Part shown: piece after piece, positions 1 to 64,000 of the stretch
How the letters are laid out: every line of letters begins with the position of its first letter
How positions within the stretch are numbered: the first letter of the stretch is position 1
Assembly (NCBI GenBank): GCA_025558095.1
Contig: JAIVFI010000002.1
Span: forward strand, 496,001-560,000
DNA: 64,000 bases
DNA from: Hyaloraphidium curvatum SAG 235-1
Lineage: Eukaryota; Fungi; Monoblepharomycota
Reading direction: 5' to 3'
Translations under genes and position numbers: made by a program
The notes under the pieces: generated by a model
What the model saw: the letters and a program-made list of their open reading frames with translations, nothing else
Told to the model about the DNA's origin: nothing
Databases searched by the model: none

Positions 1-68
1 GACTTGCTCTCACGTCTCATCGCGCCTCTCGTTTCATCTCGGAAGGAGCGCGGCTCCTGCCACGGACG

Positions 69-1256
69 ATGACGAGAAAGAACATCAAGATTCGCGTCCC
101 GGCTTCCACGTCCAACATCGGGCCCGGCTTTGACTCTCTCGGCCTCACGCTGTCCCTGTACCTGACCGTGGACGCATCGATCCCGCTGGATCCCCCGCCG
201 GCCGCAAACGAGCCCGTGCGCGTGACCTACGATGGCGACAGCGCCGCAACGGTGCCGCTCGAGCCCGAACGGAACCTCGTCACAAAGACGGCGCTTTTCG
301 TGGCACACACCTACAGCACGACCCTGCCTCCGGGCATGCTCGTCGAGATCCACAACCCGATCCCCCTGGGCAGGGGCCTCGGCTCGTCGGGAGCGGCCGT
401 GGTTGCCGGGACGCTGCTGGCGAACGCGGCGTGCGACCTCGACCTACCCCCCGAACGGCTCCTCGACTTTTGCCTGCTCGAAGAGGGACATCCGGACAAT
501 GTCACGGCATCGCTCATGGGAGGTTTCGTGGCAGGATACCTCCGCAAGGACCTGGAAGAGATCCTGAAGCAGGACCTGGACACGAAGGTCGCGAACGAGT
601 ACGAAGCCGAGCTCGCCGCCGCCAACGGCTCCTCCGTTCTCCGCCCGCCGTCTCCGCGGCCGTCGACGCCGTCTTCCCAGACGCCAGCAAAGTCTTCCTC
701 TACTTCCCCGCTTGCAAATGGCAGTGTTGCGCACATCAAGGCCGAGCTCCGTGTCCCGGTCTGCATCGGATCGTACCTTCCCTTGCCGGTGAACCCCGCC
801 ATTCGCGCCGTAACTGTCGTGCCCGACTTTGAGGTGCAGACCAAGCTCGCGCGCTCGGTGTTGCCTCCGCACTACACCCGACCCGACGTGGTGTTCAACC
901 TGCAGCGCCTCGCCATCCTCACGCACGCACTCGGCCGCGACCACCTGGACCCGGTGCTCATCTCAGAATGCATGCAGGACAAGGTCCACCAGATGTACCG
1001 CCAGCATCTCGTTCCGGGGCTGCCGCAGATCCTGCAGCTGACCCCGCAGAACTGCCCGGGCCTCCTGGGCATCTGTGTCTCTGGTGCCGGACCGACGGTG
1101 CTCGCGCTGGCGGACCGCAACTTTGAGGAGATAGGTGCCTTGGTCAAGGGCATTTGGGACAAGGAAACGACCGGGGACGGCCATCCGATTGAATCGAAGG
1201 TCTGGATTCTCGACATAGTAAAGGATGCAGCGGTGTGCGAGACCGCCATCGCATAG
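69..1256 (+). CDS. THR1: Homoserine kinase (GHMP family)
   Basis: Intronless 395-aa ORF with VPASTSNIGPGFDSLG, IPLGRGLGSSGAAVVAG, EGHPDNV, MQDKVHQ and SGAGPT motifs. Confidence 0.96.
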   Translation: MTRKNIKIRVPASTSNIGPGFDSLGLTLSLYLTVDASIPLDPPPAANEPVRVTYDGDSAATVPLEPERNLVTKTALFVAHTYSTTLPPGMLVEIHNPIPLGRGLGSSGAAVVAGTLLANAACDLDLPPERLLDFCLLEEGHPDNVTASLMGGFVAGYLRKDLEEILKQDLDTKVANEYEAELAAANGSSVLRPPSPRPSTPSSQTPAKSSSTSPLANGSVAHIKAELRVPVCIGSYLPLPVNPAIRAVTVVPDFEVQTKLARSVLPPHYTRPDVVFNLQRLAILTHALGRDHLDPVLISECMQDKVHQMYRQHLVPGLPQILQLTPQNCPGLLGICVSGAGPTVLALADRNFEEIGALVKGIWDKETTGDGHPIESKVWILDIVKDAAVCETAIA

Positions 1257-1299
1257 ATTGCCGTGGGAACAGAAACATGTACAACCGCCAGAATAGGAA

Positions 1300-2529
1300 T
1301 CACTTCCGTTCGAAGGTGCGGCCCCTGCCAAGACCAATGTAAATGCCACTCAGTTCCGAGCATTGTAAGGACTCACGAAGCGGTTTTGAGTTGCCGTTCC
1401 TTTGCTTCCGGTTTGGCACGGTTGAGCACCTTCAACATCTCCGCAACTCGAGTCCTCATACGCGAGTGCATGTAAGCTTTCGAGCACTTGATGTGGTAGT
1501 GGAGGTAGTTGCGGAAGAGCTGGATCTTGGAGATGCAGTCCGCCGCACTCGCAGGCGGTGTAAAGTGGCGGGGAAACAGGACTGCGGTAGGACAGAGGAG
1601 ATGAACCTTCTCTAGAGGAAGGAGGGAGGTAGTTCGTGGCACTCACCGAAAGTAACGTATCCGATGTTCTCGGAATCCTTAAGCCCTGGCTGCCCGCGGA
1701 GCTCCAACGGCGGTTCTCGGGAGCTGTAAAGCACCTGCGGTGAGTTCTGCGTTTGCGGCTGTCTCCTTGCGTCGACAAATTCCTGGCTCGACGCGTCAGC
1801 GCGTCTTAACGGAGGCGGGATTGCGACACACACCTGGAGAAAGACTTTGCCAAAGATCCTGTCCTCCTCCTCCTTGAACTCGGTGGAAAAGACGACCGTG
1901 ACGCGATCCGCCATCCCCTTGATATAGATCGCCTCACTCTCCCTGTACCGCACCACCATCATCGGAGAATCCGATCCCTCCTTCTGCGCCTCGAAGGCTT
2001 TCTCGTACGGCGCCGCCATGGCGTTACGCTTGAGCAGCGCAAGCTTTTTGACGAGTGCATCTCGGTCCGCTGCTCGCAAACACAGGTTTTGGTCTTCCCA
2101 ACCTTCGACTGCTGCTGAAACCGCCAACCTGGATCTGCTGGCAGCTTTTCGACGTCCACTCGCAAAGACACGTCGTAGCCCTGCTCCGGCGTCGACAGCA
2201 GCATGTCGCCATACTCCCGGCTCATGACCTCCCGCGCGCCGTAGGCCTCAAGATCCCGCCAGCACGGCATCTTCATCGAGAGCACTAGCACCGTTTTCGA
2301 TTCTGGAGTGGTAAGCCGGTACGAGACACCATCAAAATCAGCAATCTGGACCAGCGTTGAAACCGGCTCGCTGTTCCGCAGCGGCGCGCCAGGTTGTCCA
2401 GCGTGCAGTGCAGGGACGCGTCGGCCGGGGATCAGGACGCGTTTCCAAGGCTCAAACGGCAAGCACTGACGCAAAACGATCCCGTAGTGTCTCCATTAGC
2501 GCCCGATGGGCGTAGTCGAGGAGAATCAT
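1300..2529 (-). CDS. ARPC2: Arp2/3 complex 34-kDa subunit, multi-exon
   Basis: Spliced reading MILLDY...IADFDGVSY...[11 protein letters not shown]...[10 protein letters not shown]...[18 protein letters not shown]...LNRAKPE...TASGRTFERK*. Short GT-AG introns separate the exons. Confidence 0.94.
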
Positions 2530-2683
2530 GGTTGCGCGGTTTGGTGTAGGCTTCAGACCAATGGAGGACGCTGCACTCTGATCAGCGCCTCAGCACAACG
2601 ACAACACTAGAGCCATCGATTGGAGGAGTTTCAACCGAGTCTGGAATCACGCGCTCTGCGATCGTATGCTCCATGATGCTCTT

Positions 2684-3896
2684 TTACACAGCACTTTGGC
2701 CTGGTGGCATGGTCTTTGGCTTGGTCTCCGACTCTGTCAGCGCCCTAATGTAGATCGAATCGGGCATGTGGCTGCGAGAAAGTATCAGGCCTGTGGTACA
2801 GCTTGATGATAGCTCTCCAACTCACTCCTTCTCGCCCTCCTCGAAGGTGTACGAGCTCGCAACGGCCAGCATGGTCCCGTCCGCGTTGAAACACAAGGAG
2901 GCAATGCTCGATGGATATCGAGGGTACTGCCGCAAACGCTTCTTGTTGAAACCGTCCCACAGAGCCACCACCCCGTCGCCACCTCCGGACGCAAAGGTGC
3001 CATGTCTGACGGCGGATCAGTCGCCAGCGCCAGGACACGCTTCACGGTTCTCACATTGGATGGTACGCCAACGCATTGACTGGAAACACGGTGTCGACCC
3101 CGTCGATCGTTTGGCGGTGGCATTTGAAGGCGTACTTGCGCTTCTGCACCTCGGGGTCCGGGTCGAAAAACTCCACGGCCACCCGTCCTTCGATCGAGCT
3201 GCTGGCGTAGCCCTCGCCGTTCGGCATGCACCGCACCATGCGGGTCATGAACTTCAACGAGCTCTCGCGTCGCTGCAAGGTCTCCTTCATGTTGCGCAGA
3301 TCGTAGATGTAGACGTGCCGCCCGGCCATGGCCACCACGAGCTTGTATCCCTTTGCGACATCCAGCGAGAAAACCTTTGCGGGCTGAAGGTGCGTTGCAA
3401 GGCTCTTGTGGTTCGGCCCAGGCGAGCGGGGGTCATACACCTGGACCGTCTTGTCCCAGGAACCCGTAATGACGCTGCCCGTCTCGTGCGAGAACGCGAC
3501 ATTCCTGACGGTATCTTCCTGCCTCCCGAGCATGACGTCTTTGCCGACGTTGAAATCCATCCTGGAGATGGTGAGGCTCCATAGTTGTGAGAGGGGGTGG
3601 ACGGACCCACATCTTGACCCTCTTGTCCAGCCCCACCGAAAAACCATGAGTGGCGTCCGACCAGCAAACATCAAGAACGGGTCCTTTGTGCTCATATCTC
3701 GTTCGCAGCTGGTTCTGCTGGACGTCGTAGAGTCTCACGCTCTGTCGAAGACGGGTAAGCAGACGGAACGCGGCGGTCAGTGCACGCCTACTCGATCCCA
3801 GCTCGCGACCAGCAGAAAGTTTGGCGACGAAGGAGCAAAGGCAACGGCACTGATTCCGTCCGTGGGCGGGTCCGACAGCTCGAAGTTGCCCTCCAT
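2684..3896 (-). CDS. BUB3: Spindle checkpoint WD40 protein Bub3, multi-exon
   Basis: [18 protein letters not shown]...LLVASWD; [12 protein letters not shown]; [13 protein letters not shown]; KYAFKCHR; [10 protein letters not shown]; [11 protein letters not shown]. Last exon ends ...PPGQSAV* at 2684. Confidence 0.94.
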
Positions 3897-4307
3897 AAAG
3901 ACGGCGGCGCAACCCGCGGGTTGCATCAGGAAACTGGTCTGGGCATCTGCTGGCATCCCAAAGCTTCTGTATCAATTGTGACCATCCCAACGCGTCCAGA
4001 AGACGGCCACCCGTTCTTCCAGGCCACCCAGATGCTACCAGAGGGGGGCCAGGAGCGCGCACTGTCTTCTGGGTCGTGCGCGATGTCGCGGGGCGCGGAC
4101 TTGGCGGGCGGAGCATTCGGCGGCCCACCACCGCGTCCTGCAGACAACACGGACGAGTCGTCGAGCTTGCCGGCCTAGTACACGTCTTTCGACATCGTTC
4201 GCCTTCGGGTGGAAGCACTCCGCGGCGCGTGAAGTGCTGGTGCAGACGGGGCGCGCTGTCGGGCTCCCGAGTCTTCGCTCCGACTGGGCCGAGACAATAG
4301 CAAAGCT

Positions 4308-7300
4308 CTATTTGGCATCTGGAATAAGCTTGAACATATCGTAGTCGATGTGCCTCGCAAGATAGAAGGCAGTTTGCCGGCCCTGCTTGTCCACGGGCAC
4401 CGCGAAGTCGGGGATCAAATACGCGCTCCGAACGACCGCGCTGAGCTCCACCACCATCAAGCCCGACGTCGAGTAGTCTCTTTGCAGCCTCCAGAGTCCG
4501 GTCGCGTTCGATGGGAGGACGGTGTGGCGGCGCAACGCCACGAAGTGCAAAGTCCGAACCACGCCGGCGGTGTCCTTGAAGTCGCCGTTGAAGAGCAGCT
4601 CCATGCGGCCGACGCACAGCTCGGTGGAGCCCAGCTCCATGCCCTGGCGTCGTGGAGTCCGGAAGAGCACGCAGTCTTGGCGCCGAGCGAAACATGTCCG
4701 TGACGTGGAGCGTGTCCTTGACCAAAGTCCCGGCATCCTCGCGAACCAGGTGCAGCGTTCGATATGGCACCACCTGGAGCGCGTTGTGAGTATATCAGAG
4801 CATTGCAAACCGATCTTTTGGGCTCACCTCCGGCCGCTGAAGCTTCGGTCGCTTCTTCTTCTTTCGCCTGCCCGGTAAGCCGTTGACCTTGTCGTCCAAG
4901 TAGTTCCTGATGGCGTCCGTCAAGCGCGCGTTCGTCGAGATGGAGATGTGTTTGCACTTGGCCCCGAAGCCGCGTTTGCGGGAGATCTTGCCGGACCCGA
5001 ACTCCTGGCGTCGCAGGATGATCTCGGCCTTGTCCATTCGTGACATCCCCTTGGCCATCTGACGGGCCCGGAAACAATTAGCTCGACTTGATGGGGAAAT
5101 GCCGAACAAGTCCAACCTGTCGTGTAGCATCTCGGCGGTTCGTCCGCTTATACGCCCCCTTCGCGACCTTGATGTGCGCTTGCTCGGTGCGCTGCACGTC
5201 GTAGCCACGCGGATTCCCGTAATCGCGGATCTGGCTTGGGTAGCGCGTAATCTCGTGAAGCTTTGGTGCGTTCAGTTTGCTCTAATGGACGGAGTCATTG
5301 TTGGCGTTCCCCAGTGCCACAAGTGCGGTCACCTTCGACAGCGGGATGAACACCTTCACGGACTCCGCAAGCTTTGCACGGCTCTGCTCGAGCTGCCGAA
5401 CGTCAGCTTCCGTGTGCTCTTTTGCCATGAGCTCGTAGCGGTACTGGATGAAATCCCGCATTGCGGTCACGAAAGGCTCGTCGACCAGGTCCGCGATGAG
5501 TGCAAGGAGGACCTGCAGCAGTCAAAGTAAGGTTAGCCACTGGCAGAATGAAGGCGGAGGACGCAACGGGGAAGCAGGACACGACGGTCCGCCGAATGGT
5601 CGACGGACTTGTTGGTCCTGCCATTCGGGTCGCCGCGTGCTTCGCCCAGCCAAGCAAAACTCGCCTTGTACATCTCACGATACTCCCAAGCCGCCAGGAA
5701 CGTCAGATGCGAGATCCCAGCGACGAACAGCTTGAGACCGGCAAAGGGGTCAAGCTGACCCATACTGGTCCAAAGTCAGCGGTCTTTCGCCGCGGGAAAC
5801 AGTGCTCTCACCGCGCATCCAGCTCCGTAGTCTTGGCCGTTCCCATTTTCTGAAGCAACTTCGGAAGCAGATGGGAGGAGAAGACACCTTCTATGAAATG
5901 CACCAAGTCGGGAGCCAACATCCGATGAATGTCGATATCCGGGCTCTCAAAGTCGGCGAGAAAGTGCTAGAGTAAATGAGGGTGAGCGTGAAGACCGACC
6001 GGACGCGGATCGGGAGAGCCGAACCTTGCCGAAGAAGTCCGCGATTCCAAGCGTCATCCGAAACTTCGTCTTCTGCTCCTCGGTCCACCGCACCTGCATG
6101 GCCGAATAGCGCTCCGTCTCGTTTGGATCGGCATCGGCAAGATCCTTTTCCGTCTTTGCCTTAGTCCGGGGTTTGCACTTATCGCACGTCATAGTCAGGT
6201 CTGAGAGCTGATCCGTCCGAATCATACAACATGGAAGCCCGAAATCGGACGGCCATGAGCGCGTCAGAGTCAGAAGACAGCTGGAAGGATGGCCAGTGAG
6301 GTACGAGATCATGTAGTGCGGGAATCAGACATACTGCTCGGGGTAGTCGGCAAGCCAGCGAAGGAGGAAGAAGAAGACCTTGTAGACGTAGCCCCGTGGC
6401 CCGACCATGTCGATTCCACCATCGGGCCTGCACGGAGCGGGTTAGAAGAGCCGCACACGCGCCTCTGTCACCCACTGCTCACCTGCATTGGCTGGGTTCC
6501 ACCAACGACTCAAGCACCTTCCGCAGCGTGACATGGACGACGCGTCGCGACAGAGTCGAGAACCAGTCCTTGTCCTTGATAGTCTTGGAGGCCGTGAGGA
6601 TGGGAAGGTAGGCAAGGAGACGCCACGTGGGGTAGGGGGTCGCTGAGTTTCGGATAGACTGTGGTAGGTTTGCTGGACGAGCTTGTCAGGCGGCAACGAG
6701 GTTACAACAACCGAAAGGCACTCGCCGAGGTTCATCAAAAGCGGGTAGACTTGACGATTGCCGATCATGGTGACATTTGTCTTGTCCGAGCTGAAGAGTA
6801 GCATGAGCAAAGTTGCTCCTTTGGGGTACCTTTTCTGGTGCCCAGCATGAGCGAGTGCGGGCGTCAACGCCGGACGGTAGACCTCACCTGCAGCTTCCAC
6901 CAGTATCTTGCGGTCTCGTAGTCGGCATACACCCGGTTTTCGGTCTCCCGCTTTCCCTTCCAAAGCTTGACAGGGCGCAGGGCGATGTGGTCCGAAAAGG
7001 CCGGGTCCGAGAAGACTATAGAGGCCAGCGCAATCGGATCCCGGTAGTATAGGACGGGTTTCAATTGCTCGATGAGCTTCCGCTCGTGGGCCTTCAGAGG
7101 GGGGTCGAAGGCGTCGGGCATGATGTCCCAGACCTTGAAGTCCTTCGAAGACGGTTAGTGAAGCCGTGGAATGGATGGCCGCCACGACTTACAAGCTCGC
7201 GCAACTTCCCATCCAGCCTTTCGTTCATCTGGTCCGCGCTCTTGAAGGTCAACACATCGGGCACAAGCTCGTTCAGCTTTCGAATGAGTCTATGGGGAGG

Positions 7301-8327
7301 GGATGAGCAGCTGCGTAATCTCCTCAACGAGAGCAAAGTACTCAGTTAGGTGGGCCTTGGGCAGCTTGGCCTTGAGCAGCCCGAAGTCCATCAGCCACTT
7401 GTCCAGCTCCGTGAAGCCCTCGTCCATGTCCTCCCAACGAGCGCTGTGTTCCGCGGCTTCCTCCGGCGATCCATATGGTTGTCCTGGTCGTTGATTAGCA
7501 ACAAGGGCGCGGCAGCCGCAGGAGGTCTCACCTGCCCCCTCGAACTCCTCCCAAATGCTAACCCCGTCCCCAGAATCCGACTCGTCCTCCGAGCCCTCAA
7601 CCATGAAAGCGGGCTCTGCCTGCTCCTCCTCGTCGTCTTCCGCGTCGAGAGCCGCCTCCCCAGACGCCATGCTGCCCTCGTTCCGCTCCGCAGCAGCCTA
7701 GAAAACGGCGGTCACTGACGGGCAAGCGGAACGCGACGTTGCCGTCACGTGTAGCTCGTCCTGCGTGGCAGCACCGTCCAGGACTCCAATGGCCGATTCC
7801 GTGCCGGTGGCCCCGACGATCTCGACGCCATCGTCGTCGAGCTGGATATGTGGATAGTGGCGTAGCGGTCAGGTCAAGCATCGAGCACGAAGCCGTCCAC
7901 GTACATCAAGGAGGCCGTCCTCAAGTTCGCCGTCTTCGTCTTGCAGCGCATGCTGAGCTAAGCTCGAAACAACATCACGCGTGTCCGCGTGCTCGACGCG
8001 GTTCGATGGGGATGAAGTCTGGCGAGGAGCACCACCGAGTTGAAGGGTCGGCGACGTCGTGCCCTCAAGCTGTTGGCCTACTTCAGTCTGGGAAACGTGT
8101 ACCTCAAAGTCATCGTCCACAATGAGGTCCAAGGAGCCGGATGGGCTAGGCTGGCGCGTTGAATAGTCCCCGGCGAGGTCGCTCCGTTGCGGACTCGCGG
8201 GGGGCGTATCCTCGACCTTCCAGACACTCCGCCTCGCCTGGATCCCGCATGGCTTGTTGGAAGCATAGTGTCTATATAGCGTGGTCTTCGGCAACGCGCC
8301 GCAAAATGGGCATTGCTCGTGTGGCAT
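4308..8327 (-). CDS. Plavaka-type transposase, multi-exon (intactness not fully verified)
   Basis: N-terminal zinc finger CPFCG...YRHY...C, acidic linker, YYRDPI, LFSSDKTNVTMIGNRQVYPLLMNLG, and a C-terminal LIPDF...FYLARHID segment typical of Plavaka transposases. Confidence 0.8.
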
Positions 8328-8438
8328 CTAGACGTGATCTCGATATCGCGCGTAAACAAACGACCAGTCAAGCTCTCGAGCCCTGCGCAATGGCAACGGC
8401 TCGAATTCACCTACAGTCCCGCCATCACTGTTGCGACG

Positions 8439-9951
8439 ATGTCGAAGAACAAGGGTGCCCGCAAGGTGCGTGTTACCCATGTCACAGCTGGTCCTTCACC
8501 TTCTCGTGAACTCACCGAGGCGCGTCGGCAGCAGAAGCAGCCGCCGCAAGCCATGTTCGGGGGCGAATCGGACGACGTGGACCAGAATAGCGAGAGCAGC
8601 GGCTCGGATACTTCGTCCACCACTGGCCGCGGGGTCGCCAGACGCGGGAGCCCACCAAAGAAGGATCCCGTCGTCGTGGCACTCTCGCTCACTGGCATGC
8701 ATCGCCATCCGCAGCGGATCACAGCTACCAGGAAGGACGGTGGTTTCTCCGAAGGCGCGTTCCGGGGCGGACGAGGCGAAAAGTGTCTCCCTGCCCTCCA
8801 AGCGCAAGGCCGAGGCCGATCCTCCGGAGCGGATGACCAAGCCCGGCGAGAGTGCCAAGGAGCGCCGCGAAAGAGAAGCACTGTAAGCTGACTTCGTGTC
8901 ATTCAACGTGAGCCCTTGCTAACGGCGGCTTCTAGTCAAGTAGTCAAGTAGTCGAGAAGGGCGACGTGCTGGAGCGCTTCAAGATACTCGCCAAGCAGTA
9001 CGCCATCACCGATAACGTCTTCGCCAAGTTCCCCGGAACGCCTCAACAGGCGCTCGTTGCCCGCCGTCGCAAACTCACGGAGCTGTTCAACAAGGCTGTT
9101 GGGCGTCAGGGCACGAATGCCGAGCTGGACATCTTCGACACATTCGTTGGTCTGGCGTTTCCTCGATCCTGGATGATGCTCACATCCCTGTAGTTCCAGG
9201 ACACGGTCAACGGATTCCGCGGGAACCTGGTAAACGAGTTCGGCAAGTACCTCGACCTGGGGGAGAACTTGGCGACTCTCGGCATCCCTGGCGGCACCAC
9301 TGACGAGGCAAAGAAGCAGGCGGCCTCGCGCATCGAGGCCTTGTTGAAGGACGACACGTCAGTAGCAGTCATTGCCGCGCTCCAGGGCTCCTGTTCACGG
9401 TGCTGCCTCACAGGTACCTTTGCCAAGACATGGACGCCAAAACCGGAACCTTCTGCAACAGTCTCATCGTCGACTTCATCGAGACCAAGATCTACGGCAT
9501 GACCTCGAAGAAGGCTGGCCGCATGATCAGGCATTCCAGCATCGAGGAGATGAAAGGTTGGTTCCATCGCGAGCGCGTCGCACGAGGCCGACATTGACGC
9601 CTTCTACAACGTCTAGTGCCCTTTGGGACCATCTTCCTCGTTGCCACCATGTTCCAGCACTGTCTGGAGAACCTTCGGCGCAAGAAGCTCGGCGTGAAGC
9701 AGCTCAACTTCAGCAGCAAGGAGTCGCTGGCGGTGGAATCCTACCTTGACGAGGGCGACAGGCCGCCCAAGCCGATCATCAAGCAAGCCGTCGACATCAT
9801 CTCGGCCATCGTCTTCGCGGAGGCCATAAGCCGCAAGGCGATAACGCGCGGGAGGTGGGCTAACGTCGGAGCTGAAGATTTGGAGAAGCTGGAGGCCGCA
9901 GAGAGGCAGGCCCGGATCGAGGCCGGCGAGGAGGAAGACGACACCCAGTAG
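8439..9951 (+). CDS. Accessory gene of the Plavaka element, divergent from the transposase; DUF6532-like C-terminus
   Basis: Spliced ORF from MSKNKGARK to ...EEEDDTQ*. Segments FCNSLIVDFIETKIYG and VPFGTIFLVATMFQHCLENL resemble DUF6532 by recall. Confidence 0.55.
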
Positions 9952-10889
9952 AAATAGGAGCAAGCACTGTACTTGTATTGTTCAGCCAAGATCTCGTTGT
10001 GCCACTTCCGTCGGCGAAAGGGCTGAGCGTGATCAGATCGAGTGATCAACCCCACCGACACAGAATTCAGGCATCGACCGGGCAACCTCGACCGAGTCTC
10101 CGCGCCGGGCCGCCCACGGCAACGCGTCTTCCGCGCTCTTCATTTCGCTGCCGTGATCCGTCGCGCGGCGGGGACCCCGGCGCGCCGGTACTGCTGCCGA
10201 ACCGTTCCCGAGTTCCTCGCACTCGCTGCATGTCCGCCGCTCCCGCCGCTACTGACCTCGCTTAAGCGTGCTTCTGACACGTGTTTCCTCTTCTCCCCCC
10301 TCAGGTCCTCGTCTTGGGGAGCTCTCCGGGTGGGTGCCTTCCGCCGTCCCCTCTTCGCTGATCCGCACCGCTCCCTCCTTCCCTTCCCCGCAGGCTCGCT
10401 CATAGTCGCCAGCATCATCAGGTACGTGGCGCCGGGTTCTCGTTTGCTCATCTGCTGACCCGAACCGCGACCTCAGTGTTCGGCTCCTGGGCGGACGGCG
10501 ACCAACGGCGACAGCGCGGCCTGCCGAGGCGATGGGGAGTGGCTATATGAACAAGTTAGCATCGAGTGTACGTGCCAGGTGGAGCTGAATACACGGGTTT
10601 CAACACTGGTATGGCTGTACGAGTCCGGGAGCATCGAGACCTCCGGCGCCGCCTGCGGCAGCATCTGTATCCGGACCGCGGACCCTGGCGACATCTCAAA
10701 CGGAGGCATGTCCCAGGGGGCATCTGGATGAACTGCTCTCCAAGAGCTGCATCTGGATGTCACCAGATTTGTCTTCTCGGATTCTGGTAGCATCTCGAGC
10801 ATCTGGGAGCCTCGAGGTGCTTCGGGATGTCTCTGGATGGACTCGAAGGATTTCCTGATGTGCGCGCTCCCGCTGCGCGGGCCCCTTCA

Positions 10890-11933
10890 ATGCCAGTCGT
10901 GCTGTCCAGCAAACGAGCGGCGCTTATCATTCTGATCGGCAGCTTTCTTGCTCTTTGTACGGTTCTCCTCTTCTCGTGGCATTCGGCTTCCCCATCCGGG
11001 AAGTATGGAGGACCTAAGCGGAGGGTTCGCGTTTACACACGGTCTGGACGTAGGGGGTTCTGCACGGTCTCTTTTGCTGGCTCCAAGGCAGCCACGCATC
11101 CGCGCGAACCATACGTGCTTACATTGATGCCCACTATACCGCGGTCGGGGAACCACCTTATGCGTCTCCTTGTTGAAGATCTAACCGGAAGAGCAACGGA
11201 GTCTATCTACGACAACGAAGGTGGCCAGCGGAATAACTTGACACGTACAGGTGGCTTTGAGCCCAGCAGATGTGGAGGCCTTCGCGGCAACTGTACGCAC
11301 GTCCGTGGAGTTGCGAGCGCATGGTCGCTCCTCAAAACGCATCATCCTTTCATGGAGCCAAACATCCCCGTCCGAAAGGATTGTCCTTTCGGTATCCTTA
11401 TGACGGTTCGCCACCCCTTGGACAACTATCTTGCGTGGATGCACTACAGGCAGAACCAAGATGAAGATAGATGGGGTTCCGATCTCAACGTGACGGGCCG
11501 GCCACCCTTGCGAGTCCACCCTTATGCAAGGAGGCTCGTCACAGAGAAGATATTAACGTTTGACTACTTTGCTGATATGTGGGAGAAGCACATAGTGTTT
11601 TGGCACTCCTTGGCAACCAAGCAGTTATTCCCGATCCTTCAGTTTAGATACGAAGATCTGTGCACCAATCCCGAAGCAATCTCTTTCATGTTGGTTGCAT
11701 TCGTAGAAAAAGCGACAATACCGGAAAGCTTCGGGCACCTGAAGATACCCCACAAACGACAATGTGTTATGAGCAACATAGCAGACGCGCATCTGGCAGG
11801 ATTGTCGTACACTGCCTTGATCACTGCGCGAGAAGTCGATGATGTGCTTGCTAAGCACACGAGGCTGCTGCACATGTTTGATTATCCTGACACATGGGAA
11901 GGCGCACATGCTTGGCTCGCAGAAATGGATTAG
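10890..11933 (+). CDS. Type II membrane sulfotransferase (WSCD-like), intronless
   Basis: Signal anchor AALIILIGSFLALCTVLLFSW; 5'-PSB-like TIPRSGNHLMRLLVEDLTG; KTHHP; 3'-PB-like VRHPLDNY; QFRYEDL. The longer ORF start at 10827 lies inside the transposon end. Confidence 0.85.
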   Translation: MPVVLSSKRAALIILIGSFLALCTVLLFSWHSASPSGKYGGPKRRVRVYTRSGRRGFCTVSFAGSKAATHPREPYVLTLMPTIPRSGNHLMRLLVEDLTGRATESIYDNEGGQRNNLTRTGGFEPSRCGGLRGNCTHVRGVASAWSLLKTHHPFMEPNIPVRKDCPFGILMTVRHPLDNYLAWMHYRQNQDEDRWGSDLNVTGRPPLRVHPYARRLVTEKILTFDYFADMWEKHIVFWHSLATKQLFPILQFRYEDLCTNPEAISFMLVAFVEKATIPESFGHLKIPHKRQCVMSNIADAHLAGLSYTALITAREVDDVLAKHTRLLHMFDYPDTWEGAHAWLAEMD

Positions 11934-12344
11934 GCATGGGTGGTGATCTCCGTCTAAGGAACCATGTGAGATGCTCCGTCCTTTCGACCTTTGAACAAAG
12001 ATGCTGTAGATGGGAGAAACCTATGGACTCCACGCCCCTCCCCCACCCCCCCCCCCACCCCCCGGGCCAAACCCCATGACCCGGGGTAAGTCCTGCCGGG
12101 ATCTCCTCCGCATAAGGCTGACCCACCATGTCGAACTTGGGACATGAGCCCCGGGTCGGTCCTGCCGACGATCGCGGTTCTGCGACCTGAGCTTGCTGGT
12201 AGACCAATCCTCCTCGCGAGAAACCAGTGTTCTCCATTGATAGTGTCAACGTTATCGAAATTCGGAGGATCTGCATGCCTCCGCTCACGACCTGGATTGA
12301 GATACCGGAGGTAAAGTCCATTGGCACCTTTGAGTTGGGAGCTG

Positions 12345-13369
12345 ATGGATGCCATGGAACTGGGGATGGAACAGCTGCTCGACGAGACTGAGCGCGCCGC
12401 AGAGGCCGAACAGACGGGCGCAGCGGGGCAGGCCCAACAGGGCGGAACAGCCGACGAGCAGCGCAAGAGTGACGAGAAACGCGCGCTGCGGGAGCAGCGC
12501 AACGCCTTCATCGCCGACAAGGTCAAGGAGGCGGTCGAGAGCCTCAGGGCGGAGCTTGCCGTCGGCCGCAAGGAGCACTACAATCCGATCCTGATCAGAT
12601 CTCTATCACAGGCGCTGACGAGCGCCCCCCAACCCCGATACATCACGTTACCCATTTACATTAAGTTCGGGGAAGAGGGGAGGGGTTAAATGTCACCGAG
12701 CTGCCGGGTACAGGCCTCCTGGAACCTGTTCATAAGCTGTTGGCAGCCCAGCAGGCGCCCTCGCTGAACAACGGCGCTCAGACGGCCGGTCTGGCGGGCC
12801 ATGGGACCATCGACATCACAGTCTTCGCCGTCGAATTTGGTTCGCGGGGGAAGATCTCCCGAAACCAAACACGGAGCTGCTCATCCGCCGCCATACGGCC
12901 GAAGGTCGAGACAGCAAACCAAATGACTGTTTCTGAGGTCCTAGCCCTTCGGAAGGTCTAACCAACCTCGTTTGCTGCTTTTGCACGGTTCGTTTGTGGG
13001 ATTTGCGGACTCGATCATTGCCCTGGAAGACGGTGTCGTTCCTTGTGCGTCAGCACCCGTACGGTCAGGGTCTGTGGTTCGTGCGGACTCTCCGGGCCGA
13101 AAGCGGGCCTTCTACTCACGTCCTTGACGTGCCCGGGCAACCAGACCAACGCTCGTTGCCAGGGTTCGGCACTGCTGCGTCATCACTGGTCCTCTTTGTC
13201 GAGATCGGCCGAACGGGACCGCAGCCGCCGACAGGCCTGGTTGCTTGCGCAATCCAAACTCTACTATGACATTCGCTTCGGCCGATTGCATGACGTCGAA
13301 GGTACACGCTCACGTTTGCTTGATGTGCTGGCTTCAGACATGGGCCGTATCTTCGGCGCCTCGAAATAG
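12345..13369 (+). pseudogene. Degenerate coding remnants (coiled-coil segment, possible WD40-like fragments)
   Basis: Charged helical ORF MDAMELGMEQLLDE..., then out-of-frame pieces LAGHGT...FAVEF and VRLWDLRT. No continuous frame. Confidence 0.25.
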
Positions 13370-13548
13370 ACCAGATCGTCCATTTTCCGCTCTCGTTTAC
13401 TTTTTCCTCCTTCCTCTCCTTCCTTCTCCCTCCTTCCCTTTCCTTTCTTTCCCTTTCCCTTTGTGTGCGCGCGCGAAAATCAATTTCGGGCCGCCCGGGA
13501 TATGGATCGGACTCCGGTTTCCGCCTCCGGGTCGTCATAACCACAATA

Positions 13549-14139
13549 ATGTTGCCTCTCCGCTCCCTTGTCCGCTCGCCTTCGCTGCTCCGACCGCGCA
13601 GCTCGCGTGGCTTCCTTCCGGACTTTCTCCCGAAGTTTCCCGGAGCTGGACCAGTGCATCGGTTCCGGGACTCCAAGGTCTTGGGCTACAGCTCCGACCA
13701 GCTGTTCGATCTGGTCCGCAACGTGGACGAATACCGACATTTCCTCCCGCTGACGCGTTCCTCACGCGTAATCTCACCGGCAAGACCGTGTCACGCGGCC
13801 GGAGGGGAAGTTCTGCTCGCGGAACTCGCCATAGGGTTCTCCGGATTCGAGGAGTCGTACGTCAGCAGGGTTCGATGCTGGAGGCCGCGACGTGTCGAGG
13901 CGGAAGCTGCAGATACCTCTCTTTTCCGGACCATGAAGACGATATGGACGTTCGAGCCCGCGACCGCCGACGGTGTCCCCCTTCCGCGGACCCGGGTCTC
14001 GTTCGAGATCACCTTCGCCTTCAACAACCCCTTACATGCGGCTGCCGCGAGCCTGGTGTTTGGCGGGGTCAGCAAGGACGTCGTGACGGCTTTCGAAAGG
14101 AGGTGCCTAGAGCTGTACGGGGCGCCCGCTGCGATGTAG
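13549..14139 (+). CDS. COQ10: Coenzyme Q-binding START-domain protein
   Basis: Arg/Ser-rich mitochondrial presequence MLPLRSLVRS..., LGYSSDQLFDLVRNVDEYRHFLP, AELAIGFSGFEESYVSRV, VTAFERRCLELYG. Confidence 0.88.
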   Translation: MLPLRSLVRSPSLLRPRSSRGFLPDFLPKFPGAGPVHRFRDSKVLGYSSDQLFDLVRNVDEYRHFLPLTRSSRVISPARPCHAAGGEVLLAELAIGFSGFEESYVSRVRCWRPRRVEAEAADTSLFRTMKTIWTFEPATADGVPLPRTRVSFEITFAFNNPLHAAAASLVFGGVSKDVVTAFERRCLELYGAPAAM

Positions 14140-14838
14140 ATCCCACCCTCAACATCTGCTTACCATGCAGCCTCAAAGGCGTGAGAGAATAGCCACAAAG
14201 AAAGCTCGCTCTGTCCCCAACCCGTCCCGCAGACTGATCTCTGGGTTCCGAGTCCCAAGCACAGCTTCAACCGGGCGCCTAAAAGAAGGGCCAGTCATTC
14301 GGCTGCTTCATCCCATAGATATCTGGGCAATCGGGCATGCCCATTTGGCCACGAAGGAAACAAATATGCGTTGTGAAGTTCGAGTAGATTTTGCCGACCA
14401 AACCAAAGAGCCTCTGCTACAACGGAGCATGGAACCGTCAAATTATACTTCTCAATAGCTTCTATAGTTGAGGAATACAGCAAAAGCGAGTAGTGTGCAG
14501 GCTCCTCTGCTCCCGAATCGATGAGGCCGAGACGGGCACGCCTAGAGCTGAATGTATTGTCCCGCTATAATTTGCGGCAACTCTGGAAAAAACATTGTTC
14601 TGGCTTAAAGTGCCGCAAAAACATAGAAGTGGGAATAGTTCGGCGACTTCACATTACGCAATGCGGGCCGAAAGTGCCGGCCAACGCTGCAACCTGCGTA
14701 TCACACCTTCATTTCTGATGCTCCGGCGCGCCCGGCGCGTTGTAGGCCGCATTCCGGTTAACAGCTATTGCCGCGACGGCAGGATGGCCCAACGTTTGTT
14801 GATGCGGAACTGGGCATCGATAACTGCTCCATAGTCGA

Positions 14839-16000
14839 TTATGGCATCCAATCCAAGAATAGATTGATAAAGTTTGGGCTAATGATCATCAACGTCATCT
14901 TGAGTGACATTTGATCCATCATCAATGGGGTGCTCATGCATGGCCTGTATGTGTCGAGCAGGTGGGTCAAAGCCTGTGGCTGCAACAACCCCTCAAAATG
15001 AACTTTGCTTAGCTGCGTTCCGTTGGCGTACTGCATCAAAAACGACGAGTCACTCTCTTCTTGAATAAACTTGGGGAACAGGGCGCAAAGCTCAGGAACC
15101 GGGGACACAATCTTATAGAAGAAGATTAGCGGTACTGGATTTGAAATCATAGAAACCCAGGCTGCAGAAGAGAGACTCGTCATACGCGTTGAATGCTTTG
15201 TCATCAATGCAAATGTCACCGTACGGCTTGCCAAAGTGAATTTCGTCATACTCGATGCCCAGCTGCCGCAAGCTCTCCAACGTTGCGAGCCCCACATTCT
15301 TCACAGCTCTGCCAACGTTGTGACGCGATGTAACCATGTTGCGTGCTGTGCAAATGATGATTTCATGACCCTCGGTTACGGACACAAAACTGGGCAATAC
15401 GTTCCACACGGCTAACGGTGCTGTAATCTTTGTAATCATTCGGCCACGTTACCAGCGTGTTGTCTAAATCAAAGACAATTCGCAGCTTATAGTGCTTGAG
15501 CTTAGGCGAGTTGAGGCCGATGTCTTTATCTTATCTGTGCAAAACGCCCGGCAGGTAATGGCACTTTACAGGCAACCCTCAAGCAATCATGCGGCTAAAT
15601 ACATGCGAAAGGAAAGATTCACCTGTGTCATCCTTGATGACTTGCTTGCAAAAGTCGCGGCACACGTTCAGGTTGGCAAATTCGTAGCCCCCAACGCAAA
15701 CGTAATCGGAAAATGGCGACGCTCTTCAATGTCGGTCACGCGGTCCTTGTCATCGAAGTTGATAAAGGAGTAGTGAGATAGACCAGTTGGATTACTGCTG
15801 TAGAGCAAAAAGTTTCCCGGCGGCAGAGCTCCCAAATCCAGCCCCTCGTACACGTTGTCACTGTCAAGCACAAGTAGTTGATCATCGCCGTACAATGCCT
15901 CGGGTGTGAGCGCCTGGCATCCATATCGTTGCCGTTGGCACACAGGAAAGCGATAGGAGTGAAAGAACACACAGAGGGATGAGACAAGCTGCCTTGCCTT
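14839..16000 (-). pseudogene. Fragmented nucleotidyltransferase + HAD capsule-biosynthesis phosphatase (EcbF/BcbF-like) + kinase-like gene
   Basis: LLVLDSDNVY...YSFI...VTDIEE; LRIVFDLDNTLV (HAD motif I, about 15452-15488); GHEIIICTARNM...HNVGRAVKNVG...YDEIHFGKPYGDICIDDKA; then YKIV...LFPKFI. Several frameshifts, stops and deletions. Confidence 0.8.
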
Positions 16001-18580
16001 CCGATCTATCTGATCTGGCTGGCTCTTTTAAGCTAATTGTCTTTTTCCAGCTCGTCATCGTCATCCTCCCTCGGGTAAGATCCCTGAAGAAGAGTGGCTG
16101 CTTGTTCTTTGTCCTACATCACCGTCTCTGGTCAAGAAAACATGGAGCAAAGCCTCATCCTTTCTACTTACTACATCTGATGCCGTGCCTCTCTCCAAAT
16201 CACCCGTAACAGGAGCCGATGTCTCCGAGGCAGGATAGCGCATGTAAATGTACGTCGCAACAAACACGTTGCACACGCCTATAGCATTTGTGTAAGAAAT
16301 CGGAGCCGAAAAAAGAGCAGCTGACAAGAGGAGGAGAATGGCCGTCGAAAAGGTGGTGGCGACGCTCTTGACAATGGCATCGGCATACTTATAGACAGCG
16401 GTAATCACGATACCCATCAGAGAGTTGAGAACAACGACAAGAATGGCAAGGAAACTGTATCCCTCGAAAAAACCAGGCTCCGGATTCTCATTTCCGGCCA
16501 GCGCGATCGACTTTATCAGGAAAGCTACATTTGTTGAACAGAAAGCCAGTGAAATATAGCAGAATATTGATAGCGTGCAAGGACAATGCTGCTGTCTTCG
16601 TCACATGATCTGTAGGCTCCATTTGCCGCCGTCATGGTGACCTGGACCAGCAGGATGATGTAGCCCACCAGTGGTGCCGCCACCGTCTGCTTGCACTCAT
16701 TGTACTGAGATTGCACGAGCCCAAGCATTTGAATCGCCATGGCAATCCATTGCAATTGCGAAATTGGTCTCGATAGTATGAAGAAGAGGATGAACGCCGT
16801 CAAGAAAGTGGACCCAGACTTGACGAGCTGAATTGTACCCGGCGATGCCAGCAGAAAGGCATAAAAAGCAAGATGGTTATTAACCGCGTACGAGAAAGAC
16901 AGAAGACTTATGTTCCGCAGCAGTGTCGGTGACACAGAGGTTCTGAAATCGTTCACGATTGTCCAAAGCTCATTTAGGAAACTTGCCGGGCTCCGAACAC
17001 TCTCGCACTTCCTGTCCAAGGACGACACATACAGTACGGCAGAAAGCCCAAGTTTAAAGAGTTCGGACATTGCCAGAGCTGAAGCCTGAGAGAACTCATA
17101 GCGACCCCCTCTTTGCGAGAGCTTGTAAACCAGTGCAACCGAAACTTGTATTGCCACAAGCGACGCAAACACAAGCAACTTGGGGCCCAAGGCCGTCGCT
17201 CGCGAGGCCATGTCTGTAGCTTGTAGCTTAGCCTGGGGCTGGGCAGTAAGGCACTTATTGAGTGGAATCAAAACTTTCGCAAACTTTCATTCGCGCCCGA
17301 AGCGCGCCGGGTTCCGGGGGCGAAGCCCCCAGGCCGGGGTTAGGGGGCTGCCGCCCCTTAAAGCTTGGGAGAAGGAGGATTTGGGCCCCGTTTGGCCGTG
17401 GAGGATGTGGGACCCGCGATCGCCGCCGGGACAACGGAGGCTTGGTCGAGCCATGTCACAGTATAGAGTGTCCAGAAACTACAAGTGCAATCAAGAACTG
17501 TCCCTCTTGTTGCGCTTCGGTTTAGGCCGAATCACAGCCATCCCCTGCTCCTGGTTGGGCGGTAGTCAACGCTGTTGCAGGATCTGCAACAGCAATGAAA
17601 GACGTCAGGCGATTCTGGTGTGCTGCGGGGCAGATGGCTGCTCGCGAGATGTCTTCTGATTGTGGTCGACAGTCCTGGCGGACGAACGCCTCCCGCCGGA
17701 GTTCATCGCCGAATTGACCGAACGCTCCTGCGGGAGAGCACCTCCCGCGGAGAATCCATAGCCGAATTGATCGAAGGGTCCTGCGGGCGAGCGCCTCCCG
17801 CGGAGCTTCGTTAGTACAAGCATGCTGGACGGTCGCAATCGTCTCACCTCCAGGGTCGTCGACAACGTAAGTCCGACGGTACTCATCCAAGCTCCGGAGC
17901 ACCTCGTACCTCATCATTGCTGTTCCGATTCGGAACCCCTGTCAAAGATGGCTAGGACCTTGCGCACCATCTCATACGGGCTCTGCGCGGGCGCCTGGTG
18001 CAACACTACGGCCCACCTCGTCGCAACGCCAAGGGGCCGCGCGATGAGCTGAACCGCTGCCATGGCAATGTTCAAGTGGCCGTCGACAAGCCGGCAGCCT
18101 TCTTCTTGCCCGCCGCAGAAGACATCCTTCAACTTGCTGCGTTCACGGCTCGTCGGAAGGAAGGCTACGAAGGGGCGAAGCTCCGAGAGCGTGCTGAAGC
18201 GAATCCGAGGCTGATCCGAGCCACAACACCTCAGCGGTCGCACAAAGTGTCGGGAAAGTCGATCGAGTCCAAAAGGCCCCGGCTCGGCGCCGGCAGGTGA
18301 AGAGATTCGGGGCTCCGCGCGAGTCGGGGACGCGGGACGCTGCGGCCGACACGAAGTCTCCCGAGCGTCAAGCGGGTCCGGCCGACCCCGTGGCAGTTTG
18401 CTCAGATGTTTCTCCGGCAGATTGGCGTTCCCAGAGCGGCCGCAGAGAGGTCGGGGGGAGCGGGTGCAATTCTGTTCTGGAAGCCGCTTAGAGCCGTTGC
18501 GACCTTCTCGGGTCGGGAAGGCGGCGGGTAAAACCGCGCAGAGAGTCACATGCGGGGGTTCGTTTTTCGAACCTCCATCA
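15875..18580. repeat. Segmental duplication copy 1; copy 2 is 32784-34010 plus 46579-48058
   Basis: Near-identical direct copies starting TAGTTGATCATCGCCG. Looser similarity continues to about 18650/48127 and again at 18738-18838/48522-48608. Confidence 0.95.
16033..17211 (-). pseudogene. SLC35A-type nucleotide-sugar transporter, copy 1 (frameshifted)
   Basis: Multi-TM protein with SELFKL, YAVNNHL, VYKYADAIVK. One intron 16114-16171 gives ...EDDDELEKDN*. Versus copy 2 it has a 2-bp deletion near 16610 and one extra T near 16530. Confidence 0.85.
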
Positions 18581-18874
18581 CAGGTGCGGGGCCGCGTCGG
18601 AGCACGCCCCCGGCCTTCTGGTGGTAGGCAGCTGCGGAGCAGCTTTCGGACAGATTTCCCACCCACCCGCCTCAGTTGTACGGATATGCTAGCGGGTCGG
18701 GATCATGTACTTCGGTTCCATAATATATGGAGCCCACGGGCGGGGCTCCGGAGACCGCTTAGGCGGCCCGGGGCCTCGTTCCACGGCAAGCCATGGATAT
18801 CGGACATCGGACACCGCGGTGATCGGGGGCAAGGTTTTGACCTAATTAACGCGGCCAGCTTTAGCCTGACTGCC
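18082..18874. repeat. Dispersed repeat family, with a third inverted copy at 53598-54070
   Basis: 18082-18475 matches the reverse complement of about 53670-54070. CCTAATTAAC..CAGCTTTAGCCTGA(C/T)TGCC at 18841-18874 matches inverted 53598-53627. Confidence 0.8.
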
Positions 18875-19009
18875 TAGCCTAGGACAGTTCGAAAGGTTTT
18901 TTTTTCGTATCCGAGCACACCGCCGCATTGTCTAACCCTAACCACGGAATATAAACCTCTGCGCGCCCCGTTGAAGAGGCAAAGTGCTGCTACTACCGCG
19001 TATGGCCCG

Positions 19010-21932
19010 ATGAAAGTGCCATGCCGAGTGTTCGGAAGGGCGAGGACGTCTATACTGAACTATGCCATCTGCCTCGGACTCGGCCTATTCTTGCTCAGGC
19101 CTTGGGTTAGCCACGTGGCTCCTGTCCGAAGCTTTTCTCCTGCCCTGGAGTCGTTGTCCCGAGGGGACCGTTTTGTGCTTGTATTCCCAGTTGTTGCAAA
19201 GGACATAGCAAAGGTAATCTCCGACTGCATTTGCGTATGTATGATACCGGATCACTGAGACAAGGAAGATGGAGACTATCCTTGACACCTATGGCGCCGT
19301 CGGCCAGCCTTGCAGCGGCAGGTTTACGGCGGTCACGGACTTCTATTTCCTCTACAATCTGATTCAAGACGGCACAGTCGATGCCCTCAACCGAAAACTG
19401 GCGCAGTCTTCTTCTTTTCGCAAAATGTCGCGATGCTTCCATGAGACGGGCGTCGTGTTTGCGAACCTCTCTGGTTTGTTTTCTAGCCAGGTCCTATGCC
19501 TGACAATTGACACCCCCCCCCCCAGGGATTGAAGACGAATATCCCGCAGGGTGGGTATGGCGGGAACTTTTCTGGGCCCCGACTCACTCTCTATTGTTTG
19601 GAGGCCTTCCAACATGTTTTTCAAGCTCATAGAATCACCGGATCTCAAGTGGTTTCGAAGTAGGTATAAACTTGCGTTTTGGGCGGAGTCGGACGTTGGT
19701 GAGTACATCTGGCCGCAGTTATGATTCAGTCGTTTGACAGCTGGCTTTAGAACCTATTCGGCCCATGTGGGCAGACGCGCTCTACATTGAGGCAACGTTA
19801 CCGACTTCCTACAACGGCCTCGAACCGGACTATTGGATGAAAGGAAGCGTATACAGAGGTCGTGGTTTTGACCAAGCAGTTCTTTATCGGGAAAACTGGA
19901 ACTGGTAATGCACAAGTTTCTCTGGAGTGTGAGCTTCCCTAACCGTGGCTGCAGGGTCGACCACCTGAATGGTAACGCGTTTTATCGCTTGAATGATCCT
20001 GAGTTTGAAGACTTCGTGAGAATCACAAAGGTAATTTGCTGCGTTTAGTCAGGTCGTTGAGTCTCACCGTGCTGCCTAAGGAGTACGAACCACCAAATGA
20101 TTATTGGAAGCCTTTTGACATTGCGATGATGTAGGTTTGCTCCTTCTATGTCGAGCTGCCACTGATTGCAAGAATTCAACTAGGCGCGTTTTGAACTCCA
20201 ATCCTTATGGATGGGTGATTCGGTGAGATGCTTGCCATCATCGCGAATACTGATGGCTGACTTGTAGTTTCAGCCAATATGCTGCCCGGAAGTGAGCCTT
20301 CACGTTGCACACTATTCCTTTGCTACTTACATTGGCGACAGGTTCGTCTCGACTGATTTCATCCAGCATTTTGGTTGGTATTGTCGCGGGTATGTGATAA
20401 CGTGGCTCACTCCTTGCGGAAAAGGCTTTTCGAGTGACGCAGCAACGGCAGCCGCTCTTTCTAATCGGCGGACTAGCTTTATCCATGGCAAACCGGGTTC
20501 GGCGGGCGACGTAGCCTACAAAGCGAAGTACAATGCGCTGGGCCAACCGCGTCTTCGGAACGTCTCGGAGGCCGAGAAATTAGGAGCAATTCGTCCCGAG
20601 CATAAGCTCTGTGTGCTGTTGCGGACTTTCAAGGTTGATTTGCCGTGGGTGTCCTCCGGAATCCAATTTGGTTGTCATTAATGGTTCCTGTTGTGTCTAG
20701 CTATGCTAAGCTAGCAGCCAAATCAGCACTCAAGCACATATGGCACCTCAACGAACTTGTGGTCGTGGTTGTGCAGAAGGATCTCGATTTGGCACAGAAG
20801 GCCTTTGAAGGGAAGGATTTCCTTCAGGTGCGGGTTGTGGCGGAGCAAGAAGTATTGCAAAACGGTCATATGCAGCAAAAGTAAGCTTGCCAGAGACGTG
20901 ACGTTTCAGCAATTGAGTTAACTCTGTGTTTTCCAGGTATACGAAGGTGATGCAAGATGAATCTGGCGGTGTGCACCTTTGATTGACGTCATCAGAAGCT
21001 CAACGCCGATATCTACTGCCCGAAGGACACTCGCTACGTATTCCATCTGGATTCGGACGTGGTTCTTACTCGTCCGCTGCTGGTGCGAGATGTGTTTTTC
21101 CGCGGCCGACCCATGGTGCAATACGCCCCGTACGAGTCGATGCCGTCTGGCGACCGGCAGTGGCAGGCTGGCACCTCGAGCGCCGTGAAACAGAGTGTTA
21201 CTTTGGAATTTTCCAGGTAGAGTGCCCTGATCACGTCACATACATTCGACTGTTGATTTCTTTCCTGCAGGACGAATGCGCATGGTAAAGCACCTCGTTG
21301 CCTTCCCTCGTACGTTGCTAATGAACTACAGTCTACCCAATCGAGGCGTACTCTCGCGTTAGGGCTTTCTTGGAGAAGGCGCACGGTGTCAGTTTGATCG
21401 ACTTTCTACGAACGAGACGAGGGCGCCTTATGGAAGACGCCTTCGAAGCGGGTAACTTTAGCCAGTCGACTGTGACCACGGATAACCTTTTCAGTGACTT
21501 CAACACAATTGTAGGTCTTGTCAAAGAAGTGATACACTAACATCTGAGACGGTCTGACAGGGTGCATATCTCTACCATTATGAACGTCACCTCGTCTCTT
21601 TTGTTCCTTTCTACGTGAACAACCCGACGATAATCACAAGTTTTGCCGATGTGTTTCCAGTGACGCCGTGGCTTGTGTGCCAAGGGAATGCGAGATTGAA
21701 CCTAGACTACAGCATGGTTGCATATGGACTTTCCCTCCTGGATAGGGAACTGGCGGCGCTGAAACGTGCCATGGGTTGGTGCTTAGCGTCCATTTCAAGG
21801 AATCTCTTTAATTTTTGTCGCCTAGATGGAGGATGGGAGGCTGGTTGTTGGGAGGTTATTGCTCTGTTCCAGGAGCTGCAGAAGAGAGCAATCACGGCTC
21901 AGGAACGCTTTCAAAGAGAGAAGCCCAAATGA
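19010..21932 (+). CDS. Type II membrane protein with two glycosyltransferase-like domains, intron-rich
   Basis: TM YAICLGLGLFLL. Domain 1: DEYPAGPSNMFFKL...FWAESDVEPIR...YWMKGSVYRG...HLNGNAFYRLND...PFDIA. Domain 2: VLLRTFKVDL...GHMQQK...ADIYC...VFHLDSDVVLTRP...QWQAGT...FSDFNTIG (DxD; DUF6492-like by recall). The exons I checked splice in frame. Confidence 0.75.
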
Positions 21933-22047
21933 TGGCACTGAGACACTTGTTAATGGAAAGCTCGTGCGCCAGTGCAATTACTCGTCGACTGGGTGGTCAA
22001 GCTGCATGTACGCCCTGGATGAGCTGCTCATTACCATAATCAATACA

Positions 22048-23320
22048 TCCCAGAGGTCCTAGAATTCGATCGCCCGCCCGTTGCCGGAGCGGAACCCGAC
22101 GAGTCCGTCGACCAGGTGGAGTGTGCGCGCACGCAGGTTCAGGATCTTCTGAAACGGCGAAATTCGCACCCTCTTGTTGCGGTAGATCTGGCCCTTCGAC
22201 AGGTGGTACTGTGCGACAGCCAGAACATCAGAGTCCAAGTAGGTATCAGCCAAAACGCCGGGCGCTTTGATTCTGTCGATGGAGTTCTTCCTGTCGACTT
22301 CGAGCACCTTGAGCAGCTTCTCCAGCTCCTTCACGGCATAGCAATCCCGGAGCTTGACGTGCACCTCGGGTTAACTGGCCTGCGGAAAGTAGTTCTGGTC
22401 CGTAGGGGGTACTATTCGAGCGAACTGATTGTTCCGACAGCGGTGTCCGCCAAGCTGGTCGGAAAGATGGAGCTCCTGCTCTTCCCGCGCCTGCTCTTCG
22501 CGGCGTTCCCGCTCCTCTTCGTTCTCCTCCATCTCCTCCCGCGATCGCTTCTTGCCGCTCGTCTTCTTCGGCCTCCGTGACAGGTACTCCACGAAGAGGG
22601 CCACGGCGTCTCCCCAAATCGGCCATGCCGGGAGCTTCTCCGTCTTGCAAAACTGCAGGTATGCTGTCATCTGCGGCCGGTAAAGAGAGGTCGAGGTCGT
22701 CGTCTGGTCCTGCCGCGCCTATCGAGCTGTTCGAGGGCCCGGCACGAGATTTCCGACGGGATGGGTACGGCGTTCTGAATCTGCAAGCGAAGCCCGCCTA
22801 GAACGAGCTGCAGGCCGGCAGAGGGGAGAACAGTCTCGGCGTCGTCCCCAGGAGCGTCTCCGGCCGAGGTAGCGGGCGCGCTGGGATCGCTGGGGGAGGT
22901 GGAAGGTGCAGCTGTCGAGGGCGAACCGGGGAGGGCTGTCCGGCCACAGGCAGAGCTGTTCCGCCCGCGGTCTTATTTTTTTTCGGCGTTAGAGCCTCCG
23001 AAGCCCTTCCGGACGGGGCCGCAGGGGAGCCTTTTTAGGTGGCAGGACAGGTCAGCGTGGTGTTCCTCGCGGCGGGCTTCCGGCACAAACTTACCGCCGC
23101 CTTCCCCCGTATGCTGGTCCCTCCCTTAGTCTTGGTCTCCCGTCGCGCAGGCAGGGTCGGCGTGGGCAGCTCCAACGGCGTCTCGATCTCCTCCTTCAAC
23201 TCCGTGTTGAGTTGCACGTATTCAATCTTCGAGATCGACGCATTTCGGGCCCACACCACCTCCCTCTTCCCTTTCCCCTTTCTCTTGGGCGGTCCTGGGG
23301 CATCCGCCGGCAGCTCTTAC
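22048..23320 (-). pseudogene. 5' part of a Crypton-like (Ndc10-type) tyrosine recombinase gene, truncated just after the box I Arg
   Basis: AYLQFCKTEKLPAWPIWGDAVALFVEY, KLRDCYAVKELEK...DTY...VAQYHL and LRARTLHL...FRSGNGR align with the Crypton protein at 62131 (HKLWCRGNGVEPFPV..., VRNRALHL...DRSSDVR). Confidence 0.75.
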
Positions 23321-24231
23321 AACACGAGCTAGAGCGCGAACGCGCAGACAAGAGGGGCTGACGCGTCCCGTGATGGAGGATTCCATGGAGAAGCTGTCTT
23401 TGCCTCTGAGTCTGGACACTGAGGAAGAGCAGTCTTTGCCGCTGAGTCCTTCAGCGAAACTCCTGCGGGCCTCTCCGAAGGCTCGCTCACCTTCGCCCTC
23501 GGGGTCAGAGTGCCCGGTCTTTTCGCCTACGGAAGATCCTACGCATGAGGAATGGCAATCTGGTGGCCAGAGGAGTCGCTCATTTTTGCCGTTGGGAAAC
23601 CTGGAGAACCCTGCAGAGTGCCAGAAGTTCCACTGGAAGGTGGATCGCATGTTCGACGGCACCGATACGCCCAAGGAGCTCCACTATTTCGAATCTCCTT
23701 GGGCCTCGCCTTCCTCTCGATCCCCAACGTTGACTCCCGAGATGCGGGATGGCCTTCCGCTGAGCTGGGTGACGTACTCCCCGGTAACACCGGTCTCCAG
23801 AGAGGTTCGTTCCTCCGCGGTTTCAAGCGCCGGCAAGACAGAACCCTGGAAAGAACCGGAGGAGGTCGATGCCAGATGCTAGAGAGCTGTACGATTGGAT
23901 TGCTCAAATTCAGGACCAATGAGGTGAACTTGACCCGATCGCGGCGAGTTCTGGGTGAAGTCCAGCGAGGTTTTCTGCCCCGGATTGGAGCCGGATTGGG
24001 TCGGATTGTAGAGTGCCTCCTCGCATCCGTGCCGGATTGAGGATTGGATTTTTCCAAAAACATGCAAGACTGAGGATTGGCCAGTCACGTGAGGGTCCTC
24101 GACCGGGAGCTTCCTCACTTAACTTGTTCGGGCTAAAACGACCCCACCAAACTACACAACGTGATCGGGCTAAAACGACCCCACCAAACTGTGTTAGTTT
24201 GCGCGTGTGGTGAGTTGCCAGGAGCGGGTTA

Positions 24232-24771
24232 TTGCCGTTTCTCCAAAGCTTGCCCACCCGGCCCCACCCCGCACACAAAACTGGGCGCCGAATCTCCCAT
24301 CCCCCAGGCCACGGCAAAAGCAGGAACCAATAGGAAATACCCGGAAATGTTTCATATTTGATGCGCTCTATGTATCTGTTCCGTTGTCTGCTTGCAAAAC
24401 TGCCGAGGGCGGGAGGCCCAAAGCACCGTGCTGGGCTCAACCCGCGGTTCTCGGATTACAGCGCCTCACTGGTCCGCGTACATATCCCAAAACAATGTGC
24501 AGACTGCATTCGCCGTACCCAGGCCTGCTGAGCAGCGCCTTGAGCAGTCTTCCTGGCCGTCGCTGAGGGGCACCCGGTCAACGAGACCCAGCAGCAAACC
24601 ACTGTGTTTCGTCCCACACACCCCACGGCGGCAGAAAGAAAGCGGCAAATATGAAACTTTCGCGCCGGTTAGCTGGTTCTCGCTCCAACGGTTACGGGGT
24701 GAGTGCGGTTGCAGTTAGGCAAGCGTTTCGTTCGCGGAAATTGGGGTGGGCAAGCTTTGCCCAAACGGCCA
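24232..24771. mobile_element. Tc1/IS630-type MITE (internal deletion derivative) with TA TSD
   Basis: TIRs TTGCCGTTTCTCCAAAGCTTGCCCACCC and TGGCCGTTTGGGCAAAGCTTGCCCACCC (reverse complement). TA on both sides. Empty site visible in the paralogous TIR near 54640-54690. Interior resembles exon 1 of the PHD gene at 29536. Confidence 0.88.
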
Positions 24772-24817
24772 TAATGTTTTGCGAGTGCCCACACTTGCAA
24801 ACTCGCTAGACTAAGCG

Positions 24818-26464
24818 ATGGCCACTGGCTCGACTGTGTACCACATAACTGAAGCATTGGTTGTTTTCGTTCTGTTTGCCCTTCTATATGCTGGGACGCA
24901 TTTGTCAAACGACGATGTTTCGAGAACGGAGGACACGCCCCAGGAGATTACACAACCACGCGAAATGGTACCCTCCATCACAAACTATCCGGTAGCGCTC
25001 AGGTCATTGATTACCAAAGCCAACTACACTGGGCTTTCGAATCTCCTATACTTCGGTGACACTCTGCGATTCACTCTTTGCACAAATCCTGTCAACGAGT
25101 CCATACGGTGGGCCTATGCCACCTTGGAAAGCGCAGACACAATTTCCGGCGTTATTGGAACCCAAATAGCGTCATGGTGCTACGAGTTTCAGCACACGTT
25201 TGATCTGCCGGGGACGTACTCGATTTCCATCGATCTAATCACGCCGAAAGGCTTTATTCCCGTACAGGACAGGCGAGGTTTCAATATTTCTGTCACTGGA
25301 GCATCATTTAGGAGGAGAGAAAAACCAAGATGCAGAAGCGGGCCAACTGACAATGGATTATGGCTGCGGTGTGGTTCAACATTCTCTGCTGGCATTCGCA
25401 ACTGTCTCCGGTGGGGCTGGGTATTCGAACCGTCAGACTGCCATTACGAGATCTGGTCCCATGGTGACCTGAAGCGAAAATTCTTCAGCAACAGCAAGGC
25501 AGGCAAAAGATGGATTGTTTTTCTGGGTGATAGTGTGATGCGAGGGGTGTTTCTATCAGCTGTGGATCTCCTATTGAACACAACTGGAGGAGAACTTCAC
25601 ACGATTGCGAAATGCTGGGGCAGGCTAGATGTAGAGTGGGGCAGGATTCGACTTACTTACCAGGATTTTCGTGCTTTTTCATATGGTAGGTATCCACCAT
25701 GGTCATCTCACCAAGATTTTGAATGCCATGGAAACGTCACTGCACTGGACTTCTTTCAACTTCAGGAGAATGGCACAGAGTTTATGCGGCGCCTCTTCAG
25801 CTCAACCACCCGGGCACCCACAGCAGTTGTGTTTCCCTTGCACATCGCTACCGACCCTAGAATTGCAAGTAACCTACTCCAGCTCCCGCAGTCTTACACC
25901 GGACAACTAATTGCCATCGCTTTCCCTAACTTGGTGCAATCTATTGGGATTCCACCCCAGAAAGTCCCACCACTGATGCAGGAAGCACAGAGTATTGTCT
26001 TTTTACATCCTGTTGACTTTGTTTATGCTCCGATACTTGCCATTCCACTGCTTCGTACAGGTGAAGGGGGAGTGACGTCGTTGTCCCAGCATTGGCACAG
26101 AGATACTCGGCAAGGAGAACCTTGGGGCATCGATGGACTCCTTACTGACATGTTGGCTCAGGTAGTCTTCAACCAAGCACTGGGTGCTAAACTTCCAGGG
26201 TATGCAATTTCGTCAAGCGTGGAAGAGTCTCGCATCTGTATGGACTGTCCTCCTGGACTTCTCCCCTTTCACATTTACCCAGAGCCCAACATGACATGCC
26301 ACAGTGGAGTCATAGGTGACAGAACGAACATATCGGTTGGTCAGCATGTTCATGCCGCCCCGAAATGCCCGGAATCTTGCATGCAAAGGCGTCCCACCCA
26401 CAATGTAGCCACACAATCCGGTGTTGTTGAAGGAAGAATATGTCACGCAGAAGTTATGCCTTGA
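24818..26464 (+). CDS. Type II membrane SGNH (NXPE/PC-esterase-like) putative polysaccharide O-acetyltransferase
   Basis: TM ALVVFVLFALLYAG; Ig-like FDLPGTYSISIDL; WVFEPSDC; WIVFLGDSVMRG (GDS nucleophile motif); C-terminal QHWH. Intact 548-aa intronless ORF. Confidence 0.75.
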   Translation: MATGSTVYHITEALVVFVLFALLYAGTHLSNDDVSRTEDTPQEITQPREMVPSITNYPVALRSLITKANYTGLSNLLYFGDTLRFTLCTNPVNESIRWAYATLESADTISGVIGTQIASWCYEFQHTFDLPGTYSISIDLITPKGFIPVQDRRGFNISVTGASFRRREKPRCRSGPTDNGLWLRCGSTFSAGIRNCLRWGWVFEPSDCHYEIWSHGDLKRKFFSNSKAGKRWIVFLGDSVMRGVFLSAVDLLLNTTGGELHTIAKCWGRLDVEWGRIRLTYQDFRAFSYGRYPPWSSHQDFECHGNVTALDFFQLQENGTEFMRRLFSSTTRAPTAVVFPLHIATDPRIASNLLQLPQSYTGQLIAIAFPNLVQSIGIPPQKVPPLMQEAQSIVFLHPVDFVYAPILAIPLLRTGEGGVTSLSQHWHRDTRQGEPWGIDGLLTDMLAQVVFNQALGAKLPGYAISSSVEESRICMDCPPGLLPFHIYPEPNMTCHSGVIGDRTNISVGQHVHAAPKCPESCMQRRPTHNVATQSGVVEGRICHAEVMP

Positions 26465-27063
26465 GGGTATCCAGCGGTTAACAAACTACCAGTTCCCGAC
26501 GTTCGCCCTAAGTGGCGCGAGTTTCTTATGGCGCCGACTCAAAGGTTGAGCTGAGTAGCGACATGGTTCAGGAGCATGGTGCACTCGACCTCGGGGGCGG
26601 CATTCTTATGCTGAAGTACATATAAACAGTACCCAGGAGATGCCGTTCTGGACTGTGGAGCAAACATAGGGTCGCACGGGTTACTCTTTGCCGCTGCCGG
26701 TTACGAAACACATGCGTGCGAGCCGTCCTAATTCCCCATACCAACACATCCGCCCGATCGGCCGCCGCTGCCTTCGCTGTCGCTCGCTTCTGCAGTAAAC
26801 GCTTCAGGACAACGTCCTTGCTCCCGGGTGATGCTCCTTGCCCGAGGCTCCGCGATACCGTTCGCCGGGAGCTCTCAGGGCAGAATGGCATAGGGACAAC
26901 TCTAGCCCTTCGCTCCACCGGAGGAGGTTCGCCGCCTGCACGGGCCACTCGTCCTCGTGTACTTGCGGGCTCTTGCCCAAAGAAGCCGGCGCTGGCGTTT
27001 CTCTAGTAAGAGGTCGGTCCATTGATGGGTTGACGAAGGGTCTGGTCCTAATTCATGGCGTCC

Positions 27064-29325
27064 CTACAGGTCCAGATGGCATGCCTTCGGTCTCGGAATC
27101 ACGTCTGGTGCCCCTGAAAGCATGCTAAGACCGCATTGGGTGCATCTCTCCATTTGCATCAGATTGATGACCTTGCCGTACTTGCTATCCCGTGGCTCCG
27201 AAAAGTGTCTTGCACACTCTTTTGGAAGCACTGTGAAGTTAGTCCAAGACTCGACAGCATATAAATGTGGTTCATAGATTGTGCCGTAAACAGCCAGTGT
27301 GTTGAACTCGCTAAACATGGTGTTGTTCGGATTCCATGAAAACTGTGGTCTGAAAACGTGCTTAACCATGGCATCAAATGGCATCCTGTGCAACGTCTCA
27401 ATATGCTTCCTCGCACCAAGTATAGTGCTGCGGTGCAGTAGCACTGGGGTCCTCGAGATGTAGTAATGCAAGGCTGTTTTGACACCAAGGGCAAATTCTG
27501 TGCCATGTTTCCACATCAATGTGCCATTGTTGCCAGCAAAAATCACTTTGCCGTTTCTCATAAAGCAGTCTGCTGTCACGGGGCGCTGGAACACAGCGTC
27601 AGCCTCAACAAACAAAATAAGTGTGTCGGATTCTTGAAGATACTTGTCGGCTGTGAACTTCGCATATACTTGGTGAAAATAGTCATCTCGCCCCAGTCGC
27701 CTGTCGCGCTCTACTTCAGATTCATTCGGTGCCACCGCACCTCGCACCACTTCCGGGACATCCATGGGTACGATTTGGGCGTACGGTGGTGCCGCGTGCC
27801 GCACATCGTCCACCTCATTACGGACAACAGGTATGACTATGCGCTTGTAGCATGGCATGAGAAGCTCGAAGTTTCGGAACCAAGTGGCTGTCAGCCCAAC
27901 ATCCCGACTGGTCAACATGAAAAACACAGTTGCTTCGTCAAGGAAAGGGTCCACACGGCACACACGGCCAAAATGTTTTTCTGAGTACCGCCATCCCAAT
28001 GGTAATGAACCTGGCCCAGACTGCAAACAGGTGACTAACGACGGGTCTGCGGTAATTTCTGAAGTTAGCACATTGGCAATTTTCTCGGCAGCATGACCAT
28101 CCCCATAGGGCCAAGTAATCCGGGACATGGAGTCGCGTAGGCCGTTTTCGTTAAACAGTATAGCCGTGACTGCTTGCACTATCAAGGACGTGTTTGTTCC
28201 CACCAGCTTCGCGACACCGTAATCGATACCCTCTGGACGCTCCGTGACCTCCCTGAGAACAATGACAGGCACATGAAAGCTTGTTGACTCTTCTTGCAGT
28301 CCTCCCGAGTCCGTCACTACAATATCTGCGTATGTCCCAAGCACGGTCACGGTGACGCCATAGGCAAGAGGTGGCAGGAGGTGCATCCGATCTACACCAT
28401 AGAACTCTTTCAAAAATACGTCATGCACAGCAGGGTTGGGATGCACAGGGAGCAAGACATGCAGGTGCTGGTGCATATCAAGTAGCAAGCGTACAGCGGA
28501 AATAATGTTCGTAAGTTCGCCGTGGTTTTCGCGTCTGTGGCACGTCAATAACATAACTAGCTCCCCGTTTGCACGCCGCTGTCTCTCTAAATGTGATATG
28601 CCGTGGTCAACAAAGAACTGCACGAAAGCTGGATTTTGCGGCTGGCGCGACATTTCAAGCACCGAATCAATGACGGTGTTGCCCGTGACCCATATCCTGT
28701 CTTCTCGGACCCCTTCCGTAAGAAGCGCACTCGCCGCCCGCTTCGTGGGCGCAAAGTTAAAGCATGACGCGGCGGCGATTGACTTCCGATTGAACTCCTC
28801 CGGGAAAGGAGCTCCCACACGATAGGTCCGCAACCCGGCTTCAACATGTGCCAGTGGCGTCCGTGCATAAAAGGCAGCGTGCGATCCTGCAAGCGCAGTT
28901 GTCGTGTCTCCTTGCACAAGCACAACACGAGGACGATAGTGCTCAATCGCGCGCTCAATTGCAAGAGCACAGCGACTGAAAAGGCTCAACAAAGACTGGC
29001 CTGCTTGCATCGCGTTGCTGAGGTGTGGCCCATGCGTTTCAACCGGGATAGCCAACTCTTTTAGAAGTCCATTTAGCATTTGTGCGTGCTGTCCAGTGGT
29101 GATTACCGCAATCGAAATGCCATCTCGACGTCGTATCTCCTTGATGACAGGAGCCAGCTTTATGGCTTCTGGCCGTGTGCCAACAACAGCCAGGATGTCA
29201 ACGTGGTTCTTGCTTCCGGGTGTCCTAGCTTCGATCCGTCTAGACAAGTAGATGACAAGGACACTTAATGTGACCACCAAGAGCAGAGTCGCGAGCGAGC
29301 GCAATGACCGAAGTCCTATCCGCAT
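27064..29325 (-). CDS. Signal anchor + non-hydrolysing UDP-GlcNAc 2-epimerase (WecB-like) + glycosyltransferase-like domain, copy 1
   Basis: TM LATLLLVVTLSVLVIYL; GTRPEAIK, TGQH, QGDTTT, HVEAGLR, PFPEEFNR, HRREN, TDSGGLQEE, ERPEG, PYGDG; then YFHQVYAKFTADKY...FVEADAVFQRP...FSEFNTL. 753 aa, intronless. Confidence 0.92.
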   Translation of the reverse strand: MRIGLRSLRSLATLLLVVTLSVLVIYLSRRIEARTPGSKNHVDILAVVGTRPEAIKLAPVIKEIRRRDGISIAVITTGQHAQMLNGLLKELAIPVETHGPHLSNAMQAGQSLLSLFSRCALAIERAIEHYRPRVVLVQGDTTTALAGSHAAFYARTPLAHVEAGLRTYRVGAPFPEEFNRKSIAAASCFNFAPTKRAASALLTEGVREDRIWVTGNTVIDSVLEMSRQPQNPAFVQFFVDHGISHLERQRRANGELVMLLTCHRRENHGELTNIISAVRLLLDMHQHLHVLLPVHPNPAVHDVFLKEFYGVDRMHLLPPLAYGVTVTVLGTYADIVVTDSGGLQEESTSFHVPVIVLREVTERPEGIDYGVAKLVGTNTSLIVQAVTAILFNENGLRDSMSRITWPYGDGHAAEKIANVLTSEITADPSLVTCLQSGPGSLPLGWRYSEKHFGRVCRVDPFLDEATVFFMLTSRDVGLTATWFRNFELLMPCYKRIVIPVVRNEVDDVRHAAPPYAQIVPMDVPEVVRGAVAPNESEVERDRRLGRDDYFHQVYAKFTADKYLQESDTLILFVEADAVFQRPVTADCFMRNGKVIFAGNNGTLMWKHGTEFALGVKTALHYYISRTPVLLHRSTILGARKHIETLHRMPFDAMVKHVFRPQFSWNPNNTMFSEFNTLAVYGTIYEPHLYAVESWTNFTVLPKECARHFSEPRDSKYGKVINLMQMERCTQCGLSMLSGAPDVIPRPKACHLDL

Positions 29326-29535
29326 GGCGTTCCCCCCAGAGCTAATTGGAGTTAGCGTCGTGGTTTTGGTTTTCGCAGTTAGTGGTGCAGGGAAGCGCAC
29401 CGAAAATGTTCTAAACGGAGTTTAGGGTCGGGCTCTATTGCATTTTTCTCCAAAGCTTGCCCACCCCGCGCGCGCGCGCAATCAGGCACCAAACGTCCTC
29501 GAATCTGTCCCCCCCCCAGCCCACGGAGGAAGGCA

Positions 29536-31970
29536 ATGGCGCGTCCGCAGGACCCGGAAAAGTTTCAGATTTCATGCGCTCTATGTGACACTTGCGTCGT
29601 CTGCAACAGGAACTGCAGGCAGCGCGACGCCCACAAGTCCACGCTCCAGAAGGCCGGCCGCCCTTCCGACTACTTGCGCTGGATCACCTTGAGCCGTGAC
29701 AATGCCGAAGTCTGCGGCACGAGAATCAAGGGACAGAAGAAGCTCCAGGCCGGCGACCACTCCGTGTGCAAGACGTGCTACGAGGCAGTCCGAGCTGCAG
29801 GTCGGTTCCCGTTTGAATTCTGGAGGCAGCCGGACTGACAGCACTCCTCCCCTTCAGGAAAACAAGGCACTACTACGAGCAATGAGGACGTCGACAGCGC
29901 GGACGCGGAGAGCTGGGATTTCAAGTGCGTCTGCGGTGCCGAGGGGCACGACTTCGACGACGGCAAGCCCATGATCGATTGCGACGAGTGCAAGGTTTAC
30001 CAGCACACAAGGTGCAACGGCATCAACAAGAGGCCCGGCAAAAGCATGAGCTGGATTTGCTCGGGCTGCCAGCAAGGGAAAGGTGGGCACTGGATGGTGA
30101 TTCGTCACGACCGTTACCATCCCCAAGCCACCACGCAGAAGATGACGCCCAACAGGCTCCGAAGAAAGCACGCACGAGCAAGAAGCATCAGACGCAGAGC
30201 ACCGTACACAAGCCCGCTGTGGTTATCGAGGAATCCGAGCCGGCATCGGCACCTGTCGACGACACACCGTCCAGAATCACCCACGCTCTGCCCAAACCGC
30301 CGCCCACCCCTTCGAGCGAGTCGTCCGTGGTGGTGGAGGCCGCCTACTTCGAATGGGGGCCCAAGCGGAAGAAGGGAGGAAAGAAGGCAGACGAGAAACC
30401 GACGAAGCCATTGACGGCCAAGGAGAAGGCCGAGCTCGCTACCATCTATGAGGGTATGGAATCGCAGCAATCGCGCTTTTTCTTGCATTACGCTCACACG
30501 CGATGTTCCAGTCAAGTTTGCGGCTGTAACTGGCACCAAGATGATGGGCTCTACGATGTCCACCGACCAGCTCGATCTGGGGCCGATTGACAGCATCACC
30601 ATCGCGGCGTTCTTGGGTCAAGCTGCCAAGCAGATCCATAGCCCCAATTGGCACATCGGCATATTCGTTCCGCACCGCTCGGACGGGGCACCTCTGCTCA
30701 CCTACATCTCGGGCAACCATAACTCGACAAAGCCCAAAGACGTGCATGTCTGCCACGTTACCGATGACGAGGCGCTTCGTAACTTGCTGCGCCGGCGGCA
30801 GCTCATTCCGGGAATCGACATTGTGGAGGTCAAGGGCATCACGTTTGGCTTGTCCCAGGCCGGCGCTCTCGGTGCCCGCCCCTGTTCGACCCCGCCGCCG
30901 TCCAGGCTGCCACACAGACAGCCAACCCCTTTGGGACGTCGACCGGTGTGGTAGGATTCGGCGTCTTTGCTGGTTATGTCTATGTCGACGAGACTTCCGT
31001 GGCCCGAGCAGGTCACTGGCGGGAGAGAAGTTGGAACAGCTGGCACAACATCCAGCCTGCCCGATCGTTTGTCTAAGCTCAACAAGCTCTACATTCCCGT
31101 GTGCAAGACGAGGGGCCACACGCACGTCGGGGACCTGATGACCCGGGTTCACGGCCCACGCTGTTTCCTGATGCACGGTATGTGCCACGGCCAGTTCGAC
31201 CTTCAGGACTCCCATCATTGGGTACGGATGGCCGTATGTATCGTTACTTTACCGCGTTGTCTTGTACGCTTACACCGAATTCAGATAGAGACGGAAAAGA
31301 AAGGCTTGACCCCGACCGACCCCGACTACGTCGACTTCAAAAGCCCCCCGGGCGGAACGACGGCTCTCGACGCCATTCGGGCATCGCTTCGGAAGCAAGG
31401 TCTTGCCAGGACCGTTCCTGTCATGTCCAAGCCGGACTGGGGCACTGGTGGTGCCCCCCGAGAACAGATGACGGGAACCCGTTCATGAGCCCCCTCGCTG
31501 CCCCCAACGCGGGCCCCTCGCCAGGTGCGACCGTGCGTACAGCGTCTTTCACACCCATCTGGATGCATCTCCATATTGCAGGCGTGACTGAGCCTATGGC
31601 CTTTACGCCCGACGGCCCCATGGGCAACTTCAAGCCGACCTACTCCGTTTCGCTGAGCAAGCGCAACGATGACGGCGAGATTGCCGCATCAGCTCCGTTG
31701 TGGCCCAAGGAGAGACTTCTTGGGGACGAGACCGTCTGGAGCATCGTCACGAAGTGTCCCCAGTTCAAAGATCACCACAAGGCCGAGTGGCAGGACCCTG
31801 CAGGGGAAAAGACCATGACCTTTCACCTCCTCCCCTTCGAGATGCTTTCTCCCCAGCAGAAGCTCATCGACGTTCCCGCCGTTGAAGGGCACATTGCTTT
31901 GTACTGCCTCCCTGGGAAGCGCACCAAGGATGTTGTCATGGTCGGGTCCGATCTGTACAGCAACTCGTGA
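29536..31970 (+). CDS. Zinc-finger + PHD-finger protein, multi-exon, transposon passenger
   Basis: Exon 1 has CALC...CVVC...CKTC. Exon 2 has the PHD finger WDFKCVCG...DDGKPMIDCDECKVYQHTRC...WICSGC. 3' exon structure is uncertain. Confidence 0.7.
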
Positions 31971-32013
31971 ACGAATTCAACATCTGTTATTTGCAAGTAA
32001 TCGCAACGTTACA

Positions 32014-32783
32014 TTAGTAGCCGTGTACTCGTTTAGCAGTCAAAGTCAATGCGATATCCCGCCCCTTGAAGCAAGCCCGTGCCATGGCCTCAGTAATCTG
32101 AGTGCACATGAAGTTGATAGCGTCCTTTGCGTCTGGAAACGTCCTGACAAAGTCCTCGTACCTCCTCATGAGCTGCTTGAGGTGAAAAAGGGAGTGCTCA
32201 ATGGGGTCAAAGTCCGGGGAGTATGGTGCCAGGAACTCGAGGAAAACTCCGAATCTCTCGCAGAGAGGACGAATGCGCGGATCTTGTGGATGCTTGCATT
32301 GTCCGGAAGGATGACACTGAACGTTGGAATGCGTGGGAGGAGGTCCTTCTCGAGAAAGTCGCAAAAGTCAGCCCCTTTGATTGACCGACCCCTCTTGAAT
32401 GCGCCAAGCAACGTAGCCATTCATGTCCATAGCGGCCAGGATGCTGTACTTTTGGCCCCTCACAAACGGAACGGAAGCAATCGCACGTAGCCCAATGGGA
32501 GCCCAGCCGTACTTGTGTTCTCGTTGTACCCTGATTCGTCCACGGCTACGATCATTCGCGGGTCGTACTTTGATATCCTCAGCTGGAAATCAATGCGCTG
32601 TGCTTCGCAGCGCTCCTTTGCCGCCGTCTCGACGACCTTCCGGGTGATTCCGTTCCGGTGGAGCAGTTCCCAAAGAGCACTGACGGAGAACTGTACTCCA
32701 TAGGCATCCGCGACGCGCGAGACGATCTGATCCAGGTAGAGAGTGTTGTTTGCCACGACGAAGTCTACGACTTGCTGCTCCTA
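32014..32783 (-). pseudogene. IS630/Tc1 DDE transposase, frameshifted and 5'-truncated
   Basis: LYLDQI...GITRK; VAVDESG; KYSILAA; ILPDNASIHK; FLAPYSPDFDPIE, spread over several frames. Confidence 0.9.
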
Positions 32784-34010
32784 TAGTTGATCATCGCCGT
32801 ACAATGTCTCGGGTGTGAGCGCCTGGCATCCATATCGTTGCCGTTGGCACACAAGAAAGCGATAGGAGTGAAAGAACACACAGAGGGATGAGACAAGCTG
32901 CCTTGCCTTCCGATCTATCTGATCTGGCTGGCTCTTTTAAGCTAATTGTCTTTTTCCAGCTCGTCATCGTCATCCTCCCTCGGGTAAGATCCCTGAAGAA
33001 GAGTGGCTGCTTGTTCTTTGTCCTACATCACCGTCTCTGGTCAAGAAAACATGGAGCAAAGCCTCATCCTTTCTACTTACTACATCTGATGCCGTGCCTC
33101 TCTCCAAATCACCCGTAACAGGAGCCGATGTCTCCGAGGCGGGATAGCGCATGTAAATGTACGTCGCAACAAACACGTTGCACACGCCTATAGCATTTGT
33201 GTAAGAAATCGGAGCCGAAAAAAGAGCAGCTGACAAGAGGAGGAGAATGGCCGTCGAAAAGGTGGTGGCGACGCTCTTGACAATGGCATCGGCATACTTA
33301 TAGACAGCGGTAATCACGATACCCATCAGAGAGTTGAGAACAACGACAAGAATGGCAAGGAAACTGTATCCCTCGAAAAAACCAGGCTCCGGATTCTCAT
33401 TTCCGGCCAGACCGATCGACTTTATCAGAAAAGCTACATTGTTGAACAGAAAGCCAGTGAAATATAGCAGAATATTGATAGCGTGCAAGGACAATGCTGC
33501 TGTCTTCGTCACATGATCATTGTAGGCTCCATTTGCCGCCGTCATGGTGACCTGGACCAGCAGGATGATGTAGCCCACCAGTGGTGCCGCCACCGTCTGC
33601 TTGCACTCATTGTACTGAAATTGCACGAGCCCAAGCATTTGAATCGCCATGGCAATCCATTGCAATTGCGAAATTGGTCTCGATAGTATGAAGAAGAGGA
33701 TGAACGCCGTCAAGAAAGTGGACCCAGACTTGACGAGCTGAATTGTACCCGGCGATGCCAGCAGAAAGGCATAAAAAGCAAGATGGTTATTAACCGCGTA
33801 CGAGAAAGACAGAAGACTTATGTTCCGCAGCAGTGTCGGTGACACAGAGGTTCTGAAATCGTTCACGATTGTCCAAAGCTCATTTAGGAAACTCGCCGGG
33901 CTCCGAACACTCTCGCACTTCCTGTCCAAGGACGACACATACAGTACGGCAGAAAGCCCAAGTTTAAAGAGTTCGGACATTGCCAGAGCTGAAGCCTGAG
34001 AGAACTCATA

Positions 34011-34714
34011 GACGCACATGCTGTCCTGGTCACGACGACATTTGCGCGGCCATCCGCGCGGCGCTTCGCTCCATCCCGCTCCTCCGCGTGCACCCCATGC
34101 CGCCAAACCTCCTTGCGCATGGCTACGAGACTGTCACCCCGCCCACGCCTGCGGATGCTGGCCGCCTTGGCGACATTCTCATCACGCACCGCGAAACCCG
34201 GAAACGGTGGTTGCTCGAGATCAAGACCCTCACCTCTATGGCCCATTTGCACACGGGCCTGGTCTTCTCGGTCCCGGGCCACGCAGTCGAACGGCGGGTC
34301 GAGGCCGCCAGGAAGGACTACTCCCGTTTCGCCTTCAACGCCAACTTCTACCCTCTGATCGTGCTTGCTTTTGATTCGTACAGCGCTGTCTCTGCCACTT
34401 TCTCGCGCTTCTCCTCGGAGATGGGGCGCATCCAGTATCCCGGGATCGTCGGCCGCGATGGGCAGCCCGTGGACCTCGATGGCCTTTACTCTCGTTTTGT
34501 GCGGCGCTTCCGCGAACGGATCGCGGTGGCCTGGGCTCTTGGCGTCGCGGCCCAACTCCAACACTGGCTTCAGCTGTGCACCGAAGCCGCCGCTGTCAAC
34601 GCTCCGGCCCCCGCGCCGGTCGCTTTTGGTTTGAATGTAGATGAGGAGCTGATTCTTGGGGCGTAGGGGGATTTCTAAGTGTACGGTGGGATTGCTAGCT
34701 CCTCATTACACACA
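34011..34714 (+). mobile_element. Internally deleted copy of the CRE-like non-LTR element
   Basis: The first 14 nt GACGCACATGCTGT (equal to 34715-34728) join through a GT microhomology to sequence matching 42831-43509. Ends CATTACA-CACA. Confidence 0.9.
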
Positions 34715-34738
34715 GACGCACATGCTGTTGCACACGAC

Positions 34739-36656
34739 ATGGACCCCCCCGACACAGGGCAGGGGCCCAATGATGCGGCCGCTCCCGTGGTCCTGCCTGA
34801 TGGCAAGGTCTCCCCTGCGCTCGCCGCGGCCTCCTCGGAGGCGCTTGCGAATCCCGTCCACTCTTCCCACGCTCCCGGCGTCGCTGCCTCTCCTCGCCTC
34901 CCTGGCGCGGCAGAGGAGCCCGCGCCGGCCCCCGCTGGTGCTACGGCTCAGCTGACAGGTCCTAAGGAGGACGCTGCTGAATCGACCGCTGAAATCCGTC
35001 CCGCGTCCGCCAACGGCGGCGCCCGGGAGGAGCCGGCTCAGCACAATCGTCTCCCGAAAGCAACCGCCCCCGCCACGCGCCTGGGGTCTCGCTCTTTCGC
35101 CGCAGCAACGTCGCGCACCTCGCCCGACCGCCCGATTGTTCGTGTCACGGACGGCGCGATGGCGGAGCATCTGGATTCTGCCATGCCTTTCTCGGCGCCC
35201 ACCAACTACGCCAAGCTCATCGATCGGGTGCAACCGCACGCCAACGGTCGGGGCTACACGCCGGCCTTCATTGGGCCTGTCCCCCACTGCCTCATCGACC
35301 TCAACGGTGTGCCAAAGGACCGACGGCGCGTCGTTGCCGAAGCCGTGGCGAAGGCGACGTTCCCCACCACCGTCTTCACGACCGAGACGCGAGGCTACAA
35401 CCCGCGTTACTCGCGACTGGACCTCTTCTGTGTTTTTGGTGCTGTCGACGGGGCAGACGCTATCAACGCCTTGGTGGAGCAGGGGGTGCTGGAGGTCAAG
35501 TTCCCAAACGGCCCGACGCGTCGGCTGCGTATCCACCCTGTCTTCAAGGACACGCACGCCGAGCTCAAGATCGGGCCCATGATCGTCCCTGGTTCGGTGC
35601 ACGAGTGCCCGGACTGGTGGGCCCGCCTCTACGCGACTTTCCAGAACCACTATGGGGCCCCTTGCCAAGTCATTGAAGCGGCTCCCATCTGGGGCACCGA
35701 CAGCAACGCCTTCTGGCGGGTCACTTTCGACGTCTCGCAGTGCGGGGTTGATGCCTTCTTTGACCGCGCAGCACGCATTGGCCGACTGCATTCACAACCC
35801 GGCCAATAATGTACGGCTCTCTCCCCCAACAGTGGAGCCCGCCACGACCCCGCTGTTGCCCCCCCTGAGGGAAGAGGTCGTTCCTCCGCATCTGGCTTCC
35901 CCCACCGCCCCTGCGGCCGACGAGTGGCTTACAGCTGGGCCGTCCGGCAAGCGCGCAGGCTCTGCGCCCCCAGCTCTCGCCCAGCCAGTGGCCAAGGCGT
36001 CCCACAACAGGTTTTTGGCTCTCGGTGGTGGTGGTGCCGGTGCTTCGGTCGATTGGGGGGAGTCTGACGCCGCCGAAAAGATGGTTTTCCATGGTCTTCC
36101 CATTTTGGAGCCGGCTGACAAGGATGGGGACGAGGACATGGGTGGTGCCGACCGGCTGGCCGCTGAGAACGCCATCAGCAGTGCTGCACAGCAGGTTGCA
36201 GCCAACAACGCGCTGGAGGATCTGGAGCTTGCTGCTCCCGCAATGGAGGGCACGGAATCTGCGATGGAGGAGGATGCCACCGGCTCTGAGGCCTCTGGTG
36301 GAAACGACGCCGCCTCCGAAGCCTCTGCTGAGGGTGATGGTTCGATCTCGGAGGCACCAAGCGAAGACATGCACACGGCCGATGAGGCCGCTGGGGCATC
36401 CGCGGTTGGTGATCCCACGATGGCCCCAGGCCCCAAGCACGCAGGCAAGGGCCGTTCCGTGGAGGATGTGGCAGGGACAAACCCGGACAAGGTTGCCAAG
36501 CCGTATCAGCAAATCGACGTCAAATCCGCCAAAGCGGAACGGAAGGCCAAGGCGGCCGTTCGCAAGCCCGGCTCCCCCCAGGCCAAGGCCGCCTCCACGT
36601 CACTGTCAACCGGATCCCTGCTGCCGGCTCCTGGCTCACCGTCCTTGAATGCCTAA
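34739..36656 (+). CDS. ORF1-like region of the non-LTR element (two overlapping frames)
   Basis: MDPPDTGQ... to 35809, continuing in another frame to 36656 with a low-complexity acidic/basic tail. Confidence 0.5.
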
Positions 36657-37498
36657 AACACCACCAAGCAAGTGGCAACGCCGAGTAGTGGGCTGCTCTT
36701 CTCGGCGCCGAGCTCGTCCGGATACCTCCCGGGCGCGGTCAGCCCCTCCATCTTTTGCTGTTTTGCAGTCTTCACCGGTACACCAACTACCACTATCTAC
36801 TACGTCTCACCGAGTTCCGAGGCCGTTCGCGGCAGCAGCAGGGGAGACTTCCGACACTGACCCCGCGTCCCCCGGGGCCCCTCGGCCAAATGCGGTGCCT
36901 AGCTTGGCCGAGGGTCACACTCTGCCCACGCCGCCCCGCGGCTCCTCCCGCTTGCCGGCACTAGCGGGGGGGAAAGGGGCGGCATGCTCGGAAGTACCTC
37001 CCCCCTCGTCATCGCAGATCCTGATCGCTGATGCCCCGGCTTTGGCCGCTTCCATGCTCTCGGCGCACCCAGGTCATCCTCCGTGGGAAACCCCAGCTGC
37101 AACCGCCGTGCCGAGCTTGCAGCTGCCGCCTGCGCCGCCCCGCACAACCCCCGGCACGCCGCCGGCACCAACGGCCGGGGGGGGCAGAGCTCCTTGGAGG
37201 TATCCACTCCGACGCGCACCTTGCCTCCTTGGTATGCTCACACGGAGCCCGGTTCGCCGGCGCACCTCGAATGGCCAGGTTCCGAGCTCCTCGATGCCGG
37301 CAGCCGTGATGCTATCGGTGACTCGTGGTCGGCGCTTGCGGCCTGGCACAGAGCGGGGGGCGACCTGACCGAGTCACAGGAGGTTTGGATGCGGACACAT
37401 GCTCTCGACGATTGGGAGATCTCGTCGGACAAGGCACCGTCCACGGTAGCTGATCCTGGCGGCGGGACACCGGCATCGCCGCCGCCACCGTACTCGCC

Positions 37499-40400
37499 AT
37501 GAGCCGCACGCCGCTCCTGCCTTACAGCTGCCACCGCTGCGCGGCAGCTTTCGCCAACATCGGAGCTCTATCTCATCATCACCAATCTTGCATCGACGGC
37601 GACGTGCCGATGGCGGAGGCGCCTGCTGAACCCGGCCTCCATGCGTGCCCGGTCGATGGTTGCCGCTTCCAGCCAACTCCAAACAAAAACAAACGGGACG
37701 GTCATCTTCGGGTCACACGGAGCCCGGAGCACTGGTTGGCAATGCAGCGCCTGTCTGCCGATGCGTTGCGCGCCATGGGGCTAGCGCGGTGCGGGGGTTG
37801 CCGGCGTCCCTACGCCGCAAACGCCTCTGGTGCCGGTGTTTCTGGACAGCACACCTCGTGCAACCCGGACGCAGCTAACCCGCCACTCGGCGTCTCTTTA
37901 GCTTCGCTTCCACCCGATCTCGTCGAGTTCCTCGACCGCGTGCGTGCCGAGCGGGCGGCTGCCACGGGACGCACGGAGGGACCGGCGTCACCGGCGGCAT
38001 CGTCGGCATCTCCCCGTGCTTCACCACCCGCGCCCGCGCTGATGGCGGCCCTTGCGGCCGCCCGGGTTGCGGCCGATGCCCCGCAGGACGGCCAGGCGCA
38101 ACGGGCGGCGCTGGCGGCGGCGGCGGCGGCGGCGCGTGCCGCCCCGGACAGCGGTGATCCCCCAGGCGACGACGGCGCGCCGGGCGGCAACGCAGCGGCT
38201 GGCGGGCACGGCAACGGCGGCAAGCCGGGCGCCCCGGGCGACGGTGGTCCACCCTGGGGTCCCGGGCCTGATCCGCCGCCGGAGCCGCTGAAGCACCGCT
38301 ACCGGACCACCACCTGGAGCACGCTCGCCTTCCGGGCCAGCGAGTCTTTCCAACGGGCCTACGAGGACCCGGCGGCACCGGAAACCGACCTGCACCGCAC
38401 TCTCACCGCCTACCTTGCGTTTGGCGGCTACGTCATGTCGGGGGACTACATGTACGAGCAGAACTACTTTGCCGCCCGTCAGGTCAACCGGGGCGCGCGG
38501 CGGGACGGGTTGCGGCCGCTCAACTACCAGCTCTTCAAGGCCATCGTGCTTGCCGCCTTGAAGGGCGCTCCTGGTGCTGCGTCCGCGGCCCTCTCGGGGG
38601 AGGCCGTTCCGGCTGGCTTCACGCCCACGCTGCAGGCGGAACTGGAGGAGCTGTACCCGGGGCCGCGGGAGGGAGAGCCGCTGTGTCGGCTGTCTCTGCC
38701 CCCCAACGCGCCCGCACCCTGCCCTGCCTACACGGAGGACATCTGGACCCGGTTGCGCCGGAAGAAGGACGGCGTGGGTGCCGGCATGTCGGGTTTCAGC
38801 ATGGCCAAACTTTTCATCGTGCACAACTGCGAGAACGACGCGACGCGGCGGAAGCTCCGCCCGCTGGCGGCCATGGTGCACGGCGTGTGCACTGGCCGAC
38901 TCGACACCCCCATGCTCCGGCCGCTCCTCACGGATCAAATCCTCGTCCCGTTGCTCAAGCCGGAGAGGGGGCTCCGGCCGATTGGCATTATGGAGGGCAT
39001 CACGCGGCTCGCGGGCTCGTATCTGGCCGTGCGGTACAAGGATCTTCTGAGGAAGCTCCAACAGCAGGAGGACCTGGGTCACGGGGTGGACGGGGGCGCG
39101 GAGGCGACCGCCCACGCGGTGAACGCGTGGCTGGCGGCCTTCCCCGACCACGTCGTCATGAAGGTCGACTCTAGGAACGCCTTCAACACGCTGCGCCGCC
39201 TCTTCGCGCGCGAGGTGGTCCGCCAGGTGCCTCAGCTTATCCCGTACTACAACCTCGTTTACTCGCGCCCTTTATTCCGCGACTGGCGCTCGGCGGAGCT
39301 CCTTTTCCGGATCACCATGTACGAGGGCAACATCCAGGGCGACCCGCTGTCGTCTGCCATCTTCTCCTGCGCCATGAGCCGCATGCTGCGGCCCATCCGC
39401 TCTGGGCACCCCGACTGCCTCATCCTCGGGTACCTCGACGACCTCACCGTGGTCGGGCCGCTCGACTCGGTCATGGCCATCCTGGGAGAGGTGCGTGACG
39501 GCCTTGCTTCCCTCGGCATGACCCACCGCCCGGACAAGAGCTACCTGCTTTCGCTCTCGACGGACCCGGCCGTGCTGGAGCGGGTGCGCGCGGCCGGTGC
39601 GGCCCACAACATCCGCGTCGCTGGCTTCCCGCCTCACGAGGCCGACCCCGAGGTGCATGCCACGGCGTCGGCCCCGGGCTCGCCTGATTTCGCTCGCTCG
39701 TGCGGCCTCAAGGTGGTCGGTGCCCCGGTCGGCACCCCTGCCTATGTGGAGTCGTTCCTCGCGGCCAAGATCGACTCCATTGCCGCTCTTCTCGATGAAA
39801 TCGAGCGCGCTGCGCTCGGCTACGCCATGCCGGCCGACATCCCCTCCCTCCAGGGCCTGTACTCCCTCCTCCGTCTCTGTGTGACCCAGCTCTTCTCGTT
39901 TTGGCTCGGCATTCTCCCCCCCTCGGTTACCCAACCCTTTGCTCGACGTCTCGACAACGCGCTTTTCACCACCTTCTTGCGCTTGCTGGGAGTTCGGGCC
40001 GAGGATCTGGATCTGCTGTCGGTGGAGGGTCGGACTGTGCGGGAGCAGGTATTCTTGGGTCTGCACTACTCGGGGCTGGGGCTTCTGTCATCGGAGAAGG
40101 TGGCCTCGGCGGCTTACCTGTCTTCAATCAACCTCACGGCGGGCCCCTTGGACGCCATGCTTGGTCTTCGAACCTCGGCCCGGGGTGTGGGCGTGGAGCA
40201 CGTGCGGGAACTGGTTCCCGTCATCAAGGCCCTCCGCCCTGCCTTTGAGCGTGTCGAGGATGACACGGCCGCAGCGTACGCCGAGGCTGCGCGTGCTGGG
40301 CAACCGGTGGGCGCCGCGCCCGCCCGCCGTACGCTCCCTGCGGACGCCAGTTTCTTCGCTCAGCCGGTCTGGCACGGCCTGCAGAGCGACCTCACGCGTC

Positions 40401-43400
40401 TCGAGGACCAGCGCCGCCTCGCGGCTCTGATTGCCTTGCAACCCGACACTTCTGCTGGTCTTGTCAGGAGCGCCCGGTCGTGGTCGCACGGCGACCGGCA
40501 CAGCTCGAGGCCTGGCGTGGGCACGAGATCTCCGTAGGGCTTAACGATATCTAGACATTGGAACTACATGACTGTTCTATCGGTTTATATAGTCCGGGCC
40601 GCGCAAGATGCCGCGTAAGCGGAGTTCGCGGGAACCCCGGTGAACCTTCTGGAACCTCCCAGAAGACCCGGCCCCTTGCGAGTCCCTGACATCATCTCCC
40701 TCCTTCGGCGCGCTCGTCCCGAGCGCGCAACTTGAGCCTCCCGACGCGCAAAGCTTGAGCGCGGCGGTGGCGGTGAAAACTTCGCGGTGTGGCAAGTGTC
40801 GTGGCAAAGCTTGACCGCGAACCTGAACATGGCGTGGATCTTTGAGCATGGCAATGGCATAAACGATGAACCTTGACGTGGCTTGGCGTAAACGATGAAC
40901 CTTGACGTGACTTGATGCATGGCAGGCGTGGGATCGGTCACACGACGAGGGAGCCTGATCTCAGGCGTCGAATCCTGCTGGGGGTGGATGTAACCACAAT
41001 CGATTGACGAGCCGATCCTAGGTGACCAGTGCTTGCTCGGGGGCGGCGAACCGATGAAAACGGGTCTTCTCAACACAGGGGTGTAGTACCGCAGCTCAAT
41101 CGGTAATCGGTCCGAGAGCACCTGTGGCCGAGAGGGGTCGATGCGCGTCGGCTCAATGAGATAGATGCGATGGAGACGTGAAACATGAGACCATGAGACG
41201 TGAAGGCCGTGGTGCAGAGTCGGTGAGAGTGACGTTCGATGGTGAAACCGTGAAGCAGGATGCGTGGAGATGCGTGGAGCGAGCAGGATCACTTGGCAGG
41301 AGGCGGCGGGCGGGCGGAGCGGTCGTTGCATTCGGCCTGGCGGTGACCCTCCTTGCCGCAGTAGAAGCAGAGTCCATTGATACGGCGGCGCGCACGCTCC
41401 TCATCAGAAAGAGGCCCGTGGCGTAGGCTCGCGATGTCCATGGGGACGGGCCCGTCGGTGACGGCGGTCCCGGCCGAGGTGGCTGTCGCGTTCGTGGTCG
41501 TGGAAGCGGATGCCGGGAACGTGGTAGTCGAACGAGGGGGGATGCCGTGAGCAGGCCAGTAGCCCTGCTTCTCGAGACGGCGGCGGTGCAGCTCGTCGTC
41601 GACGTCGATGGCGATCTTGATGAGCTCGGAAAGCGTGGCGGGCTTGTCGCGAATCATGAGGTCCTTGACGGCGTCCTTGAGGCCCATGCGATACTGCGCC
41701 ATAAGGGCGGCGTCATCATAGCCGGTCTTGGCGGCGAGAAGACGGAATTGCGAGGTGTATGCTGAGGCTGAGCTGGTCTGGCGTAGCTCGCGCAGCTTGG
41801 CCTGGGCCTTTCCGGCCTCATCCGTCTCGCCGAAGTTGGTTTCGAGTTCGCTGATGAACTTGGCGTAGTTCGTGGTGATATCGGCGTCGTCCTCGACAGC
41901 GGAGAACCAGCTCAGGGCGGCCCCCGAGAGGTGGCTGGCGATGAAGGCGATGCGCTGACCGTCGGTGCTGTACATGCCGGGGTTTGCGTGGAAGTTGATC
42001 TTGATCTGGGTCATGAAGTCGCGGAGCTTGGAGCGGTTGCCATCGAACTTCTCCGGGGCGGCAACCTTAATCCGGGGAAGGGCAGCTTCCGGCGGCGATG
42101 GGGGCAACTGCTCGCTCTGCCGGGTCCGAGTGGGCTGGCCCGGCGGCGGCGCGAAGCGGCGGAGTTCTTGGAGTTCTTGACGGAGGGCGTTGACGCTCCC
42201 AAGGAGCTCGCTGAACTGAGCGTCCTGGGTGGTGAACTTGGCGGCGAGGGCCTGAACGAGCCCGGGAATGTCCGTGGGGAGGTCCATGGTCTACTCCTGG
42301 TCCGTCGTGGGCGACGGGGCGGGAGGAATGTCTAGATAATGTCAGGAGCGCCCGGTCGTGGTCGCACGGCGACCGGCACAGCTCGAGGCCTGGCGTGGGC
42401 ACGAGATCTCCGTAGGGCTTAACGATATCTAGACATTGGAACTACATGACTGTTCTATCGGTTTATATAGTCCGGGCCGCGCAAGATGCCGCGTAAGCGG
42501 AGTTCGCGGGAACCCCGGTGAACCTTCTGGAACCTCCCAGAAGACCCGGCCCCTTGCGAGTCCCTGACAGGTCTGGAGCGCCGCAAGCGGCTCGTCCAGG
42601 CGCAGGACGGCCTGTCGGCTTTCCTGACTGCCTCTCCCGCGCTGCTTGCCAACCACATTCGCAACAACTTTTTCCGCTTACTTGTACGCTTCCGGCTTTG
42701 CCTCCCGCTCCTTTACGAGGCCGACTACCCTGGTCTTTCCTTGCCCTGCCGGCGGGGCTGCAAGCGATCGGCCATGTCGCTGACGGGGGAGCACGCATTC
42801 TCGGGCTGCTATGGCCGGGATCTCTTTAGTCCTGGTCACGACAACATTTGCGTGGCCATCCGCGCGGCGCTTCGCTCCATCCCGCTCCTCCGCGTGCACC
42901 CCATGCCGCCAAACCTCCTTGCGCATGGCTACGAGACTGTCACCCCGCCCACGCCTGCGGATGCTGGCCGCCTTGGAGACGTTCTCATCACGCACCGCGA
43001 AACCCGGAAACGGTGGTTGCTCGAGATCAAGACCCTCACTTCTATGGCCCATTTGCACACGGGCCTGGTCTTCTCAGTCCCGGGCCACGCAGTCGAACGG
43101 CGGGTCGAGGCCGCCAGGAAGGACTACTCCCGTTTCGTCTTCAACGCCAATTTCTACCCTCTGATCGTGATTGCTTTTGATTCGTACAGCGCTGTCTCTG
43201 ACACTTTCTCGCGCTTCTCCTCGGAGATGGGGCGCATCCAGTACCCCGGGATCGTCGGCCGCGATGGGCAGCCCGTGGACCTCGATGGCCTTTACTCTCG
43301 TTTTGTGCGGCGCTTCCGCGAACGGATCGCGGTGGCCTGGGCTCTTGGCGTCGCGGCCCAACTCCAACACTGGCTTCAGCTGTGCACCGAAGCCGCCGCT

Positions 43401-43472
43401 GTCAACGCTCCGGCCCCCGCGCCGGTCGCTTTTGGTTTGAATGTAGATGAGGAGCTGATTCTTGGGGCGTAG
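37499..43472 (+). CDS. RT + restriction-like endonuclease ORF2, split by the LTR insertion
   Basis: GLRPIGI, GVDGGAEA, VDSRNAFN, QGDPLS, GYLDDL, GLKVVGAPVG; CRRGC..GEHAFSGC..GHD; GDVL..LEIK..KDY..FDSY. Removing 40462-42574 restores one continuous frame. Confidence 0.92.
40462..42569 (-). mobile_element. Gag-only non-autonomous Ty3/Gypsy-type LTR retrotransposon
   Basis: Identical 230-bp LTRs (40462-40691, 42340-42569; TGTCAGG...CCTGACA), GGTCT 5-bp TSD, PPT GAAGGAGGGAGATGA. No pol sequence. Confidence 0.95.
41289..42287 (-). CDS. gag: Gag protein (Ty3/PEG10-like capsid with CCHC knuckle)
   Basis: PEKFDGNR, IASHLSGAALSWF, LRQTSSASAYTSQF, PVPMDI, CFYCGKEGHRQAEC. Intact 332 aa. Confidence 0.93.
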   Translation of the reverse strand: MDLPTDIPGLVQALAAKFTTQDAQFSELLGSVNALRQELQELRRFAPPPGQPTRTRQSEQLPPSPPEAALPRIKVAAPEKFDGNRSKLRDFMTQIKINFHANPGMYSTDGQRIAFIASHLSGAALSWFSAVEDDADITTNYAKFISELETNFGETDEAGKAQAKLRELRQTSSASAYTSQFRLLAAKTGYDDAALMAQYRMGLKDAVKDLMIRDKPATLSELIKIAIDVDDELHRRRLEKQGYWPAHGIPPRSTTTFPASASTTTNATATSAGTAVTDGPVPMDIASLRHGPLSDEERARRRINGLCFYCGKEGHRQAECNDRSARPPPPAK

Positions 43473-43569
43473 GGGGATTCCATGGTGGGATTGCTAGCTC
43501 CTCATTACAAAGCGAAGCCGTAGCCCACGCCCGCCGGGGAGAGCCTAGCAATAAGCAAAGTACATAGGC

Positions 43570-46420
43570 GTGCCGCCTTACGAGTTAGAACGGCAACGAC
43601 ACGGACGCGGGACTGCTGCCGCACGGGAGGCCGTGGCGAATGGGACAGCCACCGAGGAGCAACGCGAGCGTGTGGAGGAGGCGGACTTGCGGAACGCTCA
43701 TATCCGTAGCGAGCGTCGCCGGACTCGGGCCGAAGAGGCTCAAACTCAGTTCCCGAACCGAACGGCGTACGATGCGGAGTTTCTGGCGAAGCTCCAGGCC
43801 TACGTGCAGCACAACTTCGACCTCGATACGCCGTGGGCGCCCTCTTTCCCCCCACCCCCGCAGACGGCCGCTGATGCGCGCGTACACGTGCGCGACTACC
43901 GGAACCTCGTGTCGACGGACGCCATCAAGCAGGCCGTCTGTGCCTGTTGCGGACACTTTCACCATCGGACCGAGTCCGAGTTCGTGACGCTGGAATGGCT
44001 GTCGGCGACCGGAAAGCTGCGGATCCCGCAGTCTGTGGCGGATCTGGTGTACTTCCAGGACTTTCCGGACGACAAGGAGCGGCAGGGACTCATCATGGGC
44101 ATGCTCGTAGAGCCACTGGGCCGCCAGGCGGACGGACGTTGGGCTCTTTGCCCCGAGTGCCGAATTCCCCTCGAAAGTTCGGATCCTTTCTCGCTCCCTC
44201 CTTTCGGATATTCGAACGGCTTCTGGAGGGGCGTGGAGCCAGAGTGCCTCAAGGTGCTCACGTTGGCGGAGCGGATTCTGATTTGCCCTTATCGCGCGAG
44301 GTCTGTCTCCTGCTGGTTGGCGACCTCGGCATTGATGCTAACGGCATGAACAGGATATCGATCTTCAAGCTACGCTCACCAGCCGGGGATCCGAATTCGC
44401 AACATCTTGCAGTCCGCGGAAATGCTGTCTGTTACCCGACGGACGTGGAGCAGGTTGCCGAGGTTCTTCCCCGTACGGTGGCGAGCATCGCCGGCGAAAT
44501 CAACGTCTACTTTATGGGCGCCATTGGATCGACGTACGTGCCGGAGCTGATAAAGGTGGGAGGCCGTATTTCGACCTGGATGCACTCTGACACGGTCCGT
44601 TGCAGGTTCTCCCCATCAAACGCTCTCGCGTGATGGAGGCCCTTCGCTGGCTTGTTCGCTACAGCCCCTCGTATGCACGCGTTAGCCTGCGGGAGGATGT
44701 CAGCGATCTGCCAGAGGAGGAAGCCGTCCCGCCGGAGCTTGCTCCGGTGCAGGAGGGGGGCGACATCGCTTCGCGCGGTGCTTCTGAAAACTCTACCTAT
44801 ACTTCAAACTCTACACTACACAATTTTTCTGAAACTACTCCAAATCTACCTTACTTTGAAATGTCCGGAATCGTGGATGGGCGGGAAAGAATTGGGGAGA
44901 CGCAGAAAGCCCACGATGCTCGCGTCCTGGGGACTTTGGTCTCCGAGACCAGTCGTCGTGGGACTGATGCGGAAGAGGGGAATGATGAGGATGGCTCCGA
45001 GGATGAAGATGAGGGTGTTGACGACGACGGATCGGAGTACGAGGAAGATGAGGATGCGGCGAATAATGGTGCTGCTCAGGAGCTGCAGGCTGCGATGGGT
45101 GGTGATAACGGCGGACGGCCGGAGCTCATGCGGACAACGGACAATGGCCTTCTTGCCCACCACGGATCGGAGCCCATCAACGATATCGCACTTCGGGGAG
45201 AGATGTACTACCTCACTTTCCCCCGGCTCTTTCCCTTTGCTCACGGAGGCCCAAAATCGCGAGCAGAGTATCCGGCTTGGGGACAGGCCATGCTTCTGCA
45301 GGGGGCGAACGACCATGCTACGGCTTGCGACGCCGGTTTCCTGTTCCATGTTTTCCAGACCATCAGGAAAGACAAGAGCATGCTGCACTCTCATGTGAGT
45401 TCCGCTTTGCGTTTGCAAAGCAAGACCATGGTCACTGATGGCGGTGAAGCTTGCACTCAAGGAAGATTACTTTGCCGAGAGCACAGCGAATGTCATCAAC
45501 ATCCCTGCATCTGTCATCCACACCTATGCCGCTGAAAGCGCAGTTGGCCAAGAGCAACGCGGCAACGGCCAAGTGCCGCACTCGTCGGTCTTGGATGAAC
45601 AGCGCCGCCATCTCGATCGCATCCTGGAACTGGCCAAGGCAGTGCGTGCTCATGTGGACGGAACCAGTGCCGAGCGCCGCTCGTTGCGCGAGCTCCTCCT
45701 TGCTTTCTGTTACCATCTCCAGCTGCCGGTCTTCTTCATCACCATCAACCCATCCGAAATCTACAGTCCTGCGCTCGAACTCTTCGCCGGCAACCAAGAT
45801 GTGCGGCTTGAGGACCCAACAACTTTCCTCAAGCCCGGAGATCGGGCGTATCTTGCGGCCAGAAACCCGGTTGCCACTGCGCGCTGGTTCAAGTACACAC
45901 TGAACTCCCTGCTCGCAACTGTCATCGCACCCGAAGACCGGGCAGGGGCATTCGGGCCTGTGAACGCCTATTTCAACACCCTAGAATGGCAGGGCCGCGG
46001 CAGCCTTCATACGCACATTCTTGGTTGGCTGCACAGATACCCGCACCTGGATGCCGTGCAGGAGCAGCTCCGAATGGACGAAAGCCGGCAGCGAATTGTG
46101 GACTTCATATCCTCTGTGATCAAGGCAGGGTGGCACTATGTGGACCCCAGTGGGAACCATGCGTCTTCGGATCCCACCGTCCGCGACCCCGTGCGAGAAG
46201 CCCTGCGTGCCGAGGATGTGTCACCTTCTGAACACGTGTCGGACCAGTCATCGGAAATGAATGTTGAAGTGAGTGCACTTCTATCGATTTTGGCCCCTCC
46301 ACGTCACTGACTTCCACATCTAGGCACTTCCCACTCCTCCGGTGTCCCCGTCCACCGGAACCAAGCGCAAACCCAACCGTGGAAGGGGCCGGGGCCGCCC
46401 CCCCAAGAAACCGAGGAACC
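43570..46420 (+). pseudogene. Helitron-type Rep N-terminal fragment, intron-containing, without the tyrosine motif or helicase
   Basis: VCACCG, LCPECR, SNGFWRG, LTLAERILI, RGNAVCYP, VMEALRWL (DUF6570-like); FPRLFPFAHGG; FFITINPSE; HUH motif EWQGRGSLHTHILGW. Confidence 0.87.
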
Positions 46421-48189
46421 TGGATTGATGTCCTTCGTTGTCGCTAACCACTGTATCCGTTTCACTCGCAAGTCGCTGCAAGTTGTAATTATAAAACCTT
46501 ATATAAAGTCGATTCTTTGCTATTCGAGCCAAACGGTTTGGCGCGCGCTTCCGGTCCTTGCTTTATTACACAACACAAGCGACCCCCTCTTTGCGAGAGC
46601 TTGTAAACCAGTGCAACCGAAACTTGTATTGCCACAAGCGACGCAAACGCAAGCAACTTGGGGCCCAAGGCCGTCGCTCGCGAGGCCATGTCTGTAGCTT
46701 GTAGCTTAGCCTGGGGCTGGGCAGTAAGGCACTTATTAAGTGGAATCAAAACTTTCGCAAACTTTCATTCGCGCCCGAAGCGCGCCGGGTTCCGGGGGCG
46801 AAGCCCCCAGGCCGGGGTTAGGGGGCTGCCGCCCCTTAAAGCTTGGGAGAAGGAGGATTTGGGCCCCGTTTGGCCGTGGAGGATGTGGGACCCGCGATCG
46901 CCGCCGGGACAACGGAGGCTTGGTCGAGCCATGTCACAGTATAGAGTGTCCAGAAACTACAAGTGCAATCAAGAACTGTCCCTCTTGTTGCGCTTCGGTT
47001 TAGGCCGAATCACAGCCATCCCCTGCTCCTGGTTGGGCGGTAGTCAACGCTGTTGCAGGATCTGCAACAGCAATGAAAGACGTCAGGCGATTCTGGTGTG
47101 CTGCGGGGCAGATGGCTGCTCGCGAGATGTCTTCTGATTGTGGTCGACAGTCCTGGCGGACGAACGCCTCCCGCCGGAGTTCATCGCCGAATTGACCGAA
47201 CGCTCCTGCGGGAGAGCACCTCCCGCGGAGAATCCATAGCCGAATTGATCGAAGGGTCCTGCGGGCGAGCGCCTCCCGCGGAGCTTCGTTAGTACAAGCA
47301 TGCTGGACGGTCGCAATCGTCTCACCTCCAGGGTCGTCGACAACGTAAGTCCGACGGTACTCATCCAAGCTCCGGAGCACCTCGTACCTCATCATTGCTG
47401 TTCCGATTCGGAACCCCTGTCAAAGATGGCTAGGACCTTGCGCACCATCTCATACGGGCTCTGCGCGGGCGCCTGGTGCAACACTACGGCCCACCTCGTC
47501 GCAACGCCAAGGGGCCGCGCGATGAGCTGAACCGCTGCCATGGCAATGTTCAAGTGGCCGTCGACAAGCCGGTGGCCTTCTTCTTGCCCGCCGCAGAAGA
47601 CATCCTTCAACTTGCTGCGTTCACGGCTCGTCGGAAGGAAGGCTACGAAGGGGCGAAGCTCCGAGAGCGTGCTGAAGCGAATCCGAGGCTGATCCGAGCC
47701 ACAACACCTCAGCGGTCGCACAAAGTGTCGGGAAAGTCGATCGAGTCCAAAAGGCCCCGGCTCGGCGCCGGCAGGTGAAGAGATTCGGGGCTCCGCGCGA
47801 GTCGGGGACGCGGGACGCTACGGCCGACACGAAGTCTCCCGAGCGTCAAGCGGGTCCGGCCGACCCCGTGGCAGTTTGCTCAGATGTTTCTCCGGCAGAT
47901 TGGCGTTCCCAGAGCGGCCGCAGAGAGGTCGGGGGGAGCGGGTGCAATTCTGTTCTGGAAGCCGCTTAGAGCCGTTGCGACCTTCTCGGGTCGGGAAGGC
48001 GGCGGGTAAAACCGCGCAGAGAGTCACATGCGGGGGTTCGTTTTTCGAACCTCCATCACGGGGCGGGGCCGCGTCGGAGCACGCCCTTGGCCTTCTGGTG
48101 GTACGCAGTTGCGGTGCAGCTTTCGGCCAAAACTCGCCAGATCCCGGGCTCGGGCACCCAGATTCCGATTCCGGAGATTACCTGACATG

Positions 48190-48420
48190 TGCACGCGCTT
48201 CCCCAACAACCCGTGGCAGCCAACGTACGGATGGATGGAAGCGAAGCTGAAGGCGGTCCTCCGTGCGGCGGGCGTCACGGGGTACAAGACTTGGCACAGC
48301 CCACGCAGGGGCGGCGCCACGTATGCCTTTCACTGCGGCGCCAGCGTGGACTGGATTCGTCAGGTCGGGGACTGGAACTCGGACGCCTACCGCCTCTACA
48401 TCGGCATCCGCTCTACTCGC
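48190..48420 (+). pseudogene. C-terminal fragment of a DIRS/Ngaro-type tyrosine recombinase
   Basis: TWHSPRRGGATYAF...IRQVGDWNSDAYRLYI contains HxxR, GxW and the catalytic Tyr. Confidence 0.85.
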
Positions 48421-48919
48421 GGCTCTTTCAGGCCCGGGATTGGGGCCAGCGGGCGGCGGCGCACCAGTTCGACCCGATCCTCGCTCCGTCCCCGACCCCG
48501 GTGCTTGGCGGGGTTTCCTTTGGCGGGGCTCCGGAGACCGCTCAGGCGAGCCATGGATATGGGTTGGATCGGACATCGGACACCGGCGGTGATCGGGGGC
48601 AAGGTTTTACGGCCCGGGCACCCCGGTCCCTAACCGCCGCTTTGCCGGCCCCCAGCCATGGCGGAGCCTCCGAAGCCCAAGCGGGCCCGCGCGCCCGACA
48701 TCCCGTCGCTTTAAAGACGGCGTGGCGGCTGTTTAGGTCGGAGCACTACCGACGAAACAGTCGCGAAAACCGATACCGGTAAAGTGACAGTGAGTGGGGC
48801 TTTACCCCTGCATTGTAGTTTTGACACATTTTGCGCAGCAATGGGTGTTCCAGTCTCCAGACATTTGCCGACCCTTCGGGGATTTGTGGCAAGCCGGGGT
48901 GGTAGGAAATGTGTCAAAG

Positions 48920-51100
48920 CAGCGAGTCCTCCAACTTAGAAAGTGGACGTGCTGCGAAAGGAGGACCGTCAGCTGACGCTCCAGAGCCTCCCGACGGAAA
49001 AGCTCGTGCTCGTGCCGCTTGAGCTGCCGTGCCGCTCGAGCTGCCGGTTGCGGTACACCCATTTTGAGTAGAGCTCGGAGTTTGCGCAGAGTTCGCCAAA
49101 CAGAGTTTGCAGGACAGCGATCACCGTCAACTCAGACGGCGCAGCCCTCATGATCGGGATGTCCGGTGCCCCAAGCAGACCTCCAAGGAAATGTCGCTCA
49201 GCTGCTGGAGCTTTCCGTGGCGGGCCATCTCATTCCGCTTCTTGGTGTCAACGGCGAGGCCGCCATAAACGCGCTCGCCGGTGCACGGGCGCACGATGAG
49301 CAACCCGCCGTTCTTGACAATCGTGGTCTTGCCCGCCCGGACGCCCTTTTCGAGGCCGATTTTGAAGTACGACGCAGACTTGCACATCTTGCTAGCCGGC
49401 GCGTGCGCGTGCTCCGGGCCGACCTTGATTGTGATCTCCTTCTTGACAAAGTCGATGGACTCGATGACGCCCGTGTCGTAGAGCTTCCAAAAGCCGATCT
49501 CGTACAGAGCTTCCGGGATACGAGCTTCCCTCGCCTTGATGGAGACGTGTCCGAGGAAGGCGTCCAAAGTTGCTCTGCCACTGCCCAGGTCGCCCGGTGC
49601 AGCGGGGCCGCCAGGAGACGCTCCGTCGCCGGCTCCCGTCCTTTTTGGCGAAACGTTCTGCGATCGGTCTGCAATGGTTGGCGAATTGAGAGCCGGCCTT
49701 AAGCAACAGTTGCAACACCAAACCCACCGCTAGCGACGACACCGGCTGCGTCGTTATCATCGTCGTTGAGTGTCAGATCGATCACCGTAAATGAGGAGTA
49801 ACGTGCGATTTGAAGTCAACTTGCGCGGCGGGAGTAAATGCAGAAACGTACTCTTTGTTTCTTCGGACGGTCCGGCGCTGCTGGGGGCTTTGTTGGCATA
49901 GATCAGCAATTGAATCAGGCGGAAAAGCACATGATCGGGCAACAAACCACGTCGTCGTCCGAAGATCCCGAGAGATCAAATGAGCCTGCCGAGACCGAGT
50001 CTTCGCGTCAGCTAGATGCCGGAAATAAGATCATCGGGTAATGCCCACCGAGGTGCTTGCCACGACCACCGCGCAGGCGGAGAACCTCGTGATCGATCGG
50101 TTCCGAATCGTTCGTACGATCCTGAGGGGTCTGCGAGCGCTGCGCTGCTGAGGAACGGGCAAATGATGGTTCGTGCTTAACACCCATTTCCTGATTGTGG
50201 AACCACCACATTACGATTGCCATGGTCCACAATCCTGGCCTGGGCCACCGATCCGGTTGCAGACACCGATGTAGGAGGCGCAGGCGGGCCGTGGCTGGTT
50301 CGTCCTGTGGCTGCTCGTGTGGAAAGTTGGCGATCATCGAAACTTCAGGTGCACCGTTTGAACGCGCACGTACCTTGAGGCGTTGCGGAACCCGCGTACC
50401 AGCTTTCCTCTGATGGAGAAAGCGGCACGGGATGGGCGAAAAGTTTGATTCCATGGAAGCCCGAGGCGTGCCTCTCTACCTACCGTCGATAGCTCGGTAG
50501 ACGCGCATGATGCGCAGGGCCTCCCTGTGCGCCCACCTCCCCATCCTCCGCTTTTCCGTCTTAGCCCACTCCTCCTGCAGCCATTTCCGAATCAGTGTCG
50601 TGGACGGCATTTCAACGGGCCAGACCCACTCTGTTTCTCTTCATTAGCCCGAGCGCGCTCCTTCGATGTGGTCCTCTTGTCGAACACTCAAGCGGCCGCC
50701 CTCTACACCTAAGCGTAGGCACCCTTCTTGCATTATGAGCTGCGGCAAAAGATCCGAACCCTCAAGCGGGTTAATAAAGAGGGCAAGATCCACAAAGAAG
50801 GCCCAATCGTCCCTTTCCCGATCGCATTTGGGGCACAACCTGACCAGGTCGCGTAGGAAGTTGATCGAGTGCGCCGCATCCGCGGCTTTCTTGGGAAGTC
50901 CCCGCGCGACGGCGACGTTGCGGGCGACCTCGAGCGCCTTGGCCCGGACTGCGGCTTCCTGGGCACCTTCGCCTCCTTAGTCTCGGCAGCGGGCCCCGCC
51001 CGGTCCGCCCGAATCTCGCTCTTCCGCCATCTTTCTGGCGCGCAACGAGCCTGCAGACGGCGGCGCATGGGACAGGGCAGTCCCGCCGTCCCGGGCGACG
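48920..51100 (-). other. Fragmented hypothetical coding region of unknown family
   Basis: Protein-like pieces such as 49148-49567 (DAFLGHVSIK...YEIGFWKLYD) and 50644-50838. No recognised motif. Confidence 0.25.
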
Positions 51101-52300
51101 TTGCGGGCGGTCCACTTGGCCGCGCCTGCCCGCATCGAGCGCTGGAAAACAAACGACGGTTCGCCAAACTCGTCCCCGCCGTTTTCCAGCGCGAGGCGAC
51201 GGCGGAGCTCGGGCGGGCTCTGCGAGAGTCGGCTTCGCAACTCGTCACTCGATTGCCGCGCGATCGCACACACCCGACCGCAATCGCGCCCGCCTGCACC
51301 CATAATCCGGCGGTGCTAGCCATCGGCGGGCCCGAACCACCGATCACGAGCCGGTGCAACGGCCGCCGGCCCCGGGATTGGGGCTCGCGTAGTCGGGCGA
51401 CGTTGGTGCGACGCGTCTTCGCGCCCCACCAGGCCGGGTCACGCGCCGCAACGGGCCGGGCGAGACTTCAAACGGCCATGCGATCGGATTTGACACCATT
51501 TGAAGCTGCTCTGCGGCCTGCGGTTGCGGTTGGACCACCGTCACCCGGGCGCACACTCATCGCATGGCTGAACGGGGGCCGCCGAGTTGCTCAGACCCCC
51601 GAGCGAATCCCGCCGACAGTGTCGCTCCGTGGCCTAAAACGATTGATGATGATGACGTTCATGCTCGTGGTTCATAGCGAAGATGCTGGCAGCGGTCGGT
51701 CGCGAGCCCCGTGCCTGGCAACGTCGACTGGCGACTCCGCGGCATCGAGCCTGCCTAGCCGCGGCTGTCGGGCCAATCGCGCCTCGGGCGGAGACGGAAG
51801 CTCATCGATTAAGTCTGAGCAGAAGACGGGGCTCGGGGACCGTTGGGCGTCGAAAGATTGGGCAATCCAAGTAGGCGACAGTGGCGGGAAGTAGAAGAAT
51901 TGTTCGAGGGGCGGGCTCCGACTCTCCGAAGCCAAGCGACGGATGAGGAGTGTCGATGACGCGGTGTCAGAGAGATTTTGTGCGGGGGCGAATGAAACTA
52001 AGACCGCGACAGGGAAGGAGTGGAGTCGGGGTGTGCTGAAGGTCTGATTCAGGCTGCAGTCGAACGCGTCCACCGTCTGCCAGCATAATTGATTCATTAT
52101 TCCGCGAGGCCGGATTTGTTGGGTGCGGGAAGTTCTGCTCGGAACCTGCTTCGGAACGGCGGCGTGCTAAACGTTGGCGGATGGCGGGCCACGACGGCCA
52201 CGAGAATAAGACTAGGGGACCACACTGCTGCCCAGATTCGCCCATCCAGTTGGATGTATCCGGCACAACCTGGGCGACGGAGGCGGACGGATCGAACTGC

Positions 52301-52609
52301 CACCGGACCACTTTGGCGATCCCAGGGGAGCTGGAGCGGTGGATGCTGGCTGAGCAAGGCAAAAGAGCGAACCACCGGACCACTTGATGTCCAGCCCGAC
52401 CGAGGCAGGGATCGAGCCTGCCGATCCCCGATGATCCCAGGGGAGCTGGAGCGGTGGATGCTGGCTGAGCAAGGCAAAAGAGCGGACCACCGGACCACTT
52501 TGGCGGATGTCCAGCTCGACCGAGGCAGGGATCGAGCCTGCCGATCCCCGATGATCCCAGGGGAGCTGGAGCGGTGGATGCTGGCTGAGCGAGGCAAAAG
52601 AGCGGACCA
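52301..52609. repeat. Tandem repeat of about 115-120 bp, about 2.6 copies
   Basis: GATCCCAGGGGAGCTGGAGCGGTGGATGCTGGCTGAGC at 52318, 52433 and 52553. Confidence 0.92.
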
Positions 52610-54629
52610 AGCGTCCAACGGAACGCAATTCGTTCTATTCTCCATCTTCGAATACCCATATCCCGGCCCGTTACCCCGACAAACGCGTTCTGGCAGATGC
52701 AAAGAAGCTGATACGGGCCCGTGCGGGTTCCCCCGTACGCAACAGGGTTGAGGCCTGTGGGACCTCTGGCAAACAAGACGGCAATGCTTCTTTGATTGCC
52801 GAAGTTTCTCAACGGTCCAATCTTGGCTTGTCGGAGGTAACGGCCAGGGGTGAGGGAGCAACGTGTCCGAAACAAAGAAAGTGCCCCAGCTGTCGCCAGG
52901 AACCTCGGAGCCGCGATCATTCTAGCCAATGGCATTGGCCAGCACCATGAATGTCTGCTACCCCTGATTCCCTATCCAGTCCTCGCCCAGCGGAGAGCGT
53001 GGGGGCCGACATCCAGCGCCCCGGCCGGGGCCGGCAGCGAACCCCGTACAGCGGCCTCCGAGGGCGGATCCAGCCGCGCAACCCTAGAGAATATGTTCCT
53101 TGCGAGATGCATGCGGCGCCGCCTGCCTCCAAACAGGCACGCGAAGCCGAGGAAGTGCCTCGGACTCGCCGCCGCCGCGAAGGTCCGCTGCCCGGCTCCA
53201 CAAATAGCTCCAGGAAACAATGGACCCGGCATCCCCGTAGAAAACGGCGTAGCCAAAGTTGCCGCCGAGCAAGCCGAGCTCGGCGAGGGGCATTCCACGA
53301 GGAACACTGCGGGGCCCCTCGAGACCCGGGGTGCCGCCCCGCCCCCACACAAGGTCCCCGGCCGGACGCGTCCGCCGCGCCCACCAGCACGTGCAGCGGT
53401 ACTCGCTGCGACGCTGCGCAGGTCGGCGCGCGGCCGGGCGGAGCGTGGGACGCGCACGGGGTCGCCGACCTCGCCGGCCTATGAGGTGAACTGCCGCGGG
53501 ACTTTTCGGAGCTATATGGTAGAGCTCTGGAAAGTCACCCGAATTTTTGATAGGCGGGTTGAGCCAGGTCGCTTGGGGGTCGCTAAGTAACCGGCGTGGC
53601 AATCAGGCTAAAGCTGTGTTAATTAGGGAGAGAATTGCACGCGCGGCATAGAATTGCACCTCGAGCCATAGAATTGCACCCCTTCCCCCCGACCTCTCTG
53701 CGGCCGTCCGCACCGATTGGGACCGCCAATCTGCCGGAGAAACATCTGAACAAAGTCCCACGGGGTCGGCCGGACCCGCTTGACACTCGGGAGACTTCGT
53801 GTCGGCCGTAGCGTCCCGTGTCTCCGACTCGGGCGGAGCCCCGAATCTCTTCACCTGTCGGCGCCGAGCCGCGGCCTTTTGGACTCGATCGACTTTCCCG
53901 ACACTTTGCGCGACCGCTGAGGTGTTGTGGCTCGGATCAGCCTCGGGTTCGCTTCAGCACGCACTCGGAGCTTCGCCCCTTCGTACCCTTCCTTCAGACG
54001 AGCCGTGAACGCAGCAAGTTGAAGGATGTCTTCTGCAGCGGGCAAGAAGAAGGCTGCCGGCTTGTCGACGACGACAGAAAGCACCGCCAGAGATGTCGCA
54101 TCACCAGCGGCACGGAACCAAACAACTCCAGCATCCATTCCTCGCTCAGCATATGCATTCGATCCGCGAAGCGAATGGAATAGCTCACGATCGTCCTCAT
54201 GAAAGAGCTCACGGAAGACGGCCTGCGGCGTATAACACGCTCGCCTTGCGAGGGCGACCGGCGGACGGAGCCTTCGTGGTCATAGAAGAGCCGACAGCCT
54301 GCAGCAGTGGACCACCGTGGAGAGCAAGGTAACGCCCTCGCCCGTCCGACACGATCAAACGCCGGCCATCCGAAAAGTTCTCACTCCAGATCCCTCAATT
54401 ATTGAACTCTAGAGGATGTGCGCCGACTGTGCGACCCAGAACTGTCCGCGCGTGTTCGCCGCGCGGGCGCGGCGCGTCCTCAGCTAGGGCTGCGCGACGC
54501 GCCGCCACTTCGCGTTGCCCCCGTTCGTTTCCCTCTGGCAAAAACGGGAGACTATATGTATCGGAAAAGAATGCCGCGTTCGGACGGCTTCGATAGCCTC
54601 TCTGCGGAGATGGCCGTAGTGGAAAAACT

Positions 54630-57308
54630 CAAGGGGTGAGCACTCGCAAAACATCAACCCGCTCCCGGCGTTCACCACACGCGCAAATCGCCCCGAGAGG
54701 TCCCGAAAACTAGCCAGACAATAAATATAACACAGCTAGCCACGATGGTGGGGTAATTTTAGCCCGATCACGTTAAGTGATGGAGCTTACGGCCGAGGAC
54801 CCTCGCGTGACTCGCCAATCCTCAATCTTGCACGTTTTCGGAAAAATCCAATCCTCAATCCGGCACGGATGCGAGGAGGCAGTCCACAATCCGACCCAAT
54901 CCGGCTCCAATCCGGGGCAGAAAACCTCGCTGGACTTCATCCAGAACTCGCCGCGATCGGGTCAAGTTCATCTCATTGGTCCTGAATTTGAGCAATCCAA
55001 TCGTACAGCTCTCTAGCATCGACCTCCTCCGGTCCTTTCCAGGGTTCCGTCTTGCCGGCGCTTGAAACCGCGGAGGAACGAACCTCTCTGGAGACCGGTG
55101 TTACCGGGGAGTACGTCACCCAGCTCAGCGGAAGGGCATCCCGCATCTCGGGAGTCAACGTTGGGGATCGAGAGGAAGGCGAGGCCGAAGGAGATTCGAA
55201 ATAGTGGTGCTCCTTGGGCGTATCGGTGGCCTCGAACATGCGATCCACCTTCCAGTGGAAACACTGGCACTCTGCAGTGTTCTCCGGGTTTCCCAACGGC
55301 GAGAATGAGCGACTCCTCTGGCCACCAGATCGCCATTCCTCAAGCATGGGATCTTCCGTAGGCGACAAAGACCGGGCATGCTGACCAGAGGGCGAAGGCG
55401 AGCGAGCCTTCGGAGAGACCCGCAGGAGCGTCGCTGACGGACTCAGCGCCAAAGACTGCTCTTCCTCATTGTCCAGACTCAGCGGCAAAGAAAGCTCAGC
55501 CTCGGTGTCCATGGAATCCTCCATCATGGGACGCGTCGCCAAGTGGGCCTCGTCCCAGAGCTCCTCCTCGTCCGCAATGGCTCGTTCTCGCTCCATCGCG
55601 TTGTAAGAGCTGCATCCGAATCCTGTTGAACTCGTCCATGCACCTCCACGGTGGTGGCGTCGGCGGGCCCGGCTCGAATAGGGAATCGGTCGGAGGTCCG
55701 CGCGTCGGATCGCGGATCCCCAGCGAGCTCTCCAGGGGGTCCCAGTCCCCGGTCACGGTGTCGCTGCCATCATGAACCGTGGAGATTGATTCCAAATGAG
55801 ACAGCATGGCGCGTTTGCACGCCGTGAAGGACCAAAGAGATCGCTAATGGTCAGAGTCGCGCCGGAGTCGCGCCCGACCAAACATTGCTCCTCTCTGAAT
55901 CGCCCGACACCATGGGCAACGGGAAGGAGAATACCCCGAAGCAGGATCCAAAAGCGACCGGGACGCGCAGTTCCGGGCCGTGTTTACGGACCCACCGACG
56001 GGCAAGTCGTATCGCCACCGGTTCCAGAAGACACTTCTCAGGGCCAAGTCATCATCTTTGATCTGCGTTCTTGAGACCGCCGTGGTCAAGGAGCTTGCGC
56101 CGGCGGATGCCCCAGCACCGCGCAAGAGAAAGGGGAAAGGGAAGAAGAAGGTGGGGCCCCGAGATGCGTCGGTCTCGAAGATTACGTGCAACTCAATGCG
56201 GAGCTGAAGAAGGAGATCGAGACGCTGTTCAGAGGCTGGAGAGCGGCTCCGGCAAGGGCCGATGTCACGTGGGTACCCACCTGGAAGACCTTGAAGCAGT
56301 AGGCCAGAAAGTAGAAGCTTTCAAACACGCCGCGGGTCTCCAGTCCCGCTCCAGTCCTTTAATCCAGGCCAAATCGGCCGGCAATCCGGCAATCTGGCAA
56401 TCCGGCCCAATCCGGCTCCAATCCGGCTCCAATCCGGCTCCAATCCCCAATCTTGCACGTTTCGGGCCGAGGGCCGGTCACGCAGGGTTTTCATCCCATA
56501 GCACCGCCGTCCGCGACGGCATCAAACCAACCGCCCCCAGAGCGGTTTCAAGGCCATTATGCGCTGCCATCGACGAGGTTCTGAGGGGAGTGGACGTGTT
56601 TTGCGCGTGTGGTGAGCGCCGGGAGCGGGTTGATGTTTTCAGAGAATCAGAGTCTAGAAACCGGAACTACAAAAATACAAAACCTCCTACCCTCCCATAA
56701 CCAGAAGCAGTTGTTGATCCAGCGAGTGGTCATCACCGCGTTTCCGCGGTGGATGGCCACAGATACCGCCTGCCGAATACGGCAGGTGAGCTGCGAGCGG
56801 AGCCCATCCGGGTCGGCGGACTCGGGCTGCGGCGGGTGCACAAGCCGAGCGATGAGCTGGATGACCTGCTCGGAGGATTTGTGCAGTGCGCCGGAGCTCT
56901 CCGCAGCGAAGATGACCAGAGCGTTCGCGCCCTCGAGGGAGACCTGCCACCGCTTTTTGTACTAGGCGATCTTGGCCTTGAGGCGTGCGTCCGCAGCACG
57001 GAGACGAGTCGTCGCTACCGCAGGGAGGGAGTGAGGGTTGGGGTAGGTGATGACGACGTCGACGCCCTTTGCGGCAGAGGGGTGGTCCGTGAACGAGAAC
57101 CAGTGGTCCACCCGGTTGCGTGGGTCCGTCTGAAGGCGCTCCTCGGCCTCGGCCTCCGCTGCAATAGCCCGCGCCAGCGCGTCCGCCGCCTGCTCGGCCC
57201 CGGGCGGGGTGGGCTCCGGGGCAGGGAACACACGTGGCACGCCCATGTCCGCCAAGCTCTTCTCCTTGGTCACGGTGACGCCGTCGTTTTGCGAGTGCCC
57301 ACCCCTTG
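54630..57308. mobile_element. Non-autonomous TIR element with a 9-bp TSD (Mutator-like length)
   Basis: TIR of about 57 bp, CAAGGGGTG(A/G)GCACTCGCAAAACATCAACCCGCTCCCGGCG..CACCACACGCGCAAA. GGAAAAACT at 54621-54629 and 57309-57317. Subterminal CAATCCGGC repeats. Confidence 0.9.
56640..57285 (-). mobile_element. 5'-truncated non-LTR element (restriction-like endonuclease region) inserted in the right TIR
   Basis: RVDHW...VDVVITYP...AADARLKAKIA*YKKR...FAAESSGALH...VSVAIHRGNA. GTTTT duplicated at 56635-56639 and 57286-57290. Confidence 0.85.
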
Positions 57309-58189
57309 GGAAAAACTCCTCAATGACCCCACCGCGGTCTTTTAGGACTTGTCTGACCACCAAATATCTCCGGACATGATGATCAGAATCCTCGAAGGCG
57401 TGGAAAAGCTTGTTGAAGCAGGATCACAGCGGGTCGTGGTCATCGACGTGTCCTCCAATCGTCTGGCGACTATGACCGTTGGTCAGCTCTGTGCCGTTTT
57501 CGACATTCTCAAGGAAAGGAAAGGCATCCGACTTCATCTTGGATTTATTTGATATTTTCTTGCCGAACCTTGATGCCGCCATTGCAAAGTTCGACGAGTG
57601 TGTGCGCCGGCGCGTTTCTGTCGGACCGCCATAGCCGAAGATTGACAGCGGCGCAATGATGGAACGCGTTATCGGGGAAGCTCTCAAAGTCAATGCCACT
57701 TTTACGCGTTTAATAGACAAGAAACAGGATGGTATTTCAAACATGCTCGGTTATATGGACACAGACGCACGCGACCTAGAGCGCAAAATCACGACTGCGG
57801 TCAAAGATTATCTCGTAGACGGCGTCATTATTCAGCACCGCTTTGCCTACATTCATGGTACAAAGAGTCATACCGACATTGATGGCGTGGTAGCGGGGAC
57901 GCACCCTCCACTCAGCGCCCGGTTGTGGTCGCCATCGAGGCAAAACACAAGCTCGACAAAAAGGCAAGGCAAAGGCCGATGCTATTTCCGAACTGGTTGC
58001 TTTTCAAACGCTTTGGGAAGATCTTTGTCTTGAGGATGATGACATGGCGACCGATGGTGCCGAACAGGATCACTCCGCGGAATACAACAACCTGTGCGTT
58101 GCAGAGTTCCGTACCCACGAACTCATTTTTGCATTTGGTTCCAAGAACGTAGTCAACCCTGCGCTGCTTTGCGAAGTTTCCTGGTCTAC

Positions 58190-58850
58190 TGGTCGCGGAG
58201 CCAGACCACCAAGACGCCTTTCACATTGCTCACGAAATCGGAACATGTGCCTTCGAAGATCTGCCGTACACAGGGGCTTCGTTGGTGTAGGCAAAGCTCT
58301 CGTCCATGTAAACCCTTTTATCGTCTGGAATCGCTTCGACTGCGGCGAGATAGTCCCGGATCTCGCCGACTACCCGCTCGTCCGGCCAGTTGAGAGGCTC
58401 ATTTGACACCTTTTTGCGCGTGATGCGACACAGAGCTGTCCGCAATGGGAACCTCCGTCGCAGCAATGACGTCGACGTTTCTGCCAGTCGGCTGCTCAGT
58501 CAGGTGAGCCTTCATTGCCTCAACCTGAGCGTCCGTGAGCTTGCGTGGCCTCCCCCGGAATCGGTTTGCGCGCAAGACTGCGCTCGACGGACCACTGTTT
58601 CATCCAGACGTAAACCAGCGTACGATGCACTTTGAAAAGCGTTGCAGCCCTTGCGACCGACGTTCCGCGCTTGACTGCCTTCACGACGGCGAGCCGGGTA
58701 TAAACAGGGCGACGCTTGTGCTTCAAGACCAGCTGCTGCTGTGACAGGAGCGCCGCCGTAGACGCAGTGGGCATCGGTTCGTCAAGCGTTTTCTCCGTCT
58801 CCTGAGTGGTCATCGCGGTGTTCGCGTGCGCGACGAGGTAGAATTGGAGA
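58190..58850 (-). pseudogene. IS630/Tc1 transposase N-terminal fragment
   Basis: HTH GTSVARAATLFKVHRTLVYVW, GRPRKL-like linker, VYMDESF. Frameshifted and truncated. Confidence 0.8.
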
Positions 58851-58970
58851 GCGATGTTGGATAGGACCAACGCCCCAGTTGTTGCGCGCCTAACCAATTC
58901 GCCTATTCAATCCAAATCCTTGAAGTACTTTACTTGTTTGCATACCGACGGCACTCACAAAAAGCACGCC

Positions 58971-61232
58971 ATGCAAATAGGACTTCGGTCATTGCGCTCG
59001 CTCGCGACTCTGCTCTTGGTGGTCACATTAAGTGTCCTTGTCATCTACTTGTCTAGACGGATCGAAGCTAGGACACCCGGAAGCAAGAACCACGTTGACA
59101 TCCTGGCTGTTGTTGGCACACGGCCAGAAGCCATAAAGCTGGCTCCTGTCATCAAGGAGATACGACGTCGAGATGGCATTTCGATTGCGGTAATCACCAC
59201 TGGACAGCACGCACAAATGCTAAATGGACTTCTAAAAGAGTTGGCTATCCCGGTTGAAACGCATGGGCCACACCTCAGCAACGCGATGCAAGCAGGCCAG
59301 TCTTTGTTGAGCCTTTTCAGTCGCTGTGCTCTTGCAATTGAGCGCGCGATTGAGCACTATCGTCCTCGTGTTGTGCTTGTGCAAGGAGACACGACAACTG
59401 CGCTTGCAGGATCGCACGCTGCCTTTTATGCACGGACGCCACTGGCACATGTTGAAGCCGGGTTGCGGACCTATCGTGTGGGAGCTCCTTTCCCGGAGGA
59501 GTTCAATCGGAAGTCAATCGCCGCCGCGTCATGCTTTAACTTTGCGCCCACGAAGCGGGCGGCGAGTGCGCTTCTTACGGAAGGGGTCCGAGAAGACAGG
59601 ATATGGGTCACGGGCAACACCGTCATTGATTCGGTGCTTGAAATGTCGCGCCAGCCGCAAAATCCAGCTTTCGTGCAGTTCTTTGTTGACCACGGCATAT
59701 CACATTTAGAGAGACAGCGGCGTGCAAACGGGGAGCTAGTTATGTTATTGACGTGCCACAGACGCGAAAACCACGGCGAACTTACGAACATTATTTCCGC
59801 TGTACGCTTGCTACTTGATATGCACCAGCACCTGCATGTCTTGCTCCCTGTGCATCCCAACCCTGCTGTGCATGACGTATTTTTGAAAGAGTTCTATGGT
59901 GTAGATCGGATGCACCTCCTGCCACCTCTTGCCTATGGCGTCACCGTGACCGTGCTTGGGACATACGCAGATATTGTAGTGACGGACTCGGGAGGACTGC
60001 AAGAAGAGTCAACAAGCTTTCATGTGCCTGTCATTGTTCTCAGGGAGGTCACGGAGCGTCCAGAGGGTATCGATTACGGTGTCGCGAAGCTGGTGGGAAC
60101 AAACACGTCCTTGATAGTGCAAGCAGTCACGGCTATACTGTTTAACGAAAACGGCCTACGCGACTCCATGTCCCGGATTACTTGGCCCTATGGGGATGGT
60201 CATGCTGCCGAGAAAATTGCCAATGTGCTAACTTCAGAAATTACCGCAGACCCGTCGTTAGTCACCTGTTTGCAGTCTGGGCCAGGTTCATTACCATTGG
60301 GATGGCGGTACTCAGAAAAACATTTTGGCCGTGTGTGCCGTGTGGACCCTTTCCTTGACGAAGCAACTGTGTTTTTCATGTTGACCAGTCGGGATGTTGG
60401 GCTGACAGCCACTTGGTTCCGAAACTTCGAGCTTCTCATGCCATGCTACAAGCGCATAGTCATACCTGTTGTCCGTAATGAGGTGGACGATGTGCGGCAC
60501 GCGGCACCACCGTACGCCCAAATCGTACCCATGGATGTCCCGGAAGTGGTGCGAGGTGCAGTGGCACCGAATGAATCTGAAGTAGAGCGCGACAGGCGAC
60601 TGGGGCGAGATGACTATTTTCACCAAGTATATGCGAAGTTCACAGCCGACAAGTATCTTCAAGAATCCGACACACTTATTTTGTTTGTTGAGGCTGACGC
60701 TGTGTTCCAGCGCCCCGTGACAGCAGACTGCTTTATGAGAAACGGCAAAGTGATTTTTGCTGGCAACAATGGCACATTGATGTGGAAACATGGCACAGAA
60801 TTTGCCCTTGGTGTCAAAACAGCCTTGCATTACTACATCTCGAGGACCCCAGTGCTACTGCACCGCAGCACTATACTTGGTGCGAGGAAGCATATTGAGA
60901 CGTTGCACAGGATGCCATTTGATGCCATGGTTAAGCACGTTTTCAGACCACAGTTTTCATGGAATCCGAACAACACCATGTTTAGCGAGTTCAACACACT
61001 GGCTGTTTACGGCACAATCTATGAACCACATTTATATGCTGTCGAGTCTTGGACTAACTTCACAGTGCTTCCAAAGCAATGTGGGAGGCACTTTTCTCAA
61101 CCACGGGATAGCAAGTACGGCAAGGTCATCAATCTGATGCAAATGGAGAGATGCACCCAATGCGGTCTTAGCATGCTTTCAGGGGCACCAGACGTGATTC
61201 CGAGACCGAAGGCATGCCATCTGGACCTGTAG
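58971..61232 (+). CDS. WecB-like epimerase-glycosyltransferase fusion, copy 2 (inverted duplicate)
   Basis: Same 753-aa product as 27064-29325. Shared sequence runs from about 58966 to 61572. Confidence 0.92.
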   Translation: MQIGLRSLRSLATLLLVVTLSVLVIYLSRRIEARTPGSKNHVDILAVVGTRPEAIKLAPVIKEIRRRDGISIAVITTGQHAQMLNGLLKELAIPVETHGPHLSNAMQAGQSLLSLFSRCALAIERAIEHYRPRVVLVQGDTTTALAGSHAAFYARTPLAHVEAGLRTYRVGAPFPEEFNRKSIAAASCFNFAPTKRAASALLTEGVREDRIWVTGNTVIDSVLEMSRQPQNPAFVQFFVDHGISHLERQRRANGELVMLLTCHRRENHGELTNIISAVRLLLDMHQHLHVLLPVHPNPAVHDVFLKEFYGVDRMHLLPPLAYGVTVTVLGTYADIVVTDSGGLQEESTSFHVPVIVLREVTERPEGIDYGVAKLVGTNTSLIVQAVTAILFNENGLRDSMSRITWPYGDGHAAEKIANVLTSEITADPSLVTCLQSGPGSLPLGWRYSEKHFGRVCRVDPFLDEATVFFMLTSRDVGLTATWFRNFELLMPCYKRIVIPVVRNEVDDVRHAAPPYAQIVPMDVPEVVRGAVAPNESEVERDRRLGRDDYFHQVYAKFTADKYLQESDTLILFVEADAVFQRPVTADCFMRNGKVIFAGNNGTLMWKHGTEFALGVKTALHYYISRTPVLLHRSTILGARKHIETLHRMPFDAMVKHVFRPQFSWNPNNTMFSEFNTLAVYGTIYEPHLYAVESWTNFTVLPKQCGRHFSQPRDSKYGKVINLMQMERCTQCGLSMLSGAPDVIPRPKACHLDL

Positions 61233-62130
61233 GGACGCCATGAATTAGGACCAGACCCTTCGTCAACCCATCAACGGACCGACCTCTAACTATAGAAATG
61301 CAAGCGCCAGCTTCTTGGAGCAAGAGCCCGCAAGTACACGAGGACGAGTGGCCCGTGCAGGCGGCGAACCTCCTCCGGTGGAGCGAAGGGCTAGAGTTGT
61401 CCCTGTGCCATTCTGCCCTGAGAGCTCCCGGCGAACGGTGTCGCGGTGGCTCGGGCAAGGAGCATCACCCGGGAGCAAGGACGTTGTCCTGAAGCGTTAA
61501 CTGCAGAAGCGAGCGACAGCGGAGGCAGTGGCGGCTGATCGGTCGGATGTTCTGGTATGGGGAATGGGGATGGGCATAGGCGGCCAGCTCTAGCGCGCTG
61601 ACCGCGCAAACGCTACCCCGAAGCAACCGCCCGAACGAGGGCAAACACCCCCGCGCGGGCCCCGCCGACCGCGCAGAGCCGGGCAGCCGTCGCGCGCCGA
61701 GCTCCCCGGGCCGGCGCTTCGCGCCGCGGAGGCCCGGTGCGCGGGCGGCGCCGCGTCGCCCGCGGGCGGACGCTGACAGGTCGCGCGCGCGGGTTCCCAG
61801 GCGGTCCTCCCGCGCCGCGGACCCCATGGATTCGCGCATGGACGCCCTCGCCGCCGCGGGCCCGGGCGCCGGCGGTGACGTCGACTCGACCCCATCCCCG
61901 CGCGCCGCGCCAAGCCGCGCAGGCCCGCCGCCGGAGCCGCCCCCGCCCGGGAGGCGGGAGAGAGGAAGCGCAAGAGCGCGGGGGAGGGGGAGGATGGCGC
62001 TGCTGCGGGCCCCGTCGCCGCCGCCGGCGCCCTGCAGAGCCCCCCGAAGCGTCGGATCGCCGCGGCCAAGCCCCCGTCGGCCAAGGCGCCCGGCAAACCG
62101 GGGCGCAAGCCGCCGGCAGGCATACGCAAG

Positions 62131-64000
62131 ATGGATCTGGCATCGGCCGGTGCTCCGGCAGCCCGCGGAGGTGCGACGGGCGCCCCGGACGCGGCAGGCT
62201 CGGGAGGCAGCGGAGCGACGCGCAGGAGCAAGGTTGGCGGCACCTCCGCCCGGCACGAGGCGTCTCCGGGCGGGAATGATGCCGCTGCATCCGGTGCCGG
62301 GGCTCGCGCTCGCGGAGGAGGTGCTGGGGGCGACGGCGACGGCGCGCGGACCGGAGCTCCGGCTGGAGGGGCGCCGCTCGAAGCGGGAACCCCTCCCGGC
62401 GGTCAGGAAGCGCAAGAGCAGGGCGGACGGGGATCGGACGGATCCGCTCCCGCGGCAACGGCTGCCTCGGGCCCTCCGGCGCAGGCTCCGGCTCGACCGA
62501 CGGCGCGGAAGCCGAAGAGGAAGCGCGCCGCCGAAGACGACGGGGACGCGGAGCGAGCCGGTGCCGAGCCCGGTGCAGACGGAGCGGACGGAGGTTTGGG
62601 CCCCGCCGAGCGCAGCAAGCTCGAGGAGGCGCTCCGTGCCGGCCCCGCCGTGTCGGACGACCTGGAGCGCCGGGCCGCCCTCGCCGCGGACGAGGCCTGG
62701 AAGAACACGGAGAACAGCGGGACCACGGACAGCATCTACGCCTCGCACTTCGTGCATCACAAGCTCTGGTGCCGCGGGAACGGCGTGGAGCCCTTCCCCG
62801 TCCTGCCGGCCAAGGCGGTGCTGTTCGCCGACTGGACGATGAAGCGGCCGCGCCTCAAGTCCGGCGTGCGGAATGGCTCGAAGAAGGAGCGCACGGCGGA
62901 CCAGGGCCCGGCAACCCTGGCGGCTTTGGAAGAGCTGTTCATCACGGGCACTCGGATCGGGCCGAGTGTGGTCGGGGGCGTCCTCAACGCCCTCGAGTTC
63001 TTGCGCAAGGCCACGGCCATCGACTTCCCCGAGGCCGACTTCCCGCAGGCCCACCGCCCGCTCCGAAGCGATCCACGGGTGACGCGGATCGAGAAGCTAT
63101 CGAAGCAGAACAATGCGTCGCGGCAGGAAAACTCGGAGGAGATCAAGTCGGCCGGCGGCGCGTCCAAGACCTACAACCCGCAGCAGTACCGCGACGTCGC
63201 GAACTACCATCTGCTGCAAACGGCGAACGGCAAGAAGGCTGCTGCCACGCCGCAGGAGGCCGCCGCGGGGGTGCGCAATCGGGCACTGCACTTGATCTCG
63301 GGATCCTTCGCGGATCGGTCGTCGGACGTGCGCCCGACCGCCCTTTCGGACGTGCAGCTACGAGAGGAGACTCTCCCGAAGACTGATCGCACTGTGGAGG
63401 TGGGCAGTGACTCCCTGTGGGTCGCGTGGAGCTTCCTGACGCCCGTTTGCCCGCCCAGCTCGGCGTCATCCTCGACAACAGCTCGAAAACCAACAAGGAG
63501 GGCGAGATTTTCGAGAAGGCGATGCTGCGGAACCCGGACGTTCGGATCTGCCCGATCAACTCGCTCGCCCTGCACAGCTACGCAACGTACCACGTCCTGC
63601 AGGAGCGGCCCCCGGGGTTTGCCCCCGTTTTTGACGCCAAGAGCCCGCCGTACGGCCGCAGGGACTGGTACAAGATCCCGCTGTTTCCCGGGAACGGAGA
63701 GAAGGGGGAGATCGCGTACAAGAGTGGGTGGGCGCGGACTTCCCGCCTCTCCGTGAACTCAGGGGCGCTTCTCCGCCGCAGCACACTGGAAAGCCGTCAC
63801 GGGAGCACACACGGCGCTCGGGCTCTTCGACGTCACGAAGAAGACCCACGCTGGGCGCTCGTACGCTCCGCGTCGCGCACATGCCAAGGACTGTCCCGAC
63901 GAGGACATGATGGCCCTGGGGCGGTGGAGCAACGGCAAGGTCTTCCGGGAGCGATATCTGACGTCGATGCCGTGGCCGGCGATCATCGCGACCGCCGACT
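62131..64000 (+). CDS. Crypton-type (Ndc10-like) tyrosine recombinase, running off the window
   Basis: DRSSDV (R), SKTNKEG, RNPDVRICPINSLA, DWYKIPLF, KKTHAGRS (HxxR), ALGRWS, ERYL (Y). Introns near 63400-63458 and 63726-63781. Confidence 0.88.

Follow-up and report, generated by a model that had tools for sequence, protein, structure and literature searches.

The window analysed here is the 64,000-nucleotide stretch C2:496001-560000 (C2:496-560 kb) of Hyaloraphidium curvatum, an early-diverging fungus. The following features were located in it (window coordinates).

10827..11933, + strand: sulfotransferase-like gene; type-II-anchored, one intronless ORF (368 aa), low GC3 of 0.57, no second copy in the genome.
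14842..16027, - strand: NTP-transferase / HAD phosphatase (EcbF-BcbF-like) / kinase-like remnant; single-copy pseudogene.
16006..17211, - strand: nucleotide-sugar transporter copy 1 (SLC35A type); N-terminus intact, frameshifted, 58-nt intron at 16113-16170.
19010..21932, + strand: two-domain type-II transferase of 696 aa; 17 exons and 16 introns of 47-59 nt.
24818..26464, + strand: NXPE-like candidate O-acetyltransferase of 548 aa; TM anchor, beta-sandwich and alpha/beta domain with conserved G-x-S.
27064..29325, - strand: epimerase fusion copy 1; type-II-anchored WecB-type UDP-GlcNAc 2-epimerase with a DUF6492/Stealth-like domain; intact, with 753 aa when read from the Met at 29325.
32970..34011, - strand: nucleotide-sugar transporter copy 2; open frame, lacking its first 37 codons through the insertion of an LTR retrotransposon at 34011.
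34011..46578, no strand assigned: Ty3-type LTR retrotransposon block of 12.6 kb with RVT_1 and Ty3 capsid/gag, by which the second transporter segment is split in two.
46572..48126, - strand: 5' portion detached from transporter copy 2; first 37 codons and upstream region, duplicating 17093-18649.
58854..61232, + strand: epimerase fusion copy 2; ORF of 792 aa, Met common to copy 1 at 58971, intact and inverted.

An epimerase-glycosyltransferase gene in two copies had been claimed by the first-pass annotation, and both were recovered (PF02350, E=9e-88). They are 99% identical, with mosaic identity and gene conversion. The epimerase domain scored 352 bits against WecB (cut-off 210) and 68 bits against NeuC (cut-off 236), and a NeuC-type epimerase was rejected on that score. 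The domain thus scores as non-hydrolysing, and its product should therefore be UDP-ManNAc, which sharpens the earlier claim of ManNAc use. The structures nearest to the fused domain are Stealth sugar-1-phosphate transferases, in agreement with the capsule-like logic proposed before. Retaining GT-A glycosyltransferases match its fold as well, so the likeness is one of fold and not proof of phosphotransferase chemistry. Among 35 family relatives of the domain, 16 matched DUF6492 and three matched Stealth_CR2; the window protein itself matched no Stealth model and scored 19.3 bits against DUF6492, under the curated cut-off of 22.9. The contig of one DUF6492 relative was seen to be tightly packed with genes, nearly all of them lacking a family match. 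On a metagenome contig from an environmental relative (L001), the fusion gene (60% identical) is flanked by an NXPE-like homologue (E=1e-13) and a TPT/UAA transporter. Gene order there differs from that of the window, but the adjacency of NXPE-like gene, fusion and transporter is kept nonetheless. This conserved linkage was seen in the one close-relative contig, and the other NXPE-like family contexts examined held no informative linkage.

The earlier call of a double glycosyltransferase-like gene was real. RNA contigs showed the gene to be transcribed and spliced, with 12 GT..AG junctions observed directly (introns of 50-56 nt) and four more inferred for the gene model. Domain 1 is a putative transferase domain, and domain 2 is a Stealth-like member of the DUF6492 family (blastp E=1e-4 to the C-terminus of the epimerase fusion; profile E=2e-12), and an exon of the gene matched DUF6492 with E=0.014. 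The 32-Mb genome contains about six DUF6492-like loci and three epimerase genes; three of the former, all inside the window, and two of the latter fall within 35 kb.

The NXPE-like protein, annotated before as an SGNH O-acetyltransferase, carries a GDS motif. Profile searches, Pfam NXPE models included, gave no family match for it, and no match was obtained in the PDB. The Atlas feature score of 0.88 to NXPE3-like clusters is a language-model lead without alignment, and the structure model was poor (pLDDT 46). A paralogue with a Lipase_GDSL_2 domain is present at another locus, L007. O-acetylation of the glycan by this protein, as claimed, is plausible given that its gene adjoins the fusion both in the window and in L001.

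The sulfotransferase identity was upheld by weak family matches (PF00685, E=0.025; PDB SULT, E=0.05) and by an Atlas score of 0.97 to eukaryotic Sulfotransfer_1 clusters, with a WSCD-like cluster among the best at 0.96. PAPS-loop-like motifs were read by eye. By its co-location, the enzyme may sulfate the island glycan. Of the NTP-transferase/HAD/kinase-like call, the HAD part stood: it matched TIGR01689 EcbF-BcbF (E=1.2e-8) at 15116-15448, and its motif I, DxDxT, was read by eye. For the NTP-transferase and kinase-like parts, which were recognised by eye alone, profile searches gave no matches. The gene is broken; because it lacks a start codon, spans three frames and contains in-frame stops, it was classed as a pseudogene.

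Two nucleotide-sugar transporters were found as annotated (PF04142, E=1.9e-28; TIGR00803 match), on duplicated segments that are 99.1% identical, and both are damaged. Copy 1 has lost 2 bp at 16610 and gained 1 bp at 16530 relative to copy 2. Transcripts of copy 2 are still made, their 5' end coming from the LTR, as RNA contigs with copy-2 variants and a loose end at 17101 indicate. An intact transporter lies elsewhere in the genome, at L007. The Ty3 block (LTR pair 34023-34710 / 42829-43509, 97.2% identical) is outside the pathway and marks turnover. Together with a Plavaka transposase and repeats that recur at other places in the genome at 98-100% identity, it bears out the description of the region as transposon-rich. 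That the region is turning over was likewise borne out by the damage to both transporters, the dead donor-supply gene, the 99% identical duplicates and the insertion of young transposable elements. Because both transporters and the NTP-transferase/HAD/kinase-like gene are damaged, the module may be incomplete or may use genes elsewhere, such as the transporter at L007.

Apart from transposons, the window had been said to hold mostly genes for secretory glycans, and six glycan families were confirmed among about eight non-transposon genes. By a rough binomial, assuming that about 2% of genes are glycan genes, the chance of six unrelated glycan families in such a set is about 2e-9, which is far beyond coincidence. 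In a search of 20 further ORF segments at 46.6-64 kb, no recognisable non-transposon family was found. The type II anchors reported for four gene types are present in all four as a single N-terminal hydrophobic segment whose N-flank is the more positive. Beyond the window, further low-GC glycan genes encode a GT61, an FkbM methyltransferase, a GT77 with an O-FucT-like protein, another transporter and a GDSL enzyme. The window is best explained as the middle of a glycan gene island that spans at least 100 kb and has been invaded by transposons.

For the core of this island we favour, tentatively and at somewhat short of an even chance, a Golgi-lumen module that is the counterpart of the CsaA-CsaB-CsaC logic of meningococcal serogroup A. 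CsaB is a Stealth protein, and the Stealth-like structure of the fused domain makes the parallel concrete and suggests, at the level of predicted fold, a ManNAc-1-phosphate linkage in the glycan. The SLC35A-type transporter would import UDP-GlcNAc into the lumen, where the membrane-anchored WecB-type domain would turn it into UDP-ManNAc. The fused DUF6492/Stealth-like domain would then add ManNAc-1-phosphate (less likely plain ManNAc) to a glycan, a transfer that the related two-domain protein may also perform. The adjoining NXPE-like serine enzyme would O-acetylate the product, which may also be a substrate of the sulfotransferase. We infer the lumenal topology of the island enzymes as well as the ManNAc-1-P chemistry and acceptor of the fused domain; the sulfotransferase and the transporters may serve the same glycan as the fusion. 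The overall interpretation given before is thus supported in part: ManNAc use, capsule-like logic and turnover are retained, O-acetylation is plausible and horizontal origin is possible.

The question of origin is compatible with any function. Lower GC had been noted in the glycan genes, and GC3 confirmed it: 0.41-0.59, against 0.81 for THR1, 0.75 for COQ10 and 0.80-0.82 for transposon genes. Across THR1, COQ10, an upstream NeuB cluster, the third epimerase and the transposable elements, GC3 was 0.74-0.88. Low-GC patches pair one-to-one with glycan genes, also beyond the window, and because COQ10 keeps its 0.75 while flanked by island genes, the low GC is gene-specific and not regional. Such clearly atypical composition would be expected if these genes had come fairly recently from a medium-GC eukaryote or a giant virus and had not yet adopted host codon usage, a history we regard as possible though rather unlikely. 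The nearest relatives, on L001, have GC3 0.57-0.61; most Atlas fold neighbours of the DUF6492 domain come from viruses, FkbM+DUF6492 fusions of giant viruses among them, and the island has an FkbM gene; and the dense contig of the DUF6492 relative points the same way. However, in a quick epimerase tree a branch with SH-aLRT 92 set the window domain and other eukaryotic fusion proteins (chytrids, Rhodelphis) apart from 62 shorter, mostly unnamed rows, of which the few with a name are bacterial. This grouping gives no support to a recent transfer from bacteria. The two-domain gene is expressed with 16 short spliceosomal introns, a search of IMG/VR with two profiles returned no viral relatives, and low or stage-specific expression could give low GC3 instead. 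The best relative, at just 60% identity, is too distant for a donor to be named.

With regard to function, the island could also be an accessory, fast-evolving compartment in which independent Golgi glycan-modifying genes gather, duplicate and decay, sharing compartment and composition and not a product. We consider this improbable, but to be taken seriously: the low-GC genes past the window include unrelated activities, half of the donor-supply genes are dead while the enzymes are intact, and conserved adjacency is limited to the fusion, the NXPE-like gene and a transporter. Yet that adjacency persists through rearrangement in L001, the DUF6492-like and epimerase genes are concentrated in 35 kb, and the epimerase, phosphotransferase-like and O-acetyltransferase-like set fits a known chemical logic (PMC7501274). 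We judge it much less probable still that the enzymes act on nonulosonic-acid (Kdn/NulO) glycans rather than a ManNAc polymer, the NXPE-like protein O-acetylating, the WSCD-like sulfotransferase sulfating and the SLC35A-type transporters carrying a CMP-activated acid made by the NeuB/cytidylyltransferase cluster 150 kb upstream. This cluster (C2:343-348 kb) holds a NeuB+SAF gene, a glycosyltransferase, a CTP_transf_3 gene and a transporter of PF04142, to which the CMP-sialic acid transporter belongs. NXPE1 O-acetylates sialate in animals (PMC12216134), and sialate is also the substrate of the sulfotransferases WSCD1/2 (PMC9304399). For the window proteins, however, the resemblance to NXPE and WSCD is a language-model lead without alignment. 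The window epimerase, being non-hydrolysing and fused to a transferase, does not feed NeuB, and the upstream cluster appears to be a unit apart, given host-like GC3 (0.74-0.83) and a transporter of its own.

The favoured ManNAc-phosphate module was compared with known systems. In Neisseria meningitidis serogroup A, CsaA is the epimerase, CsaB the ManNAc-1-P polymerase and CsaC the O-acetyltransferase, and O-acetylation stabilises anomeric phosphodiesters (PMC7501274). Both systems have a non-hydrolysing UDP-GlcNAc 2-epimerase supplying UDP-ManNAc, a transferase of Stealth structural type and an adjoining gene for a serine-dependent O-acetyltransferase, a candidate one in the window. In contrast to csaA-csaB-csaC, the window encodes epimerase and transferase together, in a single type-II-anchored eukaryotic protein that presumably works in the Golgi lumen. 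Its transferase domain resembles DUF6492 and is missed by the Stealth sequence models, the candidate O-acetyltransferase resembles the NXPE/PC-esterase type rather than an alpha/beta-hydrolase, and nucleotide-sugar transporters and a sulfotransferase stand in place of an ABC export system. Identity to the Stealth proteins GNPTAB and M. tuberculosis CpsY (PDB 9bgf, 7s6n, 7s05, 7dxi, 8j2n) is 8-14%; unlike them, the window domain matches no Stealth CR1-CR4 model and lacks the Notch/DMAP insertions of GNPTAB, and DUF6492 phosphotransferase chemistry is putative. NXPE1 is a glycan O-acetyltransferase of 547 aa with TM / beta-domain / esterase architecture (bioRxiv 10.64898/2026.05.20.726592; PMC12216134). 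The window protein resembles the animal NXPE family in its N-terminal TM helix, beta-rich domain, C-terminal esterase-type alpha/beta domain and length of about 548 aa, but is missed by the Pfam NXPE, Neurexophilin and PC-esterase models, and its structure model is too poor for comparison. No glycan analysis of H. curvatum was found in the literature. As modelled, the fusion of an epimerase with a Stealth-shaped domain points to a way, not described before, by which a eukaryote would make an O-acetylated ManNAc-phosphate surface glycan. The closest architectural parallels of the fusion are the epimerase-GT2 fusions of Spizellomyces, Terramyces and Boothiomyces (annotated as hypothetical) and the epimerase-CHGN/GT7 fusion of Rhodelphis. 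These carry a GT2 or GT7-type partner domain instead of a DUF6492/Stealth-like one, and their epimerase domains are 38-42% identical to that of the window. They share with it an N-terminal WecB-type epimerase followed by a C-terminal glycosyltransferase, lie on the same side of the tree and often adjoin glycan genes, which in the three chytrids are other glycosyltransferases or transporters.

The epimerase ORF was 99-100% identical to an NCBI protein of Hyaloraphidium curvatum, and the contig carrying the window (G000:C2:496001-560000) is 1.3 Mb long. The DNA is eukaryotic, with a Ty3-type LTR element (RVT_1, gag) and short GT..AG introns in RNA contigs. About 70 window ORFs and stop-free frame segments, six glycan genes included, were scanned against Pfam and NCBIfam. 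The majority gave no match, in part owing to queries that were short exons or lay in a wrong frame. The window features used in the analysis were:

6442-7185, Plavaka transposase
10827-11933, plus strand, sulfotransferase-like ORF with an N-terminal anchor, single copy in the genome
about 13560-14136, plus strand, COQ10, a START/RatA protein
14842-16027, minus strand, NTP-transferase/HAD/kinase-like remnant (HAD part by TIGR01689, the rest by eye)
17211 down to about 16006, minus strand, nucleotide-sugar transporter copy 1, start intact, frame broken
19010-21932, plus strand, two-domain gene, 17 exons, 696 aa, anchored, assembled from RNA contigs and inferred junctions
20937-20946 (10 nt) and 21271-21284 (14 nt), micro-exons of the two-domain gene, each flanked by a pair of introns
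parts of 22048-24797, repeats present many times in the genome
24818-26464, plus strand, NXPE-like ORF with an anchor, a beta-sandwich and an alpha/beta domain
27064-29325, minus strand, and 58854-61232, plus strand, the two copies of the fusion gene (type-II-anchored WecB-type UDP-GlcNAc 2-epimerase with a C-terminal DUF6492/Stealth-like domain)
29438-32783, repeat element with four full-length genome copies, 98-100% identical

The N-terminal domain of the fusion protein matched PF02350 (E=9e-88) and scored 352.1 bits against wecB (TIGR00236, cut-off 210.15) and 67.9 bits against NeuC_NnaA (cut-off 235.9). By these scores, above the wecB equivalog cut-off, it is assigned to the non-hydrolysing WecB type and not to NeuC, so the expected product is UDP-ManNAc, in agreement with the ManNAc use proposed in the first-pass annotation. 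A role in sialic-acid supply was ruled out by the same scores. The C-terminal domain gave no match to the Pfam models Stealth_CR1-CR4, and its profile matched none of the Stealth chains in the PDB. Its fold was closest to solved Stealth catalytic domains. Against DUF6492 (PF20102) it scored 19.3 bits (E=6.8e-4), below the gathering cut-off of 22.9, and among 35 aligned profile relatives 16 matched DUF6492, three Stealth_CR2 (best 7e-6) and three GT2. Fold neighbours of the DUF6492 domain in the Atlas, a protein-cluster feature comparison, were DUF6492 clusters, mostly viral and including giant-virus FkbM+DUF6492 fusions. No literature on the DUF6492 family was found. The C-terminal 320 residues are rare: a word search with them recovered the fusion homologue P0001 alone, and a full HMMER search with the C-terminal domain against 1.84 billion representatives gave 211 proteins at E<=1e-3.

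Both fusion copies are intact and differ at four residues from the shared start Met (five over 755 aligned residues). The NCBI model at 58854-61232 has 482 aa; it places an intron just behind the epimerase domain and so loses the C-terminal transferase-like domain. An uninterrupted ORF is backed by the full-length homologues P0001 (757 aa) and P0003 (687 aa). Because the NCBI model ends after the epimerase domain, the fusion is invisible in the current annotation.

The sulfotransferase-like ORF was sub-threshold against both PF00685 Sulfotransfer_1 (14.4 bits, cut-off 22) and a PDB SULT (E=0.05). In the Atlas its features scored 0.97 against eukaryotic clusters of Sulfotransfer_1, including a WSCD-like one, and motifs resembling a PAPS-binding loop (PRSGNH and RHPLDN) were read by eye. 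The NXPE-like ORF had no match in Pfam, NCBIfam or the PDB, the NXPE4_C, Neurexophilin and PC-esterase models included, and searching the PDB with a profile likewise returned nothing. In the Atlas it lay near fungal hypotheticals (0.94) and NXPE3-like clusters (0.88). Its structure model had a pLDDT of 46, with only generic filamin-like and flavodoxin-like Foldseek matches. G237 and S239 were invariant across six homologues, and a paralogue just beyond the window joins the same beta-domain to a Lipase_GDSL_2 domain. For the two-domain gene, 12 junctions were taken directly from RNA contigs and four more were inferred. The micro-exons appear in the RNA contigs as skips of 111 and 113 nt with a few letters between. 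The joined protein was compared with the window's own proteins, and wider searches were made by single exons. Its second domain is homologous to the fusion C-terminus (E=1e-4 among the window's own proteins; profile E=2e-12).

The nucleotide-sugar transporter matched PF04142 (100 bits, cut-off 27) and TIGR00803. Neither window copy encodes an intact 10-TM transporter. Set against copy 2, copy 1 has lost 2 bp and gained 1 bp, which breaks its frame. The frame of copy 2 is open, but this copy is 5'-truncated, its first 37 codons, hence its first helix, having been lost to the LTR insertion. The variants seen in RNA contigs are those of copy 2, and the 5' end there runs into the LTR (17101 / 34011), so a chimeric LTR-transporter transcript exists. 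The retrotransposon may now drive a transporter copy that lacks the first helix. The NTP-transferase/HAD/kinase-like gene is dead: it lacks a start codon, contains two in-frame stops and changes frame at least three times. A pseudogene fragment at 15116-15448 matched TIGR01689 EcbF-BcbF over positions 39-112 of 126 (E=1.2e-8), at 34.9 bits and below the subfamily cut-off of 162; the remnant is best described as HAD, EcbF-BcbF-like. Read by eye, a nucleotidyltransferase-like stretch comes before the matched fragment and another fragment after it, with HAD motif I (DLDNT) in a different frame. Of the three parts originally named, the HAD part stands on the TIGR01689 match, and the nucleotidyltransferase and kinase-like parts drew no support from the Pfam/NCBIfam scans or further searches. 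COQ10, with its START/RatA match, is the sole clear non-glycan gene within the stretch of the first-pass finding (10890-61232), as had been noted.

Self-comparison found 15875-18649 repeated as 32784-34011 and 46572-48126 (99.1% identity), this second copy of the transporter segment being interrupted by a 12.6-kb LTR block at 34011, and 26731-29330 repeated inverted as 61565-58966 (98.8% identity). Both duplications are young. On its left side the transporter duplication stops within the nucleotidyltransferase-like remnant, so copy 1 represents the ancestral arrangement. The LTR pair (34023-34710 and 42829-43509) is 97.2% identical, more diverged than the 99.1% duplication that the LTR block interrupts. 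This points either to a composite block or to gene conversion that has held the duplicated segments similar. The fusion duplicates begin 5 nt before the ATG and have neither a shared promoter nor poly(A). Retroposition was rejected, since poly(A) is absent from the 3' boundary despite that start. The duplicates are 99.9% identical over the first 2.1 kb (three differences); a patch of 25 nt holds nine differences, and the 3' flank of 333 nt (94% identical) holds 19. This mosaic suggests an older duplication homogenised by gene conversion. A stretch 99-100% identical to the final 84 codons of the NXPE-like gene lies 80 kb away at G000:C2:600884-601138, a further sign of recent segmental copying. 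Given the repeats with copies elsewhere, the Ty3-type element and the Plavaka transposase, the region was correctly labelled transposon-rich, and the observation of glycan genes dispersed in it held overall. The description of the set as now turning over is likewise borne out by the damaged transporter copies, the dead NTP-transferase/HAD gene, the duplicates and the mosaic gene conversion.

GC3 was 0.41-0.59 in the glycan genes and 0.74-0.88 in THR1, COQ10, the TE genes, a NeuB cluster and the genome's third epimerase with its neighbour, which upholds the first impression that the glycan genes are less GC-rich than THR1 or COQ10. All 1-kb stretches of the window below 53% GC lay on glycan genes except one (57501-58500), which has no recognisable gene. 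COQ10 sits amid the island genes with host-like GC3, so the effect is gene-specific. Low-GC anchored glycan genes were also found outside the window; the following are from the tested low-GC patches rather than from all flank sequence:

L012:3-1187, plus strand, GT61 gene
L007:2753-3823, minus strand, third PF04142 transporter, apparently intact
L007:5007-6985, minus strand, beta-sandwich + GDSL enzyme (the NXPE-like paralogue)
L009:166-1365, plus strand, FkbM methyltransferase
L009:4233-6388, plus strand, GT77 + O-FucT-like gene

These genes extend the island to at least C2:486-586 kb. No low-GC patch occurred in 28 kb elsewhere on the contig (L003, L005, L006), and L004 had one short low-GC stretch. 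Relatives on L001, a metagenome contig, had GC3 of 0.57-0.61. RIP-like mutation as the cause was unsupported, the duplicates being 99% identical and the dinucleotide indices unremarkable. The low GC may mark foreign DNA or a special expression class. In this GC-rich genome, where low-GC patches pair one-to-one with glycan genes, low GC could serve as a simple marker in the search for more of them.

The epimerase tree was a quick maximum-likelihood one. A branch with support of 92 parted 13 fusion-side rows from 62 mostly unnamed, shorter rows whose few named members are bacterial. The window epimerase joined P0001 and P0003 (SH-aLRT 97), then a Rhodelphis fusion, adjacent to a chytrid fusion clade. 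The third epimerase nested among the 62, in presumably bacterial surroundings. Recent bacterial transfer of the fusion's epimerase was rejected on this tree, as it groups with eukaryotic fusions, and the 16 introns of the two-domain gene argue against a recent prokaryotic origin there. The proposal that the genes are partly of horizontal origin thus keeps their atypical composition in its favour and loses a recent bacterial source. A eukaryotic or viral donor is conceivable. Scans with profiles A1 and A2 found no giant-virus relatives in IMG/VR and no further metagenome loci. An ENA contig (L022) carries a stand-alone DUF6492 relative, P0134, at 10001-10897. Its genes are densely packed in both orientations, and hardly any of them matched a family. 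Giant viruses typically show such a layout; the 21 kb inspected contained no recognised hallmark genes.

Two further predicted pathways lie on the same contig, at host-like GC:

L013 (G000:C2:340001-350000), 3564-4637 plus, 4729-5817 minus, 5762-6469 plus and 6535-7671 minus, compact nonulosonic-acid cluster
L005 (G000:C2:202001-212000), 2471-3733 plus and 7308-8675 plus, UDP-ManNAc dehydrogenase and third WecB-type epimerase, 3.5 kb apart

The first combines a NeuB+SAF synthase with a Glyco_tranf_2_4 transferase, a cytidylyltransferase of CTP_transf_3 whose best NCBIfam match is PseF, and a transporter of PF04142, and is by its families a nonulosonic-acid pathway in a fungus. The second is a candidate UDP-ManNAcA pathway; its dehydrogenase scored above cut-off as a WecC equivalog (523 bits), and GC3 was 0.86-0.88.

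A span of 35 kb contains two of the genome's three Epimerase_2 genes, as well as three of its DUF6492-like loci, which number about six in 32 Mb. On L001 a 60%-identical fusion gene stands between an NXPE-like homologue and a TPT/UAA transporter, in an orientation unlike that of the window, and chytrid epimerase-GT2 fusions adjoin glycosyltransferases or transporters. Together these contexts support the view that the epimerase-transferase, the candidate O-acetyltransferase and a transporter work as a unit. Of the gene combination listed at first pass, those three types recur together; the sulfotransferase is tied to the fusion by position only, and the two-domain gene by position and domain family. 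The TPT transporter of L001 had only distant matches in the H. curvatum genome, elsewhere than the window, and the 264-aa neighbour gene on L001 had no homologue there. Contigs with stand-alone DUF6492 relatives and NXPE-like relatives were short or uninformative for gene context.

UDP-ManNAc chemistry is regarded as largely prokaryotic, and ManNAc-phosphate glycans are not known from fungi. The genes may form a Golgi module for a ManNAc(-1-phosphate) glycan, a counterpart of CsaA/CsaB/CsaC, the epimerase, ManNAc-1-P polymerase and O-acetyltransferase of the meningococcus serogroup A capsule (PMC7501274), a reading we hold to be quite possible, if short of probable. With its predicted lumenal epimerase joined to a Stealth-like transferase, the fusion is a candidate, open to direct testing, for a eukaryotic glycan linkage of a new kind, and it would offer a first handle on the function of DUF6492. 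Chief among the rival readings is an island of mixed, independent glycan genes without one shared pathway. For the single pathway to a sulfated, O-acetylated, ManNAc-containing polymer originally proposed, the UDP-ManNAc epimerase and the partly conserved linkage speak in favour; the sulfotransferase is linked by position. As a whole that interpretation is partly supported.

A bolder form of the Golgi module is unlikely. There, one bifunctional anchored enzyme would synthesise UDP-ManNAc in the lumen and immediately transfer ManNAc-1-P, with DUF6492 as a sugar-1-phosphate transferase; the product would be an O-acetylated, possibly sulfated, phosphodiester-linked ManNAc-1-phosphate glycan, and the island, foreign in composition, would come from another eukaryote or a giant virus. 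If true, this would be a re-invention of the serogroup A capsule pathway in the secretory pathway and the first function for DUF6492, which is common in phages and giant viruses.

Animal NXPE1 is a glycan O-acetyltransferase (bioRxiv 10.64898/2026.05.20.726592; PMC12216134) with architecture and length in common with the window's NXPE-like ORF; the latter matches no curated family. The general Pfam and NCBIfam scans of window ORFs and segments gave no export-family matches. In bacterial group 2 capsule loci the biosynthesis genes are linked to ABC-transporter export genes of the ctrABCD type, which would be superfluous given the eukaryotic secretory route.

Follow-up and report, generated by a model that had tools for sequence, protein, structure and literature searches.

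The window (the whole 64,000-nucleotide stretch of Hyaloraphidium curvatum DNA that was analysed) contains, on its minus strand, an uninterrupted open reading frame at 27064..29400, whose first ATG, at 29325, gives an intronless gene (27064..29325, hereafter copy 1) for a protein of 753 amino acids. This protein carries five sequons (N378, N534, N600, N667 and N696). The gene encodes a membrane anchor, a bacterial-type, UDP-ManNAc-making WecB epimerase and an uncharacterised, DUF6492-like sugar-transferase domain; it is transcribed and is present as two near-identical, inverted copies. The same three-part build had been claimed in an earlier, sequence-only reading of this DNA, and it is borne out by the open reading frame, by profile matches and by a fold model.

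Copy 2 (58854..61232, plus strand) is 99% identical to copy 1, in inverted orientation, and encodes 792 amino acids from the ATG at 58854 (an internal ATG being the alternative start), its N-terminal tail being 39 residues longer. The two genes lie in an inverted repeat whose left arm (26723..29330, 2608 nt) pairs with, and is 99% identical to, a right arm at 58966..61573. Upstream of the ATG of copy 1 the left arm continues for only 5 nt, and thus the duplication left copy 1 without the 39 codons, and without the upstream sequence, of copy 2. The NCBI model made from copy 2 has 482 amino acids; it departs from the open reading frame after WPYG and omits the whole transferase domain, so this public gene model is wrong and the architecture is invisible in protein databases. 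The intron that the model places after WPYG was rejected: no joint was reported across 27064-29330, and one RNA contig runs unspliced over 28102, the position at which the model leaves the frame.

In sequencing run X1, which is RNA, as 56-57-nt GT..AG joints in the next gene show, contigs cover copy 1 at 27767-29330 (unbroken), 27022-27195 and 27221-27735. The breaks between contigs coincide exactly with differences between copy 1 and copy 2, and thus both alleles are present in the run; copy-specific sites lie at 29320-29321, 27736, 27196-27220 and in the 3′ flanks. A further contig (26697-26946) is specific to the 3′ flank of copy 1, with zero mismatch and at high depth. Beyond the shared gene body, one RNA contig also runs on into the upstream region of copy 2; a trans- or long-range splice at 29330 was considered for it and discarded, as its loose end is 58936-58965 on the other strand, i.e. 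the upstream sequence of the paralogue.

Residues 43-421 (28063..29199, minus strand) form a non-hydrolysing UDP-GlcNAc 2-epimerase domain. It scores 349 bits against TIGR00236, the NCBIfam wecB equivalog model (cut-off 210), and only 65 bits against the model for the hydrolysing NeuC (cut-off 236); Pfam Epimerase_2 (PF02350) matches residues 62-420 (E 8e-88), and the structures PDB 5enz, 3dzc and 1f6d match at E values of about 1e-70 to 1e-77 (3e-77 for S. aureus 5enz). It had been described as complete, with all WecB motifs, and GDTTT, HVEAGLRT, PFPEEFNR and HRREN are indeed identical or conserved in comparison with 5enz and with V. cholerae 3dzc. We take the Asp, Glu, Glu and His of GDT, HVEAG, PEE and HRRE (D95, E117, E131 and H213 in E. 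coli) to be the catalytic residues. As judged from its sequence, this domain is of the WecB/MnaA type, and reversible interconversion of UDP-GlcNAc and UDP-ManNAc is its predicted activity.

The fusion is kept as one reading frame in three relatives from metagenomes or sequencing runs, all of probable eukaryotic origin: P0001 (60% identity), P0003 (49%) and L007 (50%; its frame is broken once). Their epimerase domains and that of the window protein, four in all, form one clade (SH-aLRT 100), of which the epimerase of P0015, a predicted protein of Rhodelphis marinus in EukProt, is a weakly supported sister (SH-aLRT 93). A search of 2.9 million viral contigs revealed no close relative, and the metagenome contigs searched for related loci yielded one distant locus only.

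The C-terminal domain, of roughly 300 amino acids, has in its AF2 model (pLDDT 88) a Rossmann-like alpha/beta/alpha fold in which a core strand ends in an acidic motif of the DxD type, and Z scores of 9-15 to dozens of GT-A enzymes place residues 460-733 (27127..27948, minus strand) within this fold. The motif is the EAD that had been singled out from the sequence as DxD-like: E574-A575-D576 (27598..27606, minus strand) lies at the end of a beta-strand (125-129 in domain numbering), and its D576 is shared by every one of the 48 aligned members. DUF6492 (PF20102) is the only Pfam family matched by this domain and by two full-length relatives; the domain scores 19.5 bits, below the gathering threshold of 22.9, with P0001 at 13.3 and P0003 at 15.2. 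An exhaustive search, in which 25 of the 48 homologues match PF20102 (E up to 5e-9), and the ESM Atlas, in which 29 of 30 feature hits are DUF6492 clusters, mainly phage and giant-virus proteins, whose models superpose with a TM of 0.87, both point the same way. Thus, on profile and model evidence, we assign the domain to DUF6492 as a distant member despite its sub-threshold score. Bacterial DUF6492 genes were found on short contigs or beside unrelated neighbours, and one supposed relative was a GT2 protein.

Among 48,161 solved chains, the four best fold matches to the C-terminal domain are all Stealth enzymes (GNPTAB, Z 15.5, 15.4 and 14.7; CpsY, 14.9; about 220 residues aligned), clearly above the next fold, GT15 (Z 11.2), which is followed by many GT-A enzymes at Z 9-10. 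A PDB sequence search with the domain and its family profile gave nothing significant. Profile comparison by hhalign matched the family to Stealth at 95.7% (local) and 96.8% (global), with an E value of 1e-8 over 229 columns and with the DxD motif aligned on the Stealth NDD (93% with a two-sequence profile), making the domain homologous to Stealth CR2/CR3. Several family members give weak Stealth_CR2 matches; Pfam Stealth_CR1-CR4 gave none for the C-terminal domains of the window protein, P0001 and P0003 at E values up to 10.

Stealth enzymes strictly conserve a general-base His (GNPTAB H956) and a beta-phosphate Arg (R986) (PMC9388126). Both are invariant across a 41-sequence Stealth alignment. 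In the comparison of residues, made by profile alignment, the His position is occupied by Arg in the window protein (R625) and, once the fusion clade is set aside, in 30 of the remaining 43 DUF6492-type members; the Stealth Arg has no conserved counterpart in the family, nor is there a conserved Arg before its FSEFN motif, and the near-invariant Ser-Glu of that motif (S672-E673) stands where Stealth has no acid.

With Stealth hexose-1-phosphate transferases as the nearest relatives of the domain, the product could be a ManNAc-1-phosphodiester and not a glycoside, yet the catalytic His and Arg are absent. Serogroup A Neisseria meningitidis has a pair of enzymes, the epimerase CsaA and the Stealth ManNAc-1-phosphate transferase CsaB. 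An enzyme of the architecture and location that we favour might be their one-polypeptide counterpart, its Stealth-like C-terminal domain transferring ManNAc-1-phosphate from UDP-ManNAc with release of UMP, to give a phosphodiester ManNAc cap or poly(ManNAc-1-phosphate). The fold ranking, the hhalign match of about 96% and the weak CR2 matches argue for such an enzyme; the absence of both catalytic residues, the Ser-Glu pair and the lack of CR1, CR3 and CR4 matches argue against it, and we consider it unlikely. For the chemistry taken by itself, we prefer glycosyl transfer with E673 as the base, which is probable, while phosphate transfer in the Stealth manner seems rather doubtful.

An SLC35-type nucleotide-sugar transporter gene (32970..34106, minus strand; PF04142, 100 bits; TIGR00803, 59 bits) lies 3.6 kb from the fusion and would likely supply its lumenal substrate; on L001, the contig of a fusion relative, the gene immediately downstream of the fusion encodes a transporter of the TPT/UAA family. 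The convergent neighbour of copy 1 (24818..26464, plus strand) encodes an N-terminally anchored protein of 548 amino acids, whose family also adjoins the fusion on L001 (E 1e-13 to gene g1 there). It is possibly an NXPE/PC-esterase-like glycan O-acetyltransferase, an assignment offered as a lead only; its AlphaFold model (pLDDT 46) is unusable. A second DUF6492-like domain, the ‘19010 gene’ (20639..21929, plus strand), is split over several frames by short introns or decay. The likeness of the C-terminal domain to domain 2 of this gene, noticed earlier, holds at profile level, where the family HMM matches collinear fragments over 20639-21929 (best E 2e-17); plain tblastn did not detect it.

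GC3 is low in the fusion (0.55), the transporter (0.56) and the 548-residue neighbour (0.49-0.56 overall), other genes of the genome lying at 0.81-0.91, and transposable elements abound in the region (RVT, Ty3 gag and Helitron domains). Such an intronless, low-GC3 gene amid mobile elements might be part of an island of glycan genes, newly acquired, mobile or of viral descent, that is duplicating and decaying, with copy 1 perhaps a promoter-less duplicate that has no function of its own; the codons and upstream sequence missing from copy 1, the split DUF6492-like gene and the phage and giant-virus clusters of the ESM Atlas are in keeping with this. We think it very unlikely as an account of the fusion: neither open reading frame is interrupted, the RNA run contains both alleles, the 3′ flank specific to copy 1 is covered in it at high depth and the viral contigs searched yielded no close relative; moreover, origin is no arbiter of function.

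The basic N-terminal tail and single transmembrane helix described in the sequence-only reading are also found: copy 1 has one Kyte-Doolittle peak, at residues 10-28 (29242..29298, minus strand; 19-residue mean 2.35), which is preceded by a basic tail, is unaccompanied by any other such segment, and is a candidate type II signal anchor. The anchor is shared by copy 2 (residues 49-67), P0001 (17-35) and P0015. In all four proteins the N-terminal flank is more positive than the C-terminal one (+4/+2 in copy 2, +3/-1 in P0001, +1/-2 in P0015), by only +3 versus +2 in copy 1; another protein, P0121, begins with a signal-peptide-like segment. In the eukaryote-type clade, six cysteines are conserved in the C-terminal domain. 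Together with the SLC35-type transporter neighbours in two organisms, the charge bias and the cysteines make a lumen-facing type II topology plausible.

The earlier reading had argued further that a lumenal epimerase would give a ManNAc glycan without a dedicated UDP-ManNAc transporter. This is not forced, because the genome also encodes a soluble WecB beside a WecC equivalog; a cytosolic UDP-ManNAc pool thus probably exists, and UDP-ManNAc(A) could be synthesised there before import. A possible obstacle to a lumenal epimerase is that bacterial WecB requires UDP-GlcNAc as an allosteric activator. Could the catalytic domains instead be cytosolic, with the N-terminus outside or with the hydrophobic segment as a peripheral anchor, drawing on the cytosolic UDP-GlcNAc pool and serving an acceptor that is cytosolic or lipid-linked, much as bacteria assemble polysaccharides at the membrane? 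WecB enzymes are, to our knowledge, cytosolic wherever they have been studied, and the small charge difference in copy 1 and the other cytosolic ManNAc enzymes of this genome would suit such a location. We rate it as distinctly unlikely, given the clearer bias towards a cytosolic N-terminus in P0001 and P0015, the signal-peptide-like start of P0121, the six conserved cysteines and the adjacent transporter genes.

The reading that we lean towards is that of a two-step enzyme of the Golgi or ER lumen, which would convert UDP-GlcNAc to UDP-ManNAc and then add ManNAc, possibly as ManNAc-1-phosphate, to a glycan; we infer its orientation, donor and chemistry. The short basic tail would be cytosolic, and the one signal-anchor helix would keep both the epimerase and the GT-A transferase of the DUF6492 family facing the ER or Golgi lumen. 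UDP-GlcNAc, imported by the SLC35 transporter encoded nearby, would be turned reversibly into UDP-ManNAc by the epimerase domain, and the fused transferase, in which D576 of E-A-D would bind the metal-diphosphate, would take UDP-ManNAc as its donor and so drive forward an equilibrium that is unfavourable in itself. The fusion itself is circumstantial support for that choice of donor. ManNAc would then be placed on a putative glycan acceptor.

More tentatively, and as a possibility about which we are less confident, we propose that DUF6492 is an undescribed family of glycosyltransferases or phosphoglycosyltransferases that arose off the Stealth lineage and that, in Hyaloraphidium and a few unsampled eukaryotes, became fused to an anchored WecB, so that lumenal UDP-ManNAc would be made where it is used and ManNAc would be added to wall or secreted glycans; the NXPE-like neighbour may then O-acetylate this ManNAc. 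We know of no report of ManNAc in fungal glycans. Should the reading that we lean towards be right, the fusion partner would point to UDP-ManNAc as the likely donor and so offer a first clue to what the DUF6492 proteins, found across bacteria, phages and giant viruses, do; a ManNAc pathway of bacterial type would also have been relocated to the secretory pathway of a eukaryote, and a glycan containing ManNAc would be expected in this early-diverging fungus.

Considering known systems, the fungal protein shares with the bacterial WecB/MnaA enzymes (5enz, 3dzc, 1f6d) a full-length catalytic domain and the putative catalytic residues, but those are soluble, single-domain proteins, whereas it is anchored, carries a transferase domain of 300 amino acids and is encoded on a fungal chromosome. 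In animal GNE, too, an epimerase from this fold superfamily is fused to the enzyme for the following step in a ManNAc pathway; unlike the fungal fusion, GNE is a cytosolic, hydrolysing enzyme with a kinase as partner, and its pathway leads to sialic acid. The Stealth enzymes (GNPTAB 7s6n and 7s05; M. tuberculosis CpsY 8j2n; N. meningitidis CsaB) offer the best fold match and profile homology to the C-terminal domain. Their donors are UDP-HexNAc; GNPTAB works in the Golgi lumen, and a WecB-type epimerase is the partner of CsaB. The fungal domain differs from them in having neither the invariant His and Arg, nor CR1, nor a Pfam Stealth match, in having DxD for NDD and in its own FSEFN motif. With the uncharacterised DUF6492 proteins (about 240 amino acids; mainly bacterial, phage and giant-virus) it has homologues and fold in common, the eukaryote-type clade adding the six cysteines, an insertion before FSEFN, a C-terminal extension and the fused epimerase.

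The earlier statement that no characterised eukaryotic enzyme has this build stands in so far as our literature search on eukaryotic Golgi WecB, DUF6492 and Hyaloraphidium glycosyltransferases found no paper describing one; the broader idea behind it has precedents. Lumenal type II enzymes that interconvert nucleotide sugars are an established kind: UXS, GAE and MUR4, of plants and animals (plant GAE, UXS and MUR4 being the established cases), have an N-terminal anchor and a lumenal catalytic domain that acts on an imported nucleotide sugar. They share the logic of the fusion but are short-chain dehydrogenase/reductases acting on UDP-GlcA or UDP-Xyl, with no fused transferase. A parallel in architecture is P0015 of Rhodelphis marinus, also uncharacterised, in which an N-terminal hydrophobic anchor is followed by WecB and then by a GT-A transferase, as here; its transferase, however, is of the CHGN/Glyco_transf_7C type and not of the DUF6492 type, and this difference of partner suggests that the two fusions probably had separate origins.

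Hyaloraphidium curvatum is a monoblepharid, chytrid-like fungus, and in the window (C2:496001-560000 of a 31.9-Mb assembly) it carries a transcribed gene in two copies, with transporter genes adjoining, whose product runs from an anchor through a WecB epimerase to a DUF6492-like domain. Copy 1 occupies a single open frame, 27064..29400 (-), whose first ATG at 29325 gives a protein of 753 residues. Residues 62-420 match Epimerase_2 (Pfam, E 8e-88), and the protein scores 349 bits against the wecB equivalog TIGR00236 (NCBIfam, cut-off 210) but only 65 bits against the hydrolysing NeuC model (cut-off 236). Solved bacterial enzymes align to this epimerase at E 1e-70 to 1e-77, with the GDTTT, HVEAGLRT, PFPEEFNR and HRREN columns kept. 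Together, both model scores and these columns bear out the sequence-only reading, which saw here a complete, non-hydrolysing epimerase of WecB type. The single N-terminal helix that it described is also present: residues 10-28 form the sole hydrophobic segment in a Kyte-Doolittle scan, flanked by charges of +3 (N-terminal side) and +2 (C-terminal side). The sequence of the protein includes five N-x-S/T sequons and 11 cysteines.

Copy 2 is the same gene, a 792-aa ORF at 58854-61232 (+). The two genes form the arms, 26723-29330 and 58966-61573, of an inverted repeat 2608 nt long and 99% identical. The repeat stops 5 nt short of the ATG of copy 1, so that copy 2 has 39 more N-terminal residues before the same helix. 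Of the 34 differences between the copies, which are clumped, 22 fall in the 3' flank and nine within a 25-nt stretch at codons 702-710, while codon 2 holds two and codon 530 one; 1.58 kb between clumps is identical. This mosaic pattern suggests that gene conversion has acted between the arms. The interval separating the copies is full of transposon genes; ORFs at 37499-46310 include domains of reverse transcriptase and Ty3-type gag as well as Helitron-like N-terminal domains. Several repeats of 275-358 nt are common to 18-24 kb and 47-55 kb of the window.

The NCBI model of copy 2, P0002 (482 aa, named UDP-N-acetylglucosamine 2-epimerase), tracks the ORF up to WPYG (residue 408 in copy 1 numbering), then enters another frame and soon stops, so losing the entire C-terminal, 300-aa transferase domain. 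RNA evidence bears on this. Sequencing run X1 is listed merely as guessed RNA, and we take it as such because its contigs show a pair of GT..AG joints, 56-57 nt long, in the gene next door, and differ ten-fold in depth; they carry no information on transcript levels, strands or ends. No X1 joints were reported within 27064-29330, and one 3846-nt contig is unbroken over 27767-29330, spanning the point where P0002 quits the frame. This contig departs from the window sequence at 29330, its loose end mapping to 58936-58965 on the opposite strand, and thus continues into sequence upstream of copy 2. The transcribed form is the continuous ORF. Backed by this contig and by three homologues, the uninterrupted ORF of 792 aa is to be preferred to P0002; the public gene model of copy 2 is wrong. 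X1 contigs break exactly at sites where the copies differ (27021, 27196-27220 and 27736, plus one k-mer), as expected of an assembly graph with both alleles among the reads, and a 250-nt contig is mismatch-free over the copy-1-specific 3' flank. Both copies are probably transcribed. The gene upstream of copy 1 has two GT..AG introns of 56-57 nt (29797-29855 and 30080-30137), seen as RNA-contig joints, and its spliced 8480-nt contig begins ~120 nt away from the ATG of copy 1; this start position suggests a divergent promoter region common to the two genes.

The architecture recurs in metagenomic or sequencing-run relatives. Both domains share one frame in P0001, which has 757 aa and is 60% identical across 95% of the query, and in P0003, which has 687 aa and is 49% identical; in a fourth case, contig L007, each half is in its own frame, next to that of the other. 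The fusion-bearing contigs range in GC content from 38% to 53% and so come from different organisms; the fusion is kept in at least four. When 63 epimerase domains are placed in a tree, the four fusions group as a single, long-stemmed clade (SH-aLRT 100), and their sister, with weak support (93), is a pair including P0015 from Rhodelphis marinus.

Relatives of the C-terminal domain number 76 among 1.84 billion representatives in an exhaustive HMMER scan. Only three are close: P0003, P0121 (361 aa, a stand-alone protein whose start resembles a signal peptide) and P0122 (the later half of the fusion on L007). The sole Pfam match is to DUF6492, below threshold (19.5 vs 22.9 bits), as for P0001 and P0003. 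DUF6492 is matched by 25 of 48 aligned relatives (E up to 5e-9), Stealth_CR2 is touched by four and GT2 by four; we found no paper mentioning DUF6492. An AlphaFold model built on the alignment of relatives (pLDDT 88, pTM 0.88) was compared with 48,161 solved chains, and the top four were all Stealth sugar-1-phosphate transferases (GNPTAB of zebrafish, Z 15.5, human, 15.4, and fly, 14.7; M. tuberculosis CpsY, 14.9), followed by yeast Kre2/Mnt1 (11.2) and many GT-A enzymes at 9-10. Foldseek placed GT6 enzymes first and CpsY sixth. ESM Atlas models of DUF6492 proteins, the majority of them from phages and from giant viruses, superpose on the domain with TM 0.87. Structure prediction and fold search thus agree with the GT-A fold foreseen from sequence, and the EAD proposed as DxD-like is indeed the family DxD (E574-A-D576), D576 being invariant in 48/48.

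Profiles of this family and of true Stealth proteins match with 95.7% (local) and 96.8% (global) probability (E 1e-8, 229 columns), the family DxD aligning with Stealth NDD and RRxP....R with EHxP....K; on this profile evidence the two families are to be read as homologous. Stealth-like chemistry, that is sugar-phosphate transfer, might then be expected, and the fold ranking is in keeping with it. Its catalytic residues, however, differ. According to the GNPTAB structure paper, the general base H956 and the beta-phosphate residue R986 are essential and strictly conserved in Stealth (PMC9388126), and the CpsY paper makes the like statement for R419 (PMC10668966); the two GNPTAB positions are invariant in 41 Stealth sequences. 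The His position is Arg in 30/43 DUF6492-type members outside the fusion clade (R625 in copy 1), and no conserved Arg of the family matches R986. Near-invariant instead are K556, D560, W605, R639, H646 and S672-E673 of FSEFN, and E673 aligns to a stretch lacking any acid in Stealth. Likening the E673 acid to the catalytic base of GT-A glycosyltransferases, we lean towards sugar transfer, with sugar-phosphate transfer as a less likely alternative.

An SLC35-type nucleotide-sugar transporter (PF04142/TIGR00803) lies at 32970-34106 (-) and a partial duplicate at 16525-17271 (-); the repeats concerned (15875-16910 and 32784-33820) are in direct orientation, 16.9 kb apart and 99-100% identical. Convergent with copy 1, at 24818-26464 (+), is a gene for a 548-aa N-terminally anchored protein with a GDS motif. 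It has no Pfam match and its AlphaFold model is too poor for use; by language-model features it resembles fungal hypothetical proteins and, more remotely, NXPE (neurexophilin plus PC-esterase) proteins, making it, as a lead only, a candidate glycan O-acetyltransferase. GC3 is 0.49-0.56 in the fusion, transporter and 548-aa genes alike, whereas a GHMP kinase gene of the window has 0.81. On L001, a metagenome contig bearing a fusion relative, a TPT/UAA-family nucleotide-sugar transporter gene directly follows the fusion, and the first gene, two upstream of it, is homologous (E 1e-13) to that for the 548-aa protein. The sequence-only reading had likened the C-terminal domain to part of another gene in the window (18971-21929, +), and a second DUF6492-like domain does lie there, at 20639-21929 (+), split over frames. 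That gene has an anchor-like segment at its start, and its DUF6492-like domain is dispersed across four or more frames or fragments, which may reflect either short introns or the decay of a copy.

Elsewhere on contig C2 lie a WecC, UDP-ManNAc dehydrogenase equivalog (204471-205733; NF008286, 523 bits vs cut-off 459) and, 4-5 kb away, the third WecB of the genome (209488-210675), which is soluble, has GC3 of 0.91 and scores 383 bits. The fungus therefore has a separate bacterial-type UDP-ManNAcA route, presumably cytosolic. This WecB is only 37% identical to the epimerase of the fusion and sits elsewhere in the 63-domain tree, among metagenomic (mostly bacterial-type) sequences.

For the fusion protein we infer a type II orientation and, by Rosetta-stone logic, UDP-ManNAc as the donor of its transferase; acceptor and chemistry are likewise what we infer. 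It predicts ManNAc in a fungal glycan and has real value toward giving DUF6492 a function. Type II enzymes that interconvert nucleotide sugars in the lumen are well established from plants and animals, and other epimerase-transferase fusions occur among the protein matches of the query (P0020 and P0116, for instance, carry GT2 domains), so that the Hyaloraphidium fusion is a variation on something known. A second anchored WecB fusion is found in a distant eukaryote: P0015 of R. marinus, an EukProt predicted protein of 878 aa, has an N-terminal hydrophobic segment and WecB as well, but its transferase partner differs, being CHGN/Glyco_transf_7C (GT7-type).
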